64,000 bases of DNA from a virus: positions 2,527-66,526 of IMG/VR virus record IMGVR_UViG_3300026557_000003; one strand, written 5' to 3'. How positions within the stretch are numbered: the stretch's first letter is position 1; the number at the start of each line of letters is the position of its first letter. The translations under genes and the position numbers were made by a program. Below, in pieces: positions 1-64,000 of the stretch. The notes beneath the pieces are model-generated. The model was given only the letters and a program-made list of their open reading frames with translations. It was not told where the DNA came from and ran no database searches.

Positions 1-2
1 AG

Positions 3-341
3 GCCGCTGAGGGTGATCCGCAATCGCCGTTTCTAGTGCGCGACCAAATCATCAACGAGATGCTGCGACTGGCTCTTCACAGCAACGACGACCGTGTAAG
101 GTTTGCTGCCATTAAAGAGATATTCGACCGGACTGAAGGCAAGCCCCTTCAGCGTGTCGAGGTTATTGAAAACGATCAGCGAGATCGATACCTTTCCTGT
201 ATCCAGTTCGTCCGAGACTCGCTTATTAAATCTGGCAAGGAAGTTGACGAGCGGCTGATCCTGGAAGCTGTTTGCGGAACTTACCCGGAAGCTCGGGAAG
301 TCCTGGCGGATATGTTCGCGGCTGCTGATGGCGCGGGTTAG
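3..341 (+). CDS. Terminase small subunit-like protein, 5'-truncated by window edge
   Basis: Frame is open from base 3. The motif AIKEIFDRTEGKPLQRVEV resembles C-terminal DRxxGKP motifs of TerS-like proteins. Upstream of TerL. Confidence 0.55.
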   Translation, partial: AAEGDPQSPFLVRDQIINEMLRLALHSNDDRVRFAAIKEIFDRTEGKPLQRVEVIENDQRDRYLSCIQFVRDSLIKSGKEVDERLILEAVCGTYPEAREVLADMFAAADGAG

Positions 342-592
342 GTTGCATCTTGCTTTATCTCCCAATGAACTGCCTCGTCTTTACCTACAGCAATGAGTGT
401 TAATTCGTGGCCTGCAAATAAATAGAACGTCTCAAGAATTTCGACGCCTTCACTTGTTCTTATGCGAATCATCTGATCAGGCGCGCCGTTACTGAAATTC
501 GTAATACATGTTGCGTCTGGTCGCGGCCAAAATCGCAGCAGCAAATATACTGCGACGATCAGTACCAGTGCGATGATTACGCTATTGTCCAT
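338..592 (-). CDS. Small protein with N-terminal TM segment
   Basis: MDNSVIIALVLIVAVYLLLRFW hydrophobic stretch; overlaps the upstream gene in the leftward module. Confidence 0.5.
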   Translation of the reverse strand: MDNSVIIALVLIVAVYLLLRFWPRPDATCITNFSNGAPDQMIRIRTSEGVEILETFYLFAGHELTLIAVGKDEAVHWEIKQDAT

Positions 593-911
593 CTGATTCG
601 ATCTCCTTTGCACAGTCCTCTATTTCCGCTGTGGCCTCGTCGGCACAATCACCAGCATAATTACGAATTATTGGTATCAGCTGACGCACAATCGCCGCGT
701 CTTTCTCCCGTTGCTCGCGCTGGGCCCGGGCGTTAATCTCATCAGCTAATCCAGAATCAAGTATTGAGGTTGCGATAATCGCCAAGCACTTTACGCATAG
801 GCGAGTATTCAACGCCGGATACAGCTTTGCCGGCGTGAAACAAGACTGACAGCGCGCCTCGGGTTGGCCCGTGAGATTGTCTAGATAACTTCGTTCGATC
901 ATTTTGCTCAC
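582..911 (-). CDS. Hypothetical zinc-binding protein
   Basis: CQSC...CVKC pairs; tightly packed in leftward module. Confidence 0.55.
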   Translation of the reverse strand: MSKMIERSYLDNLTGQPEARCQSCFTPAKLYPALNTRLCVKCLAIIATSILDSGLADEINARAQREQREKDAAIVRQLIPIIRNYAGDCADEATAEIEDCAKEIESDGQ

Positions 912-919
912 AATATCTC

Positions 920-1336
920 CTACGCTGGATTTCCGCTTACGACCTTGCCTTCGCGGTCCTTGAATAGGTAGTCATCTTTGCTAATCGATATGCTCCTGTC
1001 TGAAAAAACTAGCACGAGCGTCTCATCAAACGTTCTGAAGTGTGCAGCATCGGCAAACACTGATACCTGAAATCCATTATTACCAATATATTGAATGCTC
1101 TCGTATTCTGGATTCATTTCACGCCGCCCTGCTTGCTCTGGGATGTATACCACGGCGCGACGATACCCCAGATCGCGCATAATCTGCATTCCTGGTGCTC
1201 TCCGTGCCTTCAGAACATCGCTCAGGTAAGAACCGGACACCCCAATTTTTTCGGCATAGGCTTTCTGTGATCCAGCCTTCGTAACTGCCATCATCAACAA
1301 GTTGTAGAAATCCTGCTCAGTTATCTGGTTCTTCAT
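920..1336 (-). CDS. XRE/Cro-like HTH DNA-binding protein
   Basis: GSQKAYAEKIGVSGSYLSDVLKARR is a typical HTH; promoter directly upstream. Confidence 0.75.
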   Translation of the reverse strand: MKNQITEQDFYNLLMMAVTKAGSQKAYAEKIGVSGSYLSDVLKARRAPGMQIMRDLGYRRAVVYIPEQAGRREMNPEYESIQYIGNNGFQVSVFADAAHFRTFDETLVLVFSDRSISISKDDYLFKDREGKVVSGNPA

Positions 1337-1342
1337 AAATCC

Positions 1343-1371
1343 ATAATACGCATATCAGCGTATCAGGTCAA
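1343..1371 (-). promoter_or_regulatory. sigma70-like promoter, probably giving a leaderless HTH mRNA
   Basis: TTGACC-17 bp-TATTAT on the minus strand; predicted TSS about 1336 coincides with the ATG; TATCAG direct repeat in the spacer. Confidence 0.65.
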
Positions 1372-1557
1372 ATGAAAAACATTAATCAAATCCGCGCGCG
1401 CAAACCATCCGCCGCGTAAGCAAAAATTCGGTCCTGAGAATTTTTCTGAGTGGGGAAGTTGGTACGCGACAGCGTTCAACTTCTTGTGACCTTTTTGTGG
1501 CGTAAGCCACGATATGACCTTTTAAAAAACGGTACATATTAACTATAACATCTTTGT

Positions 1558-1657
1558 GGTACGTTTCGGCCCTACCCCAGGGCCAGAACGTACCTACTTA
1601 AGCAGGGCTGATTCGTACCTACCCTGCGCCGAAAGTAGGGCCAGAACGTACCTACTT
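1558..1657. repeat. Iteron-like cluster (putative origin)
   Basis: AGGGC-N5-CGTACC at 1579, 1604 and 1637, plus an inverted copy at 1558-1573; AT-rich tract at about 1520-1555. Confidence 0.7.
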
Positions 1658-2083
1658 TTTGCGCGCTTTCCGTGCCTGAAATGGGGAAACCTTGCCATCC
1701 TTCGCGTCGATTTCGGGGAATTCTTTCTTGCAAAGGTCCCCCGTTTCTTCCGAGTACCTTTTAATTGCCTCAAGCACAGTCGTAACGCCCACGATAAATC
1801 GACGGGGTTTCCCTCTGGTAACTGTTGGCTCGGTGATGAATTCAAGATCGAGTAAAATAGACCGTGCCATTTCCTGTTGTCGTCGAGTGAGTCCGGTTTC
1901 TTTCTCCCACTGACGACGGGTTTTCCAAAATTCACCGTTGGGCTGATCGCTGCATTCCCACCAAAACCACGCTTGGGATAGAAAGATTGTTGCCTCGATT
2001 GATTTTGTTAGCTTGAAGAAGATTCGACGGTAACGAACAGAAACGCGGAAATAACGGTCAAAAAACGCTGGCGTCTGATTCAT
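1652..2083 (-). CDS. Phage replication initiator-like protein (N-terminal winged-helix domain only)
   Basis: IFLSQAWFWW...WKTRRQWEKETGLTRRQQEMARSIL resembles N-termini of lambda O-like initiators; abuts the iteron cluster. Confidence 0.6.
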   Translation of the reverse strand: MNQTPAFFDRYFRVSVRYRRIFFKLTKSIEATIFLSQAWFWWECSDQPNGEFWKTRRQWEKETGLTRRQQEMARSILLDLEFITEPTVTRGKPRRFIVGVTTVLEAIKRYSEETGDLCKKEFPEIDAKDGKVSPFQARKARKK

Positions 2084-2201
2084 TGGCTACACTTCCAATG
2101 TGAATTTCGTGTGATGATTGCAGCGAGAATGTGTGTAGTTCATCCTCGCCACAACCCAAAACTCTGTGATCAGCAGAGCGACACGATTCGCTGATTATAC
2201 C

Positions 2202-2402
2202 CTACTTCGCGAACAACGCACCCGGTTTTTTGCGGACGCTCACAAGCCGGACGGTCTGCTTGCCAGTGCACCGCGATTCCTCTTCAATAACGACCTGGAT
2301 GCCAAGCAAGCCGTAGTTTTTGCGATCAAGAGTCACGGCTAGCGGCTGCCCACATTTTCCGCAGAATAAAGCATTCGATGCAGATAATTTGATATTTGGC
2401 AA
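2202..2402 (-). CDS. Hypothetical protein
   Basis: CGKC motif; same strand as the module; TTG start uncertain. Confidence 0.35.
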   Translation of the reverse strand: MPNIKLSASNALFCGKCGQPLAVTLDRKNYGLLGIQVVIEEESRCTGKQTVRLVSVRKKPGALFAK

Positions 2403-2464
2403 GTGTAGTTTCGGCTACATCGTGGTAGTATATCCACACAAGAGACTTTAAGGAGAAATAAATT

Positions 2465-2743
2465 GTGGGTTCGGGTCCCACCTTTCGCACCAAATCTATG
2501 GCTGAATACACTGTTAATCAGATAGATAAGATTGTCATCGGGGCGCTACGTGACTGTATCTATCAGCACGGGCCAATAACACACGAGTGGATTGCTTCAG
2601 CAGCCAAAAGAATTACAACGCAGCTTCGCGGAGCGATTAAGAACAAACAAATCACCGAAGAAGACGAGATTCTCGATCTATTCGACTCGGTTGATGGCAA
2701 CGGCAAGGAAACGCTACAACGCTTCGGCGAGATATGCCGCTAA
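2465..2743 (+). CDS. Hypothetical protein
   Basis: AAGGAG upstream of GTG 2465; alternative ATG at 2498. Confidence 0.45.
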   Translation: MGSGPTFRTKSMAEYTVNQIDKIVIGALRDCIYQHGPITHEWIASAAKRITTQLRGAIKNKQITEEDEILDLFDSVDGNGKETLQRFGEICR

Positions 2744-2801
2744 CGATCTTTCCCGGAAGCGCAGCCCGACACTGCACCCGAACGGTAGCGGCTAATCCTG
2801 A

Positions 2802-3470
2802 CTACCAACGACTGTAGGGACATTTTCGCGAAGGCAGCCTGGGTATCCTCGCCGCAATTTCTGGATTCCACCCGGTTCGTATTCTATTTCGAAACATTTC
2901 GAAATCTTCCTCTCTAACGTTAAAACGCTTGGCCCATTCCCGCACTCTCAGTGATTCCCCCGCGAATGTAAACGTTTTGGGCGGATTTGTTTTACGCTTG
3001 GTGTTGGTACCACTTAAAATTTCATCAAGACTCTTTCCTCGCTGAATATTCGTCGCGACAACGCTCCTCTTGAGTCCATGTCGATCACACCATTCAGCTA
3101 AACACATCTTTTCGCCATTGCATTCTACGATTCGATTACTCCGTTTATTCCGTGCGTTCTGGGTTCTTGTGGCCCATCGTAAATTCATCGGCCAACCATT
3201 TTCAAGGCACTCTGAACACTGGCCGCAACTATAGTGCCCGTCATTGTCTTTTCTGTCGATCTGCATTGAAGGGTCTGGTCGAGGACCTACCGTAGAGTAA
3301 AAAGCGCCAGCGGAAGAGAGCAAGTAACCACATATCTTGATTCCCCGACCGCCGTAATCTTTCCATTGTGGTTGGCGCGGATTCAAGCACCGCGTCTTGA
3401 TGCGGTCCCAGGTTTTAAACTCGGGCGTACCACTCAATCCGTGAATCGTGTTAAAATGAAATTCAGCCAT
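2802..3470 (-). CDS. HNH-type homing endonuclease (HNH-1)
   Basis: WDRIKTRCLNP...YGGRGIKIC...IDRKDNDGHY...NLRWATRTQNARNK; AAAGGAG RBS before ATG 3470. Confidence 0.85.
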   Translation of the reverse strand: MAEFHFNTIHGLSGTPEFKTWDRIKTRCLNPRQPQWKDYGGRGIKICGYLLSSAGAFYSTVGPRPDPSMQIDRKDNDGHYSCGQCSECLENGWPMNLRWATRTQNARNKRSNRIVECNGEKMCLAEWCDRHGLKRSVVATNIQRGKSLDEILSGTNTKRKTNPPKTFTFAGESLRVREWAKRFNVREEDFEMFRNRIRTGWNPEIAARIPRLPSRKCPYSRW

Positions 3471-3475
3471 TGAGT

Positions 3476-3555
3476 AAATCTCCTTTACAGATTTATTGAA
3501 TTGGTAGATCGGCGGAAGGTGCTCAAACACCGCCGCCGATTGTCATATTGTATCA
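3476..3555 (-). promoter_or_regulatory. HNH-1 leader: extended -10, hairpin, CTACCA, RBS-occluding hairpin
   Basis: TGaTACAAT; ATCGGCGG/CCGCCGAT stem with TGTTTGAGCA loop; AAATCT-gtaaagg-AGATTT. Confidence 0.7.
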
Positions 3556-3576
3556 CGAATTTCGTTGCCTTATAAT
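3548..3576 (+). promoter_or_regulatory. sigma70-like promoter, back-to-back with the HNH-1 promoter
   Basis: TTGTAT-17 bp-TATAAT. Confidence 0.65.
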
Positions 3577-3582
3577 AGCTTT

Positions 3583-3870
3583 TTCCTGGAGATGCGGACT
3601 GCCTAACCGCACCCAGGCTGAGGGGCGAAAGCTATCACTCTCTGGGTTCGCTGAATTGGCGAGATAATATAGCGCCGGGAATTAAACTTAACCGCAACCT
3701 ATCTATTAAGACAGCCCTCGACGTTTTCTGCAGGGACCAACGCTAATGATTGCAACGCTTAGTTATTAACGTCGAGGCTGGTCCTTCGGTGTGCTATTAT
3801 CTCTCAGGGGCGTATTCGTCGATCTTAAGTGTACCCTCTAACTATGAACGCTGATGGAGCGCCCCGCAAT
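3583..3870 (+). ncRNA. Candidate structured RNA or long 5' leader
   Basis: Multiple stems (3611-3616/3642-3647, 3661-3669/3795-3803, 3712-3725/3768-3780, 3807-3812/3860-3865), GAAA tetraloop; no ORF of 60 aa or more; follows a promoter. Confidence 0.4.
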
Positions 3871-3890
3871 CAAACCCCAGCGAGGTATCG

Positions 3891-4076
3891 ATGGCTTCAA
3901 TTTCTGTCTTGGTCCTTGATTTCATTCTGTCGGTTATCGTGTTTTTCGGCGGTGGTTGGGCTATCTATAAACGCGCTCCCGATGGCGTAACTGTAAGTGC
4001 AAGTAACGTAGCCGCACTGATCCTGATGATCCTGCTGTTTTTGCAGGTAATGAAGATAATCCAGACTTGTGGTTAG
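3891..4076 (+). CDS. Small two-TM membrane protein
   Basis: Two hydrophobic segments; GAGGT RBS. Confidence 0.6.
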   Translation: MASISVLVLDFILSVIVFFGGGWAIYKRAPDGVTVSASNVAALILMILLFLQVMKIIQTCG

Positions 4077-4123
4077 CGAATTCTATTGAAATCACGCGCC
4101 AAATCGGGCAATATGGCGGCTGT

Positions 4124-4513
4124 ATGAGTAAATTTACCATCCACGCAACTTTCGAGGGCGAACACCCAAACGAGTTGCTTCACACTTTAAGCGGTCTGAA
4201 TGCACTGATGGAAATACCCTGTGCGCTTGACCGCCTCACAACTGCAGTTAACGAGACGAAGGAGATTCTTATGGCACTGTCACCAAATATTCAGAAGTTA
4301 GTTGACGCATCGACCGCATTGTCATCGGCGGTCAGTACTTTCCTGGCCAATCAGGGTGGTGCGACTGCAACGGCCGTTCAAGCTGCAATCGACGCAGAGG
4401 ACACTGATCCGGCAGTGGTGGACGCATTGACGAAACTACAAAACGACATCAAGATTCTTACGCCGGCAGTAGCAGCGACCACGGCGGCCGTTGCTCCAGT
4501 CCAGAACGGGTAA
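4124..4513 (+). CDS. Ala-rich helical hypothetical protein
   Basis: ATG 4124; second strong RBS (AAGGAG) before MALSP near 4270; followed by a terminator. Confidence 0.6.
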   Translation: MSKFTIHATFEGEHPNELLHTLSGLNALMEIPCALDRLTTAVNETKEILMALSPNIQKLVDASTALSSAVSTFLANQGGATATAVQAAIDAEDTDPAVVDALTKLQNDIKILTPAVAATTAAVAPVQNG

Positions 4514-4542
4514 CAAGTTCGTTCGTGAGGTAACTCCTGCTC

Positions 4543-4570
4543 GCCCCGCGATTTGCGGGGCTTTTTCTTT
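4543..4570 (+). terminator. Rho-independent terminator
   Basis: GCCCCGC-gattt-GCGGGGC followed by TTTTTCTTT. Confidence 0.85.
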
Positions 4571-4576
4571 GAACTG

Positions 4577-4652
4577 TGTTATAGTGCCGTCACGCGCGCG
4601 ATTCGAGTTGCTCCTGTTGACTAACTTTGCTATGAAAATCGAGTCGCGCGCG
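4577..4652 (+). promoter_or_regulatory. Extended -10 promoter plus 14-bp inverted repeat heading the packaging operon
   Basis: TGtTATAGT at 4577-4585; CGCGCGCGATTCGA (4593-4606) / TCGAGTCGCGCGCG (4639-4652). Confidence 0.5.
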
Positions 4653-4660
4653 GAAAATCT

Positions 4661-5308
4661 ATGGCAAATCCATTCACGGTCCATCTAAACGGAAGCGGAA
4701 AAGTCGCAACCGGCGCTACGGTCGCTCAAAAGGCGTTCATCGGTGAAGATTGCGTTGTACTTGACGCCTGTGAGGTCTACGGCGAGTCCGTAATCCGCAA
4801 GGGTAGTCAACTATCCGGTGCGTGCAGGGTCTTTGGCGGCGCAGATATTCAGAAATCGCGGCTACACGGCTCAGTGATTGTGGCCGGCGAGAAGGCTGCA
4901 GTTATAAATTCCCTCTTAATTGGCGATATCCTAGTCGCTGACAGTGCCTCGGTTCATAGCTGCGATTTGCGCTGTGGACCTGGGCAAATAATCAGAATCA
5001 CTGAAAACGCGCAACTGATGGGAGTTTTGATCTATGGACCGCTGACCGTCAAGGGTGATGCAAAGGTCAGCAATTGCGAGCTGTATCCGTCGACCGATAT
5101 CGTTGAAGGCGAATGGACGAGGCCGCCAAGGGTTGTGCGATCGGTATTCCAATTTAACCTAGTCGAATCAATCAACGATAGGATTGTCATCGGCTGTCAG
5201 GTTCACTCTCTTGATGTTTGGAAGAAACTCGATCCGAACCGATGGGCGCAATTAGGATTCTCACCTGAAGAACTAGCCGAATATTCAAGACTCATCAGCG
5301 AGTGGTAG
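4661..5308 (+). CDS. Left-handed beta-helix (hexapeptide-repeat) protein
   Basis: Repeating [IV]xGxxxV hexads; C-terminal IVIGCQVH motif. Confidence 0.7.
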   Translation: MANPFTVHLNGSGKVATGATVAQKAFIGEDCVVLDACEVYGESVIRKGSQLSGACRVFGGADIQKSRLHGSVIVAGEKAAVINSLLIGDILVADSASVHSCDLRCGPGQIIRITENAQLMGVLIYGPLTVKGDAKVSNCELYPSTDIVEGEWTRPPRVVRSVFQFNLVESINDRIVIGCQVHSLDVWKKLDPNRWAQLGFSPEELAEYSRLISEW

Positions 5309-7390
5309 ATGGCAACAGACGACCTTCGCTCCATTATCGTCGGCCTGGTCGACCAATTCAAGGCTGCGGATCAGGCTGTTGATCTCTACAAAAGCCTGGA
5401 ATCCCGCGAAAAAGGCGAAACCTATCTCAGCAGATTAGACGACGCGCTCGCCCGCTGTGCCAATTGTGAGATTCTTATTGATCTGGCGCAGTCAAAGATT
5501 CAACCGCTAATCGACCGCGCAACCAATGACATCGAGCGTCAGGCCCGAGAATATCAGCGTGATTTAATTGGCTGGCAGCTTCACAGGGCGGCCGAGAGTG
5601 CTCAAGAACGCATCGCTCATCTTGCGAGAATCGTCACCCCAGAAGATCAGGCGGCCGAAAAAGAACTCTGCAGAAAAGACACAAAATACTGGTTCAGATA
5701 TTACGCATGGTCAACCGACCCAAGACCCGATGCGCCGTTGTCGGTGATGCCGACCGTTCCGTTTCCGTTTCAGGATAACTACATCGATTGGTTGGAGTGC
5801 ACGACATTCGAAGAGCACTCATCCGGACTGGTTGAGAAATCCCGCGATATGGGAGCTACGGTGATCTGGATCGAATGGAACGTGAAACACTGGCTGTTTA
5901 CCGAAGGCTTTTCCTCGTTGCTATCATCGGCGACCGAAGATCTGGTCGACTCGAAGCAGGACCCAGATACCTTATTCGAAAAGACGCGGTTTCAGATTCG
6001 GATGCTTCCAAAATGGATGCTTCCGGTTGGTTTTGATCCAAACCGACATATGCCGTATATGAATATCGCGAATCCTGAGAATGGATCAGTTATCACGGGT
6101 CAAGCTCCCACTCAGAATATCGGTCGCCAACGTCGACGAACCGTCGCGCTCTGCGATGAATTCGCAAGCTGGCCGTTTGGCGGATACACGCAACATACAG
6201 CAATGTCTCAAACCGTCCGTTGTATGTTCAAGGTCTCATCAGTCAAAGGCAGGCTCAACAAATTCGCTGAAGAGCGTCACGCTGGTGGTACAAACGTTTT
6301 TACGATGGATTGGCGAGAACACCCTTGGAAAGATGATCGATGGTTCAACTCTCTCGATCACGGATACTGCGGTCCTCGAATGACGACGCAGGAAGTTGCG
6401 CAGGAGGTTTCCCGCGATTACGATGCCTCGCAGCCCGGCAAAGTTTTCACCAAGTACAATGAACTCCTGAACGTCGTCACCTGGAAAGAATTCGCGAGCG
6501 TCGCCGTTGGCGCAGTCAATCCAGACACTAATCTTTATCGAATCCCGACTAATTGGTTTTGTGGTCGGGGCCTTGACTGGGGAGCAACTGACGAGAATCA
6601 ACACCCAGCAGTATGTATCTGGATCGCCATCGCGGCTGAGAATGCACATCCATCAATTCGAGGCTGCATATTCGTCTATCGTGAACGGATGTGGAGCGGC
6701 GGCCCGACTGTCGGAGAAGTTGCCCGCGAGATTAAAACCGTCGAAGCCGTTGATCACGAGACCGAAAGGATGGTTCAAAAACGGATCAGTCACGAGCGAT
6801 CGACGGAACAAAACACGTTTCTGCGCGAACATCGAATGCCCTGGGAAAAATGGCAGACCACCGACAATTGGGGGCTGTCTGTCATTAATGAATTCCTCGA
6901 ACCTCGAAAATGGCAGCATCCGTTCAGAGCGGAGCTGTACGGTTCACCGCGTCTGTATCTGATTGTCGCTGATGATCAGGGTCAGATGGAAAAGGATCAT
7001 TCAGGACACGGTGCCGTCGTCGCTGCTCGCGATCAGGACGGACTAAAACGATTAAGAGCCGAGATGCCCGCGTATCACTATCCGACAACCGAAGCCGGTA
7101 AACCTGTCGGAAAGATGAAGCCTGAGAAGTTCTTCGATGATGCGGTCGATGCATTGCGCGGTGTTGCTGGTCACTTCTTCGGGCCAAGCAAAAAGCTATC
7201 TGATAACGAACGGATGGAGGCATCATTCCCTGAGCCTTTACGCGCCGAAACCCTGACCCGTGAAATCCGGGATGGCACAATCGAGGACCTGAACGTCAGG
7301 ATTATGCAGCGAATCGAAGCGCGCCAGAAATACAAAGAACAGAATACGGGGCGTCGTGGTATACTCGACCGCTATAGAGGTGGAAGATGA
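5309..7390 (+). CDS. terL: Terminase large subunit
   Basis: EKSRDMGAT (Walker A-like), ALCDEFA (Walker B), GLDWG and DDAVDALRG nuclease motifs; upstream of portal. Confidence 0.9.
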   Translation: MATDDLRSIIVGLVDQFKAADQAVDLYKSLESREKGETYLSRLDDALARCANCEILIDLAQSKIQPLIDRATNDIERQAREYQRDLIGWQLHRAAESAQERIAHLARIVTPEDQAAEKELCRKDTKYWFRYYAWSTDPRPDAPLSVMPTVPFPFQDNYIDWLECTTFEEHSSGLVEKSRDMGATVIWIEWNVKHWLFTEGFSSLLSSATEDLVDSKQDPDTLFEKTRFQIRMLPKWMLPVGFDPNRHMPYMNIANPENGSVITGQAPTQNIGRQRRRTVALCDEFASWPFGGYTQHTAMSQTVRCMFKVSSVKGRLNKFAEERHAGGTNVFTMDWREHPWKDDRWFNSLDHGYCGPRMTTQEVAQEVSRDYDASQPGKVFTKYNELLNVVTWKEFASVAVGAVNPDTNLYRIPTNWFCGRGLDWGATDENQHPAVCIWIAIAAENAHPSIRGCIFVYRERMWSGGPTVGEVAREIKTVEAVDHETERMVQKRISHERSTEQNTFLREHRMPWEKWQTTDNWGLSVINEFLEPRKWQHPFRAELYGSPRLYLIVADDQGQMEKDHSGHGAVVAARDQDGLKRLRAEMPAYHYPTTEAGKPVGKMKPEKFFDDAVDALRGVAGHFFGPSKKLSDNERMEASFPEPLRAETLTREIRDGTIEDLNVRIMQRIEARQKYKEQNTGRRGILDRYRGGR

Positions 7391-7914
7391 GCCGAGAAAA
7401 GCAAATAGAGATGGCGAAGGACTTTTGCATTAGCAAAGGAGTCAATCCCGATTTAGTTGATAAGCTGTACGAGGGTCCTTTCGGTATCGCGGCCGATCAG
7501 CCGGAATCATTATTCAGTGCCGAGTTGAAATCAAAGTTTAAGCTACGATCTCAGTTGCCAAAACACGTTGAGGCCGGTATGCGAATGCTGGTCATTACCG
7601 GCGACGTGATCGACATGCACGTCAAGGGCGAGACCGTCGCGAATATGCTTGACCTAATCATTCCACAATTGCCAGCGGATGTTTTCCTCTGCGATGACCA
7701 TTACAGCGGCGGGGTCATCTATCCGTTGCCGATGTTCAACGCGGATGGGAGTAGCGGATATTGCGATGCTTACTGTCTCATTCTCGGAAGTCTTCAATGG
7801 AAGAATCCCGGCCCCGGAAAGATGATTCCGATGCTGGACGTGTTTTTCACCAAAGACCCGACAACCTGGGCCGTAACCGCGAAGGTCGTTGAACGCACTG
7901 AAAACGTGAAATAA
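7387..7914 (+). CDS. Hypothetical protein
   Basis: ATGA overlap with terL; operon packing. Confidence 0.65.
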   Translation: MSREKQIEMAKDFCISKGVNPDLVDKLYEGPFGIAADQPESLFSAELKSKFKLRSQLPKHVEAGMRMLVITGDVIDMHVKGETVANMLDLIIPQLPADVFLCDDHYSGGVIYPLPMFNADGSSGYCDAYCLILGSLQWKNPGPGKMIPMLDVFFTKDPTTWAVTAKVVERTENVK

Positions 7915-8120
7915 TGAAAGTATCAAGGCTAATCGAAATTCTCAAACAGTGCGATCAGGAATTGGAGATTTGGAGTCATTCAAATAATCACACGGCCGAT
8001 GAAGATATAAAAGTCCTTATTGTCTCGGATGGCGGCCAAGATTCTTATGTCATCATAGGCAATCCCGAGGATGCGAGACTGCACGACAACGGCCTGAGGA
8101 TTCAGAAAAGATATAAATAA
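7914..8120 (+). CDS. Hypothetical protein
   Basis: TAATG coupling on both sides. Confidence 0.6.
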   Translation: MKVSRLIEILKQCDQELEIWSHSNNHTADEDIKVLIVSDGGQDSYVIIGNPEDARLHDNGLRIQKRYK

Positions 8121-8320
8121 TGGAAGAGCGGCTTATCCCTAGTTACGAGGCTCAAATCGCGCATCTGGTCGCGCGTGGAGTGCTCTATCCGACGAAAGAG
8201 GGCAACTGGCCTGTGATGATCTTCCACGATTTCCATTGTCCGTTCTTTCGCGGAAATCAATGCGTTTGTGATGTGTTGATTGCGCCGATTGCTTATGTTC
8301 ACAGGGAGAGAATTGTATGA
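8120..8320 (+). CDS. Small His/Cys metal-binding protein
   Basis: HDFHC...CVC motif; translationally coupled. Confidence 0.55.
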   Translation: MEERLIPSYEAQIAHLVARGVLYPTKEGNWPVMIFHDFHCPFFRGNQCVCDVLIAPIAYVHRERIV

Positions 8321-8490
8321 GCCAAGCCGTTAAGATTATTCTTCCAGAACCGCCAGTGGGTGCAGATTCGTGGGATGTTTACGCAACTCAAGTACTCTAC
8401 GATTACTCGATATTCGCCAATCTGTCCGATAAAACTATCACCGCAAGTCACGAAGGCGGTTATTTCGATATTAGTCACCTTGAAGATTGA
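8317..8490 (+). CDS. 57-aa hypothetical protein (below ORF-track cutoff)
   Basis: ATGA overlap with the upstream gene; MSQAVKIILPEPPVG...HLED. Confidence 0.5.
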   Translation: MSQAVKIILPEPPVGADSWDVYATQVLYDYSIFANLSDKTITASHEGGYFDISHLED

Positions 8491-8570
8491 AACCGGTTTA
8501 ATCGGCGATTGTACGAGCATCGTAGTTTCCAGAACGCGAATCGACTATTAAACTATGCGGAGTGCGAACT

Positions 8571-9035
8571 ATGAGCGAACGGTTAGAAGCGTTAACGCAG
8601 TATCGAAACTTTCAAGCGAAAATAAACAAAATCGTCGTAGTCGGTCCAATCCCACATCCCGACTACGATAAATGCCCTGACGAATGTGATTCAAAACACG
8701 CACACGAGATGATGCGACATCGGGTTGGACAACAGAAAGAATCGATGGAAGGTAGCGCAAGAATCAAGGACCTGGAGTGCTCAACGCCCGTTGACGACGC
8801 GCCGAAACCTATACCAAATGCCGCTGCAGACTTCGGGCCACACGAGTACGGCAAGTACCCTGTCGCCGGGGGGCCGAGAAAGACACCTAGTGGCGAAATC
8901 GCGCAAGACCTGATCTGTGGTCTTGCGATTCGCGATGTCATTGAAATCATCAACTGTCTGAAATTAGCGAAAGGCGCAACGGAGCAATCGCTGGTTGAGT
9001 TCGCCGAACAGATTTTAAGGGAGAAAATATCATGA
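8571..9035 (+). CDS. Hypothetical protein
   Basis: GGAG RBS before ATG 8571; coupled to the next gene. Confidence 0.6.
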   Translation: MSERLEALTQYRNFQAKINKIVVVGPIPHPDYDKCPDECDSKHAHEMMRHRVGQQKESMEGSARIKDLECSTPVDDAPKPIPNAAADFGPHEYGKYPVAGGPRKTPSGEIAQDLICGLAIRDVIEIINCLKLAKGATEQSLVEFAEQILREKIS

Positions 9036-9448
9036 ATCTTCAGGACATTATCAACAGCGTTCGATCTGAGGCGCGTAAACTCCGCAGCACAATCACAAAT
9101 GGCGCTCATCCTGAGACACTGAAACAGCATTTCGACACCATTGAATCGCATTTGCAGGAAATGGAGCATCCCGGCCCGGCCATCGTGGGAATCACACTGG
9201 AACGCGCTGTAGAGATACTCAACGAGCGTCAGTATGAAAACTGCGAGTGGGAACGAAGCACAGGTGGTGTCGTGGGCACTCGATTGAGCGCGGGAGTGTT
9301 TGATGAGTTGAGTGTGTTTGCGGCCATTGCTGTTGCTGAAAAACTCGAACGCGAAAACGAGCCGATTCCTGAAACGGCAATTCCAGTAGAAAAACCTGTC
9401 GTGGTTGAACCTGTTCCCGTCACCGAAAAACTCTCAGGGGAATCATAA
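9032..9448 (+). CDS. Hypothetical protein
   Basis: ATGA overlap. Confidence 0.6.
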   Translation: MNLQDIINSVRSEARKLRSTITNGAHPETLKQHFDTIESHLQEMEHPGPAIVGITLERAVEILNERQYENCEWERSTGGVVGTRLSAGVFDELSVFAAIAVAEKLERENEPIPETAIPVEKPVVVEPVPVTEKLSGES

Positions 9449-9630
9449 TGGCATCTGGGAAATCGCTAATTAAAACCGAACCGTCACGTGCTCGAAGACC
9501 TCTTGTGATGCGAGTCATTAGACCATCCCTGGAGGATCCAAAGAAATCCGTGGCCGTCTCGACCGTTTATAATCCCGAATATGTGATGTTGAAAACCGGA
9601 TCGATTCAAAGGAATCCTAACAAGCAATGA
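9448..9630 (+). CDS. Hypothetical protein
   Basis: TAATG and ATGA overlaps. Confidence 0.5.
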   Translation: MASGKSLIKTEPSRARRPLVMRVIRPSLEDPKKSVAVSTVYNPEYVMLKTGSIQRNPNKQ

Positions 9631-9998
9631 AATACTACGAATCCCTCGGTTTCCTTGCCATATTCGGTCTCGCCCGCTCAAAACAAGACAGGATACTTGC
9701 ACTTGAAGATGAACTGCGGGCCGAGCGTGTTGGCCGCGGACTTGACCGCCAGGAATGGACAAAAGAGCGGAATTCGCTTATAGATGTGATCTTGCGGAAG
9801 AACGGAGCGGCGCCGATTCACACAAAACCAGTGATTCAGCCCGAGGTAAAGCAGCACGGCCGGGGTCTGAGCATTGTCGAAGAGCGGCGGCTGGATTTAC
9901 AGAACCAGATGCGACAGGCTTCGGTTGAACAAGAGAAATCAGATTTAGAAAGTTACGGTAGCAAGATTCAAGAGATTCTAGCGGAGGAGTTTCAATAA
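9627..9998 (+). CDS. Coiled-coil protein with hydrophobic N-terminus
   Basis: SLGFLAIFGLA followed by a coiled coil; pre-portal position. Confidence 0.6.
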   Translation: MKYYESLGFLAIFGLARSKQDRILALEDELRAERVGRGLDRQEWTKERNSLIDVILRKNGAAPIHTKPVIQPEVKQHGRGLSIVEERRLDLQNQMRQASVEQEKSDLESYGSKIQEILAEEFQ

Positions 9999-10183
9999 TG
10001 AGTGAAAAACTACTTGATGAGAATCTAGCCGGACGGTCATTTGATCGTGACGGACAACGCCAATTATTCTCGGAAATCTTCGCGGCCGGCATTCCCGCAT
10101 TCAATGAGAACGGCGAAGGCGTCATTTTACCGGGAATCCTGGTAAAACCGGAAGAAATCGATCCGGACCCAATGTTTGACTAA
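9998..10183 (+). CDS. Hypothetical protein
   Basis: TAATG coupling, GGAGG RBS. Confidence 0.55.
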   Translation: MSEKLLDENLAGRSFDRDGQRQLFSEIFAAGIPAFNENGEGVILPGILVKPEEIDPDPMFD

Positions 10184-10207
10184 AACCTGATTCGGAGTTA
10201 GACAAGG

Positions 10208-12955
10208 ATGTCGACACCGCCCAATAATTTGCCAAAGGACGGCGCGCACGGTGCAGAACTGCTGCCGTCCGATGAATATACGCGCCACACGCAGCGACAA
10301 CTCGTAAAGAAGACAAAGAACCGTCGTAACCCCAAAAATTGGGCGATGGAGTTATTCGCAGCCGTCAATAACAACTACATCGGCGAGCGCTGGCCGCGCG
10401 TCCTGAAGATGCAGGAATCCCGGAGATTCACTCGTGGCGAACAGCAACTGGCGATCGATCGCCAATCTGGAATCTGCGAAAACATCCTTACGACTCCGAA
10501 TAGTGAAGGCAAGTTTATTAGTGCCGACGAAGAATCGGCGTTGCTCACAACTGACCACGTAAGTCCGGCTGTGCGCGCGGGATTAAAGGAAATTACGGCC
10601 AGCAATCCCGAATTCAAAGCTGGAGCGCGCGCAAAGAACCCAAAACCTGAACAGCGAGCACGGGCGCGGGTTGCCCAAGCTTACATGGATTTCGACGCCG
10701 CGATTCATTCCAAACCGTCTGTCCGGCAGGACGAAGCTCTGTTTCAGTTGGTCTGTGGCGAATGGTATAAAGAAACCTATTACGACCAGAATGCCGGCGG
10801 TCTGATGGACATTACGGATTACGCGATTGTTCCTGGCGTGCCCGAATCCTGGCAGTACCAATGTACAAACTGTCCGCAAGCAGGCGATGTCAGTGACCTG
10901 GTGGACCAAAGTGGAGCGCCTCCAGCCGTTCAATCGCAATACGGGCAACCAGTGGTCAATTCCCAATGTCCCCAGTGCGGTTCAACGCAATTGGCGGCCT
11001 CAAACACACCCGCAACGCCGCCGATGAAGATTCCGAATGGTAGCCACAAAGAACAGGTCGGTCAGCCAGTAAGTCGATTATTTCCACCTGAAGGCGTTGT
11101 TCTCGAATTCACGGCTCGAACGGTTCCGGAGAGTACGTTTTTTTACACTGAAGACCTGATGAGCCGAGCAGTTCTCGAAGCAATGTATCCGTGGGCTGAC
11201 ATTCCAAGTTCGCCACCATCACCTGTTCTCGTTTTGCAGTATCAACTCGCCCGCGCAACTGGCTCGAACAGCATTCCGGGTTATCAAGGCTATGGGGCAT
11301 CTGGGTATTCTGGACCGTTCGAAAAACTCAGACGCGAACGCCTCTGGCTTGACCCGCCGATGTTTCAGGACATCGAGATTGATCAGGATATAATTCTCGG
11401 TGATCCGCAAAACCCGACCGATACGATTCCCGCGGGCACGAAACTCGGTGACAAGTTTAAAAAGGGATTGCGACTCTATAAAGTCGGTGATTGTATCCTC
11501 CAATGGTTTGACGAATCGAAGAACGGTCGTTGGGTTTCCTGTGGGTACACCAAAAACATTGACGGTTTCCACTGTGACGGAATGGTTGAGCGAATAGTTC
11601 AGCCTCAGAAACGTTACAACGCGCTGGATACCTTGTCGATGAACAGTGATATGACGTGCAGCGTGCCAATAATCCTTGGCAAACGAAGCTCGTTCGATAT
11701 GTCGAAGATGGAAAATCAGCCGGGCTTCAATGCGGTTTACGTTGAAGAGGCTTTCACGGGCGAGGATGTCAATAAGGCGTTCGTCGTTATTCCGGCCTTG
11801 GACGTGTCGGAGCGGGTAAATGAAGACAAGCGAGGAATCGCTGCTGAAATAGAATACATCTCTGGAATGAAAGCTCAGATTCAGGGAACACACGATCCAT
11901 CGGTAAAGACATTTGGCGAGGCTGCGATGGAGCGCCAGCAACAGGTCGGATTACTCGCTCCGCCGTGTGACCTGCGAGCCGAGGCAGAGTCGACGCGAAT
12001 GTATCAGATGCTTGAACTGCGAAGAAAATATTACGTCAAAGGACAAGACGATTTTCTGGGTGAGTTTGAGGACTTCGAAATCAAGGCGTTTACTGATCTG
12101 AACTATGATATGGCGAAGGAAATCGAGATAACCTATGCGCCTGGCTCGCATATTCCGCGCACGCAACAAGACGTAAAGATGGACCTGATGACGCTCGCTG
12201 GCTTTGGTGGCGTTGCCGGTGGTGCGTTCAATAGTCAGGTCTGGGGTCCAAAGATTCAGGAAATCATCTTCGAAGCGTTCAATAATCCATACAATGTCGA
12301 TCAGATTGAGCCGACGAAGCGCAATGCCGAAAAGCGGTTGCAGAAACTTCAGCAGTTTATATTCACGGTCCTGGCGCGGTCGTTTGACATTACTCAGCCA
12401 GTTCCTGATCCACAAATGCAACCAGTCGGCCCACCCGATCAGAACGGACAACCGACAACAGCCCCGACTAATAAAAAGTACGCAGCTTATCAGGCATTGG
12501 TTCAGGAAACGGTTGCCAGAATCAATTTCCAAGGCGACACCGACAACCACGCGGTTTATGTTGCGACCTACACCGATTGGATGCAAACTGATGACGGGGA
12601 ATCTGGCCCGATCTTCATTCAGCAATGTGTTTTAGGTCTGAGACAGCGACACGTTGACGCGATTACACAGGCACAGGATCAGGCACAGCAGAAACAAATG
12701 CAACAGCAGGTTCAACAGGGAATGATCGAAAAAGCTGGCGATGTGATGGATCAGGCAATGAAATCTGACACTGAGCTTGAAAAAGCCAAACTCGATCACG
12801 GTCACGGTGCCGCCAGCCAGGCGGCCGAACAGGCACATGCCGAAACGATGGCGGCGATGCAGCACGGTCACGATCAAGCAATGGCCAGCCAGCAACAAGG
12901 GCACGAACAACAGATGGCTGAGGCCGAACCCGATGCAGACGATTCAGGTGGCTAG
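10208..12955 (+). CDS. Portal protein (P22-like) with CxxC/CxxC insertion and Gln/His-rich tail
   Basis: 915 aa between TerL and scaffold; helical C-terminal barrel-like Gln-rich region; CTNC and CPQC pairs. Confidence 0.8.
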   Translation: MSTPPNNLPKDGAHGAELLPSDEYTRHTQRQLVKKTKNRRNPKNWAMELFAAVNNNYIGERWPRVLKMQESRRFTRGEQQLAIDRQSGICENILTTPNSEGKFISADEESALLTTDHVSPAVRAGLKEITASNPEFKAGARAKNPKPEQRARARVAQAYMDFDAAIHSKPSVRQDEALFQLVCGEWYKETYYDQNAGGLMDITDYAIVPGVPESWQYQCTNCPQAGDVSDLVDQSGAPPAVQSQYGQPVVNSQCPQCGSTQLAASNTPATPPMKIPNGSHKEQVGQPVSRLFPPEGVVLEFTARTVPESTFFYTEDLMSRAVLEAMYPWADIPSSPPSPVLVLQYQLARATGSNSIPGYQGYGASGYSGPFEKLRRERLWLDPPMFQDIEIDQDIILGDPQNPTDTIPAGTKLGDKFKKGLRLYKVGDCILQWFDESKNGRWVSCGYTKNIDGFHCDGMVERIVQPQKRYNALDTLSMNSDMTCSVPIILGKRSSFDMSKMENQPGFNAVYVEEAFTGEDVNKAFVVIPALDVSERVNEDKRGIAAEIEYISGMKAQIQGTHDPSVKTFGEAAMERQQQVGLLAPPCDLRAEAESTRMYQMLELRRKYYVKGQDDFLGEFEDFEIKAFTDLNYDMAKEIEITYAPGSHIPRTQQDVKMDLMTLAGFGGVAGGAFNSQVWGPKIQEIIFEAFNNPYNVDQIEPTKRNAEKRLQKLQQFIFTVLARSFDITQPVPDPQMQPVGPPDQNGQPTTAPTNKKYAAYQALVQETVARINFQGDTDNHAVYVATYTDWMQTDDGESGPIFIQQCVLGLRQRHVDAITQAQDQAQQKQMQQQVQQGMIEKAGDVMDQAMKSDTELEKAKLDHGHGAASQAAEQAHAETMAAMQHGHDQAMASQQQGHEQQMAEAEPDADDSGG

Positions 12956-12989
12956 ATGTCCCCTTTCGCCCCACTCTTATAAAAATCTG

Positions 12990-13018
12990 TTGACTTAACG
13001 GTTTAACTGTACGATTAT
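12990..13018 (+). promoter_or_regulatory. Possible sigma70-like promoter for scaffold/capsid
   Basis: TTGACT-17 bp-GATTAT in the intergenic gap. Confidence 0.4.
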
Positions 13019-13119
13019 CCCTCACATAGCAAGGTCTCAACCAATTCCAATCGTCTTACGGTGTTTCGAGAGCCAACTCTGTAACAATGGACGCCGCAGA
13101 CGAGCCAAGATGAGACTGA

Positions 13120-14493
13120 ATGAACCTTGATGAAACTACAGCCGTAGCGAACCGTGATTCGCAGGCGCTTACAACGCCGGCCTCGACTAGCCAAGCCTTA
13201 AGTACCCCTGACAGTGGGTCATCTGTCATCACCGCCGATCAAGCAGCTATCAACCTATCACCCGAAGAGATTCAAAAACTTCCGGTTCCACAATTCAGGA
13301 AGCAATACGATCTTGTCAAAGGTGAGGCAGCTCAGTGGAAAGCAAAGCACGATGAACTAGCTATTCAACTTGGCGAGTTTACCGAGATTGCCGAATGGGT
13401 TGACGAAGCCGGGGGTAAACCTTACCTTCAGCAAGCGGCGGAAGTATCGAACCTGATGACCAATTCGGACGCCTGGCAGCAACGCGCGGGTGAACCCGAT
13501 GATGTCTATGGACGGCGCAGATATGCGTCACTCCAAAAACTGTTCGATCAAATGTACGCGATCAGTCCGACTAACGCGCCAACAATGGTAGCCGCCACAA
13601 GCGACTATTATGGGCAGGCGAGTTATAAAATCTTCATTGATACCTTCTTTGGTGCTCCACCAACCGATGCGCAACTGGAAGCCCATCACGCTTTTGTTGC
13701 CAACGGTTATCAACTTCAGGCCGCTCCGACGACCGACTCCGATGTCCTTCCGCCGTATTGCTATGCAATGGATGAGTACGGACAGAAGGTCGAAATCCCG
13801 GAAAACGTTGCGTATTTCCGCTCAGAAAAACGCAGGGAACAACGGGAGAAACAAAAGGAACAGCAGGAAAAGCAGGCGCTGAAAAAGCAGGTGGAGAGCC
13901 TGTCTAACGGTCAGGTCAAAAAGACTGAAGTTGACAAGCAGGCCGAAGGTGCTGGTCGCGAACAGAAGTTTAGAGAGCAGGTCTTGTCACCGGTTGACGA
14001 GATAGTGTCGAAAATCTATCCGACTAAAACGCTGCAGACCGAAGGTAAGATGCGGCAGTTACGGTCGTGGATTGATTCACACATTAAAGAAACCGTCGGT
14101 GACGAACTGGATAAGCAATTGGCAAACGCGCGCGCTGGCGGCGGACAGGCGCTTATCGCAGAAGGCAAACTCTCAAGGCTTCAAGCAAAAATAAGGCTTG
14201 GGGCTGGTGAAATCGCTGCTAAATGGTGCAATATCGAAAACATCGATAGCGACGTGATCCAGGCTCAATTAACCACGGTCAAAACGGCAAACGCGGAACC
14301 GTCAACCCAGGCGGGGCTTTCCAATACCGTTCCATCGCGACCGGATCGAAAGGCGGTCGATGCGAGCGGAAAACGTCTTTATGAGGATGGATATAGTAAG
14401 AAATGGGTCGAGGATGCCTCTGCTCATCGACAGAAGTATATGCACCTGTATCCGAACGAGAAAGCCTATATGGACGCGACAACCCAGCGTTAG
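13120..14493 (+). CDS. Scaffolding protein (putative)
   Basis: Low-complexity N-terminus, charged coiled coils, position between portal and capsid. Confidence 0.7.
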   Translation: MNLDETTAVANRDSQALTTPASTSQALSTPDSGSSVITADQAAINLSPEEIQKLPVPQFRKQYDLVKGEAAQWKAKHDELAIQLGEFTEIAEWVDEAGGKPYLQQAAEVSNLMTNSDAWQQRAGEPDDVYGRRRYASLQKLFDQMYAISPTNAPTMVAATSDYYGQASYKIFIDTFFGAPPTDAQLEAHHAFVANGYQLQAAPTTDSDVLPPYCYAMDEYGQKVEIPENVAYFRSEKRREQREKQKEQQEKQALKKQVESLSNGQVKKTEVDKQAEGAGREQKFREQVLSPVDEIVSKIYPTKTLQTEGKMRQLRSWIDSHIKETVGDELDKQLANARAGGGQALIAEGKLSRLQAKIRLGAGEIAAKWCNIENIDSDVIQAQLTTVKTANAEPSTQAGLSNTVPSRPDRKAVDASGKRLYEDGYSKKWVEDASAHRQKYMHLYPNEKAYMDATTQR

Positions 14494-14545
14494 CGTAGAC
14501 GGTCGGACACGGAAGTCCGGGCGGCGATAACAAGGATGTTTCATT

Positions 14546-15814
14546 ATGGCAGTTGACTCAACGGCGATTACGCCGATAACCCTCGAAGAGGTTCAGATGG
14601 AGGTTCGCAATCAGGCGAACGAATCCAGCCACACCTATCCAAAGTTCAAAGACTCAGACCGTAGACCTGTAAACGTCCGCGGCACGTTCATCCCAATGCT
14701 GATGAGACTCAACGGCACTCTTGGCGGCGGCGCTGAAGGTGGCCAATACGCTGACCCTGGTGGAAGTGAATGGGCGCGCGCCACAGCGACCTACAAACGG
14801 TTCTGGATGGCATCGCTGTTCACAAATGACGCGCTCGAATCGACCGATATGATGGTCCAGCAGACACTCCAGAACTCGATGATCAACGATGCCGCAGCAA
14901 TTGCGGTCCAGCGCGACATTATGATTTTTGGTGATGGCACGGGCACGAGAGCCACGGTTCTGAGCGTCTCTGGCGCTTCTGTGACGTTCACTGATCCGAT
15001 GGGCAATTCGCTATTCCTGAAGGGCGGCAAGTTTGAATTCCGTTCGCCTTCTGGAACTCTGCGAGTCGGTGTCACCTATTACAAATGCACAAGCACGACC
15101 GCCGGCAACGTCGCGGGATTTGACAACAACATCGACGGTTCGGTCATCGCTGGCGATATAATGATCTACAAAGGGATGTATAACCTGGAGTATTTCGGGC
15201 TTGCTTATCACGTCAACAGTTCGACGGCCCGCACCTATCAGGGAATCGACACCTCGACTGTTCCGGCGAGTTATCTGCCGCGAACCGAAGATGCGCTCGG
15301 CAAAATGCTCAATATCTCGTTGATGCAGCGCAACAAGAAAGCGCTGACCTACAAGAAGGGTGTCGACGCAAAAGTGCCGCCGTGCTATTGGTTCTTCCCG
15401 ACCGCCCAGTGTGATGCTTACCTGGCGCTTGGTCAGACCCTTGGTGCAAACGTCTCGTCGTTGAAACGATTTGGCGCTGGTGATGCCAATTTCGATCCTC
15501 AATTTCAGACGATTTCCTATGCCGGTGAACTGATCGACGAAGACGAGAAACAGCCAGCCGATACTGTTTACTACACTCACGAGGGGCTGTTACAGCGGTA
15601 TCCCCTACGCGAGTTGGGACTGCAAAGACGTGGCGCTGACGCCGAAGGTCTGATGCTGATCCCCGGTTTCGACAATACCGGCGCTGGTAACTGGTTCGAC
15701 AAGTCACAGTACGTCAATATCTGGAAGGAAGACTTCGGATCGGCCGCGCCTTCGCGAGCCGTGAAGATTTTCAATCTCGGATTTGCAGGACTGCCGATTC
15801 CTTCACAGGTATAA
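14546..15814 (+). CDS. Major capsid protein
   Basis: 422 aa after scaffold; internal beta insertion and terminal strand pattern typical of HK97-fold podovirus coats; synteny. Confidence 0.8.
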   Translation: MAVDSTAITPITLEEVQMEVRNQANESSHTYPKFKDSDRRPVNVRGTFIPMLMRLNGTLGGGAEGGQYADPGGSEWARATATYKRFWMASLFTNDALESTDMMVQQTLQNSMINDAAAIAVQRDIMIFGDGTGTRATVLSVSGASVTFTDPMGNSLFLKGGKFEFRSPSGTLRVGVTYYKCTSTTAGNVAGFDNNIDGSVIAGDIMIYKGMYNLEYFGLAYHVNSSTARTYQGIDTSTVPASYLPRTEDALGKMLNISLMQRNKKALTYKKGVDAKVPPCYWFFPTAQCDAYLALGQTLGANVSSLKRFGAGDANFDPQFQTISYAGELIDEDEKQPADTVYYTHEGLLQRYPLRELGLQRRGADAEGLMLIPGFDNTGAGNWFDKSQYVNIWKEDFGSAAPSRAVKIFNLGFAGLPIPSQV

Positions 15815-16624
15815 ATGGTCAACGCGATCGCACAATACGAGGCAGAGCTCCACCGGTTACGGAATCAACCGCGACCGTATCTGCCTCCGTGGTTTCAACC
15901 TGAGTTAACCCGGATCGGAGGGATTGACAGTCTCTCCGGTCAGCCTTTACGCAAAATAGTCTGGGGTCAATCTGTCGAAGCTATGAAAATGGCGCTCAAA
16001 GACAAACACGTAAACGACCTGATTGTCGATCTCGATAACCAAAAAGAGGGATTGTTCGCGTTCAAACAAGCGCCAGTTGAGATCGAATGGCGACCAAAAT
16101 ATCCCGGCTACCTAGCGGAACAGACTTTCAGAGTTACCGATGACGAGTTATTGATCGAACAGGTGGTCCATCGGGCCGAGATGATTCCGCGTGATCGATA
16201 CTATATCGAGAAATTCATTCCGGTGTCGAAGATACCGCGGGATGTCTGGGAAATCGAATGGCGGTTCTATGTCGATCCTGAAACTGGTATCAAGGAAGAT
16301 GTGATGGGGCCGTTTCCGATAGATGGGCAGTACGTCGAATGGATGTGCCTGGAAAATCCACAGACCAAAGAGATGTGGGAGCCAAACCGGCTCGTCCTTG
16401 AAGAAGTGGCGCGTAAGTTAGACTGGGAGCACCGATTCGATTCAATGTCGCCGCGTCAGTTATTGAAACTGAAACACAGTATTGAGAAATCTCAGCAAGA
16501 ACAGCGAGACCTGCGTTGCATTGAAAGATTGTCCCGGATTATGAAAGAGCATCATCGCAGACGAACAACGACGACTGTTAACGTCCTGACCGACCGCTGC
16601 GCATCGTCAATAGTCACCCTATAA
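15815..16624 (+). CDS. Hypothetical protein (post-capsid)
   Basis: Starts immediately after the capsid stop. Confidence 0.7.
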   Translation: MVNAIAQYEAELHRLRNQPRPYLPPWFQPELTRIGGIDSLSGQPLRKIVWGQSVEAMKMALKDKHVNDLIVDLDNQKEGLFAFKQAPVEIEWRPKYPGYLAEQTFRVTDDELLIEQVVHRAEMIPRDRYYIEKFIPVSKIPRDVWEIEWRFYVDPETGIKEDVMGPFPIDGQYVEWMCLENPQTKEMWEPNRLVLEEVARKLDWEHRFDSMSPRQLLKLKHSIEKSQQEQRDLRCIERLSRIMKEHHRRRTTTTVNVLTDRCASSIVTL

Positions 16625-16633
16625 AGGAAAAAT

Positions 16634-17695
16634 ATGAGTTCACAGTTGTTAGATTTCACACCGAAGCCCCGACCGGGAGTCTACTCGGACACTCAGCAAG
16701 TGGTTATCGAGGATGCCCGCACACGCTATCTATACCTTGCGTTTAATCCGCAGGTTGGCGGCGTACTCGACATTCGGGAATTGAAGTGTTACGCGACGAA
16801 AATACCCCAGCGATTCATAACGCTGATCGCCCGGCATTCGTATCCTGATTATTCGCTGAGACCGGAAGAGCTCGAAAGCTATATGGCGGCTTCCGAGATG
16901 GATCCAGTCGGTTTCCACTGGCGGCCAAAGGCGATCCTACCCCAGGTGCAGGACATACTCAGACAGTACCGGACACTAAAGATGGTGGAACTTCAGACGC
17001 CGCTCAAATACGGTGTTCAGCATCTTCCGATGGGCTGGACGATGGAGCATTCAGTTAGTCTGATCAACGAGATTATCCATTTTCCTGTCAACGGCGAATC
17101 GGTTGATGAACTTCCCTACGAAGAATTTGGTCGTCATTTGTCGGCCGAAGTGCCGCGCCGTCTAAATCTAGCCGTCAGCCGTGAGTGCGTACCCGATCCG
17201 CAAGGTGAGAAGACGCGATTGCCGGAGAAGCTGAAAACAATTGGTTTGGAAATCATTGAAGAGTTGATTAACGCTCTTGACGGTTCTCGTGCATACGCTG
17301 AGAGCGAAATCAAAGCAGCGATAAAAGAGATTGATGGAAGGGGCAAGGATCAGCAGGGTCAGGGTGCAATAGATGACACCCAGGCGCGGTGTTTCTGGTT
17401 TCTGGGCAAACCGACACCGGTTGAACGTCAAATGGAATTTGGCCGCGAAGATAAAGGCTCAATGTTTCAGGATGTTATCGGAACGATACGTGATGGTTTT
17501 AGCAACCTGAGAGGCAATGCACCGGTCGTTGAGGTCGTCGAGGATGAAGAGAAGAAGCAAAAGGACGCTATGGAGATGGCTCGTCAGATGGCAAAAATGG
17601 CAATGGAAGAGCTTTTGGCGAGCGGTGAATACGTCAAGGCTCAGCCAAAACCGGCAGCGCCGACACAGCCAAATAAACCGCAGTCAGGTAAATAA
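16634..17695 (+). CDS. Hypothetical protein
   Basis: AAGGA RBS; 353 aa in the virion operon. Confidence 0.7.
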   Translation: MSSQLLDFTPKPRPGVYSDTQQVVIEDARTRYLYLAFNPQVGGVLDIRELKCYATKIPQRFITLIARHSYPDYSLRPEELESYMAASEMDPVGFHWRPKAILPQVQDILRQYRTLKMVELQTPLKYGVQHLPMGWTMEHSVSLINEIIHFPVNGESVDELPYEEFGRHLSAEVPRRLNLAVSRECVPDPQGEKTRLPEKLKTIGLEIIEELINALDGSRAYAESEIKAAIKEIDGRGKDQQGQGAIDDTQARCFWFLGKPTPVERQMEFGREDKGSMFQDVIGTIRDGFSNLRGNAPVVEVVEDEEKKQKDAMEMARQMAKMAMEELLASGEYVKAQPKPAAPTQPNKPQSGK

Positions 17696-18405
17696 TGGGT
17701 ACAGTTCCGCAATCAGCAATTGATAGTCGTGTCAGGCTGTGGCTTGGTAACATAACCGAAGTCCAGCTTCAGTCGACGATTTTGCACATGCATCGTGAAG
17801 ACGTGATGGCTTTTCACGTTGCGGAACTAGACCTATCTCATCAGAACCATCGGACTCAGAAGACAACCGTTAATCTGCAGATATGGAAACGCGATTATAC
17901 AATGCCTACGGCGTTTGCAAACCCGGTATTGGCCCGTATTAGATTTCCACAGTTCGGTCGGCGGAAATGTAACTGGATGCCCGTCGATATCGTCAATTTC
18001 GATATGATTCCGGAGCGTGAGAACTCAAACTATATGTCTTGCGGGTTTTTTGGGGCCGACAATCAGATGCGGCTCTCGTGGTCCCCGGAAACGATTGCCG
18101 AGATGGAGATTTACTATCAGAATCTGATGTTGCCAGATAAGCTAGCGACTTCGGCGATTCCGATAGCCGATGTTTTCGCCGGGATGACCACCGCCGAGAT
18201 TGCATTTAGATGCTTGCCGGCCGCAAAGATTCCAGATAGCGAGAAAGAGCAGTACAAAGAGGTCATAGTCGAGGCCCTTGAAGAGTGGAAACCGATCTTT
18301 AGCAAATTAATGAATCGTGCGCCTAACCAGTCGAGCCCAAGGCGCACCGCATTTGGGCGTGGTCGTTTTAACTTTGGGCCAGGAAGCGTAGGCTATTATG
18401 ACTAA
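17695..18405 (+). CDS. Head-tail adaptor-like virion protein
   Basis: N-terminal helix pair (IDSRVRLWLG), beta middle, C-terminal helices; synteny. Confidence 0.55.
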   Translation: MGTVPQSAIDSRVRLWLGNITEVQLQSTILHMHREDVMAFHVAELDLSHQNHRTQKTTVNLQIWKRDYTMPTAFANPVLARIRFPQFGRRKCNWMPVDIVNFDMIPERENSNYMSCGFFGADNQMRLSWSPETIAEMEIYYQNLMLPDKLATSAIPIADVFAGMTTAEIAFRCLPAAKIPDSEKEQYKEVIVEALEEWKPIFSKLMNRAPNQSSPRRTAFGRGRFNFGPGSVGYYD

Positions 18406-18425
18406 CGCTTTACTGGAGGTGACCC

Positions 18426-19115
18426 ATGCCTAACCCGACGGCAGACTTCACCGTTGCCCGTAATCTGGTTTATGAGCAGTTGAATACTGCGTCTGTCACT
18501 GCTGGTGTCTGGAATGAAAATGATGCGGCCGACCCAAGATGGCAGCAAGCCTCGATTGATGCCGGAATTGTGAACGCAGATTTCAGAGTCGCAACGATGA
18601 TCTGCAACACCGCTGGTCATCCGAAAGAGAACTACTACCAGGCGACTTCCGGAAATCTCAATTACGGCGATCCGACGCCAGTCGATATGATCGGTCCTGT
18701 TCGTGCGGTCAATATCAAAGGCGCTGATAACGTCACACGCCTTGGTCGCCCGACTGAGACCGACTGGATTGACTTCTTCAACGCAGACGCGGCAAAGACC
18801 TTTGGTGGTCCGGCTTTCACCGACAGGTATTATCAGTTGATCGACGGTCACGTGTACTTTAGCGGAACGTCTGCGCAACTCAAATACTGCACCGTTTCAC
18901 GTGGAACAGCTGCGGTTAATGGATTAATTTCACCCCCAGAGTTTATCGACACGATTATCCTTCTGGCGCTGTTATCGCCGCTGATGAAGGAACAGGATTT
19001 CATGGAAGCCGCCACGTTTTTCCAGAAACAGGCGGAGCTACACATTCAGATTATCACTGGCGGTGGCTCAATTGTGCCGCCTATCACTTTATTGCAACAA
19101 AGACAGGCAGCTTGA
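18426..19115 (+). CDS. Head-tail adaptor-like virion protein
   Basis: Same layout; ISPPEFIDTIILLA motif; GGAGG RBS. Confidence 0.55.
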   Translation: MPNPTADFTVARNLVYEQLNTASVTAGVWNENDAADPRWQQASIDAGIVNADFRVATMICNTAGHPKENYYQATSGNLNYGDPTPVDMIGPVRAVNIKGADNVTRLGRPTETDWIDFFNADAAKTFGGPAFTDRYYQLIDGHVYFSGTSAQLKYCTVSRGTAAVNGLISPPEFIDTIILLALLSPLMKEQDFMEAATFFQKQAELHIQIITGGGSIVPPITLLQQRQAA

Positions 19116-19128
19116 TAAGGAGTAGAAG

Positions 19129-19434
19129 ATGGGAATCACAGCGGGGGCTTTTGGAGAGCAAGATACAGTTACCGTCGCTCGGGTAGGTCAGACTGGGGGT
19201 ACGCCAGTTGCGCTTTGCACGGCGAAACCCAATCGCAAAATCCTGACTTTTAAAAATGAGGGTAGTGTAAAGGCGTGGATCGGCAAGGCCAGCACGATAA
19301 CCACCGCAGCGGGATCGTTCTCCATCGCAGTTGGAGCGGTGCAGAACTTCACGGGTGAGGACGCACAGGGAGCGTGGTGGCTTATCACCGATAGCGGCAC
19401 CTGTGATATTGCCGTAATCGAAGGTGTAGCTTAA
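19129..19434 (+). CDS. Small beta-rich virion/decoration protein
   Basis: RKILTFKNEG...WIG...GSFSIAVG pattern; TAAGGAG RBS. Confidence 0.6.
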   Translation: MGITAGAFGEQDTVTVARVGQTGGTPVALCTAKPNRKILTFKNEGSVKAWIGKASTITTAAGSFSIAVGAVQNFTGEDAQGAWWLITDSGTCDIAVIEGVA

Positions 19435-19463
19435 TTCGCGGTCAGAAAAGGGAGTGAAACAAA

Positions 19464-20045
19464 ATGGGAATCTCAACAGCGCCGTCAGTATCGGCAAGCG
19501 TCACTAGTACATTACAGTCCGGGTCGGCAGTTGCTGGTAAATTTGGCATCGATCAAACTACTCCGGGAAGTACAAACCTAGTCGAAGCGGCAAACATCCC
19601 CGCAAATATCGCTGTCACGCCGACCGTCAGTACGAGTCCGGCATATTCGTCAGGTGATGCCGTGGGCGGTCTTCAGGTATTAACCGGTGCTATTCGTCTC
19701 AACGCCGGAACATCGCTTCTTCGTTCGATAACCATCACCGATAAGGGCAATCAGAAGGTCGCCTTTGACATCATTTTCTTCAACGCTGCCCCGACAGCCC
19801 CGACTGATAATGCGGCATACGCGACACTGGGGACGGATATCGCCAAAGTTGTTGGCCGGGTCCGAATCCTGACAACCGACTATGATACGGTCAACTCCAT
19901 CGGGCTCGCGAGTCAGTTGAATATCGGATTGGTGATGGCATCGGGCGCGACTCAAAATCTGTGGGCGATTGTGGTCACAACCGGAACGCCGACTTACGCG
20001 AGCACGACCGACCTGACATTTACTTACAACTTCGAACAGAATTAA
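19464..20045 (+). CDS. Beta-rich virion protein
   Basis: Thr/Ser-rich; GGGAG RBS. Confidence 0.65.
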   Translation: MGISTAPSVSASVTSTLQSGSAVAGKFGIDQTTPGSTNLVEAANIPANIAVTPTVSTSPAYSSGDAVGGLQVLTGAIRLNAGTSLLRSITITDKGNQKVAFDIIFFNAAPTAPTDNAAYATLGTDIAKVVGRVRILTTDYDTVNSIGLASQLNIGLVMASGATQNLWAIVVTTGTPTYASTTDLTFTYNFEQN

Positions 20046-20053
20046 GAGGCGCA

Positions 20054-20434
20054 ATGCCCTACGTTTATTTCACTATCGACATCGCCGCAGATGGGCCGTT
20101 CAATCTCGGTAAGATTTTGACGGCCGCTGCGTCCAATTCAATCACCGGTTTGACGATCCGGAACGCGCCACAAAAGGACATATCGAATCAGTATATTACT
20201 GTTCAGCATAGTCCTCGTAGCGCGGCGAATGTGATCGGCCTGGCCGACAACAACTCGCTCGTGGTTAATGCGGACGGCGGTAATTACGCGACTGATTTCT
20301 ACGCGCGGTTGCTCCGTCGTGGCGAAGTCGAGCCACTTTTCCCGACAATGGGCAACTCGATTCACCCGCAGGACTGGTGGATCAACTCGGACATCAACGG
20401 GGCGATTATCTGTCTATTCTGGCAACTCTATTAG
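20054..20434 (+). CDS. Beta-rich virion protein
   Basis: GAGG RBS before ATG 20054. Confidence 0.6.
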   Translation: MPYVYFTIDIAADGPFNLGKILTAAASNSITGLTIRNAPQKDISNQYITVQHSPRSAANVIGLADNNSLVVNADGGNYATDFYARLLRRGEVEPLFPTMGNSIHPQDWWINSDINGAIICLFWQLY

Positions 20435-20446
20435 TTATGGTGACCT

Positions 20447-21958
20447 GTGAAAAGACTCTTCCTGCTACTGCTTTTCTCGCTTATCCTCGGTGGGGCCGTC
20501 GATGCTCAGACGGCCTCCATCTTGTTTGGTGGACCAACTGCCGGTAAACCTTCCAGTTGTAGTATCTCAGGTGGCCCTGATATCTATGTTGACACAACAA
20601 CCCACACAGTATTTGTATGCAAAAGCTCGGGCGTTTGGGGGAATGGGTTTTCAATCGATGGCGCCAGCGGCGGAATAACAAACTCCGCGGGAAATAATGT
20701 CATCACCAAATCGGATGGCACAAATATCGTGGCGTCTGGTTTAAGCGACAATGGTACGACGATAACCGCGGCTGAAACCCTAGCCCTGGGAACAAATAGC
20801 TTGACGATGACCGGTTCGCTGGGTGCTACTGGCGCGCGATTAACCAAGGGCTGGTTTACTGATCTTCAGGTCACTAATGCAATCGCCGGGAGCGTCACGG
20901 GAAACGCTGCGAATATCACTGGAAATCTCGCGGTTGCCAATCTCAACTCCGGTACATCTGCATCATCGTCGACGTTCTGGCGTGGTGACGGCACGTGGGC
21001 TACACCGACTGCCGGTTCTCCCGGTGGCTCAAATACGCAGCTTCAATATAACAATTCCTCGGCCTTTGGTGGCATCTCAGGTGCGACCACGGACGGGACG
21101 ACGTTAACTGCCGTTAGTCCGATTATCCTGAACATTGCCCCGGCTGCAGACTTCACCATCACCCAGAACACCAATAAGACGCCATTTAAGTCCGTCAATA
21201 CGGCAGCGGCCAATAACACCTTAACTCTGAGTGGTGGCCAAACTTGGCTAGGAACGGCAACAGGCGGTTACAAGCTCGATGTTCGAGATACGACCGCAAC
21301 GTCTATTGTTCATTTTTCACAGGGTAACGCCGATTCCGGTGGTTATCTCGTCAATAATGCCGCGGACAACGCCTATATGACCGCTGGAGCGAATCTAAAC
21401 GCGGCGGGGTCAAGCTGGGTTGCGAAGTCCACGACGGCCGTTCTCTTTGGGGCAAATGGTGGAGTCACCACAATTTATCAGGACACAGGATTGACTGCTG
21501 GAAATAACTATACCCCAACCGCCAGATTTTCGATTGGAACGACCGGTATCATCACATTCAATACTACAAATTATGCGAGTTGTACGGCTCTTACAACCAC
21601 GGCCGGCGGAGTAGTTAGCTGCACCGCATCTGATGCCCGCCTGAAACAGGATTTCCAGCGATTCAACAACGGTCTTGATTCAATCCGAAAAGTCAATCCG
21701 ACGATATACAAATGGCGCGAAGGCACGATGTATTCTGACGGCGGCAAGGTCCACCTTGGATTAGTAGCGCAAAATGCAAGGGCCGCAAATCCATTATTTG
21801 TATCCGAGCAGGGTAATGGAACTCTACAACTTGAACCGACAGCGATTCAGGCAGCGTCCATCTCAGCAATCCAAGAACTAGACAAGAAGATCACGGCATT
21901 AACTGCGCTGATCGAGGCGCAGCAAAAGGAAATCAACAAACTGCGCCACAGGAAATAA
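20447..21958 (+). CDS. Tail fibre with C-terminal peptidase S74 intramolecular chaperone and N-terminal signal-peptide-like sequence
   Basis: SDARLKQ...IRKVNPTIYKW...GLVAQ plus terminal coiled coil; Gly/Thr-rich shaft; MKRLFLLLLFSLILGGAVDA|Q. Confidence 0.85.
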   Translation: MKRLFLLLLFSLILGGAVDAQTASILFGGPTAGKPSSCSISGGPDIYVDTTTHTVFVCKSSGVWGNGFSIDGASGGITNSAGNNVITKSDGTNIVASGLSDNGTTITAAETLALGTNSLTMTGSLGATGARLTKGWFTDLQVTNAIAGSVTGNAANITGNLAVANLNSGTSASSSTFWRGDGTWATPTAGSPGGSNTQLQYNNSSAFGGISGATTDGTTLTAVSPIILNIAPAADFTITQNTNKTPFKSVNTAAANNTLTLSGGQTWLGTATGGYKLDVRDTTATSIVHFSQGNADSGGYLVNNAADNAYMTAGANLNAAGSSWVAKSTTAVLFGANGGVTTIYQDTGLTAGNNYTPTARFSIGTTGIITFNTTNYASCTALTTTAGGVVSCTASDARLKQDFQRFNNGLDSIRKVNPTIYKWREGTMYSDGGKVHLGLVAQNARAANPLFVSEQGNGTLQLEPTAIQAASISAIQELDKKITALTALIEAQQKEINKLRHRK

Positions 21959-22539
21959 TGACGACGACCTTAACAACTGAATCAATCTGCTTAATCGCGC
22001 TTTCGCGAATCAGCCCTAGCGGTCAAAAGGGTGATCCGCTACACGCGTTATTGCGTGGAAACCTACCTGCGGCTCTGAATACACTTGCCACGCGGGTTTC
22101 GATGGATGGCCGTCGTCGTCTGCTTTCGCGTGAGTTTGACTTTACGATTGATGGCCCGACCCAGAGCGTTGACCTGTCGCCTGCAACATCAGCGAACGAA
22201 CCGTTGTTGTTGCCATACGATCCGAGCAACGGAAACTATCTACCGTTTACGGCCTGTCGAATAGCCGGAATCGACGCCTATATGATTGCTGATCGACAAG
22301 GACTCGCAATCAAAGAACTGGACGATGGCTATCTCTATTACGCGATTGAGTCACAGAAACTTTATCTTAATTCGCAGACGCCTTTGACCGGTCAAGTGGT
22401 AGTCACCGGTAGTTTTATTCCGGCAATCGACCTGACAACCGAGACGATGCCGACGCTACCGCCAGAATTCGAGGATGACATTGTTGCATTACTAGTTGAA
22501 ACGTTTATGAGTGCCCAACAAGGGCAACAGGCGGCATAA
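21958..22539 (+). CDS. Adaptor-like virion protein
   Basis: PTLPPEFEDDIVALLVE motif similar to 18426-19115. Confidence 0.5.
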   Translation: MTTTLTTESICLIALSRISPSGQKGDPLHALLRGNLPAALNTLATRVSMDGRRRLLSREFDFTIDGPTQSVDLSPATSANEPLLLPYDPSNGNYLPFTACRIAGIDAYMIADRQGLAIKELDDGYLYYAIESQKLYLNSQTPLTGQVVVTGSFIPAIDLTTETMPTLPPEFEDDIVALLVETFMSAQQGQQAA

Positions 22540-22568
22540 GATCATAAGGACGTGATTGGAGGACATGG

Positions 22569-23144
22569 ATGTCCGAAGATTCGCAATTCGATATTCCGGA
22601 ATACATCAAGAAACGCTTTGAAGGCGACGAACTGAAGGCCGTGCAAGAGGAACAGGCGCGGTTGCGGTCGAGATATGGCTACGACGCCAATAGAATCCGG
22701 ACAATGAGCCGGGTTCAACGAGATTTTGAACACAATGAGCGGGAGGTCTTGCTTGCGTCGGAGATGCTTGGCGTTCTATTAAAGGAATCGCCTTTGCCAG
22801 AAGCTGAGATTACTTTTCAGCGACGCCGATTGTCGGAGGCGCTCTGGCGAACGGGAAAACTCGAAGAAGCTCTGATCGCCGCTGCGGACAAAGCGCAATT
22901 CGACAAGGTTCTAGCAATTAAGGCGGCGGTTGAATCGGACGATCTCGAAGTCTGCAACTGTGAGGACGCTAAACACAAGGGTCTAAATATCACACGATAC
23001 GCGACAAAGACCCATATCTTTTCACCGAAACACGGCAAGATAATGCCGATGAAGCAGTGCTCGATATGCGGCCATTTGAATTGCTGTGGGAATATTCCGG
23101 CTAGGCCAAAAGACTCAATCCTTCGCCAAGGAGTCGTTAGATAA
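22569..23144 (+). CDS. Hypothetical helical protein with C-terminal Cys cluster
   Basis: GGAGG RBS; CNC...CSICGHLNC. Confidence 0.65.
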
Positions 23145-23670
23145 CATGAGCCCAAGCCAATCTTCTTATAACTCTACTGATCACGCTGGCGTCCATTCCG
23201 ACTATGCCCGCGATGTCCACACATTTCATTCCGGTTGCCGCCATAGCTCTAACTTCTCGGACTTTTTCCGGACACAGTTTCGCCTGTGGAAGTGCGGTAC
23301 CCATGCCGCGTTTATGTCCCGGGAGGTCAAATGCCCCGCGTTTTTTCTTGGCGCAATCGACAGAATTATCTCTGGGCGTACCAAGAAAGAGATGCGCCGG
23401 GTTCACGCATCTAGGCACATCGCATCGGTGAAGAACGCAAAGAGAAGGCCAGCACTGATGTTCCAGAAAATACGAGAGACGACTTGCGATAACGCCTCGC
23501 CTACCAATCATCATGCCTCCGTATTCCATTCGACCAGAAATGCGTTTGGCACCGGTCCATCGCCAACAGTCGCCTTGCGGGCCATAGCCGGGTGTTTTGT
23601 CAACCTTTGCCCAAAATCTATCAATATGCTTTTCGGTTACGATGGGTTGTTGTATGTTAACAGCGGTCAT
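23137..23670 (-). CDS. HNH homing endonuclease (HNH-2)
   Basis: RFWAKVDK...CWRWTG...[28 protein letters not shown]-terminal HTH. Confidence 0.92.
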
Positions 23671-23793
23671 AGTGCGAATCTCCTTATTAGATTCCTGCCT
23701 TGGCTAGGACTGTTGAGGTATTTCCGTATCTCGGCAGTCCGTTTCTATTATAGACATTATCGTATTACCGTCAATCATTTAAGTGAGGTGTAA
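23146..23793 (+). CDS. Antisense bridging ORF spanning the HNH-2 cassette (candidate)
   Basis: AAGGAG RBS; ATG 2 nt after the upstream stop; its TAA abuts the TTG of the next gene. Confidence 0.4.
23671..23774 (-). promoter_or_regulatory. HNH-2 promoter and leader
   Basis: TTGACG-16-TATAAT; GGACTG/CAGTCC stem; CTAGCCA; GAATCT-aataagg-AGATTC. Confidence 0.7.
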
Positions 23794-25836
23794 TTGGGCG
23801 CACCGTGGAGCATTCCAATCAATTTCGAAGGCGGCTTTATCGGGCAGGAGATAACACCTGACGCCGTCAGTTCGAATCATCTGATCTCGCCTAGTCAGAA
23901 CCTTCTCTATAGCGTCCTCGGTCAACTGGAAAGCTTTCAGGGCTGCATCGCTGGTCTTACGAATGTCGGTGGTCCCCAGATTCAGACCGTCGGCGATACC
24001 TGGGTAACTCTCAATGGTGGAACGGCTGCATACTATACCGGTAAGTCAATCTGGTTCAACGGCGGCTCTGGTCCGGTAAAAACTCCCAATCCATCAAACC
24101 CGGCGGCAATCGTCACCCTTGGGACGAATAGCAGTATCCTGCAAGTTGCGGTCTTAAAGAACGGTGTCTATCAAACGGCATTACAGGCCGGATTAAGTGC
24201 TCCTGATGCGCCGGTTCTTGCTGGCCTCGCAACTCCTGGCGTCGGGTTCACCGGAAAGAATACCGGTACATTTGCGGCCGAGATAAGCAAGATCAGAATC
24301 ACTACTGGCGCTGAGAGTAATCCAAGCCCACCATCGAATGTGGTCGCTGTCACCGCGCAATCGATCAGTATCCAAATTGACGGCCCACCGGTTGACGGAA
24401 CGACCGGTTACAACGTCTATGTGACTGCCAATGGATTTGCCGAGAGTGGTCCTTTTTTGATTCTGCTGCAAATTCAGGAGGTCGATCTGACTGATAATGG
24501 AACAGGATCGATCACGATTGCGACAAAAAACTACACGGCATTAACCGGTCACGTTTACACCGCAAATGATGTTGGCAAACAGATTATTATCGGTGGGACG
24601 TTCACAACCGTAATCGATACCGTTACCGATGCGACCCATATTATTGTTCACGACAATGCACCTGGAACGGTCGTAGGCGCGGCGACGGTCATCAATGCTT
24701 TTCTGAATGGTGTCCCACGTGCTATCGAGATTGAATGGTCGGATGGTGAATTGATCCTGAGCCAGACTCCACCGATAGACCACGATCCGCCGCCGTCTGG
24801 CACTTCCTGCGCGGCCATCGGTAACGTGATGAATGTCGGTGGTTGCTACTCTGGTGTCGGTTGGGCCTGCTCGGATGCCGGGCAACCTGAAGCCTTTAAC
24901 CCCGACAACGTTTCGTTTCTATCAGAGCCTTTACAGTTTCCGTTAGGACGCCCACAAGACGGATTTATATATCTCGTCTGTGCGAATTCGATAAGTGCTG
25001 CTGTCTATACTGGTGCTGTCAATGGTCCGCCTGTGATGGTGAGGCAGATTTGGGACCGGGTAGGTTGTGCCGGGTTTGCATCGGCCGCAATATTTGCGAA
25101 GACCCTTTATCTGTTTACGAATGGCAAGAAGATCGCGCGAATCGATCCAAATGGAAATCTTGATTACGAATTCTCAAAACCGATCAATGCCGAGATCGCA
25201 AGTTGGGATGCATCGAAAGTTGTCGTCGGCTATAGCGATGAGCGACAGGCAATGTGTTTTATTCATAATCAGGAAATACTCTGTTTCCATATGAACCTAC
25301 CAAACGGTCGCGGCGGGATGGGCAGATGGTCAACACCATTAAATCTTGCGGCTGTCACCGGTTCGGGGAACCCGACTGGTAATATCACAGGTGCGTACAC
25401 GAACGCCGGAAAACTCTATTTGCTGGCTTTTGAATCCGCCAATTACAATATTTATAAGTTCGATGAATCGGGGGCAGGTGTCAGTACCTGGTTCTTTACA
25501 ACCGGTTGGCAAACAGCCTCAGGCGGTCTTGCGCCCGCTGAAGGTTTTCGCGGAACTAGAATCAGTCAGGACCTAAAGACGACAAAGAAGATTCTCTTGG
25601 ATTACTCGAGCTCGACTGATATTGCGCTGGCTGGTGGTATCTATAATTTCAATCTCGGGACGGGCGCGTTTGTGCGCCCGATTTCAACGACCCTGCCGCA
25701 CGCCAAGAGAATATCAAAATGGATGCGGGCAAACATTAAAGCCGGTCGGATATTCGCGGTCAATTTTGGAGGTACTGGCGCGGGTCAAAAGTTTTATGCA
25801 CTCGAAGTGGAAGGGGTAAGCAGTCGGATTCACTGA
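23794..25836 (+). CDS. Tail nozzle/DNA-stabilisation-like protein (P22 gp10-like beta-propeller)
   Basis: 680 aa beta-rich with internal Ig/fibre-like insert; synteny. Confidence 0.6.
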   Translation: MGAPWSIPINFEGGFIGQEITPDAVSSNHLISPSQNLLYSVLGQLESFQGCIAGLTNVGGPQIQTVGDTWVTLNGGTAAYYTGKSIWFNGGSGPVKTPNPSNPAAIVTLGTNSSILQVAVLKNGVYQTALQAGLSAPDAPVLAGLATPGVGFTGKNTGTFAAEISKIRITTGAESNPSPPSNVVAVTAQSISIQIDGPPVDGTTGYNVYVTANGFAESGPFLILLQIQEVDLTDNGTGSITIATKNYTALTGHVYTANDVGKQIIIGGTFTTVIDTVTDATHIIVHDNAPGTVVGAATVINAFLNGVPRAIEIEWSDGELILSQTPPIDHDPPPSGTSCAAIGNVMNVGGCYSGVGWACSDAGQPEAFNPDNVSFLSEPLQFPLGRPQDGFIYLVCANSISAAVYTGAVNGPPVMVRQIWDRVGCAGFASAAIFAKTLYLFTNGKKIARIDPNGNLDYEFSKPINAEIASWDASKVVVGYSDERQAMCFIHNQEILCFHMNLPNGRGGMGRWSTPLNLAAVTGSGNPTGNITGAYTNAGKLYLLAFESANYNIYKFDESGAGVSTWFFTTGWQTASGGLAPAEGFRGTRISQDLKTTKKILLDYSSSTDIALAGGIYNFNLGTGAFVRPISTTLPHAKRISKWMRANIKAGRIFAVNFGGTGAGQKFYALEVEGVSSRIH

Positions 25837-27347
25837 TGTCCAGTTTTGCAATACCATTAGGTGATAACTTCGCACAGACGCTACAGGAAAGGGCGCTGCT
25901 CGACCACCTGACGACCGCACTTGCCTCGGGCAATATTCAGGCGTTTGCTCAGGCTGTAGCTGCGGCGCTGACCTCTGGTGTAATCGTCAACCTGCTACGT
26001 AATAGCGATCTGAATACCTCGGACGCCGGTCGTCGTGGATTTACTTATTCAATCGGTGGTGGTGCGGTAAACGATGCTGCGAACGTCTGCGCATTTTGGT
26101 ATGCGCCTGGAAGCGCGGCGGCCGGTCCTTTTGTTGACAGCGTGACGGCAACAGAGAGTCCTGATGCCATCGCGGCCGTCAAGTACGTTTCTGACGGCGC
26201 AATCAGTACTGGAAGCCCTCACGCGCTTTCGATGGTGACCGCAACTTTTCTCGCCTCGGATGTCGGTAGGGCTGTCTGGATTGATGGCGCATTGGGGGGC
26301 GCGCCACTTATAACAACCATTTCAGCCTTTACCGATAGCACGCATGTAACTGTTACAGCGGCGGCGACCTCGACTGTTTCAGGAAAACTTGTGCGCATCT
26401 ACAACGCAGGGGCCAGCACCGTCTGGAATTTACCAAAAGGCTACGTCGAATGGGGTGGCGCTTTTACACTAATGAGTCCGCTGGAAAAGAACTTCGTCAG
26501 GCCCGGCGTGGCAAACAGTATTTTTATCATTGGTAGCGTCAGGCTCAATCCGGACACAGGCGCGTTACCGCTCACCGACGGCTACCGAGTTCGAGTTTCC
26601 TGCTGGGATAACACCGCAGGACAGGTGAAGATAATCGAAGGCGCGCCAATTCCGATTTCAGCGGCTCTTATTCGTGGTGCTGGCGCGGTCACACGAAAGT
26701 ATATTGTTAAATACTTTACGGCCGCCGGGGATTTCTGGTTTTCGGATGCGGTGTCACCTGTGGCTGTTACGTCGACTCCTGACCCTACGGCGGTCGATCC
26801 GGGACAAGTGGAAGTTACATTTCCGACCTATCCAGGGGTACGGACATATGAGGTTTATCGGTCTGATTCAGTTGCCGGTTTCAGTAACTTCTACCGGATC
26901 GCCACTGAGTCGACCGGGATAAGCAGCGCTCAGGATGTTGGTGGCAGATTTGAAGGACCGTATACTATCGCGGCAAAGAACTGGCGAGCGCAGGCGTTTG
27001 CGGCCGGGGTCATCGGCTCTGGCTGGTCACCGATAAGCTTCCATATCTTAACACCGGCGACATACAACCTGGGCATAACGGCAGCAAATTCACAATGGCT
27101 ACGATTCGATATTGTGGATGCGAGCGGTGCTGTTGTTTCGATACCACCGTGGACGCTTAATTTCGACTTCGCCGGGTTTAGTTATGCGTCAGGAAAATGG
27201 CAGATGTCGGCCTCGGATCAACAGGCGGCCGGGGACTTCGAATCGAAAAGTCCCTCGCCTTCCGGGGGTATTCCGTCTGGCGGCGGTGGCGATCCGGGCG
27301 GTGGTGGATCGATCGGGCGTGGCGGCAATCAAGACCTTGGGTTCTAA
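25836..27347 (+). CDS. Virion tail protein
   Basis: TGATG coupling; beta-rich; contains a segment resembling the insert in the previous gene. Confidence 0.6.
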   Translation: MSSFAIPLGDNFAQTLQERALLDHLTTALASGNIQAFAQAVAAALTSGVIVNLLRNSDLNTSDAGRRGFTYSIGGGAVNDAANVCAFWYAPGSAAAGPFVDSVTATESPDAIAAVKYVSDGAISTGSPHALSMVTATFLASDVGRAVWIDGALGGAPLITTISAFTDSTHVTVTAAATSTVSGKLVRIYNAGASTVWNLPKGYVEWGGAFTLMSPLEKNFVRPGVANSIFIIGSVRLNPDTGALPLTDGYRVRVSCWDNTAGQVKIIEGAPIPISAALIRGAGAVTRKYIVKYFTAAGDFWFSDAVSPVAVTSTPDPTAVDPGQVEVTFPTYPGVRTYEVYRSDSVAGFSNFYRIATESTGISSAQDVGGRFEGPYTIAAKNWRAQAFAAGVIGSGWSPISFHILTPATYNLGITAANSQWLRFDIVDASGAVVSIPPWTLNFDFAGFSYASGKWQMSASDQQAAGDFESKSPSPSGGIPSGGGGDPGGGGSIGRGGNQDLGF

Positions 27348-27351
27348 AGGA

Positions 27352-27861
27352 TTAAATATGCGTCCAGTTTTCTCCGCGAAGAATATGTGCAATCTCACTT
27401 CTACTCAAATTGAATTTGATCGCAAGCTGGCGTCTCGACAGCAGGCCTCCAAGGCTACGTATTTCGCGCACCGCCTCTTCTGTTGTCTTTGCCATTCCAT
27501 GATTAGAACCTCTACGAAGTCTATTTCTAACTCTCGCGTCTTCTGCGTTCTCAGCCGCCGTTCCTTCGCGAAGATGATCTGGATTAACGCAATTTTTAAT
27601 ATCACAGCCATGGAGCACGTACAATTCAGGCCATTTATTGTAAGCAATGCGATAAGAAGCTACGTGCGCTCCTACCTGGACTTTTCGAAATTGAATCTTG
27701 CCGGGTTGAATCCCGGCCTTCATTTTTGGACGGCGATTGCCAGTTTTCCATTTCCAGCAAGTGCCCCACGGGCCGTATCCGGTGGACTTATCAACCTTTG
27801 TCCAGAAATAGTTAATATCCTTGTCGGTGAGTTGAAGGCGGTTTATATTATCAGTAGCCAT
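27352..27861 (-). CDS. HNH homing endonuclease (HNH-3)
   Basis: FWTKVDK...CWKW...VLHGCDIKNCVNPDHLREGTAAENAED. Confidence 0.92.
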   Translation of the reverse strand: MATDNINRLQLTDKDINYFWTKVDKSTGYGPWGTCWKWKTGNRRPKMKAGIQPGKIQFRKVQVGAHVASYRIAYNKWPELYVLHGCDIKNCVNPDHLREGTAAENAEDARVRNRLRRGSNHGMAKTTEEAVREIRSLGGLLSRRQLAIKFNLSRSEIAHILRGENWTHI

Positions 27862-27939
27862 TTCTTGAAATCTACCTTTCAATTTTGGTTAGAGGCTTCG
27901 GGTTGCAGAAACAACTCGGGGCCTCATCGTGCATTATAG
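27358..27939 (+). CDS. Antisense bridging ORF spanning the HNH-3 cassette (candidate)
   Basis: AAGGA RBS; ATG 11 nt after the upstream stop; TAG 18 nt before the next start. Confidence 0.4.
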   Translation: MRPVFSAKNMCNLTSTQIEFDRKLASRQQASKATYFAHRLFCCLCHSMIRTSTKSISNSRVFCVLSRRSFAKMIWINAIFNITAMEHVQFRPFIVSNAIRSYVRSYLDFSKLNLAGLNPGLHFWTAIASFPFPASAPRAVSGGLINLCPEIVNILVGELKAVYIISSHFLKSTFQFWLEASGCRNNSGPHRAL

Positions 27940-27941
27940 CA
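27865..27941 (-). promoter_or_regulatory. HNH-3 promoter and leader
   Basis: TGcTATAAT; GAGGC/GCCTC stem with TGTTTCTGCA loop; CTAACCA; TTGAAA-ggtaga-TTTCAA. Confidence 0.7.
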
Positions 27942-27956
27942 CGGAAGGAGTGTATT

Positions 27957-28550
27957 TTGGGCTCGGGCAATGATCAAGCAAAACAATTAGCGAACAAAGC
28001 CGATACTTCATCGGTAACGACGCTTGACAACTCGACCTTTAATCCGCTTGCCAAAGCTGGAATTGACAGGGCTGGCACTGATCTTCAGAATATTCAGGCC
28101 GGTAAGTTCGGGAGCCTGCCACTTGTTCAGGCGGTCAATCAGGCGGCGAACAGGTTGAAATCGTGGAATCCGGCCCCAATGGGTGATGCTGCGCTGGCCG
28201 CCGGTGCGAGCGGGCAAGGTGGGTATGCGACCGCAGAGGACTCCTATCGTCGGAGATTACAGGACCGGGCCGTTAGCGACCTGATGCCACAGGCGGTGGA
28301 GGCTGAGCGGAATTATTCGAGTTCCATATTATACCCTGGGGCGCAGGGTGAATCGGCTTATGATTTAGCCAAGGCTGCTGGCTACGCGGGCGCGGGAGGC
28401 CAAGCTGCAAATTTGTACAATCTGGAATCGAATAACGGGTTCTGGAATCATCTGACGAACTCACTTGGCCAGAGTCTCGGCCAAAGTCTTGGCGGCGTCA
28501 GTGGTAGCTACAATAGCGGAAACGGCCAGTTCACGGGTGGCTTTGGTTAA
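27957..28550 (+). CDS. Ejection/pilot-like protein (P22 gp7-like)
   Basis: GGAAGGAG RBS with TTG; Gly/Ala/Asn-rich, GQSLGQSLGG C-terminus. Confidence 0.6.
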   Translation: MGSGNDQAKQLANKADTSSVTTLDNSTFNPLAKAGIDRAGTDLQNIQAGKFGSLPLVQAVNQAANRLKSWNPAPMGDAALAAGASGQGGYATAEDSYRRRLQDRAVSDLMPQAVEAERNYSSSILYPGAQGESAYDLAKAAGYAGAGGQAANLYNLESNNGFWNHLTNSLGQSLGQSLGGVSGSYNSGNGQFTGGFG

Positions 28551-29254
28551 AGAATATGCTTCCACGTTTCACGTCTAACAACATTTCGGATGGTGGCGGG
28601 GCTTACACCGTATCGCTTCCCCTGTGCGTAAAGAGAGCATATCGCTGCGTTCTGGCGTATCTCTCTAACATCCTTTTCAGTCAGACGCGCAAAGCAATGC
28701 AATTCGCCCCTCGCTGGCCTTTGCTGGCTTGCTGCATTGGTGGCGTCTTCGACATGTTTCCAGGTCTGACATTTAATGATCCTCTTTGCAGTACAGGCTG
28801 CAACGCTGAACCTACGACCTATTTCTTCGTAACTCAATCGCGGAAAAAGCGAACGAAGTTCTGTTATTTCGACCTCTGTAAGTGTTGTGTTGTAATTATC
28901 TTCTCCCCGTATCCCGCGGCCCTTCGCTGCCATATCAGCACTATTCTCAGCGTTCGTGCCCTTGAAAAGGTGTGCGGGATTAACGCAGGAACGGTTATCG
29001 CAGTGATGGCAAACGAGCAATTTTGGCCATTCGTGAAAATGAACCATAAAGGAGAATCGGTGGGCTCCTACTATTCTCCTTGGAATGCCTCGTTGTATGA
29101 TCGCCAGACTTCCGTATCCTTGATTGCCAATAGTGCCAGTCCACGACCAGCAATCTCCGTCAGGACCAAAACCCGGCGTTTTGTCAACTCTTTCCCAGAA
29201 CATTTTAAGATGCTTGTCGGTAAACACCGGTGGGTTTATATTAGTCGAAGCCAT
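28547..29254 (-). CDS. HNH homing endonuclease (HNH-4)
   Basis: FWERVDK...CWSWTG...[27 protein letters not shown]; duplicated C-terminal HTH. Confidence 0.92.
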   Translation of the reverse strand: MASTNINPPVFTDKHLKMFWERVDKTPGFGPDGDCWSWTGTIGNQGYGSLAIIQRGIPRRIVGAHRFSFMVHFHEWPKLLVCHHCDNRSCVNPAHLFKGTNAENSADMAAKGRGIRGEDNYNTTLTEVEITELRSLFPRLSYEEIGRRFSVAACTAKRIIKCQTWKHVEDATNAASQQRPARGELHCFARLTEKDVREIRQNAAICSLYAQGKRYGVSPATIRNVVRRETWKHIL

Positions 29255-29332
29255 ATTCTGAATCACCTTTCAGTTTGTTGGTTAGAGCCGCTGCGGACAT
29301 TTAGCGTGTCCGCGCGGCTTGCTGTATTTTAA
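28556..29332 (+). CDS. Antisense bridging ORF spanning the HNH-4 cassette (candidate)
   Basis: ATG 6 nt after the upstream stop; TAA 15 nt before the next start; weak RBS. Confidence 0.4.
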   Translation: MLPRFTSNNISDGGGAYTVSLPLCVKRAYRCVLAYLSNILFSQTRKAMQFAPRWPLLACCIGGVFDMFPGLTFNDPLCSTGCNAEPTTYFFVTQSRKKRTKFCYFDLCKCCVVIIFSPYPAALRCHISTILSVRALEKVCGINAGTVIAVMANEQFWPFVKMNHKGESVGSYYSPWNASLYDRQTSVSLIANSASPRPAISVRTKTRRFVNSFPEHFKMLVGKHRWVYISRSHILNHLSVCWLEPLRTFSVSARLAVF

Positions 29333-29334
29333 CA
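29258..29334 (-). promoter_or_regulatory. HNH-4 promoter and leader
   Basis: TGtTAAAAT; AGCCGC-GCGGACA stem with CGCTAAA loop; CTAACCA; CTGAA-aggtga-TTCAG. Confidence 0.7.
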
Positions 29335-29346
29335 CAGATTTGGAGT

Positions 29347-30033
29347 TTGATTTTGCTTATTACCATTCAGGGTGACACGATTCCAAATTGGCAGCCTCTA
29401 AATCCAACTGTGGAAATGCGGATATTTGCCAATGATGCGTTTGTAACCGACGAAGGTGTACTCATACAGCCTGGGCCATTGTTCTACCAAGCCGTGGAAT
29501 GCACTCCGAATCTAACGCTCAAAACATTAGCCTATCCGACCTTTACAATTGAGGCAACTACTAACGGCACACCAAACAACCAGACCTACAGTTTCCTATT
29601 TTATTCAGGCCCCGGAGTCAACGGCCGTCCAATCAACGGCGGTCAGTTCGTGGGATTCCAAAACCTGCCCGTTCCTTTCGCTCCGACGACTACGACACTC
29701 GCAGCGCTCGAAATTAGTGCCGGTCAGTTTTTCCCGCCTGGGTGGTCGATTGATGAAGCCCTAATCAGTGCGCTACAGGCCCAGCAATCATCGGTTACGT
29801 TTCCTGCGAATAATCCGACACCATCCGTATTCAATCGCGAGAACTTCATAACCGCAAATACGCAGACAACGAATTACACCAATTTTTTGAATCCGTATAA
29901 TGGCCAACGGATTGAGATTCTCGTTAATGATATTTTCACGTCCATTTTCGGGACGCAGTTTAATCAAGGGACGGTCGTCGGACTCCGTTTCGATCTTGGT
30001 CAATGGTACTTCACTGGATTTCAAACCAACTAA
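29347..30033 (+). CDS. Virion protein
   Basis: TTG start with GGAG RBS; beta-rich. Confidence 0.6.
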   Translation: MILLITIQGDTIPNWQPLNPTVEMRIFANDAFVTDEGVLIQPGPLFYQAVECTPNLTLKTLAYPTFTIEATTNGTPNNQTYSFLFYSGPGVNGRPINGGQFVGFQNLPVPFAPTTTTLAALEISAGQFFPPGWSIDEALISALQAQQSSVTFPANNPTPSVFNRENFITANTQTTNYTNFLNPYNGQRIEILVNDIFTSIFGTQFNQGTVVGLRFDLGQWYFTGFQTN

Positions 30034-30035
30034 TT

Positions 30036-31280
30036 ATGAAAAAACTATTACTTTTGCTCACGTTCTTCTTTGCGTTTACAGTCTTGGCCGAGGCCCAATT
30101 CTCAACCCCTATCCAGTCTGGCCCGACGCCGATAGGTATACACTGCACTCCGAATCCCCAGTTAACTCCTTTCTTCGTCCGTACCTCGGACTGGCAAACC
30201 TTTGTCTGTACCGCGCTCGACACCTGGACGCCGACAAGTGGCGGCGGGGGAGGTGGTGGAATATCGACGATTAACGGTAGCGGCATAGCGGCTCAGATCA
30301 TTCAAGGTACGGCGGTAGGCGGTCCGAATGTATCGTCAGTCGCAGGGGTAACCACGATTAGTAATCCATCGGCTGGAGCGGCGACGGCAGGTATCGTAAC
30401 GGCTGGAACGCAGATCATCGATGGCGCAAAGACGTTAACTGGCGCTACGACCGTTACAAATGCAACGGTTAATAGTTTGAATGTTGGCCCAACTGGGGCG
30501 ACCAATCCAGCGTTTTCGGTAGACTCCAGTCCAACGGTAGGATTTGGCCTGGGTGGCATTCAAGTCATAGGTGGCACAAACGGCTCAAACCCGACCATTC
30601 AGGTAGTTTCCCCACTGTCGCCGACCGGACTTAATATAAACACCCTTGGAGCATCTGGAATTACTTTTCAGGTTAACGGGGTAAACACTTTTACCGTTGG
30701 CCCTGCCGCAATTTCAACCCACGGCTCGATGACGATGTTCGCTCCGAATGCTTCGATTCTAATGCAGGGCTCGACCTCTGGAAGCTCAACGATCATCCCG
30801 CAGGCAATTGCCGGAAATTATACGTTTCAGCTTCCGAATGCTAATCCGGCCGTCGGTCAGAATGTATACGTGGCTGGATTTTCCGCTGGCATAGTAACGC
30901 TTGGCTATCAGAACTCCGGTGGGGTAACGGCATCACCTTATGATCTTGGCGCGGAATGGGACGCCATACCGACGGCCTCACAGGAGATGCTTCATTTTGT
31001 AGCCAACCGGTCATTTACGTTGGCTGTCACCGGCTCAACCTGCCACTCGAACTTTGCGGCAACCGCTCAGGCGGATTTTGTCGTTCAGTATTGTCCGTCA
31101 GGTGTGTCATGTATAAGCAAGGGTACTTTACGGTTTGCGGCTACCGGTGTCTTTTGCTCCGTAGTTAGTCCGGTATCGGTTACCGTGTCATCGGGTGATG
31201 TTGTAAAGATCATCGCACCGGCCAGCCCAGACGGGACTCTATCTAATGTAACTTTTACCTTGAAAGGAACAGTGCCTTAA
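30036..31280 (+). CDS. Tail fibre/spike-like protein with signal-peptide-like N-terminus
   Basis: MKKLLLLLTFFFAFTVLAEA|Q; Gly/Thr-rich shaft; C-terminal jelly-roll-like domain with paired Cys. Confidence 0.7.
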   Translation: MKKLLLLLTFFFAFTVLAEAQFSTPIQSGPTPIGIHCTPNPQLTPFFVRTSDWQTFVCTALDTWTPTSGGGGGGGISTINGSGIAAQIIQGTAVGGPNVSSVAGVTTISNPSAGAATAGIVTAGTQIIDGAKTLTGATTVTNATVNSLNVGPTGATNPAFSVDSSPTVGFGLGGIQVIGGTNGSNPTIQVVSPLSPTGLNINTLGASGITFQVNGVNTFTVGPAAISTHGSMTMFAPNASILMQGSTSGSSTIIPQAIAGNYTFQLPNANPAVGQNVYVAGFSAGIVTLGYQNSGGVTASPYDLGAEWDAIPTASQEMLHFVANRSFTLAVTGSTCHSNFAATAQADFVVQYCPSGVSCISKGTLRFAATGVFCSVVSPVSVTVSSGDVVKIIAPASPDGTLSNVTFTLKGTVP

Positions 31281-33385
31281 TGCGTTTTGCAAGTTTAATT
31301 CTCAAGCGAATCATATTTCTATCTATTCTCCTTTTCGTCGCATCTATTCTTGCGATGGCGCAGCCATATAATGGAACACTTCATGGGACGCCGGTTTTTG
31401 GCCCGGCCAAGTTTAGCAACGGTCTAACATCTGTCACCGATGCGAATTACCTATCGCTGCCATCTGGCGTATTCAATTTCAGTTCGTCCAGTAGTTGGGC
31501 GCTTGAGGCATGGTTAAAAACAACGGGTTCGTCCACTGGCGTAGCTATAGCGTCTGGCTCACTTGGCGATATTGCACCGGGCCAGCCGTCTTTTTGGTTC
31601 GGTACTTCGGGCGGTAATTTCGTTTTAAATATCACCGGAAGCGGGGCATTTACAGGGACTCTTGACAGTGGAATCGCCATCAACGATGGGGCTTTCCATC
31701 ATTGTGCAATATCGGTGAACGGGGGAACGACTATCAAATTGTACGTCGACGGGGTCCTGGGAAATACTTTCACCGGCGTAGTGACCACTATGGTTCACAC
31801 AAATGGATTGATTGGACGGTATACAGTGACTTCATTCGCCTGGAATAGCGCGATAGATGAAATCGCTGTCTGGGGTTCAAATAAATATCCCGTGGCCTTC
31901 ACTCCACCATCAAGTCCATACGTCGGAACAGAATCTAATCTGATCGCACTTTATCATCTTCAGGCAAATGGGGTTGATTCGTCTACGCCTCCTGGGATTT
32001 CCGCGTCACCAAATCAGATCGTTATCAGTACCACAGGAAATTCTGTGGTTTTGACCGGTATTACGACTACATGGACGCCTGGCACACCGGGGACACCTAC
32101 GTTTACATTGTCTGGTGGTACAGGTGCGTCCATTACAGCCCAGACAATAGCGAGCGGAACCAGTGCCACATTAACAATAACGGCCGGAAGTGCGCTCGGA
32201 GTTTTGACGATTACAGACCCAAGCACCGGATTTACCACAACCGTTACGGTTGTTTCAACTCCGTCAACCTCCACAATTCCAATGAGCGATCCCGGAATCA
32301 TATTTAGTCCGTACAACTGGAATGTCACGGGTGGAACTGCGAATACAGTCAATCCAGGTGCGTATTTTAGGACGATATTCAACGGTACGCAGGTATCGCT
32401 AAACTTCACGACCAGTGCGGATTCGTCACCTTATCCTCAATTATGGGCACGGGTCGATAACCAATATTGGCAACAGATCGTACTGACGGCCGGTAATCCA
32501 CAAGTCCTGATAACGTCAAGTCTTCAGAACCGGAAGCATCTCGTGGAAGTTGTGGTCAAATCAACTTCCTATAGTGGCGTTGACAGGTGGAGTGGACCGC
32601 AAACCATAGTTACGGTCACGGGAATCGTCGTTGATTATCTTACAACTCTCTCGCTACCGATTCGCAAAACCAAGAATATTCTGATATACGGAGATTCCAT
32701 TACCGAAGGATTGTTGAGCAAGAATAACACTGCCTCGGGTCAGCCAGATCAAAGCGATATCCTTGGTTGCTATTCCTATGCGCTATCGACTGCCGTGGAC
32801 GCTGAGGTTGGCATTGTGGCATTCGGGGGAACGGGGCTGCTTACCAGTTTTGCAGGCGTGCCAGCCCTGACATCTTCTTACAATCTAATTTACAACGGGG
32901 CATCGAGAGTTTTTACGCCCGCGCCTGATTTGGTGATTTACAATGAGGGCACAAATGACGGCTCAAGTATCGTCACTGCTTACGGCACGGTTGTTAGTGC
33001 GATTCTCGCTGCGGCTCCGAACGCGAAACAGTTACTTCTTATTCCATTCAACAATAGCCACGCCTCTGACATTGCGACCGTTGTAACCAATGCGGGAAAT
33101 CCAAAGGTCACATCACAGTCGACCGTGGGCTGGTTTAACTCGTCAGATTCAAGCGACGGTTTGCACCCCTACGATTATTCGCACGTCGGCCTAATTGCTC
33201 CGAAACTGTTTCCGGTTGTGATGGCGCTTCTTTATCCGTCGACCTGTTTAAACCGCGTGCGAACAATTAGGATTATCGCCGAATTGACGCTACCAAGAGG
33301 GCACGGCCGTGTTTTTCAGGGTAACCCACGAATCCCAGACTGCCAATGCTTTATCGTTGGCACGGTGGATCCGGTTACGTGGTAG
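31280..33385 (+). CDS. LamG/concanavalin-like plus SGNH (GDSL) hydrolase protein with signal-peptide-like N-terminus
   Basis: ALEAWLK...DGAFHHCA...LYVDG...IDEIAVW (LamG); GDSITEG, GGTG, EGTND, DGLHP (SGNH blocks). Confidence 0.85.
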   Translation: MRFASLILKRIIFLSILLFVASILAMAQPYNGTLHGTPVFGPAKFSNGLTSVTDANYLSLPSGVFNFSSSSSWALEAWLKTTGSSTGVAIASGSLGDIAPGQPSFWFGTSGGNFVLNITGSGAFTGTLDSGIAINDGAFHHCAISVNGGTTIKLYVDGVLGNTFTGVVTTMVHTNGLIGRYTVTSFAWNSAIDEIAVWGSNKYPVAFTPPSSPYVGTESNLIALYHLQANGVDSSTPPGISASPNQIVISTTGNSVVLTGITTTWTPGTPGTPTFTLSGGTGASITAQTIASGTSATLTITAGSALGVLTITDPSTGFTTTVTVVSTPSTSTIPMSDPGIIFSPYNWNVTGGTANTVNPGAYFRTIFNGTQVSLNFTTSADSSPYPQLWARVDNQYWQQIVLTAGNPQVLITSSLQNRKHLVEVVVKSTSYSGVDRWSGPQTIVTVTGIVVDYLTTLSLPIRKTKNILIYGDSITEGLLSKNNTASGQPDQSDILGCYSYALSTAVDAEVGIVAFGGTGLLTSFAGVPALTSSYNLIYNGASRVFTPAPDLVIYNEGTNDGSSIVTAYGTVVSAILAAAPNAKQLLLIPFNNSHASDIATVVTNAGNPKVTSQSTVGWFNSSDSSDGLHPYDYSHVGLIAPKLFPVVMALLYPSTCLNRVRTIRIIAELTLPRGHGRVFQGNPRIPDCQCFIVGTVDPVTW

Positions 33386-33419
33386 AATCTGGCGTCCGAA
33401 CTCAACCAAGGGAGTATCT

Positions 33420-33791
33420 ATGAAACGATTGATTGGGATGATAATCCTCTGTGTGATGGCGGGAATACCACTGTGTTTCTTACAGAATCATCTTGTGAAG
33501 GCGCAAGCACAGACAAAGGACATTGCGACCGATAAAAAACCGGCCGCCGTGACGCCGTTCACAATAGAGGAAAGCTATGTGTTGACCGACTCTGAGAAAA
33601 CGAAACTCGCACAGGACAGGATCATCGATGAACTGAACGACAAATTGGCAGTCGCAGTGTTCACGAGGAAGGCCGCAATTAATCAGTTCAACGAGATCGC
33701 TGCGAAATATCCTGGCGAGGTATTTACCAAATCGAAGAACGGTTTATACGAAGGCCACCGCCCGCCGACAGAAGCCGAAAAAGGTAAGTAA
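33420..33791 (+). CDS. Secreted/membrane-anchored coiled-coil protein
   Basis: AAGGGAG RBS; MKRLIGMIILCVMAG...VKA|Q. Confidence 0.65.
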   Translation: MKRLIGMIILCVMAGIPLCFLQNHLVKAQAQTKDIATDKKPAAVTPFTIEESYVLTDSEKTKLAQDRIIDELNDKLAVAVFTRKAAINQFNEIAAKYPGEVFTKSKNGLYEGHRPPTEAEKGK

Positions 33792-35344
33792 TGTCAAGTT
33801 ACGCAATGCCGCCGAGTGTCACAGCCGCGCTACAGGCAGGACTAGCCGCGCGAAAACAGCAGTCGAGCGAGAGCGACGGTGATATTCCGCCGTCTGAGAT
33901 TCAGGACTACTCAGCGCCGGAACAACCGGTTAACTTCCCTTTTAATGGACGCTCGGTCTCTGGTCCGCCACAGCAAATGCAGCCCGGTCCGATGGCTGAT
34001 CAACCTGCGTACTCAGGGCCGCCGGTCAACAGGCAGGCAATTGCTGCGCTCGCACAACCTTCAACGTCGGCGGTAGCAAGACCGATGGGCGAGAACTTGT
34101 CAGATGGCACTGACGCTCCGGCGAATGCTCCGCAACAGGCAGGGCCGCCTCCACCGAATATGGCTGTCCCGACACTCAACGACCCTAATTTGCCACACAC
34201 GTCGTTAAATACTTTAAACAATGGTACGCCAAAACCGAACCTACAGGACGACAAGTATCAGCAAATGGGCCGGGGCGCATCGATGAAAAGCATCTTCCTG
34301 AACTCGGTAATGAATCACGGGCTGGCTGGTCTTGTGCCTGGCGCGATCGGTGCAGTCGTTGGGGCGCTTGATCCAAGTATGGGGCGACAGAATGCCTACA
34401 ATATCGACAATCAACGCTGGCTCAATAGCAAGATGGCGGAAGAGAAGGTTAAACAGGAAGACCCGTACTACCAGTCACAGTTGAAAGTAGCTACGCAAGG
34501 AAGTGAGATTCCCAGTCAGGTTGAAAAGTATAATCTTGAACAGAAGATCAATTATGGATTGCGCGGTGATTATCTAAAACAGCAGGGGCAGCAACGCCTG
34601 AACGAAATTGCGGCTCGCGGTCTAAATCAAAAGACAGCGATAGAAACGCGGCAGTCCCTTAAGAATACCGGCGATCTTGATGGACTTACCGCCCTTTATA
34701 CCGGAATGATCGATCCTGACACCGGCCAAAAGTTCACAGCCGACGAAGCGGCTCAGCAGGCGAAAGCGGATATTTTGGATCAGAAGACAGCAAAGACCGA
34801 AAAACTTTGGTCGCAGCAAAATCTTGCGGATAGTCGCGCGGCACAGGTAGATGCGATAACAAAGAATCTGCCGCAGAAGTTCAAGGACCTCCACGACAGG
34901 CTTACCGGGTTTCTGCAAAATGTTCAGACGAATAAGGAACGCTTGGAACTCCAAAAAGGTAACGCTGCCGACCGTGCCGAGAATCAGCGCCAATTGCGAC
35001 AGGGGACGGCGCTCCAAAGCGAAGTGAATATCCTTGAGAACGACCACAAGGCGCAAAACGCGATTGTTAACAATCCGTATAACCAGACACCCGACAAGAA
35101 ACCTTTGGTTGACGCTGCCAATAAGCGAATTCAGGAAATCAATTCTCGCCTCGACGAGATAACCCAACAGCGACTCGAAACCGCAGGCGCTCCCGGCAAA
35201 GGACAGAAGGCGACGAAACCCGGCGGTCCCACGCTCTCTACTGGTCACAAAGCGGGTGACACCGTGAAAGTCGGTGGCAAAGATGTTAGAATCACAAAGG
35301 TTCATCCAGACGGAAAAACATTTGACTACGAAGCAATTCCATAA
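33791..35344 (+). CDS. Ejection protein (P22 gp20-like position)
   Basis: Pro/Gln-rich N-terminus, hydrophobic GLAGLVPGAIGAVVG segment, long coiled coils, KOW-like C-terminus. Confidence 0.6.
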   Translation: MSSYAMPPSVTAALQAGLAARKQQSSESDGDIPPSEIQDYSAPEQPVNFPFNGRSVSGPPQQMQPGPMADQPAYSGPPVNRQAIAALAQPSTSAVARPMGENLSDGTDAPANAPQQAGPPPPNMAVPTLNDPNLPHTSLNTLNNGTPKPNLQDDKYQQMGRGASMKSIFLNSVMNHGLAGLVPGAIGAVVGALDPSMGRQNAYNIDNQRWLNSKMAEEKVKQEDPYYQSQLKVATQGSEIPSQVEKYNLEQKINYGLRGDYLKQQGQQRLNEIAARGLNQKTAIETRQSLKNTGDLDGLTALYTGMIDPDTGQKFTADEAAQQAKADILDQKTAKTEKLWSQQNLADSRAAQVDAITKNLPQKFKDLHDRLTGFLQNVQTNKERLELQKGNAADRAENQRQLRQGTALQSEVNILENDHKAQNAIVNNPYNQTPDKKPLVDAANKRIQEINSRLDEITQQRLETAGAPGKGQKATKPGGPTLSTGHKAGDTVKVGGKDVRITKVHPDGKTFDYEAIP

Positions 35345-38300
35345 TGCTGACAGGCACGGCCGATATTTCAGAGATTGACGATCCGCAATCGGCTACCCCT
35401 CCGTCTGCACCGAAAACCCAGACTGCGACAGTTGACGACATTGATACTGAATCGGTGAAAGACCCGCGAACACTTGTCCGACGATATGCGCCTGACTATG
35501 GACTAGACCCCGACTTTGCTGAAAAGGTAGCCGATAGAGAATCGATTCACTTCAAACCAAGTGTCACGTCTGGAAAGGAATTATCACCCGCGAATGCCAT
35601 CGGGACGATGCAGTTACTCAGCGATACCGCGAAAACGGAAGGCGTCAATCCCTATAATCTTCACGACAATATCAAAGGTGGATTGTCTTACCTGAAAAAG
35701 CAGATTGACGAATTCGGCGATCAGCGATTGGCCTTGGCGGCCTACAATGCAGGGCCGGGAGTCGTGCGCGACTTCAGGGATGGTACGAATACATCGGGTA
35801 AGAATCCAAATCGTAGAGTTACTGGCGGTATCCCACCGTTCAAGGAAACACAGGATTATGTCGATGCGATCTCTCCTGTTCAAAGGGGCACAGCGACCGT
35901 TGACCAGATCGACAGTCAAACCCCGACATCGGGAACGGCAACAGTCGATCAGATAAGCACAGAAGCCCCGACGGTCAACGTAGGCGCTCCTAGTCGTCCA
36001 GTAGTGAATGCACCGACTGACAGCTTTGACATTCGCCGTAATTTGCCAAAGGATAAACCCGTCGCTGATTCGTTTGATATTCGGAAGAACCTGCCGCGTG
36101 ATAGGCAGATTACATCGACAGTTCCAACGACCGCACAGACATTCGATGCTCTCAACAATCCAGGTCCAGGACAGGAAGTATCGAATATTACTGGACAGCC
36201 AATTAAATCGGTGGCTCAGCAAGCACAGTCTGCGCGTGATTTCACAACGAATCAGATACTCCGTCATCGGCAAGCTGACATTGGCGCTCCAGTCGAAAAA
36301 CAGCGGCTGCAAATGCTGGCCGCACTATCGCCAGAAGACAAATTGAAAACCGCCAATCAAATCGCGAGCCAGCGACCATTGACGACCGAAGAACAGGCGG
36401 CCCTTGGTATTAGTCCGCATTATGCATCAACGCTTTTCAGCGCGGGTGCGCGAGAGATCGATTATGGACTGGCCGGTGCTGCGAGACTGGCACAAGCGCC
36501 GTTCGGTGGAGCGAAGCCCGGTGAATCCCCGTCTTTGCTTGAAGAATTCCAGTCTGGCGCAACGCACGCCGCAGAGCAAATGCAGCGACAGATTAACCGT
36601 GAAGGCGTTCGCGGCCTGAGCGGTGAATTGACTGAGGATGTCGGCGCGCTCGCCCCTGACATCGCCGGAACGGTCGCCTTACCGGAAAGCAAAATCGCAC
36701 AGGTTCTATACTGGGGCGCGGTGGGTGGACTTAAGACCGCTGGCCGTGGAGGAAGTGCGACCGACATAGCGACAAGCGCAGCCACAAATGCCGCATTACC
36801 GTCGATTCTACATGGCACAGCCGAATTACCGATTGTTCAGCGTGTTCTTGGCAGTGGCGGCTTGATGTCGACAATTACACTCGCGCAAGGTGGTGACCTA
36901 AACGCTATCGGTAAATCCTTCATCCTTGGTGGGTTGATGGGTATTCCGGGCGGCGAACGGCCACCGGATGATATATTGGCGAAAGCAACCAATTCACCCG
37001 AGCTTCAGGAAGCCGTAATCGAGCACGCGAAAAACCCGTCCGCTGAAACCTTTGATAACGTAGCCAAAACCGCAGAGAAAGCCGGACTTGATGCTTACGA
37101 GGCTCAAAAGTTCGCGACCAATGTTGACAGCTTGAAATCGGCGTCGTCTCCCACTCCTGAAGGTGCAAAGCCTGCTCCACTGGAGAATACCACGACGCCA
37201 ATAAGCCCAAAACCTACGGAGGAAACCAATGCCGAAAATCTACGGGGAAGCCAAAAAATATTACCAGAAGAAGGGCAAATCGGAGCAGGAAGCGAAATCA
37301 ATCGCAGCGGCGATAACGCAGAAATACGGCAGCCCAGCGGACAGGGCCGAACTGGAGAAGGACGCCCAGGCAGCACGGAAGAAGAAATAAAGCCGCCAGG
37401 GATTGGGCAGATTTTCGACTATCGCAATCAGCGATACCGCGTCGATAGTGTTGATGACGAGCATATTCGCGCAACTGACCTCTCCGGCAAAGAGGGAATG
37501 CGAGTGTTCACGCGCGAGGATTTTGATCGAGTAACGAACATACCCGGAAAGAAGATACCGACAGGGGAAGAGCAACGACAATCAGAGGTAAAATCCAATG
37601 AACAAGCTACCGAACGGCTATCAAGTGCGCCCAATTTCGACCACGAAGTTAAAACCGTATCCGATGCCCTCAACGATGACAACCATCCCTTCAGCCAGGC
37701 CCTTGACCGCATCGCCGGGGGTGACACGTCCGATGGAGCAATCAATGCCGCTCGCACAGCCGCAACGGGACTCGACGAATCAAGCGTCAACGATGCAATC
37801 GACGGAGCAACCCGCCTCGCCAATAAACAACCGACAGAAAATCCTGAACCACGTACTAGCGAGAATCCAGCAGCGCAAGAAGGCGTGGGGAAATCCAGTG
37901 GGCCAGTAGGTATCAAGAATCGCATAACTGATGCTGAACGCGAAGCACAAGGCCAGCCGCCTGTCGATACTTCCGATCAGAAACGGTCATTCGATCAGGT
38001 TGTCGAAGCTGGCAAGGCCGCCGTCGATGATGGTCGCATCAATCCCGGTCAACTCGCGGAACGGATAGCAGCTAAGCCGCGGCCGTTAACGCCGGAAGAG
38101 ACGGCATCGCTCCTTTACCACAAAACGCAGTTGCTCAACCACGAAGATTCGATAATGAAGGAATTGCGCGAAAACCGTAATAGCGACAATCCCGATATCG
38201 ATAAAGAAATCGACGCTCGCGGACGGCTACAGGCGGCTCAAGAACAACTCGACACGGCCCGGGTGGCCAGTCGCAAATCAGGATACGAACAAGGTCTGGG

Positions 38301-41130
38301 GCTGGCAATCCGTCGCATAATGATGAAGCGCGATTACTCATTGTCACGGATGATCGAGCGCGCCGAAGCTGCAAATAAAGGAAAACCGATTTCGGCACAG
38401 GATAAAATTGACCTCGAAAAACTGCGCGACACAATAATTAAGCGCGAAGAACAATATAAAGAATATGACGAGCGCAAGTCTAAAGGTGAGGCTGGCAAGA
38501 CCATAACCGAGATTCGCAGGGAAGCATCGGCAGAACGAAAGGCCGGACGGACGGTAAAACGCTCAACTCTCGACGGTGAATTCGCGTCACAGAAAAACGC
38601 ACTCGCGAAACTATTCAAAATGGATAGCGGCGGGTCACGTAAAGGACTTGGCGGTCCTGAGGCTGGTGCCGTTGATCCTGAGTTGCTGACACTCCCGGTT
38701 GAAGCATTGAACATCTTGCGTCAGATGGCGCGCAACCGACTAGAGGCCGGATTGACAACCGTTGATGGTGTTGTCGATTCAATCCACGAGGCTGTTGTCG
38801 ATGTGATGGGCGGCGTTACCAAGCGACAAATCCGCGATTTAATCTCCGGCTATGGGAAGACCTCGAAACCGAACCCTGAAGCCCTGGCAGTGGCAATGCG
38901 CGAACTCACAGCCGGGATGCGCGACGTTTCAGCCGAAGAGGATATATTGAGCGGCAAAGCACCGGAGCGGTCAGGTTATCAGCGCGGACCAATGACACCA
39001 GAAGCCCGAGCGCGAAGACAGCGAATTAATCAGTTGATGCGCGAACACGGTATTGAAATTGAGCGTTCTGGCCGTAGCCCCGAAGAACAGCAGAAATCGG
39101 CATTGGATGGTGTAAAGACTAGGTTAAAAAACGCGATTGATGACTTACAGCGACAAATCGACGCTGGCGAGAAACCGTCGAAACGGACACCCGTACCGCG
39201 CGACGAAGAGGCAAAAGCGTTACAGGCAAAACGCGATGACCTGGCGCAAACTCTTCAGGATATAAATGGTCCTCGAAAGATGACAGACGCCCAACGCCTC
39301 GATATGGCAAAGGGCGCGGCCAAGAAAGCAATCGACGAATATCAGCGCCGTATCGATCAGAAAGACTTTGCAGCTAAACAATCCGGCAAGGTTTCCGACC
39401 CCGAACTGGACGCCCTGAAAGCCAAGCGGGATGCGCTGAAAACCGATTATCAAAAGCTCGCCGATGCTGACCCGGCCGTACAGGCGAAACGTGATTCCGC
39501 GAAACTTGACCAATTAAAAACCCGGATGCAGCAACGGCTCGATAGCCTGAAACAGCAAACAGCAACCGGAAACTTCTACCGCAACGCCCAGGGAAAACTG
39601 ACGACCTCAAAACCGCGTGTGCCTTTTGCCGGACTGGATCCCGAAGCGCAGGAAATCAAGGCGAACGTTGAAAAAGCGCAAGACGCAGCGGACGCGAAAA
39701 TTAAATCTATCGAACTGGCGAACCGTTCAATACCCGAAAAGATAATGGATTCGGCCGCGAAGATTCGCCGGTTTATTGTCCTGTCATCGGCAACGGCGGT
39801 TGAGAAACTAACGGCTGCCGGCGCAGCCCGACAGATCAGCGACCCGATAGAATCAGCAATCGGTGGCGCAATCAGTAAGACACCGGGATTACGTGACATA
39901 GCTGCAAAAGCACCACGAGAGGGCGCGTTCAAGCCATCGGTTGAAGCTCAAGCATCGGCTCTCTATATCAAAAAGATGCTCGACCTTTCGCGGTTCAAAG
40001 AGACGCTGAAAACTGGCAAAGGTAAACTCGACCTGATTCACGGCGGCAAAGAATATTTCGACAGCGACAGCAAAACCGACCGAATACTAGGTTTCTACAA
40101 TCGATTGCACGCGGCGTTAAAAGAGCCGGTAAAGGAAGCTGAATTCTTTAGATCGACGCAGTACAGGACCGATCAGGCGATTCGACAGGGACTTGATGTT
40201 ACCGATGCGAAAGTCCGGGACAGCATCGCGGCTCAGGCGTATCTGGACGCCAACCGCAAGGTGTTTATGAATCCGAACTTTGTCACCGATGCCTATACCG
40301 GGGCAATCAACAAACTCCAAAGCAGCGACCGCCTGGACGCGAAAGCAATGGCAACCGTGATGAAAGTCCTGTTCCCGGTTGTTCGCGTTCCGACTAATTA
40401 CCTGGCTGAAACTTCGAGTTATTCACCTATTGGATTCGCGAAGGCCGCAACGACCTTACTTCGCAAAGGCATCAAAGACCTATCGCCCGAAGATGCCGAT
40501 TATGTGATGCGAAACCTCAAAAAGGGATTGATCGGCACGGCAGCAATGGGCATTGGCGCTGGGCTCTCGCATAACTTCGGTGGTTTCTACACTCAGGGAA
40601 ACTACAGCACGCCGCAGGATATGAAGGCCGGGGAAATTAAAGTATTCGGTGTCAACGTCCCGCGATTGTTCCTGCATCATCCATTAATCGAAGCTATGCA
40701 GGCTGGCGCGACATTTGCCCACCTGCATAATGAAAGACAGGAAGGCAAGCTATCATCGTTGTTTGATACTTCAATCGCGTTGTCAGAGGAACAGCCTTTC
40801 ATCGGTGAGACAATAAGAAACGTTCACGCACTCGAAAAGGATAAGCGAGCGCCCGCAGCCGGGCAATTGGTAGGTGGACTGGTAACACCACCAGGCCTGC
40901 GCAGAATCGCCAACATTCTCGACCCGAAGACACCGACCAGCGTAATGATGAAGTTACTGCAAACCGGCGGACTGCAATCAGCCGACCCGATGTACCGACC
41001 ACCCAAGACGTTTGGCGAAGGGTTTGAGTCGGGCCTGCCGTCGTTCATTCCATACATCAATCGCAAGAATATCCCGGCGAAGGCAATCCCGCCAAGCAGG
41101 CCCCCGCGACCCGAGAAACCGGCGCGGTAA
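35344..41130 (+). CDS. Giant ejection protein with N-terminal lytic transglycosylase (SLT) domain
   Basis: DRES catalytic Glu, AIGTMQL, NIKGGLSYL, ALAAYNAGPG, ETQDYV; long helical repeats. Confidence 0.85.
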   Translation: MLTGTADISEIDDPQSATPPSAPKTQTATVDDIDTESVKDPRTLVRRYAPDYGLDPDFAEKVADRESIHFKPSVTSGKELSPANAIGTMQLLSDTAKTEGVNPYNLHDNIKGGLSYLKKQIDEFGDQRLALAAYNAGPGVVRDFRDGTNTSGKNPNRRVTGGIPPFKETQDYVDAISPVQRGTATVDQIDSQTPTSGTATVDQISTEAPTVNVGAPSRPVVNAPTDSFDIRRNLPKDKPVADSFDIRKNLPRDRQITSTVPTTAQTFDALNNPGPGQEVSNITGQPIKSVAQQAQSARDFTTNQILRHRQADIGAPVEKQRLQMLAALSPEDKLKTANQIASQRPLTTEEQAALGISPHYASTLFSAGAREIDYGLAGAARLAQAPFGGAKPGESPSLLEEFQSGATHAAEQMQRQINREGVRGLSGELTEDVGALAPDIAGTVALPESKIAQVLYWGAVGGLKTAGRGGSATDIATSAATNAALPSILHGTAELPIVQRVLGSGGLMSTITLAQGGDLNAIGKSFILGGLMGIPGGERPPDDILAKATNSPELQEAVIEHAKNPSAETFDNVAKTAEKAGLDAYEAQKFATNVDSLKSASSPTPEGAKPAPLENTTTPISPKPTEETNAENLRGSQKILPEEGQIGAGSEINRSGDNAEIRQPSGQGRTGEGRPGSTEEEIKPPGIGQIFDYRNQRYRVDSVDDEHIRATDLSGKEGMRVFTREDFDRVTNIPGKKIPTGEEQRQSEVKSNEQATERLSSAPNFDHEVKTVSDALNDDNHPFSQALDRIAGGDTSDGAINAARTAATGLDESSVNDAIDGATRLANKQPTENPEPRTSENPAAQEGVGKSSGPVGIKNRITDAEREAQGQPPVDTSDQKRSFDQVVEAGKAAVDDGRINPGQLAERIAAKPRPLTPEETASLLYHKTQLLNHEDSIMKELRENRNSDNPDIDKEIDARGRLQAAQEQLDTARVASRKSGYEQGLGLAIRRIMMKRDYSLSRMIERAEAANKGKPISAQDKIDLEKLRDTIIKREEQYKEYDERKSKGEAGKTITEIRREASAERKAGRTVKRSTLDGEFASQKNALAKLFKMDSGGSRKGLGGPEAGAVDPELLTLPVEALNILRQMARNRLEAGLTTVDGVVDSIHEAVVDVMGGVTKRQIRDLISGYGKTSKPNPEALAVAMRELTAGMRDVSAEEDILSGKAPERSGYQRGPMTPEARARRQRINQLMREHGIEIERSGRSPEEQQKSALDGVKTRLKNAIDDLQRQIDAGEKPSKRTPVPRDEEAKALQAKRDDLAQTLQDINGPRKMTDAQRLDMAKGAAKKAIDEYQRRIDQKDFAAKQSGKVSDPELDALKAKRDALKTDYQKLADADPAVQAKRDSAKLDQLKTRMQQRLDSLKQQTATGNFYRNAQGKLTTSKPRVPFAGLDPEAQEIKANVEKAQDAADAKIKSIELANRSIPEKIMDSAAKIRRFIVLSSATAVEKLTAAGAARQISDPIESAIGGAISKTPGLRDIAAKAPREGAFKPSVEAQASALYIKKMLDLSRFKETLKTGKGKLDLIHGGKEYFDSDSKTDRILGFYNRLHAALKEPVKEAEFFRSTQYRTDQAIRQGLDVTDAKVRDSIAAQAYLDANRKVFMNPNFVTDAYTGAINKLQSSDRLDAKAMATVMKVLFPVVRVPTNYLAETSSYSPIGFAKAATTLLRKGIKDLSPEDADYVMRNLKKGLIGTAAMGIGAGLSHNFGGFYTQGNYSTPQDMKAGEIKVFGVNVPRLFLHHPLIEAMQAGATFAHLHNERQEGKLSSLFDTSIALSEEQPFIGETIRNVHALEKDKRAPAAGQLVGGLVTPPGLRRIANILDPKTPTSVMMKLLQTGGLQSADPMYRPPKTFGEGFESGLPSFIPYINRKNIPAKAIPPSRPPRPEKPAR

Positions 41131-41189
41131 TTCATTGAACCGCTTTTGATTTCCCGCCGAATAATTTCACGATTATTTTAATTTGGTGC

Positions 41190-41220
41190 TTGACATACAA
41201 GTCCTATATAGCGTACAAGT
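41190..41220 (+). promoter_or_regulatory. Early-region promoter/operator candidate
   Basis: TTGACA at 41190; TACAAGT direct repeats at 41196 and 41214; -10 not convincing. Confidence 0.4.
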
Positions 41221-41226
41221 ACGCCT

Positions 41227-41430
41227 ATGGAAAAAGACATAAGAAAAACCATAAAGGTATCTGAGGGCGCGCACGTCGCTATAAAACTCGCGGCTGCGTA
41301 CTCACAGGAAACGATTAGCGATATGCTATTTCGGCTGTCAAAGGCTGAGATCGTGGTGCGGTCACGGGAGCGTGTGGCGAACGGCAAGCCAGCAAAGAAA
41401 GCGAAGGTGGCAAATGGACGCAAGGGTTAG
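41227..41430 (+). CDS. Ribbon-helix-helix (Arc-like) regulator
   Basis: KTIKVS strand followed by two helices. Confidence 0.65.
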   Translation: MEKDIRKTIKVSEGAHVAIKLAAAYSQETISDMLFRLSKAEIVVRSRERVANGKPAKKAKVANGRKG

Positions 41431-41836
41431 GCGAGCAGTCGCTGCGGCTGAGCCGGGCAAGATCAACGTCAAGCTGTGGGCGCTGGTGATCGCAACGATA
41501 GAGGCGAATGGAAAGAAGTACGATCAGGATAAGATTGGTGACGAAAAGCCGCTATGTAAATCGCCTGCGTGCCAGGCCGGGTGGTGTCAGTATCTCGTGG
41601 ATGGTTTTATTGCGGGGGATACGTTGGGTCGCGCACAGGATTTATTGCGACTTGAAGACCGTATTCCGTTTGGTATATTTTTTGGCGGACAGTACGATGC
41701 GGTGAAAAACTGTCTTGTTGACGTGACCGCCAAAACAATCCGGGCTGAAGTAAATCGCTATTTGGGAAACAGGGGATATAGCAGGCTAGGCAAGGTCAGA
41801 CCAGTCCAGTTAGCCGCAAGAAGAGGAAATAGATGA
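41414..41836 (+). CDS. Hypothetical protein
   Basis: Overlapping operon packing. Confidence 0.55.
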   Translation: MDARVRRAVAAAEPGKINVKLWALVIATIEANGKKYDQDKIGDEKPLCKSPACQAGWCQYLVDGFIAGDTLGRAQDLLRLEDRIPFGIFFGGQYDAVKNCLVDVTAKTIRAEVNRYLGNRGYSRLGKVRPVQLAARRGNR

Positions 41837-41928
41837 GCAAGCGCAAAGGCATCTCACCCGAGTGCATCAGGAAAATCATCGCGGCGTGAGTAAAGCGGGC
41901 GGCGAAGATTAGGAGCGGGAAATGTTAA
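41833..41928 (+). pseudogene. Small ORF interrupted by an in-frame TGA
   Basis: MSKRKGISPECIRKIIAA*VKRAAKIRSGKC; AGAGGA RBS; ATGA coupling. Confidence 0.3.
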
Positions 41929-42209
41929 AGCATTATGTCGAACTGGATTATCCGGGAACATTCTTTCCCGAAACCAAAGTGAAGGAAATCGCATCGCGCG
42001 AAGATTTCCAGCCGCCATTCGGTAAGGGGCTGTACGCCTTCGCATTCTTTGATCGTGAAGAGGTCGAGTTGAACGGCGAAAAGCTAACCAGCGCAGCAAA
42101 GAATCGCCTGCTGGATAATGCCCGTATCAATGGATGGGACATACTGGTTCTCTGCCCTGCTGGCAATTGGCAGCCCCTTCAAGAGGGCGAATCGTTAATT
42201 GAGACATAG
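41922..42209 (+). CDS. Hypothetical protein
   Basis: AGGAG RBS. Confidence 0.6.
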   Translation: MLKHYVELDYPGTFFPETKVKEIASREDFQPPFGKGLYAFAFFDREEVELNGEKLTSAAKNRLLDNARINGWDILVLCPAGNWQPLQEGESLIET

Positions 42210-42296
42210 AGATTCCCGGCACCCAACGCGCTTCTCGTCTTGGGAGAGCGGGATTCGCCGGACCAGGGTGTCGGGAAAGATTGGAGAGGTAGCACG

Positions 42297-42557
42297 ATGG
42301 GCGAATATACCGGTATCTACGAGTTGACCTCTTTGAACTTGACCGGCCTTGGCGGCCCGATGGGCACCGAACGCGTTACGGCAAACTGGCGGCGATTCTA
42401 TGGCAGCTTTGAAGACGCAAAGTCAGCGGCCCAAAAAGATTATGTGCGCGGCGAAATTCACTGGCACTATAAGGCCGGCGGCTGTTCCTCGGGTGATTTA
42501 GGATATGTTGCATACGCAATTAGCGAGATTTGCACGGAGAAATCAGATGAAAAATAG
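42297..42557 (+). CDS. Hypothetical protein
   Basis: GGAGAGG RBS before ATG 42297. Confidence 0.55.
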   Translation: MGEYTGIYELTSLNLTGLGGPMGTERVTANWRRFYGSFEDAKSAAQKDYVRGEIHWHYKAGGCSSGDLGYVAYAISEICTEKSDEK

Positions 42558-42846
42558 CAACGGCGAACTCCACATCAAGAAATCATCCTCAGCGTTCGAC
42601 ACCTTGCAGTTCGCGAAGGCCGGCGATCACGAGATAGTTTTCGTTGAACCAGAGGATGGTGATCAGGTTGTAATCGCGACCGCCGACTTGGGCGACTCCT
42701 GGCAACGGTTGATCGACGACTGCGAGCGGGACCTGCAACGGATCGATAGCACCTTGGGCTTGCGGGATCAGGTTGTCGTGCTGGATAAGCGAGTCGATAA
42801 CGCGATTGAGCGCGCGGATAAGCTGGCAAAGGAAATTACTTACTGA
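42547..42846 (+). CDS. Hypothetical coiled-coil protein
   Basis: GGAG RBS; overlap with the upstream gene. Confidence 0.55.
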   Translation: MKNSNGELHIKKSSSAFDTLQFAKAGDHEIVFVEPEDGDQVVIATADLGDSWQRLIDDCERDLQRIDSTLGLRDQVVVLDKRVDNAIERADKLAKEITY

Positions 42847-42939
42847 ATTTAGCGGCGGTCCAGCACCGGAGAAAGTCGCAAGGCGTCGAGTACCCCGTCG
42901 AACGTTGGAACAAGCCGCCGCTGATTATTGGAGGATAAA

Positions 42940-43119
42940 ATGGATTATGTGCTTGCTTCGGAATTCAGCCCAAACGAATTGGCTAAAAGTGTAGAGCGTT
43001 ATTTCGAGGCCGGATTTAAGCTATACGGCAATCCGTTTGCCGTGGTCCAGACGCACCCGCATCCTCTTCAAGGGGACATGATGGTGTTTTGTCAGGCTTT
43101 AACAAGAGAAAGAAAATAA
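42940..43119 (+). CDS. Small DUF1737-like hypothetical protein
   Basis: ELAKSVERYFEAGFKLYGNPF...FCQAL pattern; GGAGG RBS. Confidence 0.55.
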   Translation: MDYVLASEFSPNELAKSVERYFEAGFKLYGNPFAVVQTHPHPLQGDMMVFCQALTRERK

Positions 43120-43128
43120 GGAGCAGCA

Positions 43129-44496
43129 ATGAAAGAACAAAAGGAACTGCGGGTAACACGGCTGTCGATTAAAAATATCCTGGGGATCCAGAGTCTTGAA
43201 ATCAGGCCGGACAGAAGCATTACCGTGATAAACGGCGAGAATGCCAGCGGTAAGACCTCGCTGATTCAGGCAATTCAGTCGATTTTCAAAGGTGGCAACG
43301 ATGGCTCGCTCTTAAAAGTCGGTGCTGATAAAGGCGAGATCGTTCTTGAGCTAAACGATGGCGTAAAGATCGAACGAACGGTTACGGCCAATAAGTCTGC
43401 GACGATGATTACGCACCCGGAATTTGGGCAAATATCGAAGCCGGCCGCGTTTCTCGAATTGCTGATCGACAAACTTGGAACGAACCCTATCGACTTCCTG
43501 ACGGCCCCAGCGAAGATGCGCGTCCAGTTGTTGCTGGAAGCAATGCCGATTAAATTGGATAACGACCTGATTGAGCCGATCATCGGGCACAAGGTTGACC
43601 CGCTGGACACAAACGCCCTAGAACTGATCGACCGCGAAAGCAAGCGGTTCTATGACGACCGGACGGGTGTCAACCGGGTAGCCAAAGAGAAGCGGGCGAC
43701 GATCCTTCAGATGAAGCAGACGCTGCCAGAAGATGCAGAGGATACCGATTGGGCGCGTATCGTCGTGGCCACCGAAGGCAGTCTTGCCCTTGTAAGCCAG
43801 AGCGTTCAGATGAAAATCGACGCCATAATTACCGATATGGACGTCGAGAAAGATACAGCGCGTGGCACCCAAGCTGTTCTTTGTGGCGAGATTGATTCGA
43901 GACTTGAGGCCGAAATCGCCAGGCTACGGCTCGACGCAGAGGCCAAAAAGGATGAAATCAGAGCCGACACAGCAACGAGTCTGGATAGGATTCATCGGTC
44001 AACGCAGGAAAGCGTTGATAAACTGCGAATGGACGCCGCGCCAGAAGTCCAGAAACTGACCGGAAAGCTGGCTGTCGCCCGTGAGAACCTTACCAATCAG
44101 TCGAAGATCAACCAAACCAAAGAGTACATCAAGACTCTCGGTGAAGAAGCGACCAAGGCCGAAGCGCAGTCCGACAAAGACACCAAGACAATCGAGGCGC
44201 TGGCCAACCTGAAAACCAAGCTTTTGAACGACCTGCCGATTAAAGGCGTCGAGGTCAAAGACGGTGAACTGTTCGTCGATTCAATCCCGTTCGATAGAGT
44301 CAATGAAGCGCGGAAGGTAGAGATTGCGATTCAGATTGCGGGACTCAGAAGCGGCAAGTTACCGCTGATTATTGTAGACGGTCTGGAACGTCTCGACAGT
44401 AAGACATTCGAGGCATTCAAGAAGCACGCGGCGAAGTCCAAGGTCCAGATGATCGTAACGCGGGTGTCAGATTCGGCGCTCGCAGTGGAGGCGTAA
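43129..44496 (+). CDS. SMC/RecN-like AAA ATPase
   Basis: Walker A GENASGKTS, long coiled coil, Walker B IIVDGLERLD. Confidence 0.88.
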   Translation: MKEQKELRVTRLSIKNILGIQSLEIRPDRSITVINGENASGKTSLIQAIQSIFKGGNDGSLLKVGADKGEIVLELNDGVKIERTVTANKSATMITHPEFGQISKPAAFLELLIDKLGTNPIDFLTAPAKMRVQLLLEAMPIKLDNDLIEPIIGHKVDPLDTNALELIDRESKRFYDDRTGVNRVAKEKRATILQMKQTLPEDAEDTDWARIVVATEGSLALVSQSVQMKIDAIITDMDVEKDTARGTQAVLCGEIDSRLEAEIARLRLDAEAKKDEIRADTATSLDRIHRSTQESVDKLRMDAAPEVQKLTGKLAVARENLTNQSKINQTKEYIKTLGEEATKAEAQSDKDTKTIEALANLKTKLLNDLPIKGVEVKDGELFVDSIPFDRVNEARKVEIAIQIAGLRSGKLPLIIVDGLERLDSKTFEAFKKHAAKSKVQMIVTRVSDSALAVEA

Positions 44497-44699
44497 TGCA
44501 GGTACAAATAACAAGCTACAAATGCGATTTACAAAATTGTCCGAATGTAACCGATGGCAAGGGACTGGACGGTTATGTTCAGTTAACTCAGTTTGCGTTT
44601 TACTACCATAATCGCGGCAATGAAGTTCGGCAGGGCGGCGAAAAACACTTTTGCTGCAAAGACCACTTTATGCAATGGATAGACCGGCAGGTCGGATAA
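44496..44699 (+). CDS. Small zinc-binding protein
   Basis: CDLQNC...FCCKDH. Confidence 0.55.
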   Translation: MQVQITSYKCDLQNCPNVTDGKGLDGYVQLTQFAFYYHNRGNEVRQGGEKHFCCKDHFMQWIDRQVG

Positions 44700-44710
44700 A
44701 AGGAGCAATC

Positions 44711-45025
44711 GTGGTTCACACAATCCAAAGACCTAGCGGCGGGTGCGAGTTTGATGACCAATCAAAGCCTACGGCAGTCGCTGAGTATTATGATGATATA
44801 AGCCTTGGTAACGATTCAGGCTTTATTATCGACTGTTCGGGCGATCACAAGGGACCGCCGATTCGTGTTATCGTAGTTAATCCCCGGCTGGAATGGGACG
44901 GTGATCGCCACAATATTGATTACGACAAGATCACATACGAGGATGGCGAAAAGATAGATGACATCGTTGACGACACCTATCACGACGCCATCATGCAGGA
45001 AGTCAAAAACTGTATAACTACATAA
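44711..45025 (+). CDS. Acidic hypothetical protein
   Basis: AAGGAG RBS with GTG 44711. Confidence 0.55.
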   Translation: MVHTIQRPSGGCEFDDQSKPTAVAEYYDDISLGNDSGFIIDCSGDHKGPPIRVIVVNPRLEWDGDRHNIDYDKITYEDGEKIDDIVDDTYHDAIMQEVKNCITT

Positions 45026-45036
45026 GGAGCAATCAA

Positions 45037-45903
45037 ATGTCGAATCCCATTCCCGACGAACAGGGAATCATTGAAAAGCCGGGGTTAAAACCTCAGTTAC
45101 ATATCTCAGCATTGAACATGTTGAATTTTTGTGGAGAGCAGTTCAGGCGTCGGTATATCCTGAAAGAGAAGCGACCGCCCGGTGTTGCGATGATCGTGGG
45201 CACGGCCGCCGATAGATCAGTCACCCGCAATCTTCAGAGCAAGCTGGATACGAATCAGTTATTGCCACTCGCTCAAGTGAAGCAAATCGCGGCTGATACT
45301 CTCAATGCTGAGTGGCAGAACTCTGTCGCGCTTGACGCTGACGAACTAGTCCAGGGAATCGAAAGAGTCAAAGGCGAAGCAATTGATAAAGCTGTCAGGC
45401 TTTCATCTCTTCACGCAACGGAATTAGCCCCAAAGCTACAGCCAACGCACGTACAACGACAATGGACACTGGATATAGTCGGCTACGATATGAGTCTTGC
45501 CGGCACGATCGATGTTCAGGAAGGCTCGGATTCAGTCAGGGACACAAAGACCAAAGGCAAAAGCCCCAGTGAAGATATCGTGCACCACGATCATCAGTTG
45601 ACCGCCTATGCGATGGCGGCAAAAGTTATTGACGGTAAAGTGCCGGAACAGGTGACGCTTGATTGCATGGTCGATAACAAGACGCCAATCTTAAAGGTCT
45701 ACAAATCAACCCGTAACGAGAAAGACTTCCAGGCGTTTTTGGCCCGCGTCGAGAATGCCATCGTTGCACTTCAGAAGGGTGTATTCGTTCCGGCAAAGCA
45801 AACAGACTTTCTTTGCAGTCCTAAATATTGCGGGTTTTTTAGTTCATGTAAATTCGTTATGCAGCCGAAATCCGTTTCAGTCCCAAGCAATTTTAACGTC
45901 TGA
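45037..45903 (+). CDS. PD-(D/E)XK (RecB/Cas4-like) exonuclease
   Basis: LAGTIDV...VRDTKT, QLTAY, Cys at both ends (FC...CSPKYCGFFSSC). Confidence 0.85.
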   Translation: MSNPIPDEQGIIEKPGLKPQLHISALNMLNFCGEQFRRRYILKEKRPPGVAMIVGTAADRSVTRNLQSKLDTNQLLPLAQVKQIAADTLNAEWQNSVALDADELVQGIERVKGEAIDKAVRLSSLHATELAPKLQPTHVQRQWTLDIVGYDMSLAGTIDVQEGSDSVRDTKTKGKSPSEDIVHHDHQLTAYAMAAKVIDGKVPEQVTLDCMVDNKTPILKVYKSTRNEKDFQAFLARVENAIVALQKGVFVPAKQTDFLCSPKYCGFFSSCKFVMQPKSVSVPSNFNV

Positions 45904-45919
45904 TTTTAAGGAGCAACCA

Positions 45920-47059
45920 GTGAGTAAACAAATAGCAACCGAAGATACCGCCCTCGTAACTCGCAATGAATTTTCCAGTGAGCTTGCGCCAACCAGTTCG
46001 GCTGCAGAAAAGCAATTCGAGATTCAATCGGCAATCATTATTGCGAATCGTTTTCCGCGCAATGAAGATGTTGCGCTAATAAAGTTGATGAAATCCTGCG
46101 ATAGACTGTCTTTCGCGGAAGACGCAGAGTATGAATTCCCGCGTGCTGGAACCCAGATAATCGGCCCGAGTGTCCACTTAGCAAGAGAAAGCGCGCGGTG
46201 CTGGGGTAATATTCGATACGGTGTTGACATCATCCGTGACGATGAAAACAGCCGTCAGATTCGCGGATGGGCGTGGGATCTGGAAACAAATATCAAGGTC
46301 ACGTCCGAAGATGATTTTGCAAAGTCAATCTACCGTAAAAATGGTGGCTGGCAGAAACCGGATGAACGCGACCTGCGGGAGTTGACCAACCGAAAGGGTG
46401 CGATACTCGAACGCAACTGCATTCTCAAGATCATCCCAAAAGACTTTATCGAGGATGCCCGAACGCGATGCAATGAGACGATTAAGAAAGGAATCAAAAA
46501 CGATCCTGAGACCGCACGTAAACGACTGATCGTATCTTTCAGCGCGATTGGTGTAACACCGGAAATGCTGGAAAACTATCTTCAACATCCGATAGCGAAT
46601 TCAAGCCCGGCTGAAATCGAGAAGTTGCGTAAGGTCTATTCGTCGATTAAGGATGGCAACTCGACGTGGCAAGAATATACGAGTCCAGCGAAGAAAGAAC
46701 CTGAAAAAGGTTCAATCAACATCACGGACCTGAAACCCGGCACGGAAGAGAATCGCGGCCACGGCAACGACAATCTCGACCAGGCGGCAAAGGAAAAGAT
46801 CATCAATAACATTCCTGATACTGGCATTGCTGAGATTGCCCGAGGGAAATCAGAGCCAGCGGCCGCCTGCTCCGACGAACTATACGCCTCAATGATCGAT
46901 ACCATCGCGGCGGCAAAGGAAGTTCTGAGCGAGAAGAAAATCACGGATACGATTAGAAACTACACTGGTCCTAATCGAAAGAAAGAGGACCTCAAGAATG
47001 ATGAGGTTCAGTTGCTCATCAAGTCGCTAAATGACGCGGTGGCGAAGGCGCAGAAGTAA
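45920..47059 (+). CDS. Putative recombination/single-strand annealing protein
   Basis: FPRNED...YEFPRAG..IIGPSVHLARESARCWGN; position after the exonuclease; function inferred from synteny. Confidence 0.55.
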   Translation: MSKQIATEDTALVTRNEFSSELAPTSSAAEKQFEIQSAIIIANRFPRNEDVALIKLMKSCDRLSFAEDAEYEFPRAGTQIIGPSVHLARESARCWGNIRYGVDIIRDDENSRQIRGWAWDLETNIKVTSEDDFAKSIYRKNGGWQKPDERDLRELTNRKGAILERNCILKIIPKDFIEDARTRCNETIKKGIKNDPETARKRLIVSFSAIGVTPEMLENYLQHPIANSSPAEIEKLRKVYSSIKDGNSTWQEYTSPAKKEPEKGSINITDLKPGTEENRGHGNDNLDQAAKEKIINNIPDTGIAEIARGKSEPAAACSDELYASMIDTIAAAKEVLSEKKITDTIRNYTGPNRKKEDLKNDEVQLLIKSLNDAVAKAQK

Positions 47060-47072
47060 CGAGATTCGTAAG

Positions 47073-47296
47073 GGCGCAGCAGTAGTCCCTGTCGCTGTGG
47101 TACGTCGCCTTTGGGCGTAGAGCAAGGCCAAAGTAGGAGTCGGGCAACCGATATACCGAGAAGGTCTCAGGGATGAACACGAGTGTGAAGCGCTGCAAGG
47201 CAAACGCCGCTGATGCCCACCATAAATGAAATGGCGTGACTTTGCCGGTGGGAGAGAAACCGGCCTAATGTTGAGGGTCAACGGAAAGGCGCAGCA
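47073..47296 (+). ncRNA. Candidate structured RNA
   Basis: 237-nt non-coding gap with nested stems, GCAA tetraloop and alternative pairing; GGCGCAGCA at both ends. Confidence 0.4.
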
Positions 47297-47977
47297 ATGA
47301 ATTTTAATCCACACGAACAAGACTCTGAAACTCAAATCGCAATGGCAGAAGCTAGAAAGACAATGCTAAAGACGAACAAAATTACTGTTTTCGATATTGA
47401 GATTATCAAAGCAATTCCTGACCGCAATCAGGAGAATGACCCGACTATTAAATATTGCGGCGGCTGGCAGGATCACGCCGGAATGGGTATCTCAGTTATC
47501 GGAGCATATTCATACGCAGATGACCGTTATCGGGTTTTCCTCAAAGACAACTTTGGGCTATTCGAGGACCTGTTGCACGAATCAGATATTGTTGTGAGCT
47601 TCAACGGTCTAGCATTCGATAACCGCGTATTGGAAGCCTGTGGCATCAACCCGCCAGACGCGACAACCTACGATCTGTTGGTCGAAACCTGGGCTGCCGC
47701 TGGACTCGCGCCGAAGTTCAATTATAAGACACACGGCGGCTTTGGTCTTGACGCCGTATGTTCTGCGAATTTCGATCTGAACAAGACTGGACACGGCGCA
47801 CTTGCCCCCGTCCAATGGCAACAAGGCAAATACGGACACGTCATTGATTACTGTCTCGAAGACGTAAGATTAACCAAAAAACTGTTCGACCTGGCCACGG
47901 CGGGGCCAATCAAGAACCCGAAATCCGCAATTGGTGGAAGTTATTTGATGTTGCGGGATCCATTTATCGTGAAATGA
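47297..47977 (+). CDS. DEDD/RNase H-like 3'-5' exonuclease
   Basis: VFDIE, SFNGLAFD, YDL, LDAV, YCLEDVRLT. Confidence 0.85.
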   Translation: MNFNPHEQDSETQIAMAEARKTMLKTNKITVFDIEIIKAIPDRNQENDPTIKYCGGWQDHAGMGISVIGAYSYADDRYRVFLKDNFGLFEDLLHESDIVVSFNGLAFDNRVLEACGINPPDATTYDLLVETWAAAGLAPKFNYKTHGGFGLDAVCSANFDLNKTGHGALAPVQWQQGKYGHVIDYCLEDVRLTKKLFDLATAGPIKNPKSAIGGSYLMLRDPFIVK

Positions 47978-47996
47978 TCGATTATATGCTTACTTA

Positions 47997-48080
47997 TGCT
48001 AGAATAAGGTCGAGTCGAAAAGACGTTACCAGCGCCCTTTCGACTCTCACCTATACCACTCGTAACATAAGGAGCACGAG
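47997..48080 (+). promoter_or_regulatory. HNH-5 promoter and leader
   Basis: TGcTAGAAT; GAGTCGAAA/TTTCGACTC stem with CGTTACCAGCG loop; CTCACC; CTCGT-aacataaggagc-ACGAG. Confidence 0.7.
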
Positions 48081-48084
48081 CAAT

Positions 48085-48657
48085 ATGGCTGTCGATAAAT
48101 ATACCATACTCGCCAATCTACCATCTTCCGTGGTTGATCGTTTCTGGAAAAAGGTCGATAAACAGAATGGACCGATCCTTATGCACTGTTCTCGTCTCGG
48201 CCGTTGCTGGCAGTGGTTCGGAGACAGGAATCAGGGCGGCTACGGTAGTATGAGGCTTGGTTCTTCTTCTTGGGCGGCACGTGCCCGTGCGCATATTATT
48301 TCATGTGCCATCGACAGAAACGGAATACCAGAAGGCTCTCTGGTCCTGCATAAATGTGATAACCCCTCATGCGTAAGGCCTAGTCATTTATGGCCCGGCT
48401 CGCAACGCGAAAACGTGGCAGACATGATGGCAAAGAAGCGGGACCGCCGCCCTGGTTCCAGATCAGGCGTTGCTGTGAATTATTCTCGCGGCGAGGATCG
48501 TCACAATGCTCATTGCACGGAAGCGATCGTGCTGGCCATGCGAGCGGATTATATTCCCGGCGTTTTTGGCTGCAACAAGATAGCAAAAAAATATAACGTA
48601 GTATGCCGAGATGTCGTTGCTCGTATTATCAGGAGAGAAATATGGAAGCATATTTAG
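48085..48657 (+). CDS. HNH homing endonuclease (HNH-5)
   Basis: RFWKKVDK...CWQW...VLHKCDNPSCVRPSHLWPGSQRENVAD; TAAGGAG RBS. Confidence 0.92.
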   Translation: MAVDKYTILANLPSSVVDRFWKKVDKQNGPILMHCSRLGRCWQWFGDRNQGGYGSMRLGSSSWAARARAHIISCAIDRNGIPEGSLVLHKCDNPSCVRPSHLWPGSQRENVADMMAKKRDRRPGSRSGVAVNYSRGEDRHNAHCTEAIVLAMRADYIPGVFGCNKIAKKYNVVCRDVVARIIRREIWKHI

Positions 48658-48813
48658 ACGCACGTCTACTACGCCGTCACCATTCCACCGGGGCACGACG
48701 CTAAGGCAGATCGAATCCGCGCGCTAGGAATGGTGCAGATATTCAGGTGCGAGCGCGTGGCGAAGGTCAGGGATGTTGACCGGGAGTTACACCGGATGGT
48801 TCGTCGAGGTTGA
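48658..48813 (+). pseudogene. Probable remnant of a 52-aa gene whose start codon (47974) was separated by the HNH-5 cassette
   Basis: Removing 47977-48657 restores ATG ACG CAC... with an ATGA overlap on the exonuclease stop. Confidence 0.4.
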
Positions 48814-48816
48814 TAT

Positions 48817-48903
48817 GGCACGGGTGGCTGTAATGTAACAGTGTCGCGGTGCACCTTAAAAACAGGAGCGGAAATCTCAGTTCGAGTCTGAGCCCGTGCC
48901 CCA
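48817..48903 (+). tRNA. tRNA-like gene with canonical acceptor, D and T arms but an aberrant enlarged anticodon arm
   Basis: GCACGGG/CCCGTGC acceptor, G-1:C73, encoded CCA, CTCAG-TTCGAGT-CTGAG T arm, GCTG/CAGT D stem. Confidence 0.7.
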
Positions 48904-48919
48904 AAAGGAACGGATAAAT

Positions 48920-49123
48920 ATGCCTGAGTCACGGCGCGAAGATGAGTACATGGAGTAGTTCGGCGACGATGAAGAACACGGCGATCCTTTCTGTTATACC
49001 TGCTACGGACGCGGATTTGTAGTTAGATGCGTCGATGATATTTGCCACGGCAGCGACGAAGGCTGCATTCACGGCGACGGAAATGTACCGTGCCCGGACT
49101 GTAGCAGGAGGGAATGGGATTAA
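48920..49123 (+). pseudogene. DnaJ-like zinc-finger mini-protein interrupted by an in-frame TAG (48956)
   Basis: MPESRREDEYME*FGDDEEHGDPFCYTCYGRG...CPDC; AAGGA RBS; TAATG coupling to the next gene. Confidence 0.5.
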
Positions 49124-49950
49124 TGGCTGAAACGAAAATCGAATGGGCGACATATACATTTAATCCGTGGTTGGGTTGTACCAAGGTGTCACCCGCCTGC
49201 ACGCATTGCTATGCCGAATCGTGGGCAAAACGGAGCGGGCTGGTTCAGTGGGGTGATAATCCAAGGCGCAAAACAACAGATCAATATTGGCGTCAGCCTT
49301 TGAAATGGAACGAGTTGGCTAAAAGTGCGACTGTGAGGCCACGTGTTTTCTGCGCATCATTAGCTGACGTATTTGAGACAAATGAAGAGGTCGCCCCTTG
49401 GCGCAAAGAGTTTTTCAATCTGATTAGTAAGACTCCGAACCTTGATTGGCTTCTACTAACAAAGCGCCCTGAAAATATTCGCGCAATGCTACCGAATGAT
49501 TGGGGTATGGGGTATCCGAATATCTGGCTTGGTGCGACAGTTGAGAATCAGGAATATGCAGATAAGCGAATTCCGAACTTATTAGAGATCGACGCAAAAG
49601 TTTACTTTGTTTCCTGTGAGCCCCTATTGGGCGAGTTGAATTTAGAGCAATATCTTTATAATCGCTACCAGATGGGTGGAGCGCGACCGATGTATAATCA
49701 GGTCAATTGGGTTATTTGTGGTGGTGAGAGCGGTCCTGGCGCACGCCCGATGCACCCGGCTTGGGCTCGGTCACTCCAAGCTCAATGCGAGGCCGCTACT
49801 GTTCCTTTCCATTTTAAGCAATGGGGCGAATTTAGCCCGAACGTCTTAGGTATTAACGATTCGGTCCCACCTTCGAGAATAGGCAAGAAAGCTGCGGGCC
49901 GAATACTCGACGGTCGAACGTGGGATGAATTGCCAGCGGTAGCCAAATGA
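49123..49950 (+). CDS. DUF5131 / phage Gp37-Gp68 family protein (radical-SAM-like)
   Basis: TKIEW...WLGCTKVSPACTHCYAE, LLTKRPEN, FVSCEPLLG, WVICGGESG. Confidence 0.9.
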   Translation: MAETKIEWATYTFNPWLGCTKVSPACTHCYAESWAKRSGLVQWGDNPRRKTTDQYWRQPLKWNELAKSATVRPRVFCASLADVFETNEEVAPWRKEFFNLISKTPNLDWLLLTKRPENIRAMLPNDWGMGYPNIWLGATVENQEYADKRIPNLLEIDAKVYFVSCEPLLGELNLEQYLYNRYQMGGARPMYNQVNWVICGGESGPGARPMHPAWARSLQAQCEAATVPFHFKQWGEFSPNVLGINDSVPPSRIGKKAAGRILDGRTWDELPAVAK

Positions 49951-50240
49951 TCACAATCCTACTCGCTCTTATCGCCATCGCCGCAATCTTCAAAATCAGG
50001 AAGGTACTTTGCCGCGATACCCGAATGAGCAGCACCACGGCCCAATGGATCGACGAAGATTGTGAGCCATTATGAATCCTGTAACGAGTCAATGGAAACC
50101 GCCACGCTGGTCGCCATTTCGTCAGATTCGCGATTGGTTTGATAGGCGAACGATCAATAAGGCGCTGTCACGCCCTAGGCCGCATCGTGATTATGGCAAC
50201 GCGCCTTTTGAAGTGCCGGTGCTAACACAGGAGAAGATCG

Positions 50241-50642
50241 ATGCCCGATAATAAACCCACAACCGAAGTCTCGATTACCAATGACGCGGCCGAATGGCTG
50301 GAGTCGAGGAACGAACTGGTGGTTAGTCAACTGGACGCTGCCGATCTTGCCGATTGTTTTTACGATTCGCAGCCTATACTTGACGGGCTAACCGCTGCAT
50401 ATAAACGTGGCCGGGATGATGCGAATGCGCTGACCGCCAAGGACGCAAAAGAGAAAGATCGGGAAGTCAGCCAGATGGCGGCTCAGGTGCAGGAACTAAA
50501 GGCCACGCTTGACACGATGAAATACTGGATGGCTATCGACAAATGCGACTGTGATACCGAGCGCAAGGACGGCCACACGGTTAGAATGGACTACCCCAAA
50601 TCGCTTGAACTGGATTGGCATCTCGAAGATTGCTATTATTAA
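50241..50642 (+). CDS. Hypothetical protein
   Basis: AGGAG RBS. Confidence 0.6.
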   Translation: MPDNKPTTEVSITNDAAEWLESRNELVVSQLDAADLADCFYDSQPILDGLTAAYKRGRDDANALTAKDAKEKDREVSQMAAQVQELKATLDTMKYWMAIDKCDCDTERKDGHTVRMDYPKSLELDWHLEDCYY

Positions 50643-50809
50643 TACCGCCTGATGCAGTTGAACGCAGGGTGAAACGATGATCAAATGGCTCATCTGCTAC
50701 TTTTTCCATCGCGAATATTGGCGATATTCTCCCCGGTGGATGGACACGGTTGACTATGGCTGCCACAAGCCCGGATGCGGGCGTAGGTGGGAAAAGAAAG
50801 TAGGCTAAA

Positions 50810-51217
50810 GTGGGCTGGACCGATCAGGAATTCGAAGATTTCCGCGCGAAGTCGAAATTGTTTGCCAGCGCCAAGCCCCCAAAGCGCGGCCATAGATCGA
50901 AGGAAAAGGAAACCCTCGGGCGATACCTAATGACCCATGGAACGACCTGGGCGCTCGAACATCGATTTCACCCCGTCCGGCTGTGGCGATTTGACTGGGC
51001 GATTACTTCGTTGAAGATCGCTGTTGAGTTTGAGGGTGGTGTATTCATTCCCAAGGGTGGCGGCCATACAAAAGGAATGGATTACTCGAAAGATTGTGAG
51101 AAATACTCAGAAGCAGCAATTCTCGGCTGGCTGGTCGTTAGATGTACAGCGCCGATGATTCGAAGCGGGCTGGCGTTTGACTTGATCGAGCGGGCTATTA
51201 AGGCCAGACAGAAGTAA
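50810..51217 (+). CDS. DUF559/Vsr-like endonuclease
   Basis: HRFHPVRLWRFDWA...IAVEFEGG...KDCEKYSEAAILGWLVVR. Confidence 0.8.
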   Translation: MGWTDQEFEDFRAKSKLFASAKPPKRGHRSKEKETLGRYLMTHGTTWALEHRFHPVRLWRFDWAITSLKIAVEFEGGVFIPKGGGHTKGMDYSKDCEKYSEAAILGWLVVRCTAPMIRSGLAFDLIERAIKARQK

Positions 51218-51307
51218 TCCCGCGTGTAGATCAACTGAGCACGGCAACCCCGCGCGGGCCGCGATCTGCTTCTGAGGGAGATAACTAATTGATTTTATGG
51301 ACATTTA

Positions 51308-51393
51308 TGTTAACATGGATGCGAATCAGGGAGATGTTTTGAGCGTCTCCCTGGCTCTAATCAAATCGACGAACCTGTAAGGAGATTCGCATC
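51308..51393 (+). promoter_or_regulatory. HNH-6 promoter and leader
   Basis: TGtTAACAT; CAGGGAGA/TCTCCCTG stem with TGTTTTGAGCG loop; CTCTAATCA; GATGCGAATC/GATTCGCATC pairing over the RBS region. Confidence 0.7.
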
Positions 51394-51394
51394 A

Positions 51395-52036
51395 ATGACT
51401 GAGAACAAATCTAACATAATTCCTGAGGAACAAGAAGAGTGGCGATGGGTCAAGGGTTTTGAAGGTAGATATGAAGTTTCGAATATGGGGCACGTCAGAT
51501 CATACGTGAAACATGGATACGGGATTGATCTTTCTCCTGTGCCGATGCGTATTCTTTGTGGTGGCCTCACTAGTGGGTATATTCAGGTTGATTTGTCAAA
51601 GGGTGATCGAGTACGTCACCCTTTTCGCATACATGTTCTAGTTGCTGCTGCTTTTCTAGGGGATTGTCCCGATAGGCATCAGGTCAATCATAAAAATTGG
51701 AATAAGACGGACAATCGCCTCGATAATCTTGAGTATCTTACATCCCAGGGCAACACCTTGCATAGTAGGCCGCGAAGAAGAGGCCAGTGTGGAACACGGA
51801 TCGGAAGCGCAAAACTAAAAGAGAGCGATATTCCGGTCATTAAGTCGCTACGTGCTCAAGGTTTTACGTATAAAATGATCGGTGATCGGTTCTTGGTATC
51901 AGAATCAGCAATTGGCCATATTGTTTTAGGCCGCCACTGGAAGCACGTACGAGAAGATGGCAAAATAGTTCTTCCCACTGGGCGTACCGTCCGGGGAGAA
52001 AGTCGCGCGAAGAAACCGGAAGCGAGGGTAGCTTGA
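51395..52036 (+). CDS. NUMOD4-HNH homing endonuclease (HNH-6)
   Basis: EEWRWVKGFEGRYEVSNMGHVRS (NUMOD4); HVLVAAAF...VNHKNWNKTDNRLDNLEY. Confidence 0.92.
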   Translation: MTENKSNIIPEEQEEWRWVKGFEGRYEVSNMGHVRSYVKHGYGIDLSPVPMRILCGGLTSGYIQVDLSKGDRVRHPFRIHVLVAAAFLGDCPDRHQVNHKNWNKTDNRLDNLEYLTSQGNTLHSRPRRRGQCGTRIGSAKLKESDIPVIKSLRAQGFTYKMIGDRFLVSESAIGHIVLGRHWKHVREDGKIVLPTGRTVRGESRAKKPEARVA

Positions 52037-52221
52037 TGGCTAATAAAAAGGTCGCGGCATCTGAAGGCGTCCAGCCTGGCCAGCGATGGAATTATAAGCA
52101 CGGTGTAATCAGAATTATGGCCGTCAGTGGTAGCTACGCAATGGTTCGTCGTCCGCGGGGAGTGCCGTTCGTGGTATTGAAAAAGGACCTTCAATCGGAG
52201 TGGTCAGTCTACGAGAGTTGA
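52033..52221 (+). CDS. Small SH3-like hypothetical protein
   Basis: VQPGQRW...IRIMAV; overlap with HNH-6. Confidence 0.5.
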   Translation: MMANKKVAASEGVQPGQRWNYKHGVIRIMAVSGSYAMVRRPRGVPFVVLKKDLQSEWSVYES

Positions 52222-52261
52222 ATAAATCGCGTAGAAATCTTCCAACGGCACAAGTTTTGAC

Positions 52262-52445
52262 TTGTAATGAATCGTTGTTTTATGCATAATCGGGGCGTCC
52301 TGAAAAGGATGCTGGTTTAGCGGCCGGCTCGGTAGAAAGAAGAAAGCAATTTAACTTCAGCGAAGCCTTATCGGGTTTGTCGTTGCCAGTGTCTTTTCTT
52401 CTTTCGGGACACCGCTAAACGGCACGACCAATCCGATAAGGCTTT
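52262..52445 (+). ncRNA. c4/CI-like antisense RNA locus with upstream target
   Basis: Promoter TTGTAA-17-CATAAT; GAAA hairpin; GTTTAGCGG (52315-23) complementary to CCGCTAAAC (52412-20); purine tract 52335-46 complementary to 52394-405; 82-nt hairpin 52363-52444. Confidence 0.6.
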
Positions 52446-52464
52446 CTTGTTTTTGGAGGTAAAG

Positions 52465-52722
52465 ATGCACAACTACAATCACAACATTTGCGGAAAGTGC
52501 GGGCACCGATATGCAGATCACGCGCCAGTTTTCCTGAATCATACCGATGTTTGTAAGTATCAAAGCTGCGGTTGCCAATCCTTTCAAGAAACCGCTGTGG
52601 TTCGAACGCTGTCACCGTTAAACCAGACCCGCCAACAGAATCGATTTTCAATTAGCAGGCAATTCTATGTCAACAAAACCTGCATTTATCACGAAGCGGA
52701 TGTTTGTTATGCCGCTGTCTGA
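52465..52722 (+). CDS. Small Cys/His zinc-binding protein
   Basis: CGKCGH...H...CKYQSCGCQSF; GGAGG RBS. Confidence 0.55.
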   Translation: MHNYNHNICGKCGHRYADHAPVFLNHTDVCKYQSCGCQSFQETAVVRTLSPLNQTRQQNRFSISRQFYVNKTCIYHEADVCYAAV

Positions 52723-53176
52723 TCACGTCGATTCCCTCTACGAACAGATCGTCCGGGGCAATGCGTGGGATCCGGCCAACGAAAAGACCGCCGAATTCCG
52801 CGACTTCCTTTACGACGAAATCAAGTCGATTGCCTGGCATCTTCAACGCGATTTAGTCAAAGGCGCCGAACGCGGGATGGAAGAGGTTTTAGGCACTATC
52901 TGTGATCCTGACTACGAAAAACTTAAACGCCAGCAACGGCGCGATGACCGCGAAAAACAGAAGCAAAAGTTTGAGCTGGAACGACTCGAACGCGAGCGGA
53001 AAGATCTGGAAGGTCCGACCGCAGAGGAAAAGCTGCAACAGGTCAAGGCCCTCAAGTCCAGTCTTGAATATCACAGGCAAAAGTTTTACGACACAAAGGC
53101 GGCAATCGAACGCCTTGAGACTGAAGGCTTGCCGGGGTTGAAACTCGTCAAACCAGCAGACGATACGATTATGTAG
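52667..53176 (+). CDS. Hypothetical coiled-coil protein
   Basis: Charged helical ORF; exact start uncertain. Confidence 0.6.
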   Translation: MSTKPAFITKRMFVMPLSDHVDSLYEQIVRGNAWDPANEKTAEFRDFLYDEIKSIAWHLQRDLVKGAERGMEEVLGTICDPDYEKLKRQQRRDDREKQKQKFELERLERERKDLEGPTAEEKLQQVKALKSSLEYHRQKFYDTKAAIERLETEGLPGLKLVKPADDTIM

Positions 53177-53257
53177 CAGGCAATTTCATTGCGCGGCTGC
53201 AAAGCGCCTTCTTTTGAAGACGGCTCAGGCGGGCAGAGAATGTGAGGAATCTCCGGT

Positions 53258-54040
53258 TTGTCACACAAGCTCAGTTCTGCCCTATGGGACTTGGATATAG
53301 ACGGGCCAGAGCGCGAAGTTCTATCAGTTCTCTGTTACTACGCTGACGACGACGGGACGAATTGTTATCCTGGAATGGTGCTTCTTATCTGGAAACTGGG
53401 TAAATCAGAAAGTCAAACACAACGGATTTTGAAGCGTCTTGAGGGTCGCGGAATCGTCACAATAGTTCAACGTGGATTAGGTCGGGGCAACGGAAGCGAG
53501 TACACTTTGGACCTATCAAAAATAAATCCCAAAGAAAATTGTCCAATAAAAAAACCCCGCATTCAGGCCATAAAACCTACTATTCAGGAAATAAAACCTA
53601 GCATCGGGGAAATAAAACCCCCTATCCAGGATACGGAAAAGGTAGCATCCAGCACTGGCACGAAAGTTGCGGATTCTAAGGAATTCTTATTACCCAAGGG
53701 AATAGACCGTAAAGAACTACCACAGGAAGAGCCTGACGCAGCGAGCACCGAAGATCTGATTTGGATTTTCCGAGACGAATTCCAGCGGCTTAAAAAACTA
53801 CCCTACCGCAATAGCGTCAACGATCAGGTTGCGATTGTCACGATGCAGCGGTTTTACAATCCCTCGATTGACGACTGGAGAAAAACCCTTAAAAACTATT
53901 TTGCCACGCCAAACGACCGGCACTGGATTGGCGATCTTTGCGACCATTACGACACGTATTTTGTCAATGCCTTGGATAAGTATCGAAAGCCTGTAGAAGC
54001 TAAAAATGCTCCTGGAAAGCCGAAGAGGGCGGCGGTATGA
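53258..54040 (+). CDS. Replication initiator (lambda O-like, N-terminal HTH)
   Basis: REVLSVLCYYADDDGTNCYPG...RILKRLEGRGIV; internal iterons; directly upstream of primase-helicase. Confidence 0.8.
   Translation: MSHKLSSALWDLDIDGPEREVLSVLCYYADDDGTNCYPGMVLLIWKLGKSESQTQRILKRLEGRGIVTIVQRGLGRGNGSEYTLDLSKINPKENCPIKKPRIQAIKPTIQEIKPSIGEIKPPIQDTEKVASSTGTKVADSKEFLLPKGIDRKELPQEEPDAASTEDLIWIFRDEFQRLKKLPYRNSVNDQVAIVTMQRFYNPSIDDWRKTLKNYFATPNDRHWIGDLCDHYDTYFVNALDKYRKPVEAKNAPGKPKRAAV
53549..53630 (+). repeat. Four 21-bp-period iterons inside the initiator gene (putative ori)
   Basis: A(T/A)AAAACC at 53549, 53570, 53591, 53612; translated as IKPTIQE/IKPSIGE/IKPPIQ. Confidence 0.75.
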
Positions 54041-55815
54041 AACTCTACGAAATCGTTAGAATCTTCGATGCTAAAAAGGCTGGCAAAGAATTTAAGGCCA
54101 AATGCCCGGCCCACAACGACAGCACGCCTTCACTGTCGATAACTCAGGGTAACGATGGTGTAGTTATGATCTGCCATGCTGGATGCGATACTGATTCCGT
54201 ACTGGCGAGCAAGGGGCTGAACGCGTCCGATCTTTTTGAATCAAACTCCACTGTTGCGATTTCCGATCATCAGCGGGCGGTGAAAAAGAAATTCAAGATG
54301 CCGGAATATAAACCTGTCGAGCTCGCACTTGACGAAAAAGTAATCGCCTGGTTTGAGACGCGCGGGATTACTGACGAGGTTTTACTGGCAAACAAGATCG
54401 AATACCGCAAAGTCTGGATGCCGCAAGTTGAGGGCGAAGTAGGCGCGATCTGTTTTCCGTACTTCCGGGACGGCGAAGTCGTGAATGTTAAATACCGCGC
54501 TCGTGGCAAACATTTCAAAATGGAAAAGGGCGCGGAACTGGTTCTCTACGGACTGGACCGGATCCAAGCGGGCGAACCGCTTTATTGGGTCGAAGGCGAA
54601 GTTGACGCGCTCTCTTTGGATGTCGCCGAATATACGAACAGGGTGTCCGTTCCAAACGGTGCTGGCGGTGGCGCATCGAAGGATTACGAACGGGGGTTGT
54701 CCTATCTTGCCAGTTCACAGGTTCAGCTTGAATCGATTGACCGTCACATAATCGCGGTCGATAACGATATTGCCGGACGTGGCCTGCAGAACGAATTGAT
54801 CAGGCGATTAGGTCCAGAAAAGTGCTTTACCGTTGCGTGGCCGAAAGACTGCAAAGACGCAAACGATGTGCTGATGACCTATGGCGTCGATATTTTGAAA
54901 GAATGCTTGGCCGACGTTCAACCAGTTCCAGTTGCTGGAATCTACAGCATTAAGGACATTGAAGACGATATTGTCGGCCTGTACTACAAACCATTGCCGG
55001 GCGGCGAGTATCCCGGAACGGACAATCTGGCGAAGTTCTACCGACCGCGTGCGGGTGAATGGACTCTCGTTACGGGAATACCATCGTCGGGCAAATCGCG
55101 CTGGGTAGGCTGGCACGTCGTCCAATTAGCAAAGAGCCTGGGTTGGCAATTCGCGATTTGCTCACCGGAGCATCAGCCACTTCAGCGACACGCAGCGGAA
55201 TTGATTTCGTGCTTTAACGGAATGCCTTTTCGTGAAGGCCCGAACGAGCGAATGTCCGCCGAGCAGCTAAACCAGGGTATCGATTGGCTCGATAAACACT
55301 TTTCTTTTTTGCTGCCAGACGACGAAATGACAATCGAAAGAATATTAGAACTTTCGCGAGTTGAGGTTTTCAGGCGTGGAATCAAGGGACTTGTGGTCGA
55401 TCCCTGGAACGAATTCGACCATACCAGACCAAAGGGAATGAGCCTGACCGAATACGTGGGAAAGACTCTAATTAAAATCCGACAGTTTGCGCGGCGTCAT
55501 CAAGTCCATGTCTGGGTCGTGGCGCATCCCCAGAAGCTACAGAAAGACAAAGACGGCGAATACCCAGTACCGACGCCATACGACGTGTCTGATAGCGCCC
55601 ACTGGTACAACAAACCAGATATGGCGCTGACGGTCCACCGGGATAAGCTGGACGATTCCAAAGCCGTCGATATTCACATTCAGAAAGTTCGCTTTGAAGA
55701 AAACGGGCACATCGGTGTTGCGGAAATGTTCTTCAACAAACTCAACGGTCAGTATTCAGACGAAGCCCCAGGGCAGAGGTTTTTACAATATGGTAGAGAC
55801 GATGAAAGCAATTGA
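54037..55815 (+). CDS. Primase-helicase (zinc finger, TOPRIM, SF4 helicase; T7 gp4/Twinkle-like)
   Basis: CPAHND...CHAGC; WVEGEVDALS; AVDND; KDAND; TGIPSSGKS; VVDPWN. Confidence 0.92.
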   Translation: MKLYEIVRIFDAKKAGKEFKAKCPAHNDSTPSLSITQGNDGVVMICHAGCDTDSVLASKGLNASDLFESNSTVAISDHQRAVKKKFKMPEYKPVELALDEKVIAWFETRGITDEVLLANKIEYRKVWMPQVEGEVGAICFPYFRDGEVVNVKYRARGKHFKMEKGAELVLYGLDRIQAGEPLYWVEGEVDALSLDVAEYTNRVSVPNGAGGGASKDYERGLSYLASSQVQLESIDRHIIAVDNDIAGRGLQNELIRRLGPEKCFTVAWPKDCKDANDVLMTYGVDILKECLADVQPVPVAGIYSIKDIEDDIVGLYYKPLPGGEYPGTDNLAKFYRPRAGEWTLVTGIPSSGKSRWVGWHVVQLAKSLGWQFAICSPEHQPLQRHAAELISCFNGMPFREGPNERMSAEQLNQGIDWLDKHFSFLLPDDEMTIERILELSRVEVFRRGIKGLVVDPWNEFDHTRPKGMSLTEYVGKTLIKIRQFARRHQVHVWVVAHPQKLQKDKDGEYPVPTPYDVSDSAHWYNKPDMALTVHRDKLDDSKAVDIHIQKVRFEENGHIGVAEMFFNKLNGQYSDEAPGQRFLQYGRDDESN

Positions 55816-56401
55816 AACCGTATACCGTGGAATCAATTTTCGGTCGCGCAACGAAGCTCGGTGGGCGGTCTTTATGGATCAACTCGGAATTCCGTTTGAA
55901 TATGAACCTGAGGGTTTTGAGTTGAACGGTTTGCGTTATCTTCCCGATTTCTATCTAACCGATCAGAAGATTTGGGCCGAAGTGAAATCCCAGTTACCGA
56001 ATGAAACCGAGAAAGAGAAAGCTGTTCGTTTGGTCAACGAAAGTGGGCTGGCGCTGGTTTTCCTGATATTCTCGCACGGCCGCGCCGAATCAATTGAACA
56101 TTCCGGCGGCCCGTTCTATCCACCAAGCTCGAAAGATCGTCACCCGCAACTGGCGGTTTGGCAAAACTGCATTGGCTGTAAAGCGTTCTCGGTCGGCCCA
56201 TATGCACCGGCAGCTGGATTTGAATGCTGGAATTGTGGACTCAAACTGACGAGCGAACAGGTTTTAGAATTGGCCGATAAGGGGCAAGAGGTTTTCGACG
56301 AGACGATCCTGGCTGACGCGTTCACAGTTGCAAGACAGGCGCGTTTTGAATTCGGGGAAACCCCACACGGATTACCGCCTGTGGATCGAGAAGGCGTTTG
56401 A
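55802..56401 (+). CDS. PD-(D/E)XK-like phage nuclease
   Basis: IETVYRGINFRSRNEARWA...YEPEG...YLPDFYL...WAEVK. Confidence 0.75.
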   Translation: MKAIETVYRGINFRSRNEARWAVFMDQLGIPFEYEPEGFELNGLRYLPDFYLTDQKIWAEVKSQLPNETEKEKAVRLVNESGLALVFLIFSHGRAESIEHSGGPFYPPSSKDRHPQLAVWQNCIGCKAFSVGPYAPAAGFECWNCGLKLTSEQVLELADKGQEVFDETILADAFTVARQARFEFGETPHGLPPVDREGV

Positions 56402-56446
56402 CGCGATCAACGCGAAGGTCGAGAAGGTGCAGGAAGGAATGCCGTT

Positions 56447-58183
56447 TTGAGTGCATACTATAACGAGTTTGATCCACAAAAGGCGGCTTGGTTACGTGAG
56501 TTGATCAAACGGAAACTAATAGCGGACGGAGAAGTTGATGAACGTTCAATCGAAGATGTCTTACCAGCCGATGTTGCTGGGTTTCGACAATGCCACTGGT
56601 TCGCCGGCGTCGGAATCTGGTCCTATGCTTTGCGAAACGCAGGTTGGGGTGATGACAGAGCCGTGTGGACTGCCAGTTGTCCTTGCCAGCCTTTCAGCAC
56701 CGCCGGGCTCGGAGAAGGAACCAGCGACGAACGGCACCTCTGGCCTGCATTCTTCAAACTCGTCGATGCCTGCCGACCGCCAGTCTTATTTGGGGAGCAG
56801 GTCGCGAGTAGTCACGTCGTCGGACGGGCATCGGGTGATTTTGATTACCTGCGGGGTTTGTCAGACCGAGAAGAGTTGCGAAGAATTTCGGACGCATGGA
56901 TCCCGGCGGAGATTTCGCGGTACGTGCAAGGACTGCCAGAACGAACAAGAGCGCAAGAGGCGATTAGTAAACGAGACGCGGACATCTGGTCAGCGCAAAG
57001 ATTGGCGGCGGAAGAATCGGGCATCGGCATTGGTCTCTTCAGCCAGATGCAGAGCGCGTACAGCCGGACTTCAATTCGATCTGGATACCGAGAACATACA
57101 AACGAGGATCGATGCTGGACGATGCGAATTAACGGGGATTCATTTCGACCTGGATGGCGATTGGAACAGCCCATCACTGGACAGGATAGACCCGAACGGC
57201 GGCTACACAGCCGACAATATCAGGGTAATTATTACAGCCCTGAATGTGATGATGAACAAGTGGGGAGCGGGGCGAGTCTTGGTTATTGCGGATGCTATGC
57301 GCCAGAAAACAGCTATTCGACAGGCGAGCGAGAACTTGACGCGCTCTTTGCAGGAGAAATTAAAACAGACGACGGACAGGCTTGGTTCGACCTTGTTTCG
57401 GCTGACCTGGAAGGAGCAGGTTACGCCCTCGGGTCGTGTATTACCCCTGCTGCGGGCGTCGGCGCTCCCCATATCCGACACCGTGTTTTCTTCATGGCCG
57501 ACTCCCAGAGCGAACGATGCGGAAAAGCATGGGAACGTAGCGGACGGCCCGTGCAACGGTTTGGTGGCAGCGGCGAATCTGACGAGTTGGCCAACACCGA
57601 CAGCGAACAATTACGAAATCAAGGACGAAGAGAAACTGAACCAGCGCCGGATTGCTTGCAAGGAACGGAATGGCAACGGGAACGGATTCGGTTACACGCT
57701 AGCCCAGGCTGCAATGTTGACGGGATGGGCAACGCCCCGGAGTCAGGAAATAGACGAGATACCGGAGAAGCGACAAGAGAGGAATGCGAGACATTTGGCA
57801 GTGGGGAAGATGAAGGGGATTGGGACCGCGAACCTTTCAACACAAGTCAAGCTGGCATCTTGGACGACTCCGGCGGAGCGAGACTACAAGGATACGCTGG
57901 GAATGGCAACGGTGGGAATCGACCCCGACGGCTCGGAGCGATCACGACTGGATCAGCTACCGAGGCAGGCCCAGTTAACGGATTCTGGCGAGACGCAGAG
58001 TGGGTTTACTGCCGACCAGAGCCAAGATACCCCGAAGGAAGTTATCGGGCAATTAGACCCGGCTCATCCCCGCTGGTTAATGGCGCTCCCGCCCGAATGG
58101 TGCGATTGCGCGGTTATGGCGATGGAATCAATGCAGAAGTCGCCAAAGAATTCATAAAGGCATATCTGGATTGTGTAGATTGA
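56447..58183 (+). CDS. C5 DNA cytosine methyltransferase, alpha frame (motifs I-VIII and X)
   Basis: FAGVG (I), SCPCQPFS (IV), GEQV (VI), GAPHIRHRVF (VIII), RLRGYGDGI (X); no motif IX in this frame. Confidence 0.88.
   Translation: MSAYYNEFDPQKAAWLRELIKRKLIADGEVDERSIEDVLPADVAGFRQCHWFAGVGIWSYALRNAGWGDDRAVWTASCPCQPFSTAGLGEGTSDERHLWPAFFKLVDACRPPVLFGEQVASSHVVGRASGDFDYLRGLSDREELRRISDAWIPAEISRYVQGLPERTRAQEAISKRDADIWSAQRLAAEESGIGIGLFSQMQSAYSRTSIRSGYREHTNEDRCWTMRINGDSFRPGWRLEQPITGQDRPERRLHSRQYQGNYYSPECDDEQVGSGASLGYCGCYAPENSYSTGERELDALFAGEIKTDDGQAWFDLVSADLEGAGYALGSCITPAAGVGAPHIRHRVFFMADSQSERCGKAWERSGRPVQRFGGSGESDELANTDSEQLRNQGRRETEPAPDCLQGTEWQRERIRLHASPGCNVDGMGNAPESGNRRDTGEATREECETFGSGEDEGDWDREPFNTSQAGILDDSGGARLQGYAGNGNGGNRPRRLGAITTGSATEAGPVNGFWRDAEWVYCRPEPRYPEGSYRAIRPGSSPLVNGAPARMVRLRGYGDGINAEVAKEFIKAYLDCVD
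56535..58157 (+). CDS. Nested +1-frame ORF (beta polypeptide): HNH domain, WxTP repeats, motif IX-like segment
   Basis: 540 open codons; CGVC/CKDC, SPSLDRIDPNGGYTADNIRV...N (HNH-like); GQLDPAHPRWLMALPPEW (motif IX-like); start uncertain. Confidence 0.75.
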   Translation: MMNVQSKMSYQPMLLGFDNATGSPASESGPMLCETQVGVMTEPCGLPVVLASLSAPPGSEKEPATNGTSGLHSSNSSMPADRQSYLGSRSRVVTSSDGHRVILITCGVCQTEKSCEEFRTHGSRRRFRGTCKDCQNEQERKRRLVNETRTSGQRKDWRRKNRASALVSSARCRARTAGLQFDLDTENIQTRIDAGRCELTGIHFDLDGDWNSPSLDRIDPNGGYTADNIRVIITALNVMMNKWGAGRVLVIADAMRQKTAIRQASENLTRSLQEKLKQTTDRLGSTLFRLTWKEQVTPSGRVLPLLRASALPISDTVFSSWPTPRANDAEKHGNVADGPCNGLVAAANLTSWPTPTANNYEIKDEEKLNQRRIACKERNGNGNGFGYTLAQAAMLTGWATPRSQEIDEIPEKRQERNARHLAVGKMKGIGTANLSTQVKLASWTTPAERDYKDTLGMATVGIDPDGSERSRLDQLPRQAQLTDSGETQSGFTADQSQDTPKEVIGQLDPAHPRWLMALPPEWCDCAVMAMESMQKSPKNS

Positions 58184-58201
58184 AATAGAAAAGGAGCACG
58201 A

Positions 58202-59131
58202 ATGAAAGACAAAATCGAGGATTACGAATATAAGCATAAGATCAAGGATTCCGAGCTTGTGGAAATCGGCGCTAACCTGGCGCACGTGTCGCAGGAAGAA
58301 TTCGATTTCTTTGAAGAACGGCGAAGTGTTTATGCCGATTTCAAAGAGCGCGCTGATAGCTTCAAAGAGCGGCGAAAACGCCTAACCGAAGAATACAACA
58401 GCGGTTATCGAAAAGAAATCATCAAGGTTCGGGCTGAACCACACCCGGAAAGTGGTGAGGCGTGGCTATACAAAGCCGGAACGAATATTAGGATGGGAAG
58501 TAGGCCGATTACCGAAGATGAACGGCAAGGCACTCTTAAATTTGACGCACTCATCGAACCGTCGAAGAATGAGGATACCAAGGCCGTCCTGAAAAAGTCG
58601 AAGAAGAGTAGTGCGGAAAACGTTGCAGGATTCTTCGCCTCAGATGAGGGAGAAAAAGAAGCAGCGGACGACGGCGACGAAAATCACTACGGGCCGAACG
58701 GTGATGGCACAACGCCTGGATTCTTCCATCAGAACGAGGAAACCGGTGTTACCGCTGAGATCGGCGAGATCGAATCTGGCGGCGAGACCTTCCCGAAAAA
58801 GTCAATCACCGAAACGAAGATCAAGTTCCCCGATGAACTTTACTTTGGCGCTGCGATCAAAGTTGTCGGACAGCCGGGCGACTTCCACTACGGCTGGCGC
58901 ATCTCATCGACCAAATCCCCAAAGGCCGGTGATGCTATCTCGGTGTACGTTGACGGCGTTATTTATACCGATTATGCCGCAATGGTCGAACAGGCCGGCC
59001 GCGCGATGATTCATGCGCTAGTGACTAACCCGCGATTCAAGACGATGGCAGGCGAGCGAGTCTCGCAGATCACCAAGATTATCGAGGACTTCTGCGCGCC
59101 TGAGCGGGCGGAGGCGGTGGCTGCGGATTAA
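58202..59131 (+). CDS. Hypothetical acidic protein
   Basis: AAGGAG RBS; 309 aa. Confidence 0.7.
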   Translation: MKDKIEDYEYKHKIKDSELVEIGANLAHVSQEEFDFFEERRSVYADFKERADSFKERRKRLTEEYNSGYRKEIIKVRAEPHPESGEAWLYKAGTNIRMGSRPITEDERQGTLKFDALIEPSKNEDTKAVLKKSKKSSAENVAGFFASDEGEKEAADDGDENHYGPNGDGTTPGFFHQNEETGVTAEIGEIESGGETFPKKSITETKIKFPDELYFGAAIKVVGQPGDFHYGWRISSTKSPKAGDAISVYVDGVIYTDYAAMVEQAGRAMIHALVTNPRFKTMAGERVSQITKIIEDFCAPERAEAVAAD

Positions 59132-59132
59132 T

Positions 59133-59648
59133 ATGAGCGCTCAACCGAAAATCCAGCTAACAGAAGCGGCTATTCAGGACCTGTTATATTTCCATTGTGT
59201 GAGCAAGGGTCATATCTTGGTCAACCCGAATAGCTGCGTCTTTGGCTGGGAGTCCGATTTCGTGTCAGTGACCAAGAATCTGATGGTCCACGAATTCGAG
59301 ATTAAAATCAGCAAGAGCGATTTCAAGGCCGACGCGAAGAAGGAGAAGTCGGCGCTGATGATCGATCCGGTCAAGATTTATTATCCAGACCTACCGCGCC
59401 ACCGTATAGAAGTGACGGTCCGACGACCAAATTACTTTTATTACGTCGTGCCGCAAGGGATGATCACGCCGGAAGAAGTCCCTGATTATGCGGGGCTGAT
59501 CTACGCCTGCCCTTGGTATGATAAAGGGAGATTGAGAATCGCGAAGAAGGTCCGGCGCATCCACGATCAACCGATTGACCAGCATCAGGTTTTACAGTTA
59601 ACCAGATCGGTGATGTACCGTTACTGGCGACAGCGATTGAAAGGTTGA
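59133..59648 (+). CDS. MmcB-like PD-(D/E)XK protein
   Basis: ESDFV...HEFEIKISKSDFKAD...PNYFYYVVP...VPDYAGLI. Confidence 0.75.
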   Translation: MSAQPKIQLTEAAIQDLLYFHCVSKGHILVNPNSCVFGWESDFVSVTKNLMVHEFEIKISKSDFKADAKKEKSALMIDPVKIYYPDLPRHRIEVTVRRPNYFYYVVPQGMITPEEVPDYAGLIYACPWYDKGRLRIAKKVRRIHDQPIDQHQVLQLTRSVMYRYWRQRLKG

Positions 59649-59652
59649 GAGA

Positions 59653-59856
59653 ATGATGCCTATCGAATTAACCGGATGCCCAAATCCTGAATGCACAGAC
59701 TCGCATCCGGTGATGTTCACCAATCCCGAGAAGCACAAGATGTGGAACTATCGCGTTGAATGCTTCCTCGGTTGTCACGCGGCTGGTCCTGGCGCTGAAA
59801 CCCCGGAAGAGGCCGCGCGGCTGTGGGCGCTGTGCAGCGAAAAGAATTGTAAATAG
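59653..59856 (+). CDS. Lar-like (restriction alleviation) zinc-finger protein
   Basis: GCPNPEC...CFLGCHAAGP...EEAARLW. Confidence 0.55.
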   Translation: MMPIELTGCPNPECTDSHPVMFTNPEKHKMWNYRVECFLGCHAAGPGAETPEEAARLWALCSEKNCK

Positions 59857-59905
59857 TTAAACCGTCGTGTTAGTATTCCCCCATCAGTCTGACCCCGGAG
59901 GCTCG

Positions 59906-60352
59906 ATGGACACGCCAAGTCAACTCACTTTGGAATCGACACTGCGATCGGCGGCCTTGGTCCTCCTCTCGGAGTTAGGCGGCTGGTATGCGAAAAAGTA
60001 TGGTGTTGAGTTATCTCCGGCAATCACAAGTCTGCTACAACACGATATGGTGCCGTTCGTGATACCGGCCTTGGCGCTCTCGCTTTCAAGCTGGTGGTCG
60101 CATCGCAAGACCAAAGAAGCGTCAATAAAAATCGACACCGGCGCTGTGTTAGCTGGGATTTCAAACAGCGATCTGAATGCTATCGCTGGACTGGCGCAAC
60201 AACTGAAGGCTGATCCGGCAGTCTCAGTCAATACCAACGCCGATGCGATCAAGTTGGCGATTCAACGGGCGCTGAGTGCCCAGGCTGCGATGCCGCAAGC
60301 TACAATCAAAGAAGCGGTCGCTGTGGTGAGCTCGAATAAGGGAGTGATTTAG
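59906..60352 (+). CDS. Holin-like two-TM protein
   Basis: Two TM helices then SWWSHRK; GGAGG RBS. Confidence 0.5.
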   Translation: MDTPSQLTLESTLRSAALVLLSELGGWYAKKYGVELSPAITSLLQHDMVPFVIPALALSLSSWWSHRKTKEASIKIDTGAVLAGISNSDLNAIAGLAQQLKADPAVSVNTNADAIKLAIQRALSAQAAMPQATIKEAVAVVSSNKGVI

Positions 60353-60354
60353 TT

Positions 60355-61128
60355 ATGTATACTCACGCGCAAAACCTTAATGAAGACCGTCTTGGGAAAA
60401 TCAAAGGTTCGATTCTGCGTCATGGTCGCTGCTGGTTTCATTTCGGCAAAGACCGTTGCGTCGGCTTCGAATGGAATCTGTTCAAATGGCGCGGACTCCG
60501 TTTTGACATCGGCTTGGCGCATTATGATTGCGCGCTGTCAATAAGCGTAGCGTTCCTTTTCTTTTCTCTCCACGCGCACCTGGATCATTATCAGCTTGAA
60601 AACTGGATACAGGACAAAACGAAGCGCAAAGACGAAACCTATGGCAGTGGCCGGGAGATTGGCTTTCACACCCACGAGTGGGCGCTGTGGTGGTTTCTCT
60701 GGTCTGATCCGATGTGTTCGGCCAGCAAAGATCCGTGGTACGTTCGCACGCACAAATTCGAGCCGCGAGAAATCCTTTTTGGCGATATTAAATGCTCGTA
60801 TGAGTTGATCGCACAGGAGCGGATTAAGATCGCGATGCCCGAATCGGTTTACGAAGGAACTTGTAAGATCGAACTCGTTACCCGTAAACGCCCGCGCTCT
60901 CCTTTTAAAGACCAATTCTATCGTGCCGACATGGATATTCCCAAAGGAATTCCGCATCCTGGTAAGGGTGAAAATTCATGGGATTGCGGCGAAGATGCAA
61001 CGTTCGGACTTTCCTGTCAGGCGTCATCGGTTGAAGAAGCAACAGCAAAACTAATTGAATCGGTTTTGAAATCGCGGCGAAGGTACGGTGGTAAAGACTG
61101 GGTGCCGCAAGAATTTAAGACCGCATAA
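60355..61128 (+). CDS. Hypothetical Trp-rich protein
   Basis: 257-aa ORF in operon. Confidence 0.65.
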   Translation: MYTHAQNLNEDRLGKIKGSILRHGRCWFHFGKDRCVGFEWNLFKWRGLRFDIGLAHYDCALSISVAFLFFSLHAHLDHYQLENWIQDKTKRKDETYGSGREIGFHTHEWALWWFLWSDPMCSASKDPWYVRTHKFEPREILFGDIKCSYELIAQERIKIAMPESVYEGTCKIELVTRKRPRSPFKDQFYRADMDIPKGIPHPGKGENSWDCGEDATFGLSCQASSVEEATAKLIESVLKSRRRYGGKDWVPQEFKTA

Positions 61129-61138
61129 AGGAAACTAT

Positions 61139-61585
61139 ATGAAACCTATTCGCAAATCTACGCTCGCCATCCTTTGCGCCGCTGTCGTGATGCAGTCGAG
61201 CTGTGGCGGCCCAAAGCCGTCAACCGGTGTCCCTGAGCCGCCCCTGGTTACGGCGGCGCGTGTCTCTGACGAAGAGGCGCATACGCTATATCAACTATCG
61301 AACCTGGTAGGCGATCTCAATAGACAGGGGTTGCTCAGCAAAGAAAAGACCCACAAAGTCGACCTATTGTTATTGAAAGCTGCCCGTGATACGAAGACGT
61401 TTAATACCAACGCCCGGCTATTCACGACTTTTGACGCGACGAACAAAAAGGCGCTGTTCGATCTCGGCAAGCAAATCGCAAACACCATCGCACAGATTGC
61501 CGGGATAAGCACCGACCCTAATTATGTTTCGCTGTACAATCTGGCGGTGGCGACGATTAATACGATTTTGGCGCTGACACAGTAA
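61139..61585 (+). CDS. Putative lipoprotein
   Basis: MKPIRKSTLAILCAAVVMQSSC: basic n-region, hydrophobic h-region, lipobox-like Cys (non-canonical). Confidence 0.55.
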   Translation: MKPIRKSTLAILCAAVVMQSSCGGPKPSTGVPEPPLVTAARVSDEEAHTLYQLSNLVGDLNRQGLLSKEKTHKVDLLLLKAARDTKTFNTNARLFTTFDATNKKALFDLGKQIANTIAQIAGISTDPNYVSLYNLAVATINTILALTQ

Positions 61586-61587
61586 CT

Positions 61588-61788
61588 ATGAAGAATATAA
61601 TACTTCTAACCCACGAATCGCACGGACTACCAGCGGGGACACGGCTCATCATTGTCGGACGGCACCCTGAATCGGGTAGCGTCGATGCGCGCACAGAGGA
61701 TGGCCTGCACGTTAAAGGAATTGACATTGACTGGTTTGAATATGCTGAAAACGCCGAAGAACGTAGAGCGTATTCGCGGCTGGATTAA
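61588..61788 (+). CDS. Small SH3-like protein
   Basis: GLPAGTRLIIVG...VDARTEDG. Confidence 0.5.
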   Translation: MKNIILLTHESHGLPAGTRLIIVGRHPESGSVDARTEDGLHVKGIDIDWFEYAENAEERRAYSRLD

Positions 61789-61799
61789 CAGGAGAATCT

Positions 61800-62033
61800 A
61801 TGTCATCACCCACACCGACAACGACCAGCCAAGTCATCACTACGATCAATCAGATAACCTTGCTCGGGGCCACATATGTTCCTATAGCGATCCTCTTATG
61901 GAAGCAGTGGCAGCAGAGCGCAGGACGCCCGTCAAGCGAGTTGTTTGATGAATCAGATGTAGAACTCGACTCGACGGTAAAAGAGATTCTCTTACGCGAG
62001 GAAGCCCTTGGGTATCCGGCGGCAACCGAGTGA
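61800..62033 (+). CDS. Hypothetical protein
   Basis: AGGAG RBS; overlap with the next gene. Confidence 0.5.
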   Translation: MSSPTPTTTSQVITTINQITLLGATYVPIAILLWKQWQQSAGRPSSELFDESDVELDSTVKEILLREEALGYPAATE

Positions 62034-62260
62034 TTATGCTCTGGCGATTTGTTCGACATTTCTTTTGTAAGCACGAATACAGATTCTTGCGTAATATTTA
62101 CGGCGATGAATGTTTTGTTTATGCGCCCGATAGAAGCATCTGGGAATGTACGAAATGTACGTGGTGGGAATTCCGCAAAGAGTTGAACAAAGATGGCCCG
62201 ATTTGTATCGGCGGCTTTCGTTGTCTTGGCGGTATTTATTGCACGTCGGATCATAAGTAG
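62030..62260 (+). CDS. Small zinc-binding protein
   Basis: FCKHEY...WECTKC. Confidence 0.55.
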   Translation: MIMLWRFVRHFFCKHEYRFLRNIYGDECFVYAPDRSIWECTKCTWWEFRKELNKDGPICIGGFRCLGGIYCTSDHK

Positions 62261-62334
62261 ATCGGCATCTGACATTAGCCCTAATAATCAGATGCCAGAC
62301 AGGATGGAAATTGAACCGATGAGGGCGGACGAAA

Positions 62335-62718
62335 GTGGCTCAAGATGAATTTCGACTGCTGCTGCACGAGATTAATAAAAAGCAGGACAGGATACTCGTA
62401 CAGCAAAGGGAGTTAAATAAGATTGTGGCAACAGCAAGCACCCAGGCTGTAGGAACTGGCGAAGCTATTCACGTGCTCGCTGGCAAATTCGAGGAAACAA
62501 TACAGCGCATGGATGGCGTCGTCGATCTTGCTGAAGATGATAGCCGAAAAACCGGGGCTAGTCAGATTCGGGTCACGGGTAAGCAGGAGCAGTTACTTGA
62601 TATTCAAATCCAAAACGCAAAACTAACCCGTATTCAAATTATCTTTGTCCTGGTCGGCCTGCTTGTAACTGGAACATTCGGCGTTCTTGGCTTCTTGAAA
62701 TGGTATGTTCACACCTAG
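62335..62718 (+). CDS. Coiled coil plus C-terminal TM protein (holin-like)
   Basis: IIFVLVGLLVTGTFGVLGFL near the C-terminus. Confidence 0.6.
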   Translation: MAQDEFRLLLHEINKKQDRILVQQRELNKIVATASTQAVGTGEAIHVLAGKFEETIQRMDGVVDLAEDDSRKTGASQIRVTGKQEQLLDIQIQNAKLTRIQIIFVLVGLLVTGTFGVLGFLKWYVHT

Positions 62719-63346
62719 CGACAAACCGCTGATCTTCGTAATCGACAACGCCCCTGATATTGCGGGCTTTTTGCCGCTGGCGTTTCAGGACCACGGCTAT
62801 GAATCGCGCTCAGTTCTCACCCCCGACGACTTCCGCGCTGAATTTCTCAAGCTCTACGTCGATCCCAAATACCGTTCGCCGATTTTCCTGATAGACATTG
62901 CGATTTCTAAACACGAGGACGGATGGGACCTGGTTGACTTCATTCGCAAATATGACCGTGACTGCCTGATCTTTATGTTCACTGGACGTGTGAATAAGAT
63001 CGTTGATCGCGTCCTACTTAAAAAACACGGCGCCAATGCCATGATCTACAAGCCGAAAGACGGCACAGAGATACTGGCACAAATTAAGCTTTACGAGAAA
63101 GAGCGAGAACAAAACGGTCGAGCGGATGGACAGGCTGGGCGGTGGATGTTTACCGATGGACAGATGGCGGCTGTGGCATTTAATATCTTATTCGTGTTGG
63201 CGCTATGCTGGTTTGTGGGACATATTGACGCGAAGGTCGATACCCTAACAAAAGAGTTCTCGACCGAGAGCGCATTTAGGATTGTCGATGACGGTAAGAT
63301 TATGAGACTTCAGGGCCAGTTAGACGGGATAACGAAAGGAAAATGA
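62705..63346 (+). CDS. Response-regulator receiver domain fused to a TM segment and short coiled coil
   Basis: IFVIDN, FLIDI (phospho-acceptor Asp), MFTG, IYKP; TM AVAFNILFVLALCWFV. Confidence 0.8.
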   Translation: MFTPSDKPLIFVIDNAPDIAGFLPLAFQDHGYESRSVLTPDDFRAEFLKLYVDPKYRSPIFLIDIAISKHEDGWDLVDFIRKYDRDCLIFMFTGRVNKIVDRVLLKKHGANAMIYKPKDGTEILAQIKLYEKEREQNGRADGQAGRWMFTDGQMAAVAFNILFVLALCWFVGHIDAKVDTLTKEFSTESAFRIVDDGKIMRLQGQLDGITKGK

Positions 63347-63347
63347 G

Positions 63348-63740
63348 ATGAGCGGAATTGAATGTAAGGTCCTTATCTGTGTCTGTAGTGCGGCGCAAGC
63401 AATTGAGCGGGGTGGTGCGTTACTCTTCTATCGTGCGATGAAGGGCGAGCCTGTTAACACCCACGCGGCTATTTTGCAGCAGATCAGAAATGAAACCGTT
63501 GAGATATACGACATTTTGCATCAGGCAACCGGGCTCGCGATCTTACCAGAAAAAATCAGCCTAGAATCGCTGCCGGTGGTGATGCGCCATGGCTATGAGG
63601 CGATCATTGCGAACGACGAGAAGTTCACACAAGAACAGTTGCTGGAGGTGATCGACCACGGCAACAAGGCTGAAGTCCTCGGGCAGCAGTGGAATGATTT
63701 GTTGCTGAAAGATGCCGGGTGGCCGATTCTTACGGGCTAG
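63348..63740 (+). CDS. Hypothetical protein
   Basis: Starts 1 nt after the receiver gene stop. Confidence 0.55.
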   Translation: MSGIECKVLICVCSAAQAIERGGALLFYRAMKGEPVNTHAAILQQIRNETVEIYDILHQATGLAILPEKISLESLPVVMRHGYEAIIANDEKFTQEQLLEVIDHGNKAEVLGQQWNDLLLKDAGWPILTG

Positions 63741-63925
63741 TCTTTGTAAAGGCGCCACACTATGACTGTTGCGGTGAAGTTGGCAGTTACATTCACAAAC
63801 ACGAGAATTGCAACCGTCCATTTCCATGGTGATTCCATTCTCTCAATTCCCACAAAGATGATTAGGAACGACCCACTCCAGATAAGAGCAATGATCGCAG
63901 TTCTTAATTTAGCGTTCTCGGTCAT
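63737..63925 (-). CDS. Small two-TM protein
   Basis: Two hydrophobic helices; GGAGGGAAG RBS on the minus strand. Confidence 0.6.
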   Translation of the reverse strand: MTENAKLRTAIIALIWSGSFLIIFVGIERMESPWKWTVAILVFVNVTANFTATVIVWRLYKD

Positions 63926-64000
63926 CTTCCCTCCGTTGGTTCTGCGGGCTATTGCAGGGCTGATAAAAGGTCCTCGTCTTTTTGAACAATCTCATATGCC

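Follow-up and report, generated by a model that had tools for sequence, protein, structure and literature searches.

Which strand of a leader hairpin does the work, and how does that bear on the way phages restrain their homing-endonuclease genes? Control of free-standing homing endonucleases is known for a few T4-family cases, always via the mRNA's own structure. In the viral DNA studied here (64,000 nt of IMG/VR record IMGVR_UViG_3300026557_000003, the whole of which we call the window), six hairpins each lie upstream of an HNH endonuclease gene, and a preliminary description had reported that they pair better on the strand antisense to the gene. Given enough homologues, the direction of G·U wobbles versus A·C mismatches can assign a hairpin's working strand. 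Here, we analyzed these six leaders together with homologous leaders gathered from unrelated phages.

Leader modules of the endonuclease genes

Leaders 2–4 sit between plus-strand late genes, their HNH genes being inserted backwards in the virion operon, with the hairpin 25–55 nt ahead of the next plus-strand start. Leaders 1 (3508–3540, located with covariance model R1) and 6 (51323–51357) fall outside the range that the preliminary description gave. The features, in window coordinates, are as follows:

2802–3470, minus: HNH endonuclease gene 1 (phrog_3377 type), the gene behind leader 1
3508–3540, plus: leader 1 hairpin; box 3501–3507
3547–3555, minus: leader 1 sense extended -10
3449–3457, plus: leader 1 putative antisense extended -10 (TGT + TAAAAT)
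about 3464–3548, plus: leader 1 predicted antisense RNA
23137–23670, minus: HNH_3 endonuclease gene A
23653–23752, plus: leader 2 module; box TGGCTAG 23701–23707, hairpin 23707–23740
23653–23658, plus: leader 2 putative antisense -10 TATGTT; start-codon complement 23668–23670
23747–23752 (-10) and 23769–23774 (-35), minus: leader 2 sense promoter (promoter scan 11/12)
about 23665–23750, plus: leader 2 predicted antisense RNA
27352–27861, minus: HNH_3 endonuclease gene B
27821–27941, plus: leader 3 module; box TGGTTAG 27886–27892, hairpin 27892–27925
27821–27826 (-35) and 27844–27849 (-10, TATATT), plus: leader 3 putative antisense promoter; start-codon complement 27859–27861
27933–27941: complement of the leader 3 sense extended -10
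about 27856–27938, plus: leader 3 predicted antisense RNA
28547–29254, minus: HNH_3 endonuclease gene C
29214–29334, plus: leader 4 module; box TGGTTAG 29279–29285, hairpin 29285–29319
29214–29219 (-35) and 29237–29242 (-10, TATATT), plus: leader 4 putative antisense promoter; start-codon complement 29252–29254
29326–29334: complement of the leader 4 sense extended -10
about 29249–29331, plus: leader 4 predicted antisense RNA
48085–48657, plus: HNH_3 endonuclease gene D
47997–48106: leader 5 module, antisense being the minus strand; hairpin 48012–48046, diverged box 48044–48052
47997–48005, plus: leader 5 sense extended -10; start codon 48085–48087
48098–48106, minus: leader 5 putative antisense extended -10 (TGG + TATATT)
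about 48091–48003, minus: leader 5 predicted antisense RNA
51395–52036, plus: NUMOD4 + HNH_3 endonuclease gene E
51308–51418: leader 6 module, antisense being the minus strand; hairpin 51323–51357, box 51355–51363
51308–51316, plus: leader 6 sense extended -10; start codon 51395–51397
51408–51413 and 51413–51418, minus: leader 6 antisense -10 candidates

In all six leaders, and in those found by pattern elsewhere, the hairpin starts 5–7 nt past a conserved extended -10 of the sense strand, and a constant 38 nt separates this -10 from the box. Judging from the -10 spacing, the hairpin thus begins at or very near the mRNA 5′ end, at the expected +1. Among five leaders, both sides of the stem change in 12 of 14 pairs, a figure matched by 0 of 500 shuffles, and the stem is therefore under selection. 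The bare word TGGTTAG is not enriched (6 occurrences in the window against 4.1 expected) and is meaningful only when in register with the hairpins.

Pairing on the antisense and sense strands

Counted in the common 14-bp register of the stem, leaders 2 (at 23707) and 3 (27892) each have three G·U pairs on the antisense strand and none on the mRNA, leader 4 (29285) has none at all and a 1-nt bulge as its sole defect, leader 5 (48012) has two on the antisense strand and one on the mRNA, and leader 6 (51323) has one on the antisense strand and 2–3 on the mRNA. These counts reproduce the 3 + 3 + 2 antisense wobbles first described for leaders 2, 3, and 5, while the accompanying remark that a single wobble (in leader 6) favours the mRNA was an undercount. 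The total for this phage, 9 antisense versus 4 mRNA, is not significant alone (binomial p about 0.27). Folding energies from RNAfold, sense versus antisense in kcal/mol, were -9.9 and -21.1 for leader 2, -15.2 and -22.2 for leader 3, -22.7 and -24.7 for leader 4, and -13.6 and -19.9 for leader 5; leader 6 (-19.7 and -13.4) is the one exception among the six, its hairpin being stronger on the mRNA strand.

Wobble orientation across many homologous leaders, which the preliminary description had named as a check, gave an antisense bias far beyond chance: among 89 distinct family hairpins, the antisense form is the more stable in 82 and the sense form in 4 (sign p 6e-20), with 250 G·U pairs in the antisense minimum-free-energy structures versus 23 in the sense ones. 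The mRNA-strand hairpin is the weaker one in 41 of 43 leaders, the A·C mismatches falling on the mRNA. Part of this asymmetry comes from a conserved 15-nt tip shared by 33 apex-bearing leaders, which alone contributes about -2.4 kcal/mol and one G·U in favour of the antisense strand; corrected for the tip by counting outside the five apical pairs, 36 leaders hold 44 antisense G·U pairs versus 1 sense. A stem-unconstrained set, comprising this phage's own six leaders and the pattern matches, likewise has eight favouring antisense versus one. Coding sequence has an A+C skew of 0.04, compared with 0.30 for the UTR and 0.18 for the hairpin; the strand bias is local and not a gene-wide skew.

The TGGTTAG box also pairs with the complement of start codon and codon 2, in a second helix that shows covariation and holds together on the antisense strand alone. 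Of 36 leaders, 15 form all five of its pairs on that strand (permutation p 0.0015) and 1 does so on the sense strand (p 0.29), and the two sides change in step (AACCA with ATGGCT, AATCA with ATGACT, AAACA with ATGTTC, AGCCA with ATGACC). Leader 6 keeps this helix at 5/5 on the antisense strand despite its reversed hairpin asymmetry. The predicted antisense RNAs fold as two simple stem-loops, with z-scores of -5.1 to -6.2 in leaders 1–5 versus -2.0 to -4.5 for the sense 5′ UTRs (antisense versus sense: leader 1, -6.05 and -3.66; leader 2, -5.46 and -2.00; leader 3, -5.12 and -3.52; leader 4, -6.15 and -4.54; leader 5, -5.70 and -2.90; leader 6, -4.88 and -4.64). Taken together, the G·U asymmetry, two covarying helices, and modelled z-scores suggest that an antisense transcript would carry a stable, selected secondary structure.

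Promoters, tails, and the proposed antisense RNA

At the 5′ end of the target, where a cis-antisense RNA would be expected to start, a promoter is predicted on the antisense strand. Of 37 distinct genes, 15 have a TANNNT hexamer at a distance of 8–11 nt from the start-codon complement, versus 1.9 expected (p 2e-10), these genes not being fully independent because some leaders are paralogous. Another peak, with 9 of the 37, falls at 4 nt, and the same window of positions has far fewer hexamers in sense orientation. Such -10-like hexamers arise easily in AT-rich N-terminal codons, and in 12 of 36 leaders the preferred spacings lack such a hexamer on the antisense strand. In leaders 3 and 4, a consensus scan of the plus strand returned a -35, a 17-nt spacer, and TATATT (27821–27849 and 29214–29242).

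The flanks of the hairpin are polar as well. The 10 nt before it hold 4.9 A, which read as U after the hairpin on the antisense strand, versus 1.8 T in the 10 nt after it on the sense strand (p 2e-7), although this tail is not independent of the sense promoter since it is shared with the sense -10. A run of at least four A before the hairpin, an antisense U-run after it, occurs in 34 family members, 33 of which fold better on the antisense strand, and clear U-runs are seen in many foreign members. The hairpin at 23707–23740 was scored terminator-like on the plus strand, alone of the six in passing the scan's terminator rule.

We consider it fairly likely that these leaders encode a cis-antisense RNA of about 85 nt (80–90 nt) with two stem-loops, made from a promoter that faces the HNH promoter and restraining the nuclease gene. 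What the sequences show directly is that pairing differs between the strands, that both helices covary, that the promoter signal keeps its position, and that the tail is polar. Each homing-endonuclease gene would then have two promoters facing each other about 82 bp apart. On the gene strand, an extended -10 sigma-70 promoter would start the mRNA at the hairpin's first base, with the CTAACCA box, Shine-Dalgarno site, and start codon following in that order. On the opposite strand, a -10 within codons 4–7 of the nuclease gene would start an RNA at the start-codon complement. This RNA would run across the Shine-Dalgarno site and then the box, with the hairpin as its last element. In stem-loop SL-I, the 5′ sequence opposite start codon and codon 2 (typically AGCCA) would pair with the box UGGUU, and the tip would display an anti-Shine-Dalgarno sequence; SL-II would be the 14-bp hairpin, with G·U pairs adding stability and, behind it, a U-rich tail complementary to the -10 and A-rich spacer of the mRNA promoter, and could serve as terminator and/or 3′ stabiliser. 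The target hairpin would be looser than the regulator, because the same positions are A·C mismatches in the mRNA. Loop–loop contact may proceed to full pairing over the whole 5′ UTR, which would block ribosome binding and/or expose the duplex to RNase III, promoter collision could add transcriptional interference, and a potentially harmful nuclease would be held at a low level. The production of the RNA, the position of its 3′ end, and the repression are what we infer here. The original suggestion of a cis-antisense RNA as the functional form gains support from three independent computational features, the fixed -10 on the antisense strand and the U-rich tail and covarying box–start helix, the last two present on that strand only; its late-mRNA part is not supported as a general explanation, and its c4 part holds as a loose analogy.

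The hairpin could instead act on the endonuclease mRNA, as a 5′-terminal stem-loop against decay or in a self-inhibiting UTR whose box pairs with the start codon, the A·C mismatches being tolerated or else selected for an A/C-rich, weakly structured leader. Its place at the expected +1 in all six and the pattern-found leaders, the constant 38-nt spacing, a small hairpin of the sense UTR in which the box touches the start codon and the Shine-Dalgarno site, and the stronger mRNA-strand hairpin of leader 6 would all suit such a role. Yet helices selected as RNA keep G·U, not A·C, intermediates, and the mRNA shows 1 G·U versus 44 opposite; the sense box–start helix is no better than permuted pairings, the sense UTR z-score is the weaker in five of six leaders, and the antisense -10 signal and tail polarity are left unpredicted. 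An ompA-type 5′ stabiliser would match in position, not in keeping its pairing on the mRNA strand (weaker in 41/43). This explanation is unlikely in our view, though an mRNA function, with the hairpin at the predicted 5′ end, could plausibly coexist with the antisense role. Somewhat less probable still is that the template strand works as DNA, folded into a hairpin or cruciform and acting as a recombination or replication signal for cassette mobility or as a promoter modulator. The asymmetry fits, because DNA hairpins tolerate G·T pairs, the module travels with unrelated mobile genes in phages of very different hosts, and T4-type promoter/stem-loop cassettes (PeSLs) are reported to mediate recombination (PMC2839356), but a fixed-distance promoter, a one-sided U/T-rich tail, and a start-codon helix would all be needless, and no protein or mechanism reading one strand is evident in the window.

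For leaders 2–4, the preliminary description had also raised the late plus-strand mRNA itself as the folded RNA. In that case the hairpin, placed between late genes, would serve in processing, stabilisation, or attenuation. The neighbourhood of these leaders and the better plus-strand fold in five of six leaders of this phage agree with it. The idea fails as a general explanation, however, since nuclease genes that run in the same direction as their neighbours still show the bias: foreign genes are mostly so arranged, with no major antisense mRNA, and their asymmetry is equal or stronger; leader 5, whose gene also runs with its neighbours, favours the minus strand. With the predicted antisense promoters at 27821–27849 and 29214–29242 supplying an RNA start of their own, we think it very improbable. 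Least credible of all is that the asymmetry simply arose from mutation or base composition, with neither strand selected for its fold. The sense leader is indeed A+C rich, and transitions automatically leave G·T on one strand and A·C on the other, but the stem covaries strongly, the skew is confined to UTR and hairpin and absent in adjacent coding sequence, and on either strand of the genome, as in phages whose hosts are unrelated, the bias tracks the way the leader points. Deamination of cytosines in the non-template strand should make the sense strand richer in T, and the opposite is seen.

Distribution and comparison with known systems

The module precedes several HNH families, GIY-YIG and T5orf172 genes, tyrosine integrases, and Icd-like cell-division inhibitors, contexts where tight repression would make sense. 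Family members occur in phages of Acinetobacter, Synechococcus, E. coli, and gut and soil bacteria, including cultured Acinetobacter and Synechococcus phages; homologous modules lie in Acinetobacter phage Acba_1 and Synechococcus phage Yong-M3-232. A 321-nt query (hairpin and start of an Icd-like gene) matched 1292 of 5426 complete E. coli genomes, with 80% or more of the query covered in 32 of them. Rfam has no entry for the module; the small RNA is probably an uncatalogued one that restrains nuclease genes and, in many other phages, integrase or Icd-like genes. More tentatively, one portable antisense-RNA "governor" cassette (a promoter pair and a two-stem-loop RNA, often with an anticodon-loop-like UUGGUAG tip closed by GGUG/CACC) might have been passed among tailed phages and satellites whose hosts differ widely, as a common off-switch for self-endangering DNA enzymes and division inhibitors, its targets being four or more families of homing endonuclease together with tyrosine integrases and Icd-like proteins. 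That conserved tip may act as a universal loop for fast kissing contacts, or a conserved host factor may use it as a handle. If true, such a conserved, transferable module would be a new general answer to how homing endonucleases are restrained, and would link their control to that of integrases and Icd-like division inhibitors. The prediction is testable at once with existing strains, and probably existing RNA-seq, because the module is in E. coli genomes and cultured phages.

Cis-encoded antisense RNAs include IS10 RNA-OUT/RNA-IN, R1 CopA/CopT, hok/sok, and P22 sar. In the RNA-OUT/CopA/Sok type, a 60–90 nt RNA, with its promoter in or near the 5′ end of a gene harmful in excess, has full complementarity to its target's 5′ UTR and start codon; the two promoters point toward one another, and a stable regulator stem-loop, often with a YUNR-like U-turn loop, meets a looser target. 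The predicted module resembles this type in those features, its shared apex UUGG being YUNR-like. It differs in that it has no sequence or Rfam relationship to them, its terminal hairpin tail overlaps the target promoter's -10, and it is portable between phages and serves several gene families.

C4 RNA of P1/P7 and CI RNA of P4 have a three-stem tRNA-like fold and are processed by RNase P; C4 is encoded upstream on its target's own strand, acts through two short complementary elements, and has icd among its targets (PMC5320573, PMC3632133). Our module is similar in having two recognition elements that match sites just upstream of the target ribosome-binding site, and P4-like prophages of E. 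coli carry a homologous hairpin module immediately ahead of Icd-like genes. Unlike C4, the predicted RNA is opposite the target strand and has two simple stem-loops, and its box and loop elements are present only as part of full cis complementarity. Neither the C4 (RF01695) nor the IsrK model matched in the whole window at E ≤ 5, or in 27780–29420 or the E. coli Icd-like leader at E ≤ 10. Membership in the C4 family therefore fails on covariance model, three-stem fold, and same-strand upstream position, and what survives of the initial c4 comparison is a loose functional analogy in the two recognition elements.

PeSL cassettes of T4-type phages are likewise short repeated cassettes with a strong sigma-70 promoter and a stem-loop, flanking accessory genes and thought portable, and their stem-loops are described as terminators or attenuators for upstream gene-strand transcription (PMC2839356, PMC4122927). 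In our phage, which is not T4-like, the hairpin lies downstream of the -10, within the transcribed region, and its pairing suits the opposite strand; with the sense T-run also missing (1.8 T per 10 nt), a PeSL-type terminator on the gene strand does not fit. I-TevI and mobE of the T4 family share with our genes a tight, multi-layer control of free-standing endonucleases via own promoters and leader structures, there by ribosome-binding-site-sequestering hairpins acting within the mRNA; an antisense partner is predicted here, whereas none is described there (PMC2988022, PMC2790892). CfrI of cyanophage S-PM2 is a further parallel: according to a published summary, it is an experimentally detected antisense RNA of about 225 nt opposite a homing-endonuclease gene, which it links to psbA (PMC2984593), and our leaders are predicted to encode, too, a phage antisense RNA opposite a homing-endonuclease gene.

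Leaders of the HNH endonuclease genes and their stems

The window covers the larger part of a 69-kb IMG/VR phage record, for which a megablast search of 13 kb of the phage against GenBank phages found no close relatives. Structural and late genes occupy its plus strand from ~4 to 41 kb, with replication genes thereafter. Six free-standing HNH endonuclease genes, belonging to at least three subfamilies, are distributed along the window as follows:

2802-3470, minus strand, free-standing HNH endonuclease gene
23137-23670, minus strand, free-standing HNH endonuclease gene
27352-27861, minus strand, free-standing HNH endonuclease gene
28547-29254, minus strand, free-standing HNH endonuclease gene
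48085-48657, plus strand, free-standing HNH endonuclease gene
51395-52036, plus strand, free-standing HNH endonuclease gene

One leader layout, read in gene orientation, precedes all six genes (these are leaders 1-6 of the preliminary description, in genome order). It starts with an extended -10 promoter (TGnTAnnAT; 6/6 leaders, with a -35 too in three), followed by a 5-7 nt spacer, a 13-16-bp hairpin, a CTAACCA-like box (TGGTTAG on the antisense strand, i.e., the strand opposite the HNH mRNA), ~20 nt, a Shine-Dalgarno sequence, and ATG. When five of the leaders were used to make a covariance model, it picked up the sixth (E 1e-5) and matched nothing else in the genome.

Other features were observed around these genes. 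Long plus-strand ORFs (23086-23793, 27112-27939, and 28556-29332) lie antisense to each backward-inserted HNH gene and end just beyond the leader hairpin, their stop codons falling within the complement of the HNH -10 or close to it, and the late genes downstream of them have apparent TTG starts. Separately, the stretch 1558-1651 holds a 16-bp hairpin (1558-1594) and a ~21-nt repeat in three copies, two of them at 1571-1593 and 1629-1651. It lies immediately downstream of an O-like replication-initiator gene (1652-2083, minus strand) and near an HTH gene (920-1336, minus strand); these elements look like iterons or operators.

The leader stem is clearly under selection, with both sides changed in 12 of 14 pairs, a value matched by 0 of 500 shuffles. 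According to the preliminary description, the hairpins pair better on the antisense strand, where imperfect positions are G.U wobbles instead of A.C mismatches. Its antisense wobble counts for leaders 2, 3, and 5 (3, 3, and 2) were reproduced on recount and leader 4 was neutral, but its statement that only one wobble, in leader 6, favours the mRNA was too low: leader 6 has 2-3 on the mRNA and 1 antisense, making it a clearer exception than first stated, and leader 5 has one additional wobble on the mRNA strand. By folding energies, the antisense strand is stabler in leaders 2-5 (by 11.2, 7.0, 2.0, and 6.3 kcal/mol, respectively) and the sense strand in leader 6 (by 6.3 kcal/mol). Nine versus four wobbles in one phage with paralogous leaders proves nothing as to the strand.

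Homologous leaders and strand bias across the family

Phages closest by terminase (38-47% identity) lack both an HNH_3 gene and the leader, a protein-based HNH search (80 viral loci and a set of 5.8 billion proteins) returned relatives just 30-45% identical, and no leader of this kind turned up when the upstream regions of the 80 viral HNH-relative loci were scanned for hairpins. Since orthologous leaders were thus lacking in related phages, homologues were sought by motif. The spacing between -10 and box is constant (38 nt), and we therefore scanned IMG/VR with a two-element pattern of -10 and box alone, the stem being constrained at its last three bases only. Chance matches formed most of the output, which included five distinct true leaders, three of them recognised by the leader covariance model R1 (E ~1e-6); a sixth foreign leader (locus L188) came in addition to these. 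Searching by blastn with two of the pattern-found leaders located the module in two cultured phages:

Synechococcus phage Yong-M3-232, two sites, one preceding an annotated HNH gene
Acinetobacter phage Acba_1, module present

An identical 15-nt hairpin tip (L142:11446-11460, in a locus outside the window) is common to three of the foreign leaders, and scanning with it returned at least 117 viral stretches versus roughly 50 expected, most of them tips of longer hairpins. Leader-type members precede HNH endonucleases of several families, a GIY-YIG homing endonuclease, T5orf172 proteins, tyrosine integrases, and, in P4-like E. coli prophages, a small protein with the RefSeq name Icd-like host cell division inhibitor. 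In one such prophage (E. coli O145:H28 RM12581; L326:3440-3660), where the module is found at record positions 1001383-1001703, a TTGACG/TAGTAT promoter, surrounded by three copies of a 13-nt direct repeat, and then the family hairpin lie upstream of the Icd-like gene; a 321-nt query over this region matched 1292 of the 5426 complete E. coli genomes, with at least 80% of the query covered in 32. At another locus (L136, reverse strand), ~60-100 nt past the leader hairpin and directly before the start codon, an extra G+C-rich hairpin with a T-run contains the Shine-Dalgarno sequence, possibly as an attenuator added to the module. Two viral contigs (L256 and L285) carry two successive hairpins, each with a CUACCAA/UUGGUAG loop, so the loop motif can be tandem.

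The strand bias held in this larger set of homologous leaders. Of 89 distinct hairpins, 82 were stabler on the antisense strand and 4 on the sense strand, and 3 were tied (sign test 6e-20); the minimum-energy structures contained 250 G.U pairs antisense versus 23 sense, statistics that are to be read as those of distinct but phylogenetically non-independent sequences. For the 43 hairpins with a ribosome site and a long ORF within 75 nt, the ratio was 41 to 1. The conserved tip alone gives the antisense strand ~-2.4 kcal/mol and one G.U, and we therefore recounted 36 leaders with the five apical pairs excluded, which left 44 G.U antisense versus 1 sense. A tip-independent set (the phage's own six and pattern hits), with ten hairpins past the folding filters, gave 8 antisense versus 1 sense (p 0.04). 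The A+C excess of the sense strand is 0.30 in the UTR, 0.18 in the hairpin, and 0.04 in the adjacent coding sequence, and this local character speaks against composition or mutation acting across the whole gene.

These data also bear on the suggestion that the late mRNA itself is the functional form. Such a plus-strand reading fits 5/6 leaders of this phage and fails in foreign co-directional leaders: the gene is co-directional with its neighbours in most foreign phages, so that the better-folding strand there is not that of the major mRNA, which rules out the late mRNA as a general explanation.

Antisense promoter signal, tail, and second helix

Of 37 distinct genes, 15 have an antisense-strand TANNNT 8-11 nt ahead of the complement of the start codon versus 1.9 expected (p 2e-10), with a second peak at 4 nt (9/37), counts that are inflated by AT-rich N-terminal codons. 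Sense-oriented hexamers at the same positions were about five-fold rarer, and one third of leaders miss the antisense hexamer at the preferred spacings. All six leaders of this phage have it at 9 or 10 nt, two with a TGn extension, and a separate sigma-70 scan placed a plus-strand -35, 17-nt spacer, and TATATT at 27821-27849 and 29214-29242, precisely the antisense hexamer sites of the genes behind leaders 3 and 4. The two facing -10 elements are separated by 78-96 bp (median 82). At the other end, a mean of 4.9 A is found in the 10 nt that precede the hairpin on the sense strand, which read as U behind the antisense hairpin, versus 1.8 T in the 10 nt after it on the sense strand (p 2e-7), though this U-rich antisense tail is shared with the sense -10. 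Plain antisense U-runs are found in many foreign members, and the hairpin at 23707-23740 scored terminator-like on the plus strand.

With the start set 7 nt past the -10 and the end just beyond the hairpin, the predicted antisense RNAs of leaders 1-4 fold into a common two-stem-loop shape, and z-scores for leaders 1-5 range from -5.1 to -6.2, compared with -2.0 to -4.5 for the UTRs on the sense strand. In the predicted fold, the RNA 5' end (complement of start codon and codon 2) closes the first stem-loop by pairing to the TGGTTAG box, which would explain the conservation of both the box and the ATGGCT start. This 5-bp helix is complete antisense in 15/36 leaders (permutation p 0.0015) versus 1/36 sense (p 0.29), box and start change together (AACCA-ATGGCT, AATCA-ATGACT, AAACA-ATGTTC, and AGCCA-ATGACC), and its imperfect position is G.U antisense and A.C on the mRNA (33 versus 6).

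The same hairpin tip recurs in gut-metagenome phages, where it closes an sRNA-like unit that lies antisense to an integrase leader and consists of TTGACA, a 17-nt spacer, an extended -10, a ~75 nt body, and a G.U-rich hairpin followed by a U-run; one unit starts with UUGGUUAG and holds UUGGUAG in its terminator loop. Judged from sequence, this arrangement is a sign, and the clearest hint in the family, that the G.U-rich strand may be the transcribed one. Candidates of this class, which has no Rfam entry, were seen at L248, L250, L224, L254, L255, L273, L313, and L320, mostly human-gut viral contigs; they lie opposite the leader of a tyrosine integrase gene and their terminator tip is the 15-nt tip of the endonuclease leaders. 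L250 additionally has a match to the Rfam abiF RNA above gathering score (1630-1666, minus strand; 46.4 bits) at the apparent terminator of the gene upstream of the sRNA; this is a separate terminator-like hairpin, 60 nt from the family hairpin.

A candidate cis-antisense RNA and known systems

A cis-antisense RNA of ~80-90 nt, as modelled here, would be the simplest account of all four signals (strand bias, promoter, tail, and second helix). Transcribed from its own promoter in the opening codons of the nuclease gene, it would complement the 5' UTR over its full length and have its 3' end at the hairpin. RNA-OUT, CopA, Sok, and sar serve as the analogues from which the mechanism is inferred: a loop-loop contact with the mRNA could lead to pairing over the ribosome-binding site, possibly with RNase III cleavage, and the two facing promoters might interfere.

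An ssDNA form of the hairpin, also put forward in the preliminary description, is a less likely alternative and explains less than the antisense RNA. The 5'-terminal hairpin of the mRNA may be a looser target partner or a stabiliser, either of which is compatible with the antisense RNA. Antitermination of the boxA/nut type gives no account of the strand asymmetry, and the box resembles the lambda and rrn boxA over GCTCT only. Mimicry of a tRNA D-arm/anticodon by the antisense strand was rejected, as there is no cloverleaf and the likeness is confined to 7-10 nt, as was a leader peptide running through the hairpin to the TAA of the box, which occurs in 14/36 leaders with inconsistent frames and starts.

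The leader module, probably a case of cis-antisense control, belongs to no described RNA family; no Rfam family matches it at any threshold applied, and no description of it was found in the literature searched. The resemblance to c4-type antisense RNAs noted earlier is an analogy only, as C4 has three stems, is processed by RNase P, and lies on its target's own strand (PMC5320573, PMC3632133). PeSL cassettes likewise join a promoter to a stem-loop, but one that terminates on the gene's own strand (PMC2839356, PMC4122927). Antisense RNA to a homing endonuclease gene has been detected once, in the form of CfrI of cyanophage S-PM2 (PMC2984593), from which the leader module differs in size and layout.

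Follow-up and report, generated by a model that had tools for sequence, protein, structure and literature searches.

What kind of gene is an 87-nt element, embedded among the recombination and replication genes of a soil phage, that folds into the acceptor, D and T helices of a tRNA and forms no regular anticodon arm? We analysed it in a 64,000-nt stretch of viral DNA, referred to here as the window, which corresponds to bases 2527-66526 of a 69,197-bp IMG/VR soil-phage record rated 99% complete. The parts of the element and the genes around it are collected in the following table.

Table. The tRNA-shaped element, its parts and its flanking genes in window coordinates
Feature	Position	Strand	Basis
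3'-5' exonuclease-like gene, upstream of the element	47297-47977	+	
HNH homing endonuclease gene, free-standing, 160 nt before the element	47974..48657	+	PHROGs and Pfam HNH matches
52-codon stop-free frame, no start codon at its head, in frame after the TAG stop of the HNH gene	48658-48813		
Entire tRNA-shaped element (87 nt; G-1 through encoded CCA)	48817..48903	+	sequence, scaffold scan, relaxed ARAGORN cloverleaf
G-1 and 5' acceptor strand GCACGGG; partner strand 48893-48900	48817..48824	+	8 Watson-Crick pairs, MFE fold
D arm GCUG-UAAUGUAA-CAGU, alternatively a 5-bp stem with a 6-nt loop	48827..48842	+	sequence, folds
Aberrant anticodon region, UCGCG + 18 nt + AGCGG, 28 nt	48844..48871	+	folds, ARAGORN deletions
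11 surplus nt ACCUUAAAAAC, register ambiguous by about 2 nt	48853..48863	+	ARAGORN deletion series
T arm CUCAG-UUCGAGU-CUGAG, fully canonical	48876..48892	+	sequence, MFE fold, scaffold scan
3' acceptor strand CCCGUGC, discriminator C73 and CCA	48893..48903	+	sequence
Small Cys-rich zinc-finger gene, start 17 nt after the CCA; TAG at 48956-48958	48920..49123	+	translation
DUF5131 (Gp37/Gp68) gene	49114..49950	+	Pfam PF07505, E=3e-85

The element shows several of the features that define canonical tRNAs: an acceptor helix of 7 bp and a T arm with a 5-bp stem and a TTCRANY-type loop. These are joined by a D stem that can be drawn with 4 bp (GCUG/CAGU) or with 5 bp (GCUGU/ACAGU), and by linkers comprising U8 and G9 after the acceptor strand, G26 after the D arm and a variable loop AAAU. 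Not one of the 17 base pairs in the acceptor, D and T helices is broken, and the canonical T loop and the CCA have likewise been retained. The G at 48817 (G-1) pairs with the C at 48900 (C73) and thereby lengthens the acceptor helix to 8 bp; the MFE fold keeps this 8-bp helix, a 5-bp D stem and the entire T arm. An earlier note on this DNA, made from the letters alone, had described the acceptor stem, T arm and CCA as textbook and the G-1:C73 pair as His-type, and both descriptions hold up against the sequence and the MFE fold, and the former also against a strict scaffold scan. To match, a sequence needed a T loop of the form TTCRANN closed by a 5-bp T stem, a 7-bp acceptor helix in which 6 or more pairs were Watson-Crick, and, in the right register, a D stem of 4 bp. 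Over both strands of 1.36 Mb of fetched DNA the scan returned three distinct matches, namely two genuine tRNAs and the element, while 50 shuffles of the 64-kb window yielded none. Thus, the scaffold is real and non-random. The stretch was also recovered, identical and at a word depth of 14, on an independent Logan contig from one run, which makes an assembly slip unlikely, though this run may be the source sample itself; by Logan k-mers it is the only DNA run that holds the stretch, and no RNA run is among the holders.

In its encoded G-1 opposite C73 and its 8-bp acceptor helix the element resembles bacterial tRNA-His, and what it shares with the tRNA-His of both bacteria and phages includes U8, a variable loop of 4 nt, the canonical T arm and a CCA encoded in the gene. 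It departs from tRNA-His, whose anticodon is GUG, in having no GUG at positions 34-36, in its 18-nt loop and in U14 and U19. The D and T arms are separated by 32 nt in which, as the earlier note had stated and as our folds confirm, no 5-bp stem closes a 7-nt loop; the regular loop with U33 is thus missing. Between UCGCG and AGCGG there is instead a loop of 18 nt (GUGCACCUUAAAAACAGG), as against the normal 7, and G31 faces A39 in a mismatch. Counted from the 5' side this loop runs G32-U33-G34-C35-A36, with GUG sitting at positions 32-34, and counted from the side of the T arm it ends in CA-G37-G38. The 11 nt left over between the two counts are bordered by a CA...CA repeat, and hence the register of the insert is ambiguous by about 2 nt. 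The D loop carries U14, G18 and U19, whereas tRNAs nearly always have A14 and G19 at these invariant positions. Accordingly, of the D arm that had been regarded as textbook, the stem with its 4-5 bp stands and the loop does not.

Standard tRNA finders do not recognise the element. With default settings ARAGORN, one of the checks proposed in the earlier note, calls no tRNA in the entire window, and Rfam gives nothing at gathering scores and nothing at E<=10 on 301 nt. With ARAGORN relaxed to 70-80% of its threshold, the cloverleaf of the element is drawn with a proposed 11-nt "intron"; as such settings produce about one false call per kb, this low-threshold call is by itself no evidence. When 11 nt are deleted, with the deletion starting anywhere from position 35 to position 41 of the element, default ARAGORN recognises a tRNA of 75 nt whose anticodon, at position 34, is GCA in six of the seven registers. 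Thus, it is exactly 11 surplus nucleotides in the loop that block recognition. Since GUG is absent from 34-36, where the 5' count gives GCA, the isotype of the parent gene is not settled despite the His-type acceptor end.

The enlarged arm gives little indication of being a structure in its own right. The lowest-energy arm of the 28-nt region is UGC-A-CCU / UAAAAAC / AGG-A-GCG, at -3.7 kcal/mol; the extended arm previously put forward as the best fold (TCGC/GCGG plus CCT/AGG) turns out to be 2 kcal/mol worse. When the 11-nt insert is shuffled, 41% of the resulting arms are at least as stable as the native one, and when it is replaced by random 11-mers 85% are. As random and shuffled inserts so often do as well, nothing points to a sealed, rod-like or otherwise structured hairpin having been selected; nor is a conserved sealed hairpin in the anticodon loop in evidence, given the energy of this arm and the lack of recovered relatives. 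The sole 7-nt loop available to the element, UAAAAAC, would place A at position 33 and AAA at 34-36. Neither CUA nor UCA occurs in the element, and its single UUA has no placement at 34-36 of a closable loop.

Two further origins for the surplus nucleotides or the element as a whole were considered and rejected. An intron-containing tRNA is at odds with the folds, in which the bulge-helix-bulge motif expected at 37/38, a 4-bp helix with a 3-nt bulge at either end, is not seen, and with an insert of only 11 nt; a group I intron needs far more than that. For an attP fragment of a tRNA, both halves of the cloverleaf should not be present as they are here, and neither the integrase nor the resolvase domain (PF00589, PF00239) was found in the phage.

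Sequence searches returned no homologue of the element. A blastn search with 48700-49000 against 50,697 phage records found none, and the exact 21-mer spanning T arm and acceptor strand had no match in IMG/VR. A gapped acceptor plus T-arm pattern likewise had no match in the JGI metagenomes, in which a 20-mer from the odd arm matched twice, in neither case with tRNA context. The gapped acceptor-stem pattern had at least 120 matches in GTDB genomes, and none of those listed had a T loop, so that these are chance matches. Within the phage genome itself no part of the element was found repeated elsewhere. We also used protein-anchored searches for relatives with the HNH gene, the DUF5131 gene, a primase-helicase-like gene and phrog_3657. 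The closest phages by their recombination genes are G002, with identities of 82/70/63% over three genes, and G003; in both the whole segment is absent and there is no tRNA anywhere in the genome, indicating that the lineage does not depend on a tRNA. The nearest DUF5131 homologue, 64% identical, lies in a different gene context. Homologues of the element are thus missing because the nearest phages reached through proteins are without the segment and the nearest DUF5131 gene sits elsewhere.

A genuine tRNA does occur at an equivalent position in a distant 71.7-kb phage (G001, IMGVR_UViG_3300044796_000229, locus L110). This is a tRNA-His(GTG) at L110 2247-2322 that scores 60 bits against RF00005, unlike the element, which fails both RF00005 and default ARAGORN. 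The two loci share the gene order of a tRNA or tRNA-like gene, a CxxCxGxG zinc finger (52 aa in G001) and DUF5131. The earlier note had asked for a comparison with homologues and had named normal tRNAs among them, with this copy merely mutated, as the outcome that would speak against its more elaborate readings: isolates, IMG/VR, JGI, GTDB and Logan offered no homologue to align, and the normal tRNA-His of G001 comes near to that outcome. The G001 gene is itself without the G-1:C73 pair, having T at both -1 and 73. By hand count its positional identity to the element is about 54% with the insert excluded, which we judge to be no higher than that between unrelated tRNAs. A zinc-finger gene directly upstream of DUF5131 was seen in three of about 160 loci (the window, L110 and L132), and in two of these three a tRNA or tRNA-like gene comes before the zinc finger; the combination is lacking in the other approximately 158 DUF5131 loci, among which only L144 has a tRNA (Thr) directly upstream. 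We take the element of the window to be the tRNA member of a small module that it has in common with G001, an assignment drawn from gene order only. In G001 an RlaP-like nucleotidyltransferase (PF10127, a family of the RNA repair pathway) precedes the tRNA-His(GTG) (L110 1285-3394).

The immediate surroundings of the element are mosaic. It lies among recombination and replication genes that form a block on the plus strand, directly behind a homing endonuclease gene whose homologues have a tRNA within 3 kb in three of 80 loci. Nucleotide similarity to two Logan contigs, L410 and L411, which carry the sole close relatives of the zinc-finger gene, starts at 48912, about 9 nt after the CCA of the element. 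On L410 the zinc-finger gene is preceded by homologues of the window genes 50241-50642 and 50810-51217, and on L411 by a homologue of the latter only. This onset of similarity just 3' of the element, together with the shuffled gene order, places the element at a mosaic junction. A scan for promoters and terminators near the element found nothing above shuffled sequence; as none stands out, the element would be co-transcribed with its neighbours. Pth2 (PF01981) was not found in the 69-kb genome at E<=1, a search in which the control genomes matched, and PHROGs and Pfam annotation revealed no defence-related partner gene next to the element.

The gene that follows the element is itself interrupted. 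It reads MPESRREDEYME-TAG-FGDDEEHGDPFCYTCYGRG..., with the in-frame TAG as codon 13 and no ATG, GTG or TTG thereafter. An intact 72-aa homologue (P0122), 85% identical and present on both L410 and L411, starts with MDMPESQREDEY... and encodes Gln (CAG) at the position of the TAG. Downstream of the TAG, comparison with P0122 gives a pS of 0.84 against a pN of 0.095, pointing to purifying selection on the gene that lasted until recently or is ongoing. In our reading a one-base change turned CAG into this stop, either as a recent nonsense mutation or with read-through being tolerated. Together with the start-less 52-codon frame behind the HNH cassette, which has no homologues among the fetched loci, it constitutes a further lesion in this short segment. 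Elsewhere in the genome TAG behaves as an ordinary stop: it terminates 24 plus-strand ORFs of at least 80 aa, and reading it as sense merges genes no more than reading TAA or TGA as sense does. The sole other TAG flanked by coding-like sequence, at 42207, separates same-frame ORFs in 41922-42557; as the second starts at an ATG of its own behind a GGAGAGG ribosome-binding site, these are probably two genes and not a case of read-through. Genome-wide recoding was not found.

A profile search with the zinc-finger family retrieved 100 small proteins, and two further contigs examined among their sources were without a tRNA; in phage isolates the family had no match. The window protein is a diverged member of this family (L132 2047-2262; P0123-P0130), which is widespread among phages and consists of small proteins some 65-85 aa in length. 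Its members are characterized by an acidic N-terminus and the motifs CxxCGG(D/E)G, GR(Y/W)GWD and CPNCxGSG, have no Pfam match and sometimes precede DUF5131.

Taken together, we consider it somewhat probable that the element is a relic of a tRNA gene carried by the phage, with a His-type acceptor end and without the ability to decode. On this view it is a tRNA pseudogene, situated in an accessory segment that is mosaic and rich in homing endonucleases, and not a purpose-built RNA. Among the options raised in the earlier note, that of a decaying tRNA is the one favoured by the 11 surplus nucleotides, the lost D-loop bases, an arm unremarkable next to random inserts, the lack of a relative conserving it and the tRNA-His of G001. 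Decoding would have been lost through some 11 nt lodged in the former anticodon loop, the 31-39 mismatch and the disappearance of A14 and G19. With its acceptor/T-arm half intact and its location in a plus-strand operon, the transcript would probably still be processed by RNase P, with a cut at -1 and retention of the encoded CCA, and may be charged with histidine by HisRS. HisRS recognises bacterial tRNA-His mainly by G-1, paired with C73, and only weakly by the anticodon, and it accepts mini- and microhelices as substrates (PMC4357726). RNase P in turn relies mainly on the acceptor/T half (PMC4357726 and the RNase P papers cited there). As a counterpoint, none of the three helices has a stem mismatch, where long neutral decay would leave some; perfect helices suggest that the damage is recent or that the acceptor/T half is still under selection. 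The proposal of a tRNA remnant is drawn from a single copy of the element.

Two known systems offer partial parallels to such a remnant. Like the tRNA-Other of Bacillus cereus, a pseudo-tRNA without a function in translation (PMC3399842), the element is tRNA-derived, non-decoding and situated beside mobile DNA, and it may similarly persist as a tRNA-like module in a longer transcript. Unlike the element, which is known from its sequence alone, tRNA-Other lies on the chromosome at the edge of a genomic island, and both a phenotype and mapped transcripts have been demonstrated for it (PMC3399842). The second parallel is SegB of phage T4 (PMC2330249), where a homing endonuclease gene is again found directly beside a tRNA-type gene; the target site of SegB includes the conserved T-stem-loop motif of tRNA genes. 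SegB is a GIY-YIG enzyme situated among working tRNAs (PMC2330249), whereas the enzyme in the window belongs to the HNH type and the sole tRNA-type gene there is broken.

The intact helices invite another interpretation, in which the element is a non-decoding tRNA mimic kept by selection, whose G-1:C73 acceptor/T half is recognised, and perhaps histidylated, so that it serves as bait or sponge for a host factor attacking or sensing tRNA. We regard this as unlikely, if still deserving attention. The same modest credence goes to the specific targets that may be envisaged, such as a tRNA nuclease, a toxin acting on the acceptor end, or HisRS, with the anticodon arm deliberately disabled. Perfect acceptor, D and T helices, a canonical T loop and the CCA are what such a mimic would display, and phage tRNAs are known to counter defences that target tRNAs (PMC10264068, PMC11464382, PMC11555353): the tRNA-Lys of T5 acts against PARIS (PMC11464382) and a tRNA-Tyr against retron effectors (PMC11555353). 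The element resembles these defence-escaping tRNAs in being phage-encoded and tRNA-shaped with an altered anticodon loop. They, however, decode and carry point changes in a normal 7-nt loop (PMC10264068, PMC11464382, PMC11555353), whereas the element has an 11-nt insertion and cannot decode. A mimic of tRNA shape should moreover have retained the elbow bases A14 and G19, which are lost here. As no homologues were found, selection has left no visible trace; in addition, random inserts yield arms just as stable, and no defence-related partner gene adjoins the element.

Less probable again, and in our view improbable, is that the element acts in cis as a tRNA-like processing signal, where the polycistronic transcript would be severed by RNase P and by processing at the 3' side. 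With comparably low probability, such cuts would give the zinc-finger/DUF5131 mRNA a leader of 16 nt that carries its ribosome-binding site, and the HNH mRNA a structured 3' end. The position of the element within a plus-strand operon, with no promoter or terminator found nearby, and the AAGGA ribosome-binding site and ATG of the zinc-finger gene within 17 nt of the CCA would suit this role, for which the tRNA-like element within a larger RNA of B. cereus, tRNA-Other, is a precedent (PMC3399842). Yet the relatives of the zinc-finger gene on L410 and L411 do without any such element, and processing of this kind is a side effect to be expected of any tRNA relic in an operon. More generally, it appears doubtful that the element is maintained as a His-accepting, non-decoding look-alike, be it as bait or as a module for processing the zinc-finger/DUF5131 mRNA, with the amber codon of the next gene perhaps tied to it.

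That the element is an amber suppressor tRNA reading the in-frame UAG at 48956-48958 deserves hardly any credence: although the only clear TAG-interrupted gene begins just 17 nt after it and has its TAG opposite the Gln codon of intact homologues, ahead of a part under strong constraint, the element offers no CUA, no UUA at 34-36 of a closable loop and only AAA in its 7-nt loop, the genome uses TAG as an ordinary stop, the other candidate TAG probably falls between two genes, and the change from CAG needs a single base. The recoding tRNA contemplated in the earlier note is dismissed along with it, since none of CUA, UUA and UCA falls in a 7-nt loop that could close and the genome shows no recoding.

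Should the RNA still be in use, the element would represent a His-type non-decoding tRNA look-alike in a phage. If it is the tRNA remnant that we favour, it shows how a phage tRNA gene may die, namely by an insertion into the anticodon loop that leaves the acceptor/T half intact, and it implies that such genes are wholly missed by standard tRNA finders. The element marks a small mobile module, consisting of tRNA, zinc-finger and DUF5131 genes, that is common to otherwise unrelated soil phages.

What the first reader, a model, noticed from the sequence alone, without database searches (positions are those of the whole stretch)
52262..52465. c4/CI-like antisense RNA switch upstream of the replication operon
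The layout is promoter, GAAA hairpin, small hairpin presenting TTTAGCGG, purine tract, then an 82-nt hairpin. That hairpin's bulge (CCGCTAAAC) and loop (TTTTCTTCTTTC) are complementary, in antiparallel order, to those two upstream elements. A U-rich run follows before the next RBS. This parallels P1 c4 and P4 CI immunity, where a processed RNA pairs with leader sites to stop downstream expression; in P4 that includes the primase-helicase operon. I found no clear second downstream target, so it may be a simplified variant. The same TTTAGCG heptamer is the plus-strand loop of the HNH-4 leader hairpin (29300-29306).
Basis: partly seen in the sequence, partly recalled or inferred. Interest (0 to 1): 0.7.

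Follow-up and report, generated by a model that had tools for sequence, protein, structure and literature searches.

The report
Covarying terminator leader RNA before replication genes
Just upstream of this soil phage's DNA-replication genes lies a promoter followed by a folded ~160-base leader RNA whose transcription-stop hairpin pairs, through its tip and a side bulge, with two upstream boxes; four related phages keep both pairings with different letters, so it is a real, uncatalogued RNA control element, though how it works is still inferred.

Summary
At 52257-52464 there is a sigma-70-like promoter, a GAAA hairpin, a small hairpin carrying box A, a purine box B, and an 82-84-nt hairpin (T) with a U-run, an SD and an ATG.

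- **Pairing.** The T loop (B') and 3' bulge (A') complement B (11 Watson-Crick pairs plus one G-U) and A (9 pairs), in nested order. No shuffle out of 1000 matched this.
- **Homologues.** I found homologous leaders in three other uncultured phages (L084, L091, L092), all upstream of the same initiator family. A:A' and B:B' persist in all of them. B/B' have four unrelated sequences, and four of the nine A:A' pairs show double compensatory changes. T and the small hairpin also covary.
- **Alternative folds.** Box A belongs to two mutually exclusive conserved helices. The nascent RNA is predicted to fold first into the box-paired form, while T is the stable end state.
- **Reading.** It is most likely a two-state attenuator that gates transcription into the replication genes.
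- **c4/CI idea.** This is only partly supported. The layout and logic are similar, but there is no Rfam C4 or isrK match, no second downstream target, no sign of processing and no lysogeny genes. Action in trans remains possible.

Earlier AI notes from this scan describe similar "kissing-loop terminator leaders" on unrelated phage DNA.

The parts
52253..52312 (+). Block identical to the L084 relative: -35 (TTGACT 52257-62 / TTGTAA 52262-67), -10 (CATAAT 52285-90), the probable start near 52295-52297, and hairpin 1
   Evidence: Promoter scan. The 60-nt identity with L084 begins 4 nt before the -35, and the DNA upstream of it is unrelated. L092 has TTGACT-16-GATAAT at the equivalent place.
52295..52312 (+). 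Hairpin 1: 7-bp stem with a GAAA tetraloop, at or near the 5' end of the RNA
   Evidence: Folds. Identical in L084, similar in L092 (GUCCU-GAAA-GGGAU) and absent in L091.
52313..52326 (+). Hairpin 2, loop UAGC. It holds box A in its stem and loop, so it excludes A:A'
   Evidence: MFE fold. This is helix 1 of the family alignment: 8 pairs, 4 with changes on both sides, 90.6% of cells paired.
52315..52323 (+). Box A (GTTTAGCGG), complementary to A'
   Evidence: Exact 9-nt inverted repeat. For A:A' across four lineages, 91.4% of cells are paired and 4 of 9 pairs carry double changes, against 26-51% in the slid controls.
52335..52346 (+). Box B (GAAAGAAGAAAG), complementary to the T loop B'
   Evidence: 11 Watson-Crick pairs plus one G-U. 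B/B' has four unrelated sequences in four lineages, always complementary.
52362..52445 (+). Long hairpin T: stalk, top stem 52389-95/52406-12, loop and 3' bulge. It has intrinsic-terminator form
   Evidence: -40.6 kcal/mol on its own. It is the strongest hairpin plus U-run on the + strand of the genome. Across the family model, 13 of 38 pairs carry double changes, with 0 of 500 shuffles as high.
52394..52405 (+). B' (TTTTCTTCTTTC), the apical loop of T
52412..52420 (+). A' (CCGCTAAAC), the 3' bulge of T directly after the top stem
52443..52454 (+). U-rich tract (TTTCTTGTTTTT) directly after T
   Evidence: A U-run follows T in all four lineages.
52455..52722 (+). GGAGG, then ATG 52465 of an 85-aa Cys-rich ORF, the first gene after the leader
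   Evidence: No Pfam or PHROG match. L091 and L092 have an 88-89-aa Cys-rich ORF starting right after the U-run.
53258..55815 (+). Genes presumably controlled: the HTH_36 / O-like replication initiator (53258-54040) and the primase-helicase (54037-55815)
   Evidence: Pfam and PHROGs. In L084 the leader lies directly before the initiator.

Best explanation
This is a promoter-proximal, two-state leader RNA (an attenuator) that gates host-RNA-polymerase transcription into the phage replication module.

The proposed sequence of events is as follows.
1. Transcription starts about 7 nt after CATAAT.
2. The RNA first forms hairpin 1 and hairpin 2.
3. When the tip of the future terminator emerges, box B pairs with B' and box A leaves hairpin 2 to pair with A'. 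This is the 'box-paired' fold, which ties up the head of the terminator and much of its 5' arm.
4. Once the 3' arm is made, the long hairpin T plus U-run is 9-16 kcal/mol more stable and would stop transcription.
5. The share of polymerases that read on into the 85-aa ORF, initiator and primase-helicase genes therefore depends on whether A and B are free to pair during the short time before T can form.

Shown: the elements, both long-range pairings and their covariation, the covarying terminator-like hairpin with a conserved U-run, the mutually exclusive use of box A, and the position before the initiator.

Inferred: that T terminates, that the box-paired fold delays it, and what (if anything) sets the balance. 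Because A and especially B have no conserved sequence, an RNA partner is a more likely effector than a sequence-specific protein or ligand.
For: - Both complementarities are present and non-random in the window (0 of 1000 shuffles).
- Three further lineages were found through the initiator and through the covariance model (L092, E = 4.7e-9). They keep A:A' and B:B' at the same relative positions: A to B 8-14 nt, B' to A' 4-6 nt.
- Shuffles reached the observed runs 0/1000, 0/1000, 0/1000 and 1/1000 times.
- On an alignment that was not fitted to A:A', 91.4% of cells pair and 4 of 9 pairs carry double changes.
- T and hairpin 2 covary.
- G-U pairs, and a 151- versus 24-bit score difference between strands, point to the + strand RNA.
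- In all four lineages the fold of the nascent prefix contains B:B'. A:A' also appears for the window and, in a shifted register, for L084. The full-length fold is T in every case.
- Direct-path refolding barriers are 17-37 kcal/mol. These are pseudoknot-free upper bounds.
- Homology with L084 starts exactly at the -35, so the promoter and leader form one unit.
- The element is single-copy, and T is the strongest terminator-like hairpin in the genome.
Against: - A' and B' lie in the loop and bulge of T, not in its stalk. The 13-bp base of T next to the U-run could therefore still form as a pseudoknot alongside A:A' and B:B', in which case the boxes would not prevent termination.
- T is always the more stable fold.
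- No effector has been identified.
- There are only four independent lineages plus one marginal one, L109 (E = 0.2-0.7).
- There are no expression data.
- The promoter-like site in L091 fails the consensus scan.
Confidence: 0.5

Rival explanations
1. Self-antisense feedback of the P4 CI / P1 c4 / IsrK kind. The T hairpin, released by termination or cut out of read-through transcripts, exposes B' and A'. It binds boxes B and A of newly made leaders in trans. This stops the box-paired fold from forming in cis, so T forms and transcription stops. The result would be negative feedback on replication genes, with lineage-specific (orthogonal) recognition.
For: - The complementary segments are exactly the unpaired parts of T. 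The centre of box A is presented in the hairpin 2 loop. This is the usual design of antisense recognition.
- B/B' are completely different in each lineage although their flanks are 77-100% conserved.
- Cognate duplexes are -9.9 to -17 kcal/mol, against -0.7 to -7.3 kcal/mol for non-cognate B pairs. This is what selection against cross-talk would produce.
- The lack of any conserved sequence in B argues for an RNA effector.
- P4 CI, made from the leader of the operon it controls, blocks replication genes by premature termination. IsrK is a terminated leader RNA that acts on its own read-through isoform (both described in PMC4825925).
Against: - There is no match to Rfam C4 or isrK.
- No second downstream target was found in any lineage.
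- No tRNA-like or CCA feature for RNase P is visible after the stem.
- No integrase or other lysogeny genes were found.
- In a terminated full-length leader, the molecule's own A and B would compete with any trans partner.
- Cis pairing alone explains the covariation.
Confidence: 0.25
2. A static pseudoknotted fold. The T stalk, A:A' and B:B' coexist as a three-helix structure. Its role would be RNA stability, an RNase III or other processing site, or control of ribosome access, rather than switching termination.
For: - The boxes pair with the loop and bulge, leaving the stalk intact.
- B' to A' spacing (4-6 nt) and A to B spacing (8-14 nt) are conserved, as expected for a fixed geometry.
- In L091 and L092 an SD-like GGGG lies in the 3' base of T, 7-10 nt before the ATG.
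- The roughly 30-bp stalk is much longer than termination needs.
Against: - Box A is also part of the conserved, covarying hairpin 2. The top stem that closes the B' loop covaries as well. Mutually exclusive helices are therefore both under selection, which points to a switch.
- A 10-12-nt loop cannot be fully paired while its closing stem stands.
- The U-run is conserved in all four lineages.
Confidence: 0.13
3. A DNA-level feature. The inverted repeats would be paired binding sites for the initiator or a repressor, or an origin or single-strand initiation structure.
For: - The element always travels with the same initiator N-terminal domain.
- Repeated protein-binding sites would also change in concert.
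Against: - The helices contain many G-U pairs that would be A-C mismatches on the other strand.
- The reverse strand scores 24 bits against 151-166.
- The repeats fall exactly on the unpaired parts of an RNA hairpin and vary in length from 6 to 12 nt.
- A promoter precedes the element and a U-run follows it in each lineage, although L091's promoter-like site, read by eye as TTGAAA-17-TGTAAT, fails the consensus scan.
Confidence: 0.05
4. An ordinary terminator of the upstream HNH operon followed by nothing special, with the complementarities arising by chance.
For: Upstream genes are on the same strand, so T would also stop incoming transcripts.
Against: - Shuffle tests.
- Covariation in four lineages.
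- The conserved unit starts at its own promoter and has different upstream genes in each lineage.
Confidence: 0.02

Closest known systems
Satellite phage P4 immunity: CI RNA with seqA/seqC (as summarised in PMC4825925)
   Same: An untranslated leader lies between a promoter and the replication (primase-helicase) operon. A hairpin RNA made from that same leader carries a sequence complementary to a site upstream of it. The outcome is premature transcription termination before the replication genes.
   Different: There is no sequence or structure match to the Rfam C4 model. No downstream (seqC-like) site exists. Here there are two separate boxes. The hairpin is itself an intrinsic terminator. 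Processing, lysogeny and action in trans are not shown.
P1/P7 c4 antisense RNA with a1/b1 and a2/b2 sites (Rfam RF01695; the c4-a1b1 motif is listed in PMC2864571)
   Same: A hairpin carries two short boxes (a', b') that are complementary, in the same order logic, to two boxes upstream on the same transcript. The boxes differ between related phages (my recollection of P1/P7 heteroimmunity).
   Different: No covariance-model match. There is no a2/b2 site covering a downstream ribosome-binding site. The context is replication genes rather than the icd/ant antirepressor operon. The target phage has no visible lysogeny module.
IsrK of the Salmonella Gifsy-1 prophage (PMC4825925)
   Same: One promoter gives a short terminated RNA and a read-through mRNA. 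Alternative folds of the leader decide expression, and the short form can pair with the long form.
   Different: IsrK activates translation of a downstream ORF. There is no isrK Rfam match here, and the pairing here involves the terminator's own loop and bulge.
Antisense-driven attenuation in plasmid rep leaders (pT181 / pIP501 type), from my own knowledge of the field
   Same: A replication-initiator leader carries a terminator and a competing upstream pairing ('preemptor'). Control is based on RNA pairing.
   Different: Those systems use a countertranscript from the opposite strand, and the preemptor pairs with the terminator's 5' arm. Here no conserved antisense promoter was seen, and the boxes pair with the loop and bulge.
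IncI-alpha / IncB repZ/repA leader pseudoknot, from my own knowledge
   Same: The loop of a hairpin in a replication-initiator leader pairs with a distant complementary segment of the same RNA. That pairing decides initiator expression.
   Different: There the partner lies next to the rep ribosome-binding site and activates translation, and an antisense RNA blocks it. Here the partners are upstream, and the hairpin is terminator-like.

Membership tests
Rfam C4 antisense RNA clan (C4 RF01695, c4-like models, isrK) | Match to the family covariance model | tested here: not met
   There was no hit at gathering score in the 64-kb window. No C4 or isrK hit appeared at E <= 10 in 52100-52600, nor at E <= 5 in L084, L091 or L092.
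Rfam C4 antisense RNA clan (C4 RF01695, c4-like models, isrK) | Two boxes in the hairpin complementary to two boxes upstream on the same transcript (a1/b1-like) | tested here: met
   A:A' and B:B' are exact in the window and are kept in four lineages.
Rfam C4 antisense RNA clan (C4 RF01695, c4-like models, isrK) | A second, downstream target (a2/b2 or seqC) at or near a ribosome-binding site | tested here: not met
   No site with adjacent A-like and B-like boxes exists anywhere in the 69-kb genome or in the L084, L091 or L092 loci.
Rfam C4 antisense RNA clan (C4 RF01695, c4-like models, isrK) | Processing of the hairpin out of a precursor (RNase P), followed by action in trans | not testable with these tools
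   This needs northern blots, RNA-end mapping and trans-complementation assays.
Rfam C4 antisense RNA clan (C4 RF01695, c4-like models, isrK) | Part of the immunity system of a temperate element | tested here: inconclusive
   No integrase or clear repressor appeared among the ORFs tested. The only hint is a weak HTH_3 match at 920-1336 on the minus strand. Not every ORF was scanned.
Intrinsic-terminator attenuator (leader switch) | A promoter-proximal G+C-based hairpin directly followed by a U-run, conserved among relatives | tested here: met
Intrinsic-terminator attenuator (leader switch) | Conserved, mutually exclusive alternative pairing | tested here: met
   Box A is used by hairpin 2 and also by A:A'. 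The fold of the nascent prefix differs from the full-length fold in all four lineages.
Intrinsic-terminator attenuator (leader switch) | The alternative pairing sequesters part of the terminator stem, so that termination is prevented | tested here: inconclusive
   The boxes pair with the loop and bulge and would open the top stem, but the stalk next to the U-run is not directly sequestered. Nested-model barriers of 17-37 kcal/mol ignore pseudoknots.
Countertranscript (pT181-type) copy control | A conserved promoter on the opposite strand producing an antisense RNA to the leader | tested here: not met
   The only minus-strand promoter-like site is at 52673-52644, inside the 85-aa ORF, which L084 lacks. 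The L092 scan showed none.

The most novel reading that the evidence does not exclude
The element is an RNA-only, self-addressed replication brake. The terminator hairpin, once released, acts in trans on the boxes of nascent leaders of the same phage. Its fast-changing B box gives each lineage a private 'address'. The effect would be a plasmid-like incompatibility or heteroimmunity system for replication genes in phages that show no lysogeny module. It may belong to a much wider, unpublished class of kissing-loop terminator leaders that this scan has noted in unrelated phages.
Probability: 0.25. Interest if true: 0.8.

Novelty: new variant of a known kind. Interest (0 to 1): 0.62.

Why it matters
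If the reading holds, entry of transcription into a phage replication module is set by an RNA device whose only conserved 'recognition' is base pairing between a terminator's head and two upstream boxes. That would extend P4/P1-style RNA control of replication genes to unrelated soil phages.

It would also give a compact, naturally orthogonal set of RNA gates: four versions with non-cross-reacting B boxes. The mechanism can be tested directly with compensatory mutants. Finally, the element is missing from Rfam, so genome annotation currently overlooks it.

Tried and rejected
- **Rfam.** The whole window at gathering score, and the region at E <= 10, gave only noise. The best was PyrG_leader at 20.8 bits against a cut-off of 65. 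The three homologues gave nothing either.
- **Phage GenBank.** A blastn search of 51000-54000 found no match.
- **Primase-helicase relatives.** I collected those in IMG/VR and JGI metagenomes. At 40-63% identity none carries a homologous leader, by blastn/nhmmer or by the covariance models. The closest one, L007, lacks the upstream DNA.
- **Pattern scans.** Exact-pattern scans of IMG/VR for the B..B' pair, for hairpin 1 and for hairpin 1 plus the A' core gave only unrelated hits. The three hairpin-1 hits in GTDB genomes are chance.
- **Neighbouring genes.** The 169-aa gene's only relative sits in another context without the leader. The 85-aa ORF has no relative in the protein collection.
- **Other initiator relatives.** At 48-49% identity (L108, L110, L111) they have no leader. 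L109 is a marginal candidate with A:A' only.
- **L086/L085.** These have a different long hairpin at the same site. An 8-nt loop complementarity there is not significant on its own.
- **Second targets.** Searches in the genome and in the relatives found none. A first duplex scan timed out.
- **Heptamer link to the HNH-4 hairpin.** This is at chance frequency.
- **Lysogeny genes.** Nothing found.
- **L092 record.** The whole 83-kb record could not be searched because it is not held.

Full report
**Setting.** The window is 64 kb of a 69,197-bp IMG/VR virus record that is estimated 99% complete. Nearly all genes are on the + strand. The finding lies in the 243-nt gap between a 62-aa ORF, which follows an HNH endonuclease gene at 51395-52036, and an 85-aa Cys-rich ORF starting at 52465. 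Next come a 169-aa ORF, an HTH_36 / O-like replication initiator (53258-54040), a primase-helicase (54037-55815), a nuclease-like ORF (55694-56401; PHROG Holliday-junction resolvase/endonuclease matches) and a C5 methyltransferase.

Reading the sequence and folding it (-66.7 kcal/mol, z = -4.07) gives the following layout:
- a sigma-70-like promoter;
- a 7-bp GAAA hairpin, 52295-52312;
- a small hairpin, 52313-26, with loop UAGC;
- a purine tract, 52335-46;
- an 84-nt hairpin T, 52362-52445, followed by TTTCTTGTTTTT, GGAGG and ATG.

The repeat finder reports exact inverted repeats of 11 nt (B/B', with a 12th G-U pair) and 9 nt (A/A'). B' is the apical loop of T and A' is the bulge just 3' of its top stem. 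Both are unpaired in the T fold. In 1000 shuffles of the upstream segment, none reached the longest run or the sum of the two nested runs. T is the strongest hairpin plus U-run on the + strand of the whole genome, and the element is single-copy.

**Relatives.**
- Primase-helicase relatives at 40-63% identity carry no homologous leader.
- Searching with the initiator found closer relatives in Logan and ENA assemblies.
- L084 (initiator 87% identical over its N-terminal domain) has the leader directly before its initiator. Homology with the window begins 4 nt before the -35 and is 60/60 identical through hairpin 1, then diverges.
- L091 has it before an 89-aa Cys-rich ORF.
- A covariance model built from these three found a fourth type at E = 4.7e-9 in L092-L097, which are identical copies from six assemblies.
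- L109 is a marginal fifth, with E = 0.2-0.7 and A:A' only.
- No Rfam family matches any of them.

**Covariation.** In all four lineages the same two nested pairings exist at the same relative positions.

| Lineage | A : A' | B : B' |
|---|---|---|
| window | GTTTAGCGG : CCGCTAAAC | GAAAGAAGAAAG : TTTTCTTCTTTC |
| L084 | TTGGCGGT : ACCGCCAG | GAGACAGAAC : GTTCTGTCTC |
| L091 | GCTTTTAGCAG : CTGCTAAAAGC | CGATAGAG : TTCTATCG |
| L092 | TTGCAG : CTGCAA | AAACACGCA : TGCGTGTTT |

- Shuffle tests reached the observed runs 0, 0, 0 and 1 times in 1000.
- The model alignment was fitted to T and hairpin 2, not to A:A'. On it, A:A' has 91.4% of cells paired and 4 of 9 pairs with double changes, against 26-51% paired when the partner is slid by 1-3 columns.
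- T and hairpin 2 also covary: 13 of 38 pairs carry double changes, with 0 of 500 shuffles as high.
- Many pairs are G-U, and the reverse strand scores 24 bits against 151-166. The folded molecule is therefore the + strand RNA.
- A promoter-like site precedes the structure in the window and L084 (identical sequence) and in L092 (10/12 match). The L091 site fails the scan.
- A U-run follows T in all four lineages.

**Two states.** Box A's nucleotides belong both to the covarying hairpin 2 and to A:A', so two mutually exclusive helices are conserved. The covarying top stem of T closes a 6-20-nt loop holding B' (10 nt in the window), and B:B' would fill that loop. Folding growing transcripts shows that, up to the end of A', the most stable fold contains B:B'. 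For the window, and in a shifted register for L084, it also contains A:A'. A local hairpin in T's 5' arm forms as well. Once the 3' arm is present, T wins by 9-16 kcal/mol. Direct-path barriers between the two folds are 17-37 kcal/mol, but these are upper bounds because pseudoknots are ignored.

This fits a kinetic attenuator. The box-paired fold forms first and delays the terminator, while T is the end state.

The weak point is that the boxes bind T's loop and bulge rather than its stalk. The base of T could therefore still form as a pseudoknot. For this reason a static three-helix fold is kept as a rival.

**Cis or trans.** Cis pairing explains everything that was measured.
- The complementary segments are exactly the exposed parts of a long bulged hairpin.
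- The centre of A sits in a hairpin loop.
- B/B' are completely replaced in each lineage while the flanks stay conserved.
- Cognate B duplexes are -9.9 to -17 kcal/mol, against -0.7 to -7.3 kcal/mol for non-cognate pairs.
- P4 CI is made from the leader of the replication operon it shuts off by premature termination. IsrK is a terminated leader RNA that acts on its own read-through form (PMC4825925).

Against membership in that family: no covariance-model match, no downstream second target in any lineage, no visible processing signal and no lysogeny genes. I therefore rate 'works partly like CI/c4' as possible, at about 0.25, and 'is a C4-family RNA' as not supported.

**Other readings.**
- A DNA-level role (paired protein sites or an origin) is unlikely. 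The reasons are the G-U pairs, the strand asymmetry, the variable box lengths, and the placement of the boxes on the unpaired parts of an RNA hairpin.
- Chance is excluded.

**Relation to earlier notes of this scan.** Word searches show that other agents have reported 'kissing-loop terminator leader RNAs' before replication genes in unrelated phages and elements. In those, a promoter is followed by a 5' hairpin whose loop pairs with the tip of a terminator, with dozens of covarying versions. These are unchecked AI notes on other DNA, and a sequence look-up found no look-alike of the present leader. They suggest that this element is a larger, two-contact version of a recurring and unpublished design. 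I did not test that link.

**Verdict.** This is a real, conserved and uncatalogued structured leader RNA. It is most likely a two-state terminator gate for the replication module, and its mechanism is still inferred. It is a new variant of RNA-based control of replication genes rather than a member of the C4 family.

Noticed in passing
window 52654-52664 and 53175-53185; L084 ~2363; L091 ~484; L092 ~2974: AGCAGGCAATT occurs exactly twice in the window, flanking the 169-aa gene. It occurs once between the leader and the initiator in L084, and as variants after the small ORF in L091 and L092. It looks like a module junction. On that reading, the 169-aa gene (flanked by the two copies), and probably the 85-aa ORF as well, is an insert between leader and initiator.
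   Followed up: partly
window 52465-52722: The 85-aa ORF shares only an N-terminal NICxxC-type motif with the 88-89-aa small gene of L091 and L092. Its last ~45 nt match the end of that gene (..IFN, stop at 52653-55) in a different frame. The ORF therefore looks chimeric or frameshifted. It is absent from the protein collection.
   Followed up: partly
L092 3001-3513 (protein P0014): The first ~93 residues resemble the initiator N-terminus (49% identity), but the product continues into an HNH domain, and a 315-aa ORF follows. This is possibly an HNH insertion splitting the initiator gene.
   Followed up: no
window 52302-52307 vs 52392-52397; L084 and L092 T loops: The hairpin 1 loop GAAAAG is complementary to CTTTTC on the 5' side of the T loop. 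The two other lineages that have hairpin 1 carry an extra U-rich stretch 5' of B'. L091, which lacks hairpin 1, lacks that stretch. This could be a third, pseudoknotted contact. It is short and A/U-rich, so it may be chance.
   Followed up: no
L005 3042-3258; L086 848-958: More distant relatives have non-homologous structured leaders at the same place. L005 has a promoter (TTGACA-17-TACATT), a branched hairpin and a T-run before its initiator. L086 has a ~95-nt hairpin whose base is an A-like box (GATTTAGCCGG / CCGGCTAAATC) without a U-run.
   Followed up: partly
window 52441-52452 vs 52336-52347: The purine box B is also 92% complementary to the 3' shoulder of T plus the U-run, and B' and that stretch are direct repeats. 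This is not seen in the other lineages, so it is probably a by-product of the purine/pyrimidine composition.
   Followed up: partly
window 52673-52644 (minus strand): A promoter-like site, TTGACA-18-GAAAAT (10/12), points back towards the leader from inside the 85-aa ORF. It cannot be conserved in L084, which lacks that ORF.
   Followed up: no
genome 66939-66950 (outside the window, just past its end), minus strand: A run of about 12 G on the minus strand turned up in the complementarity scan.
   Followed up: no
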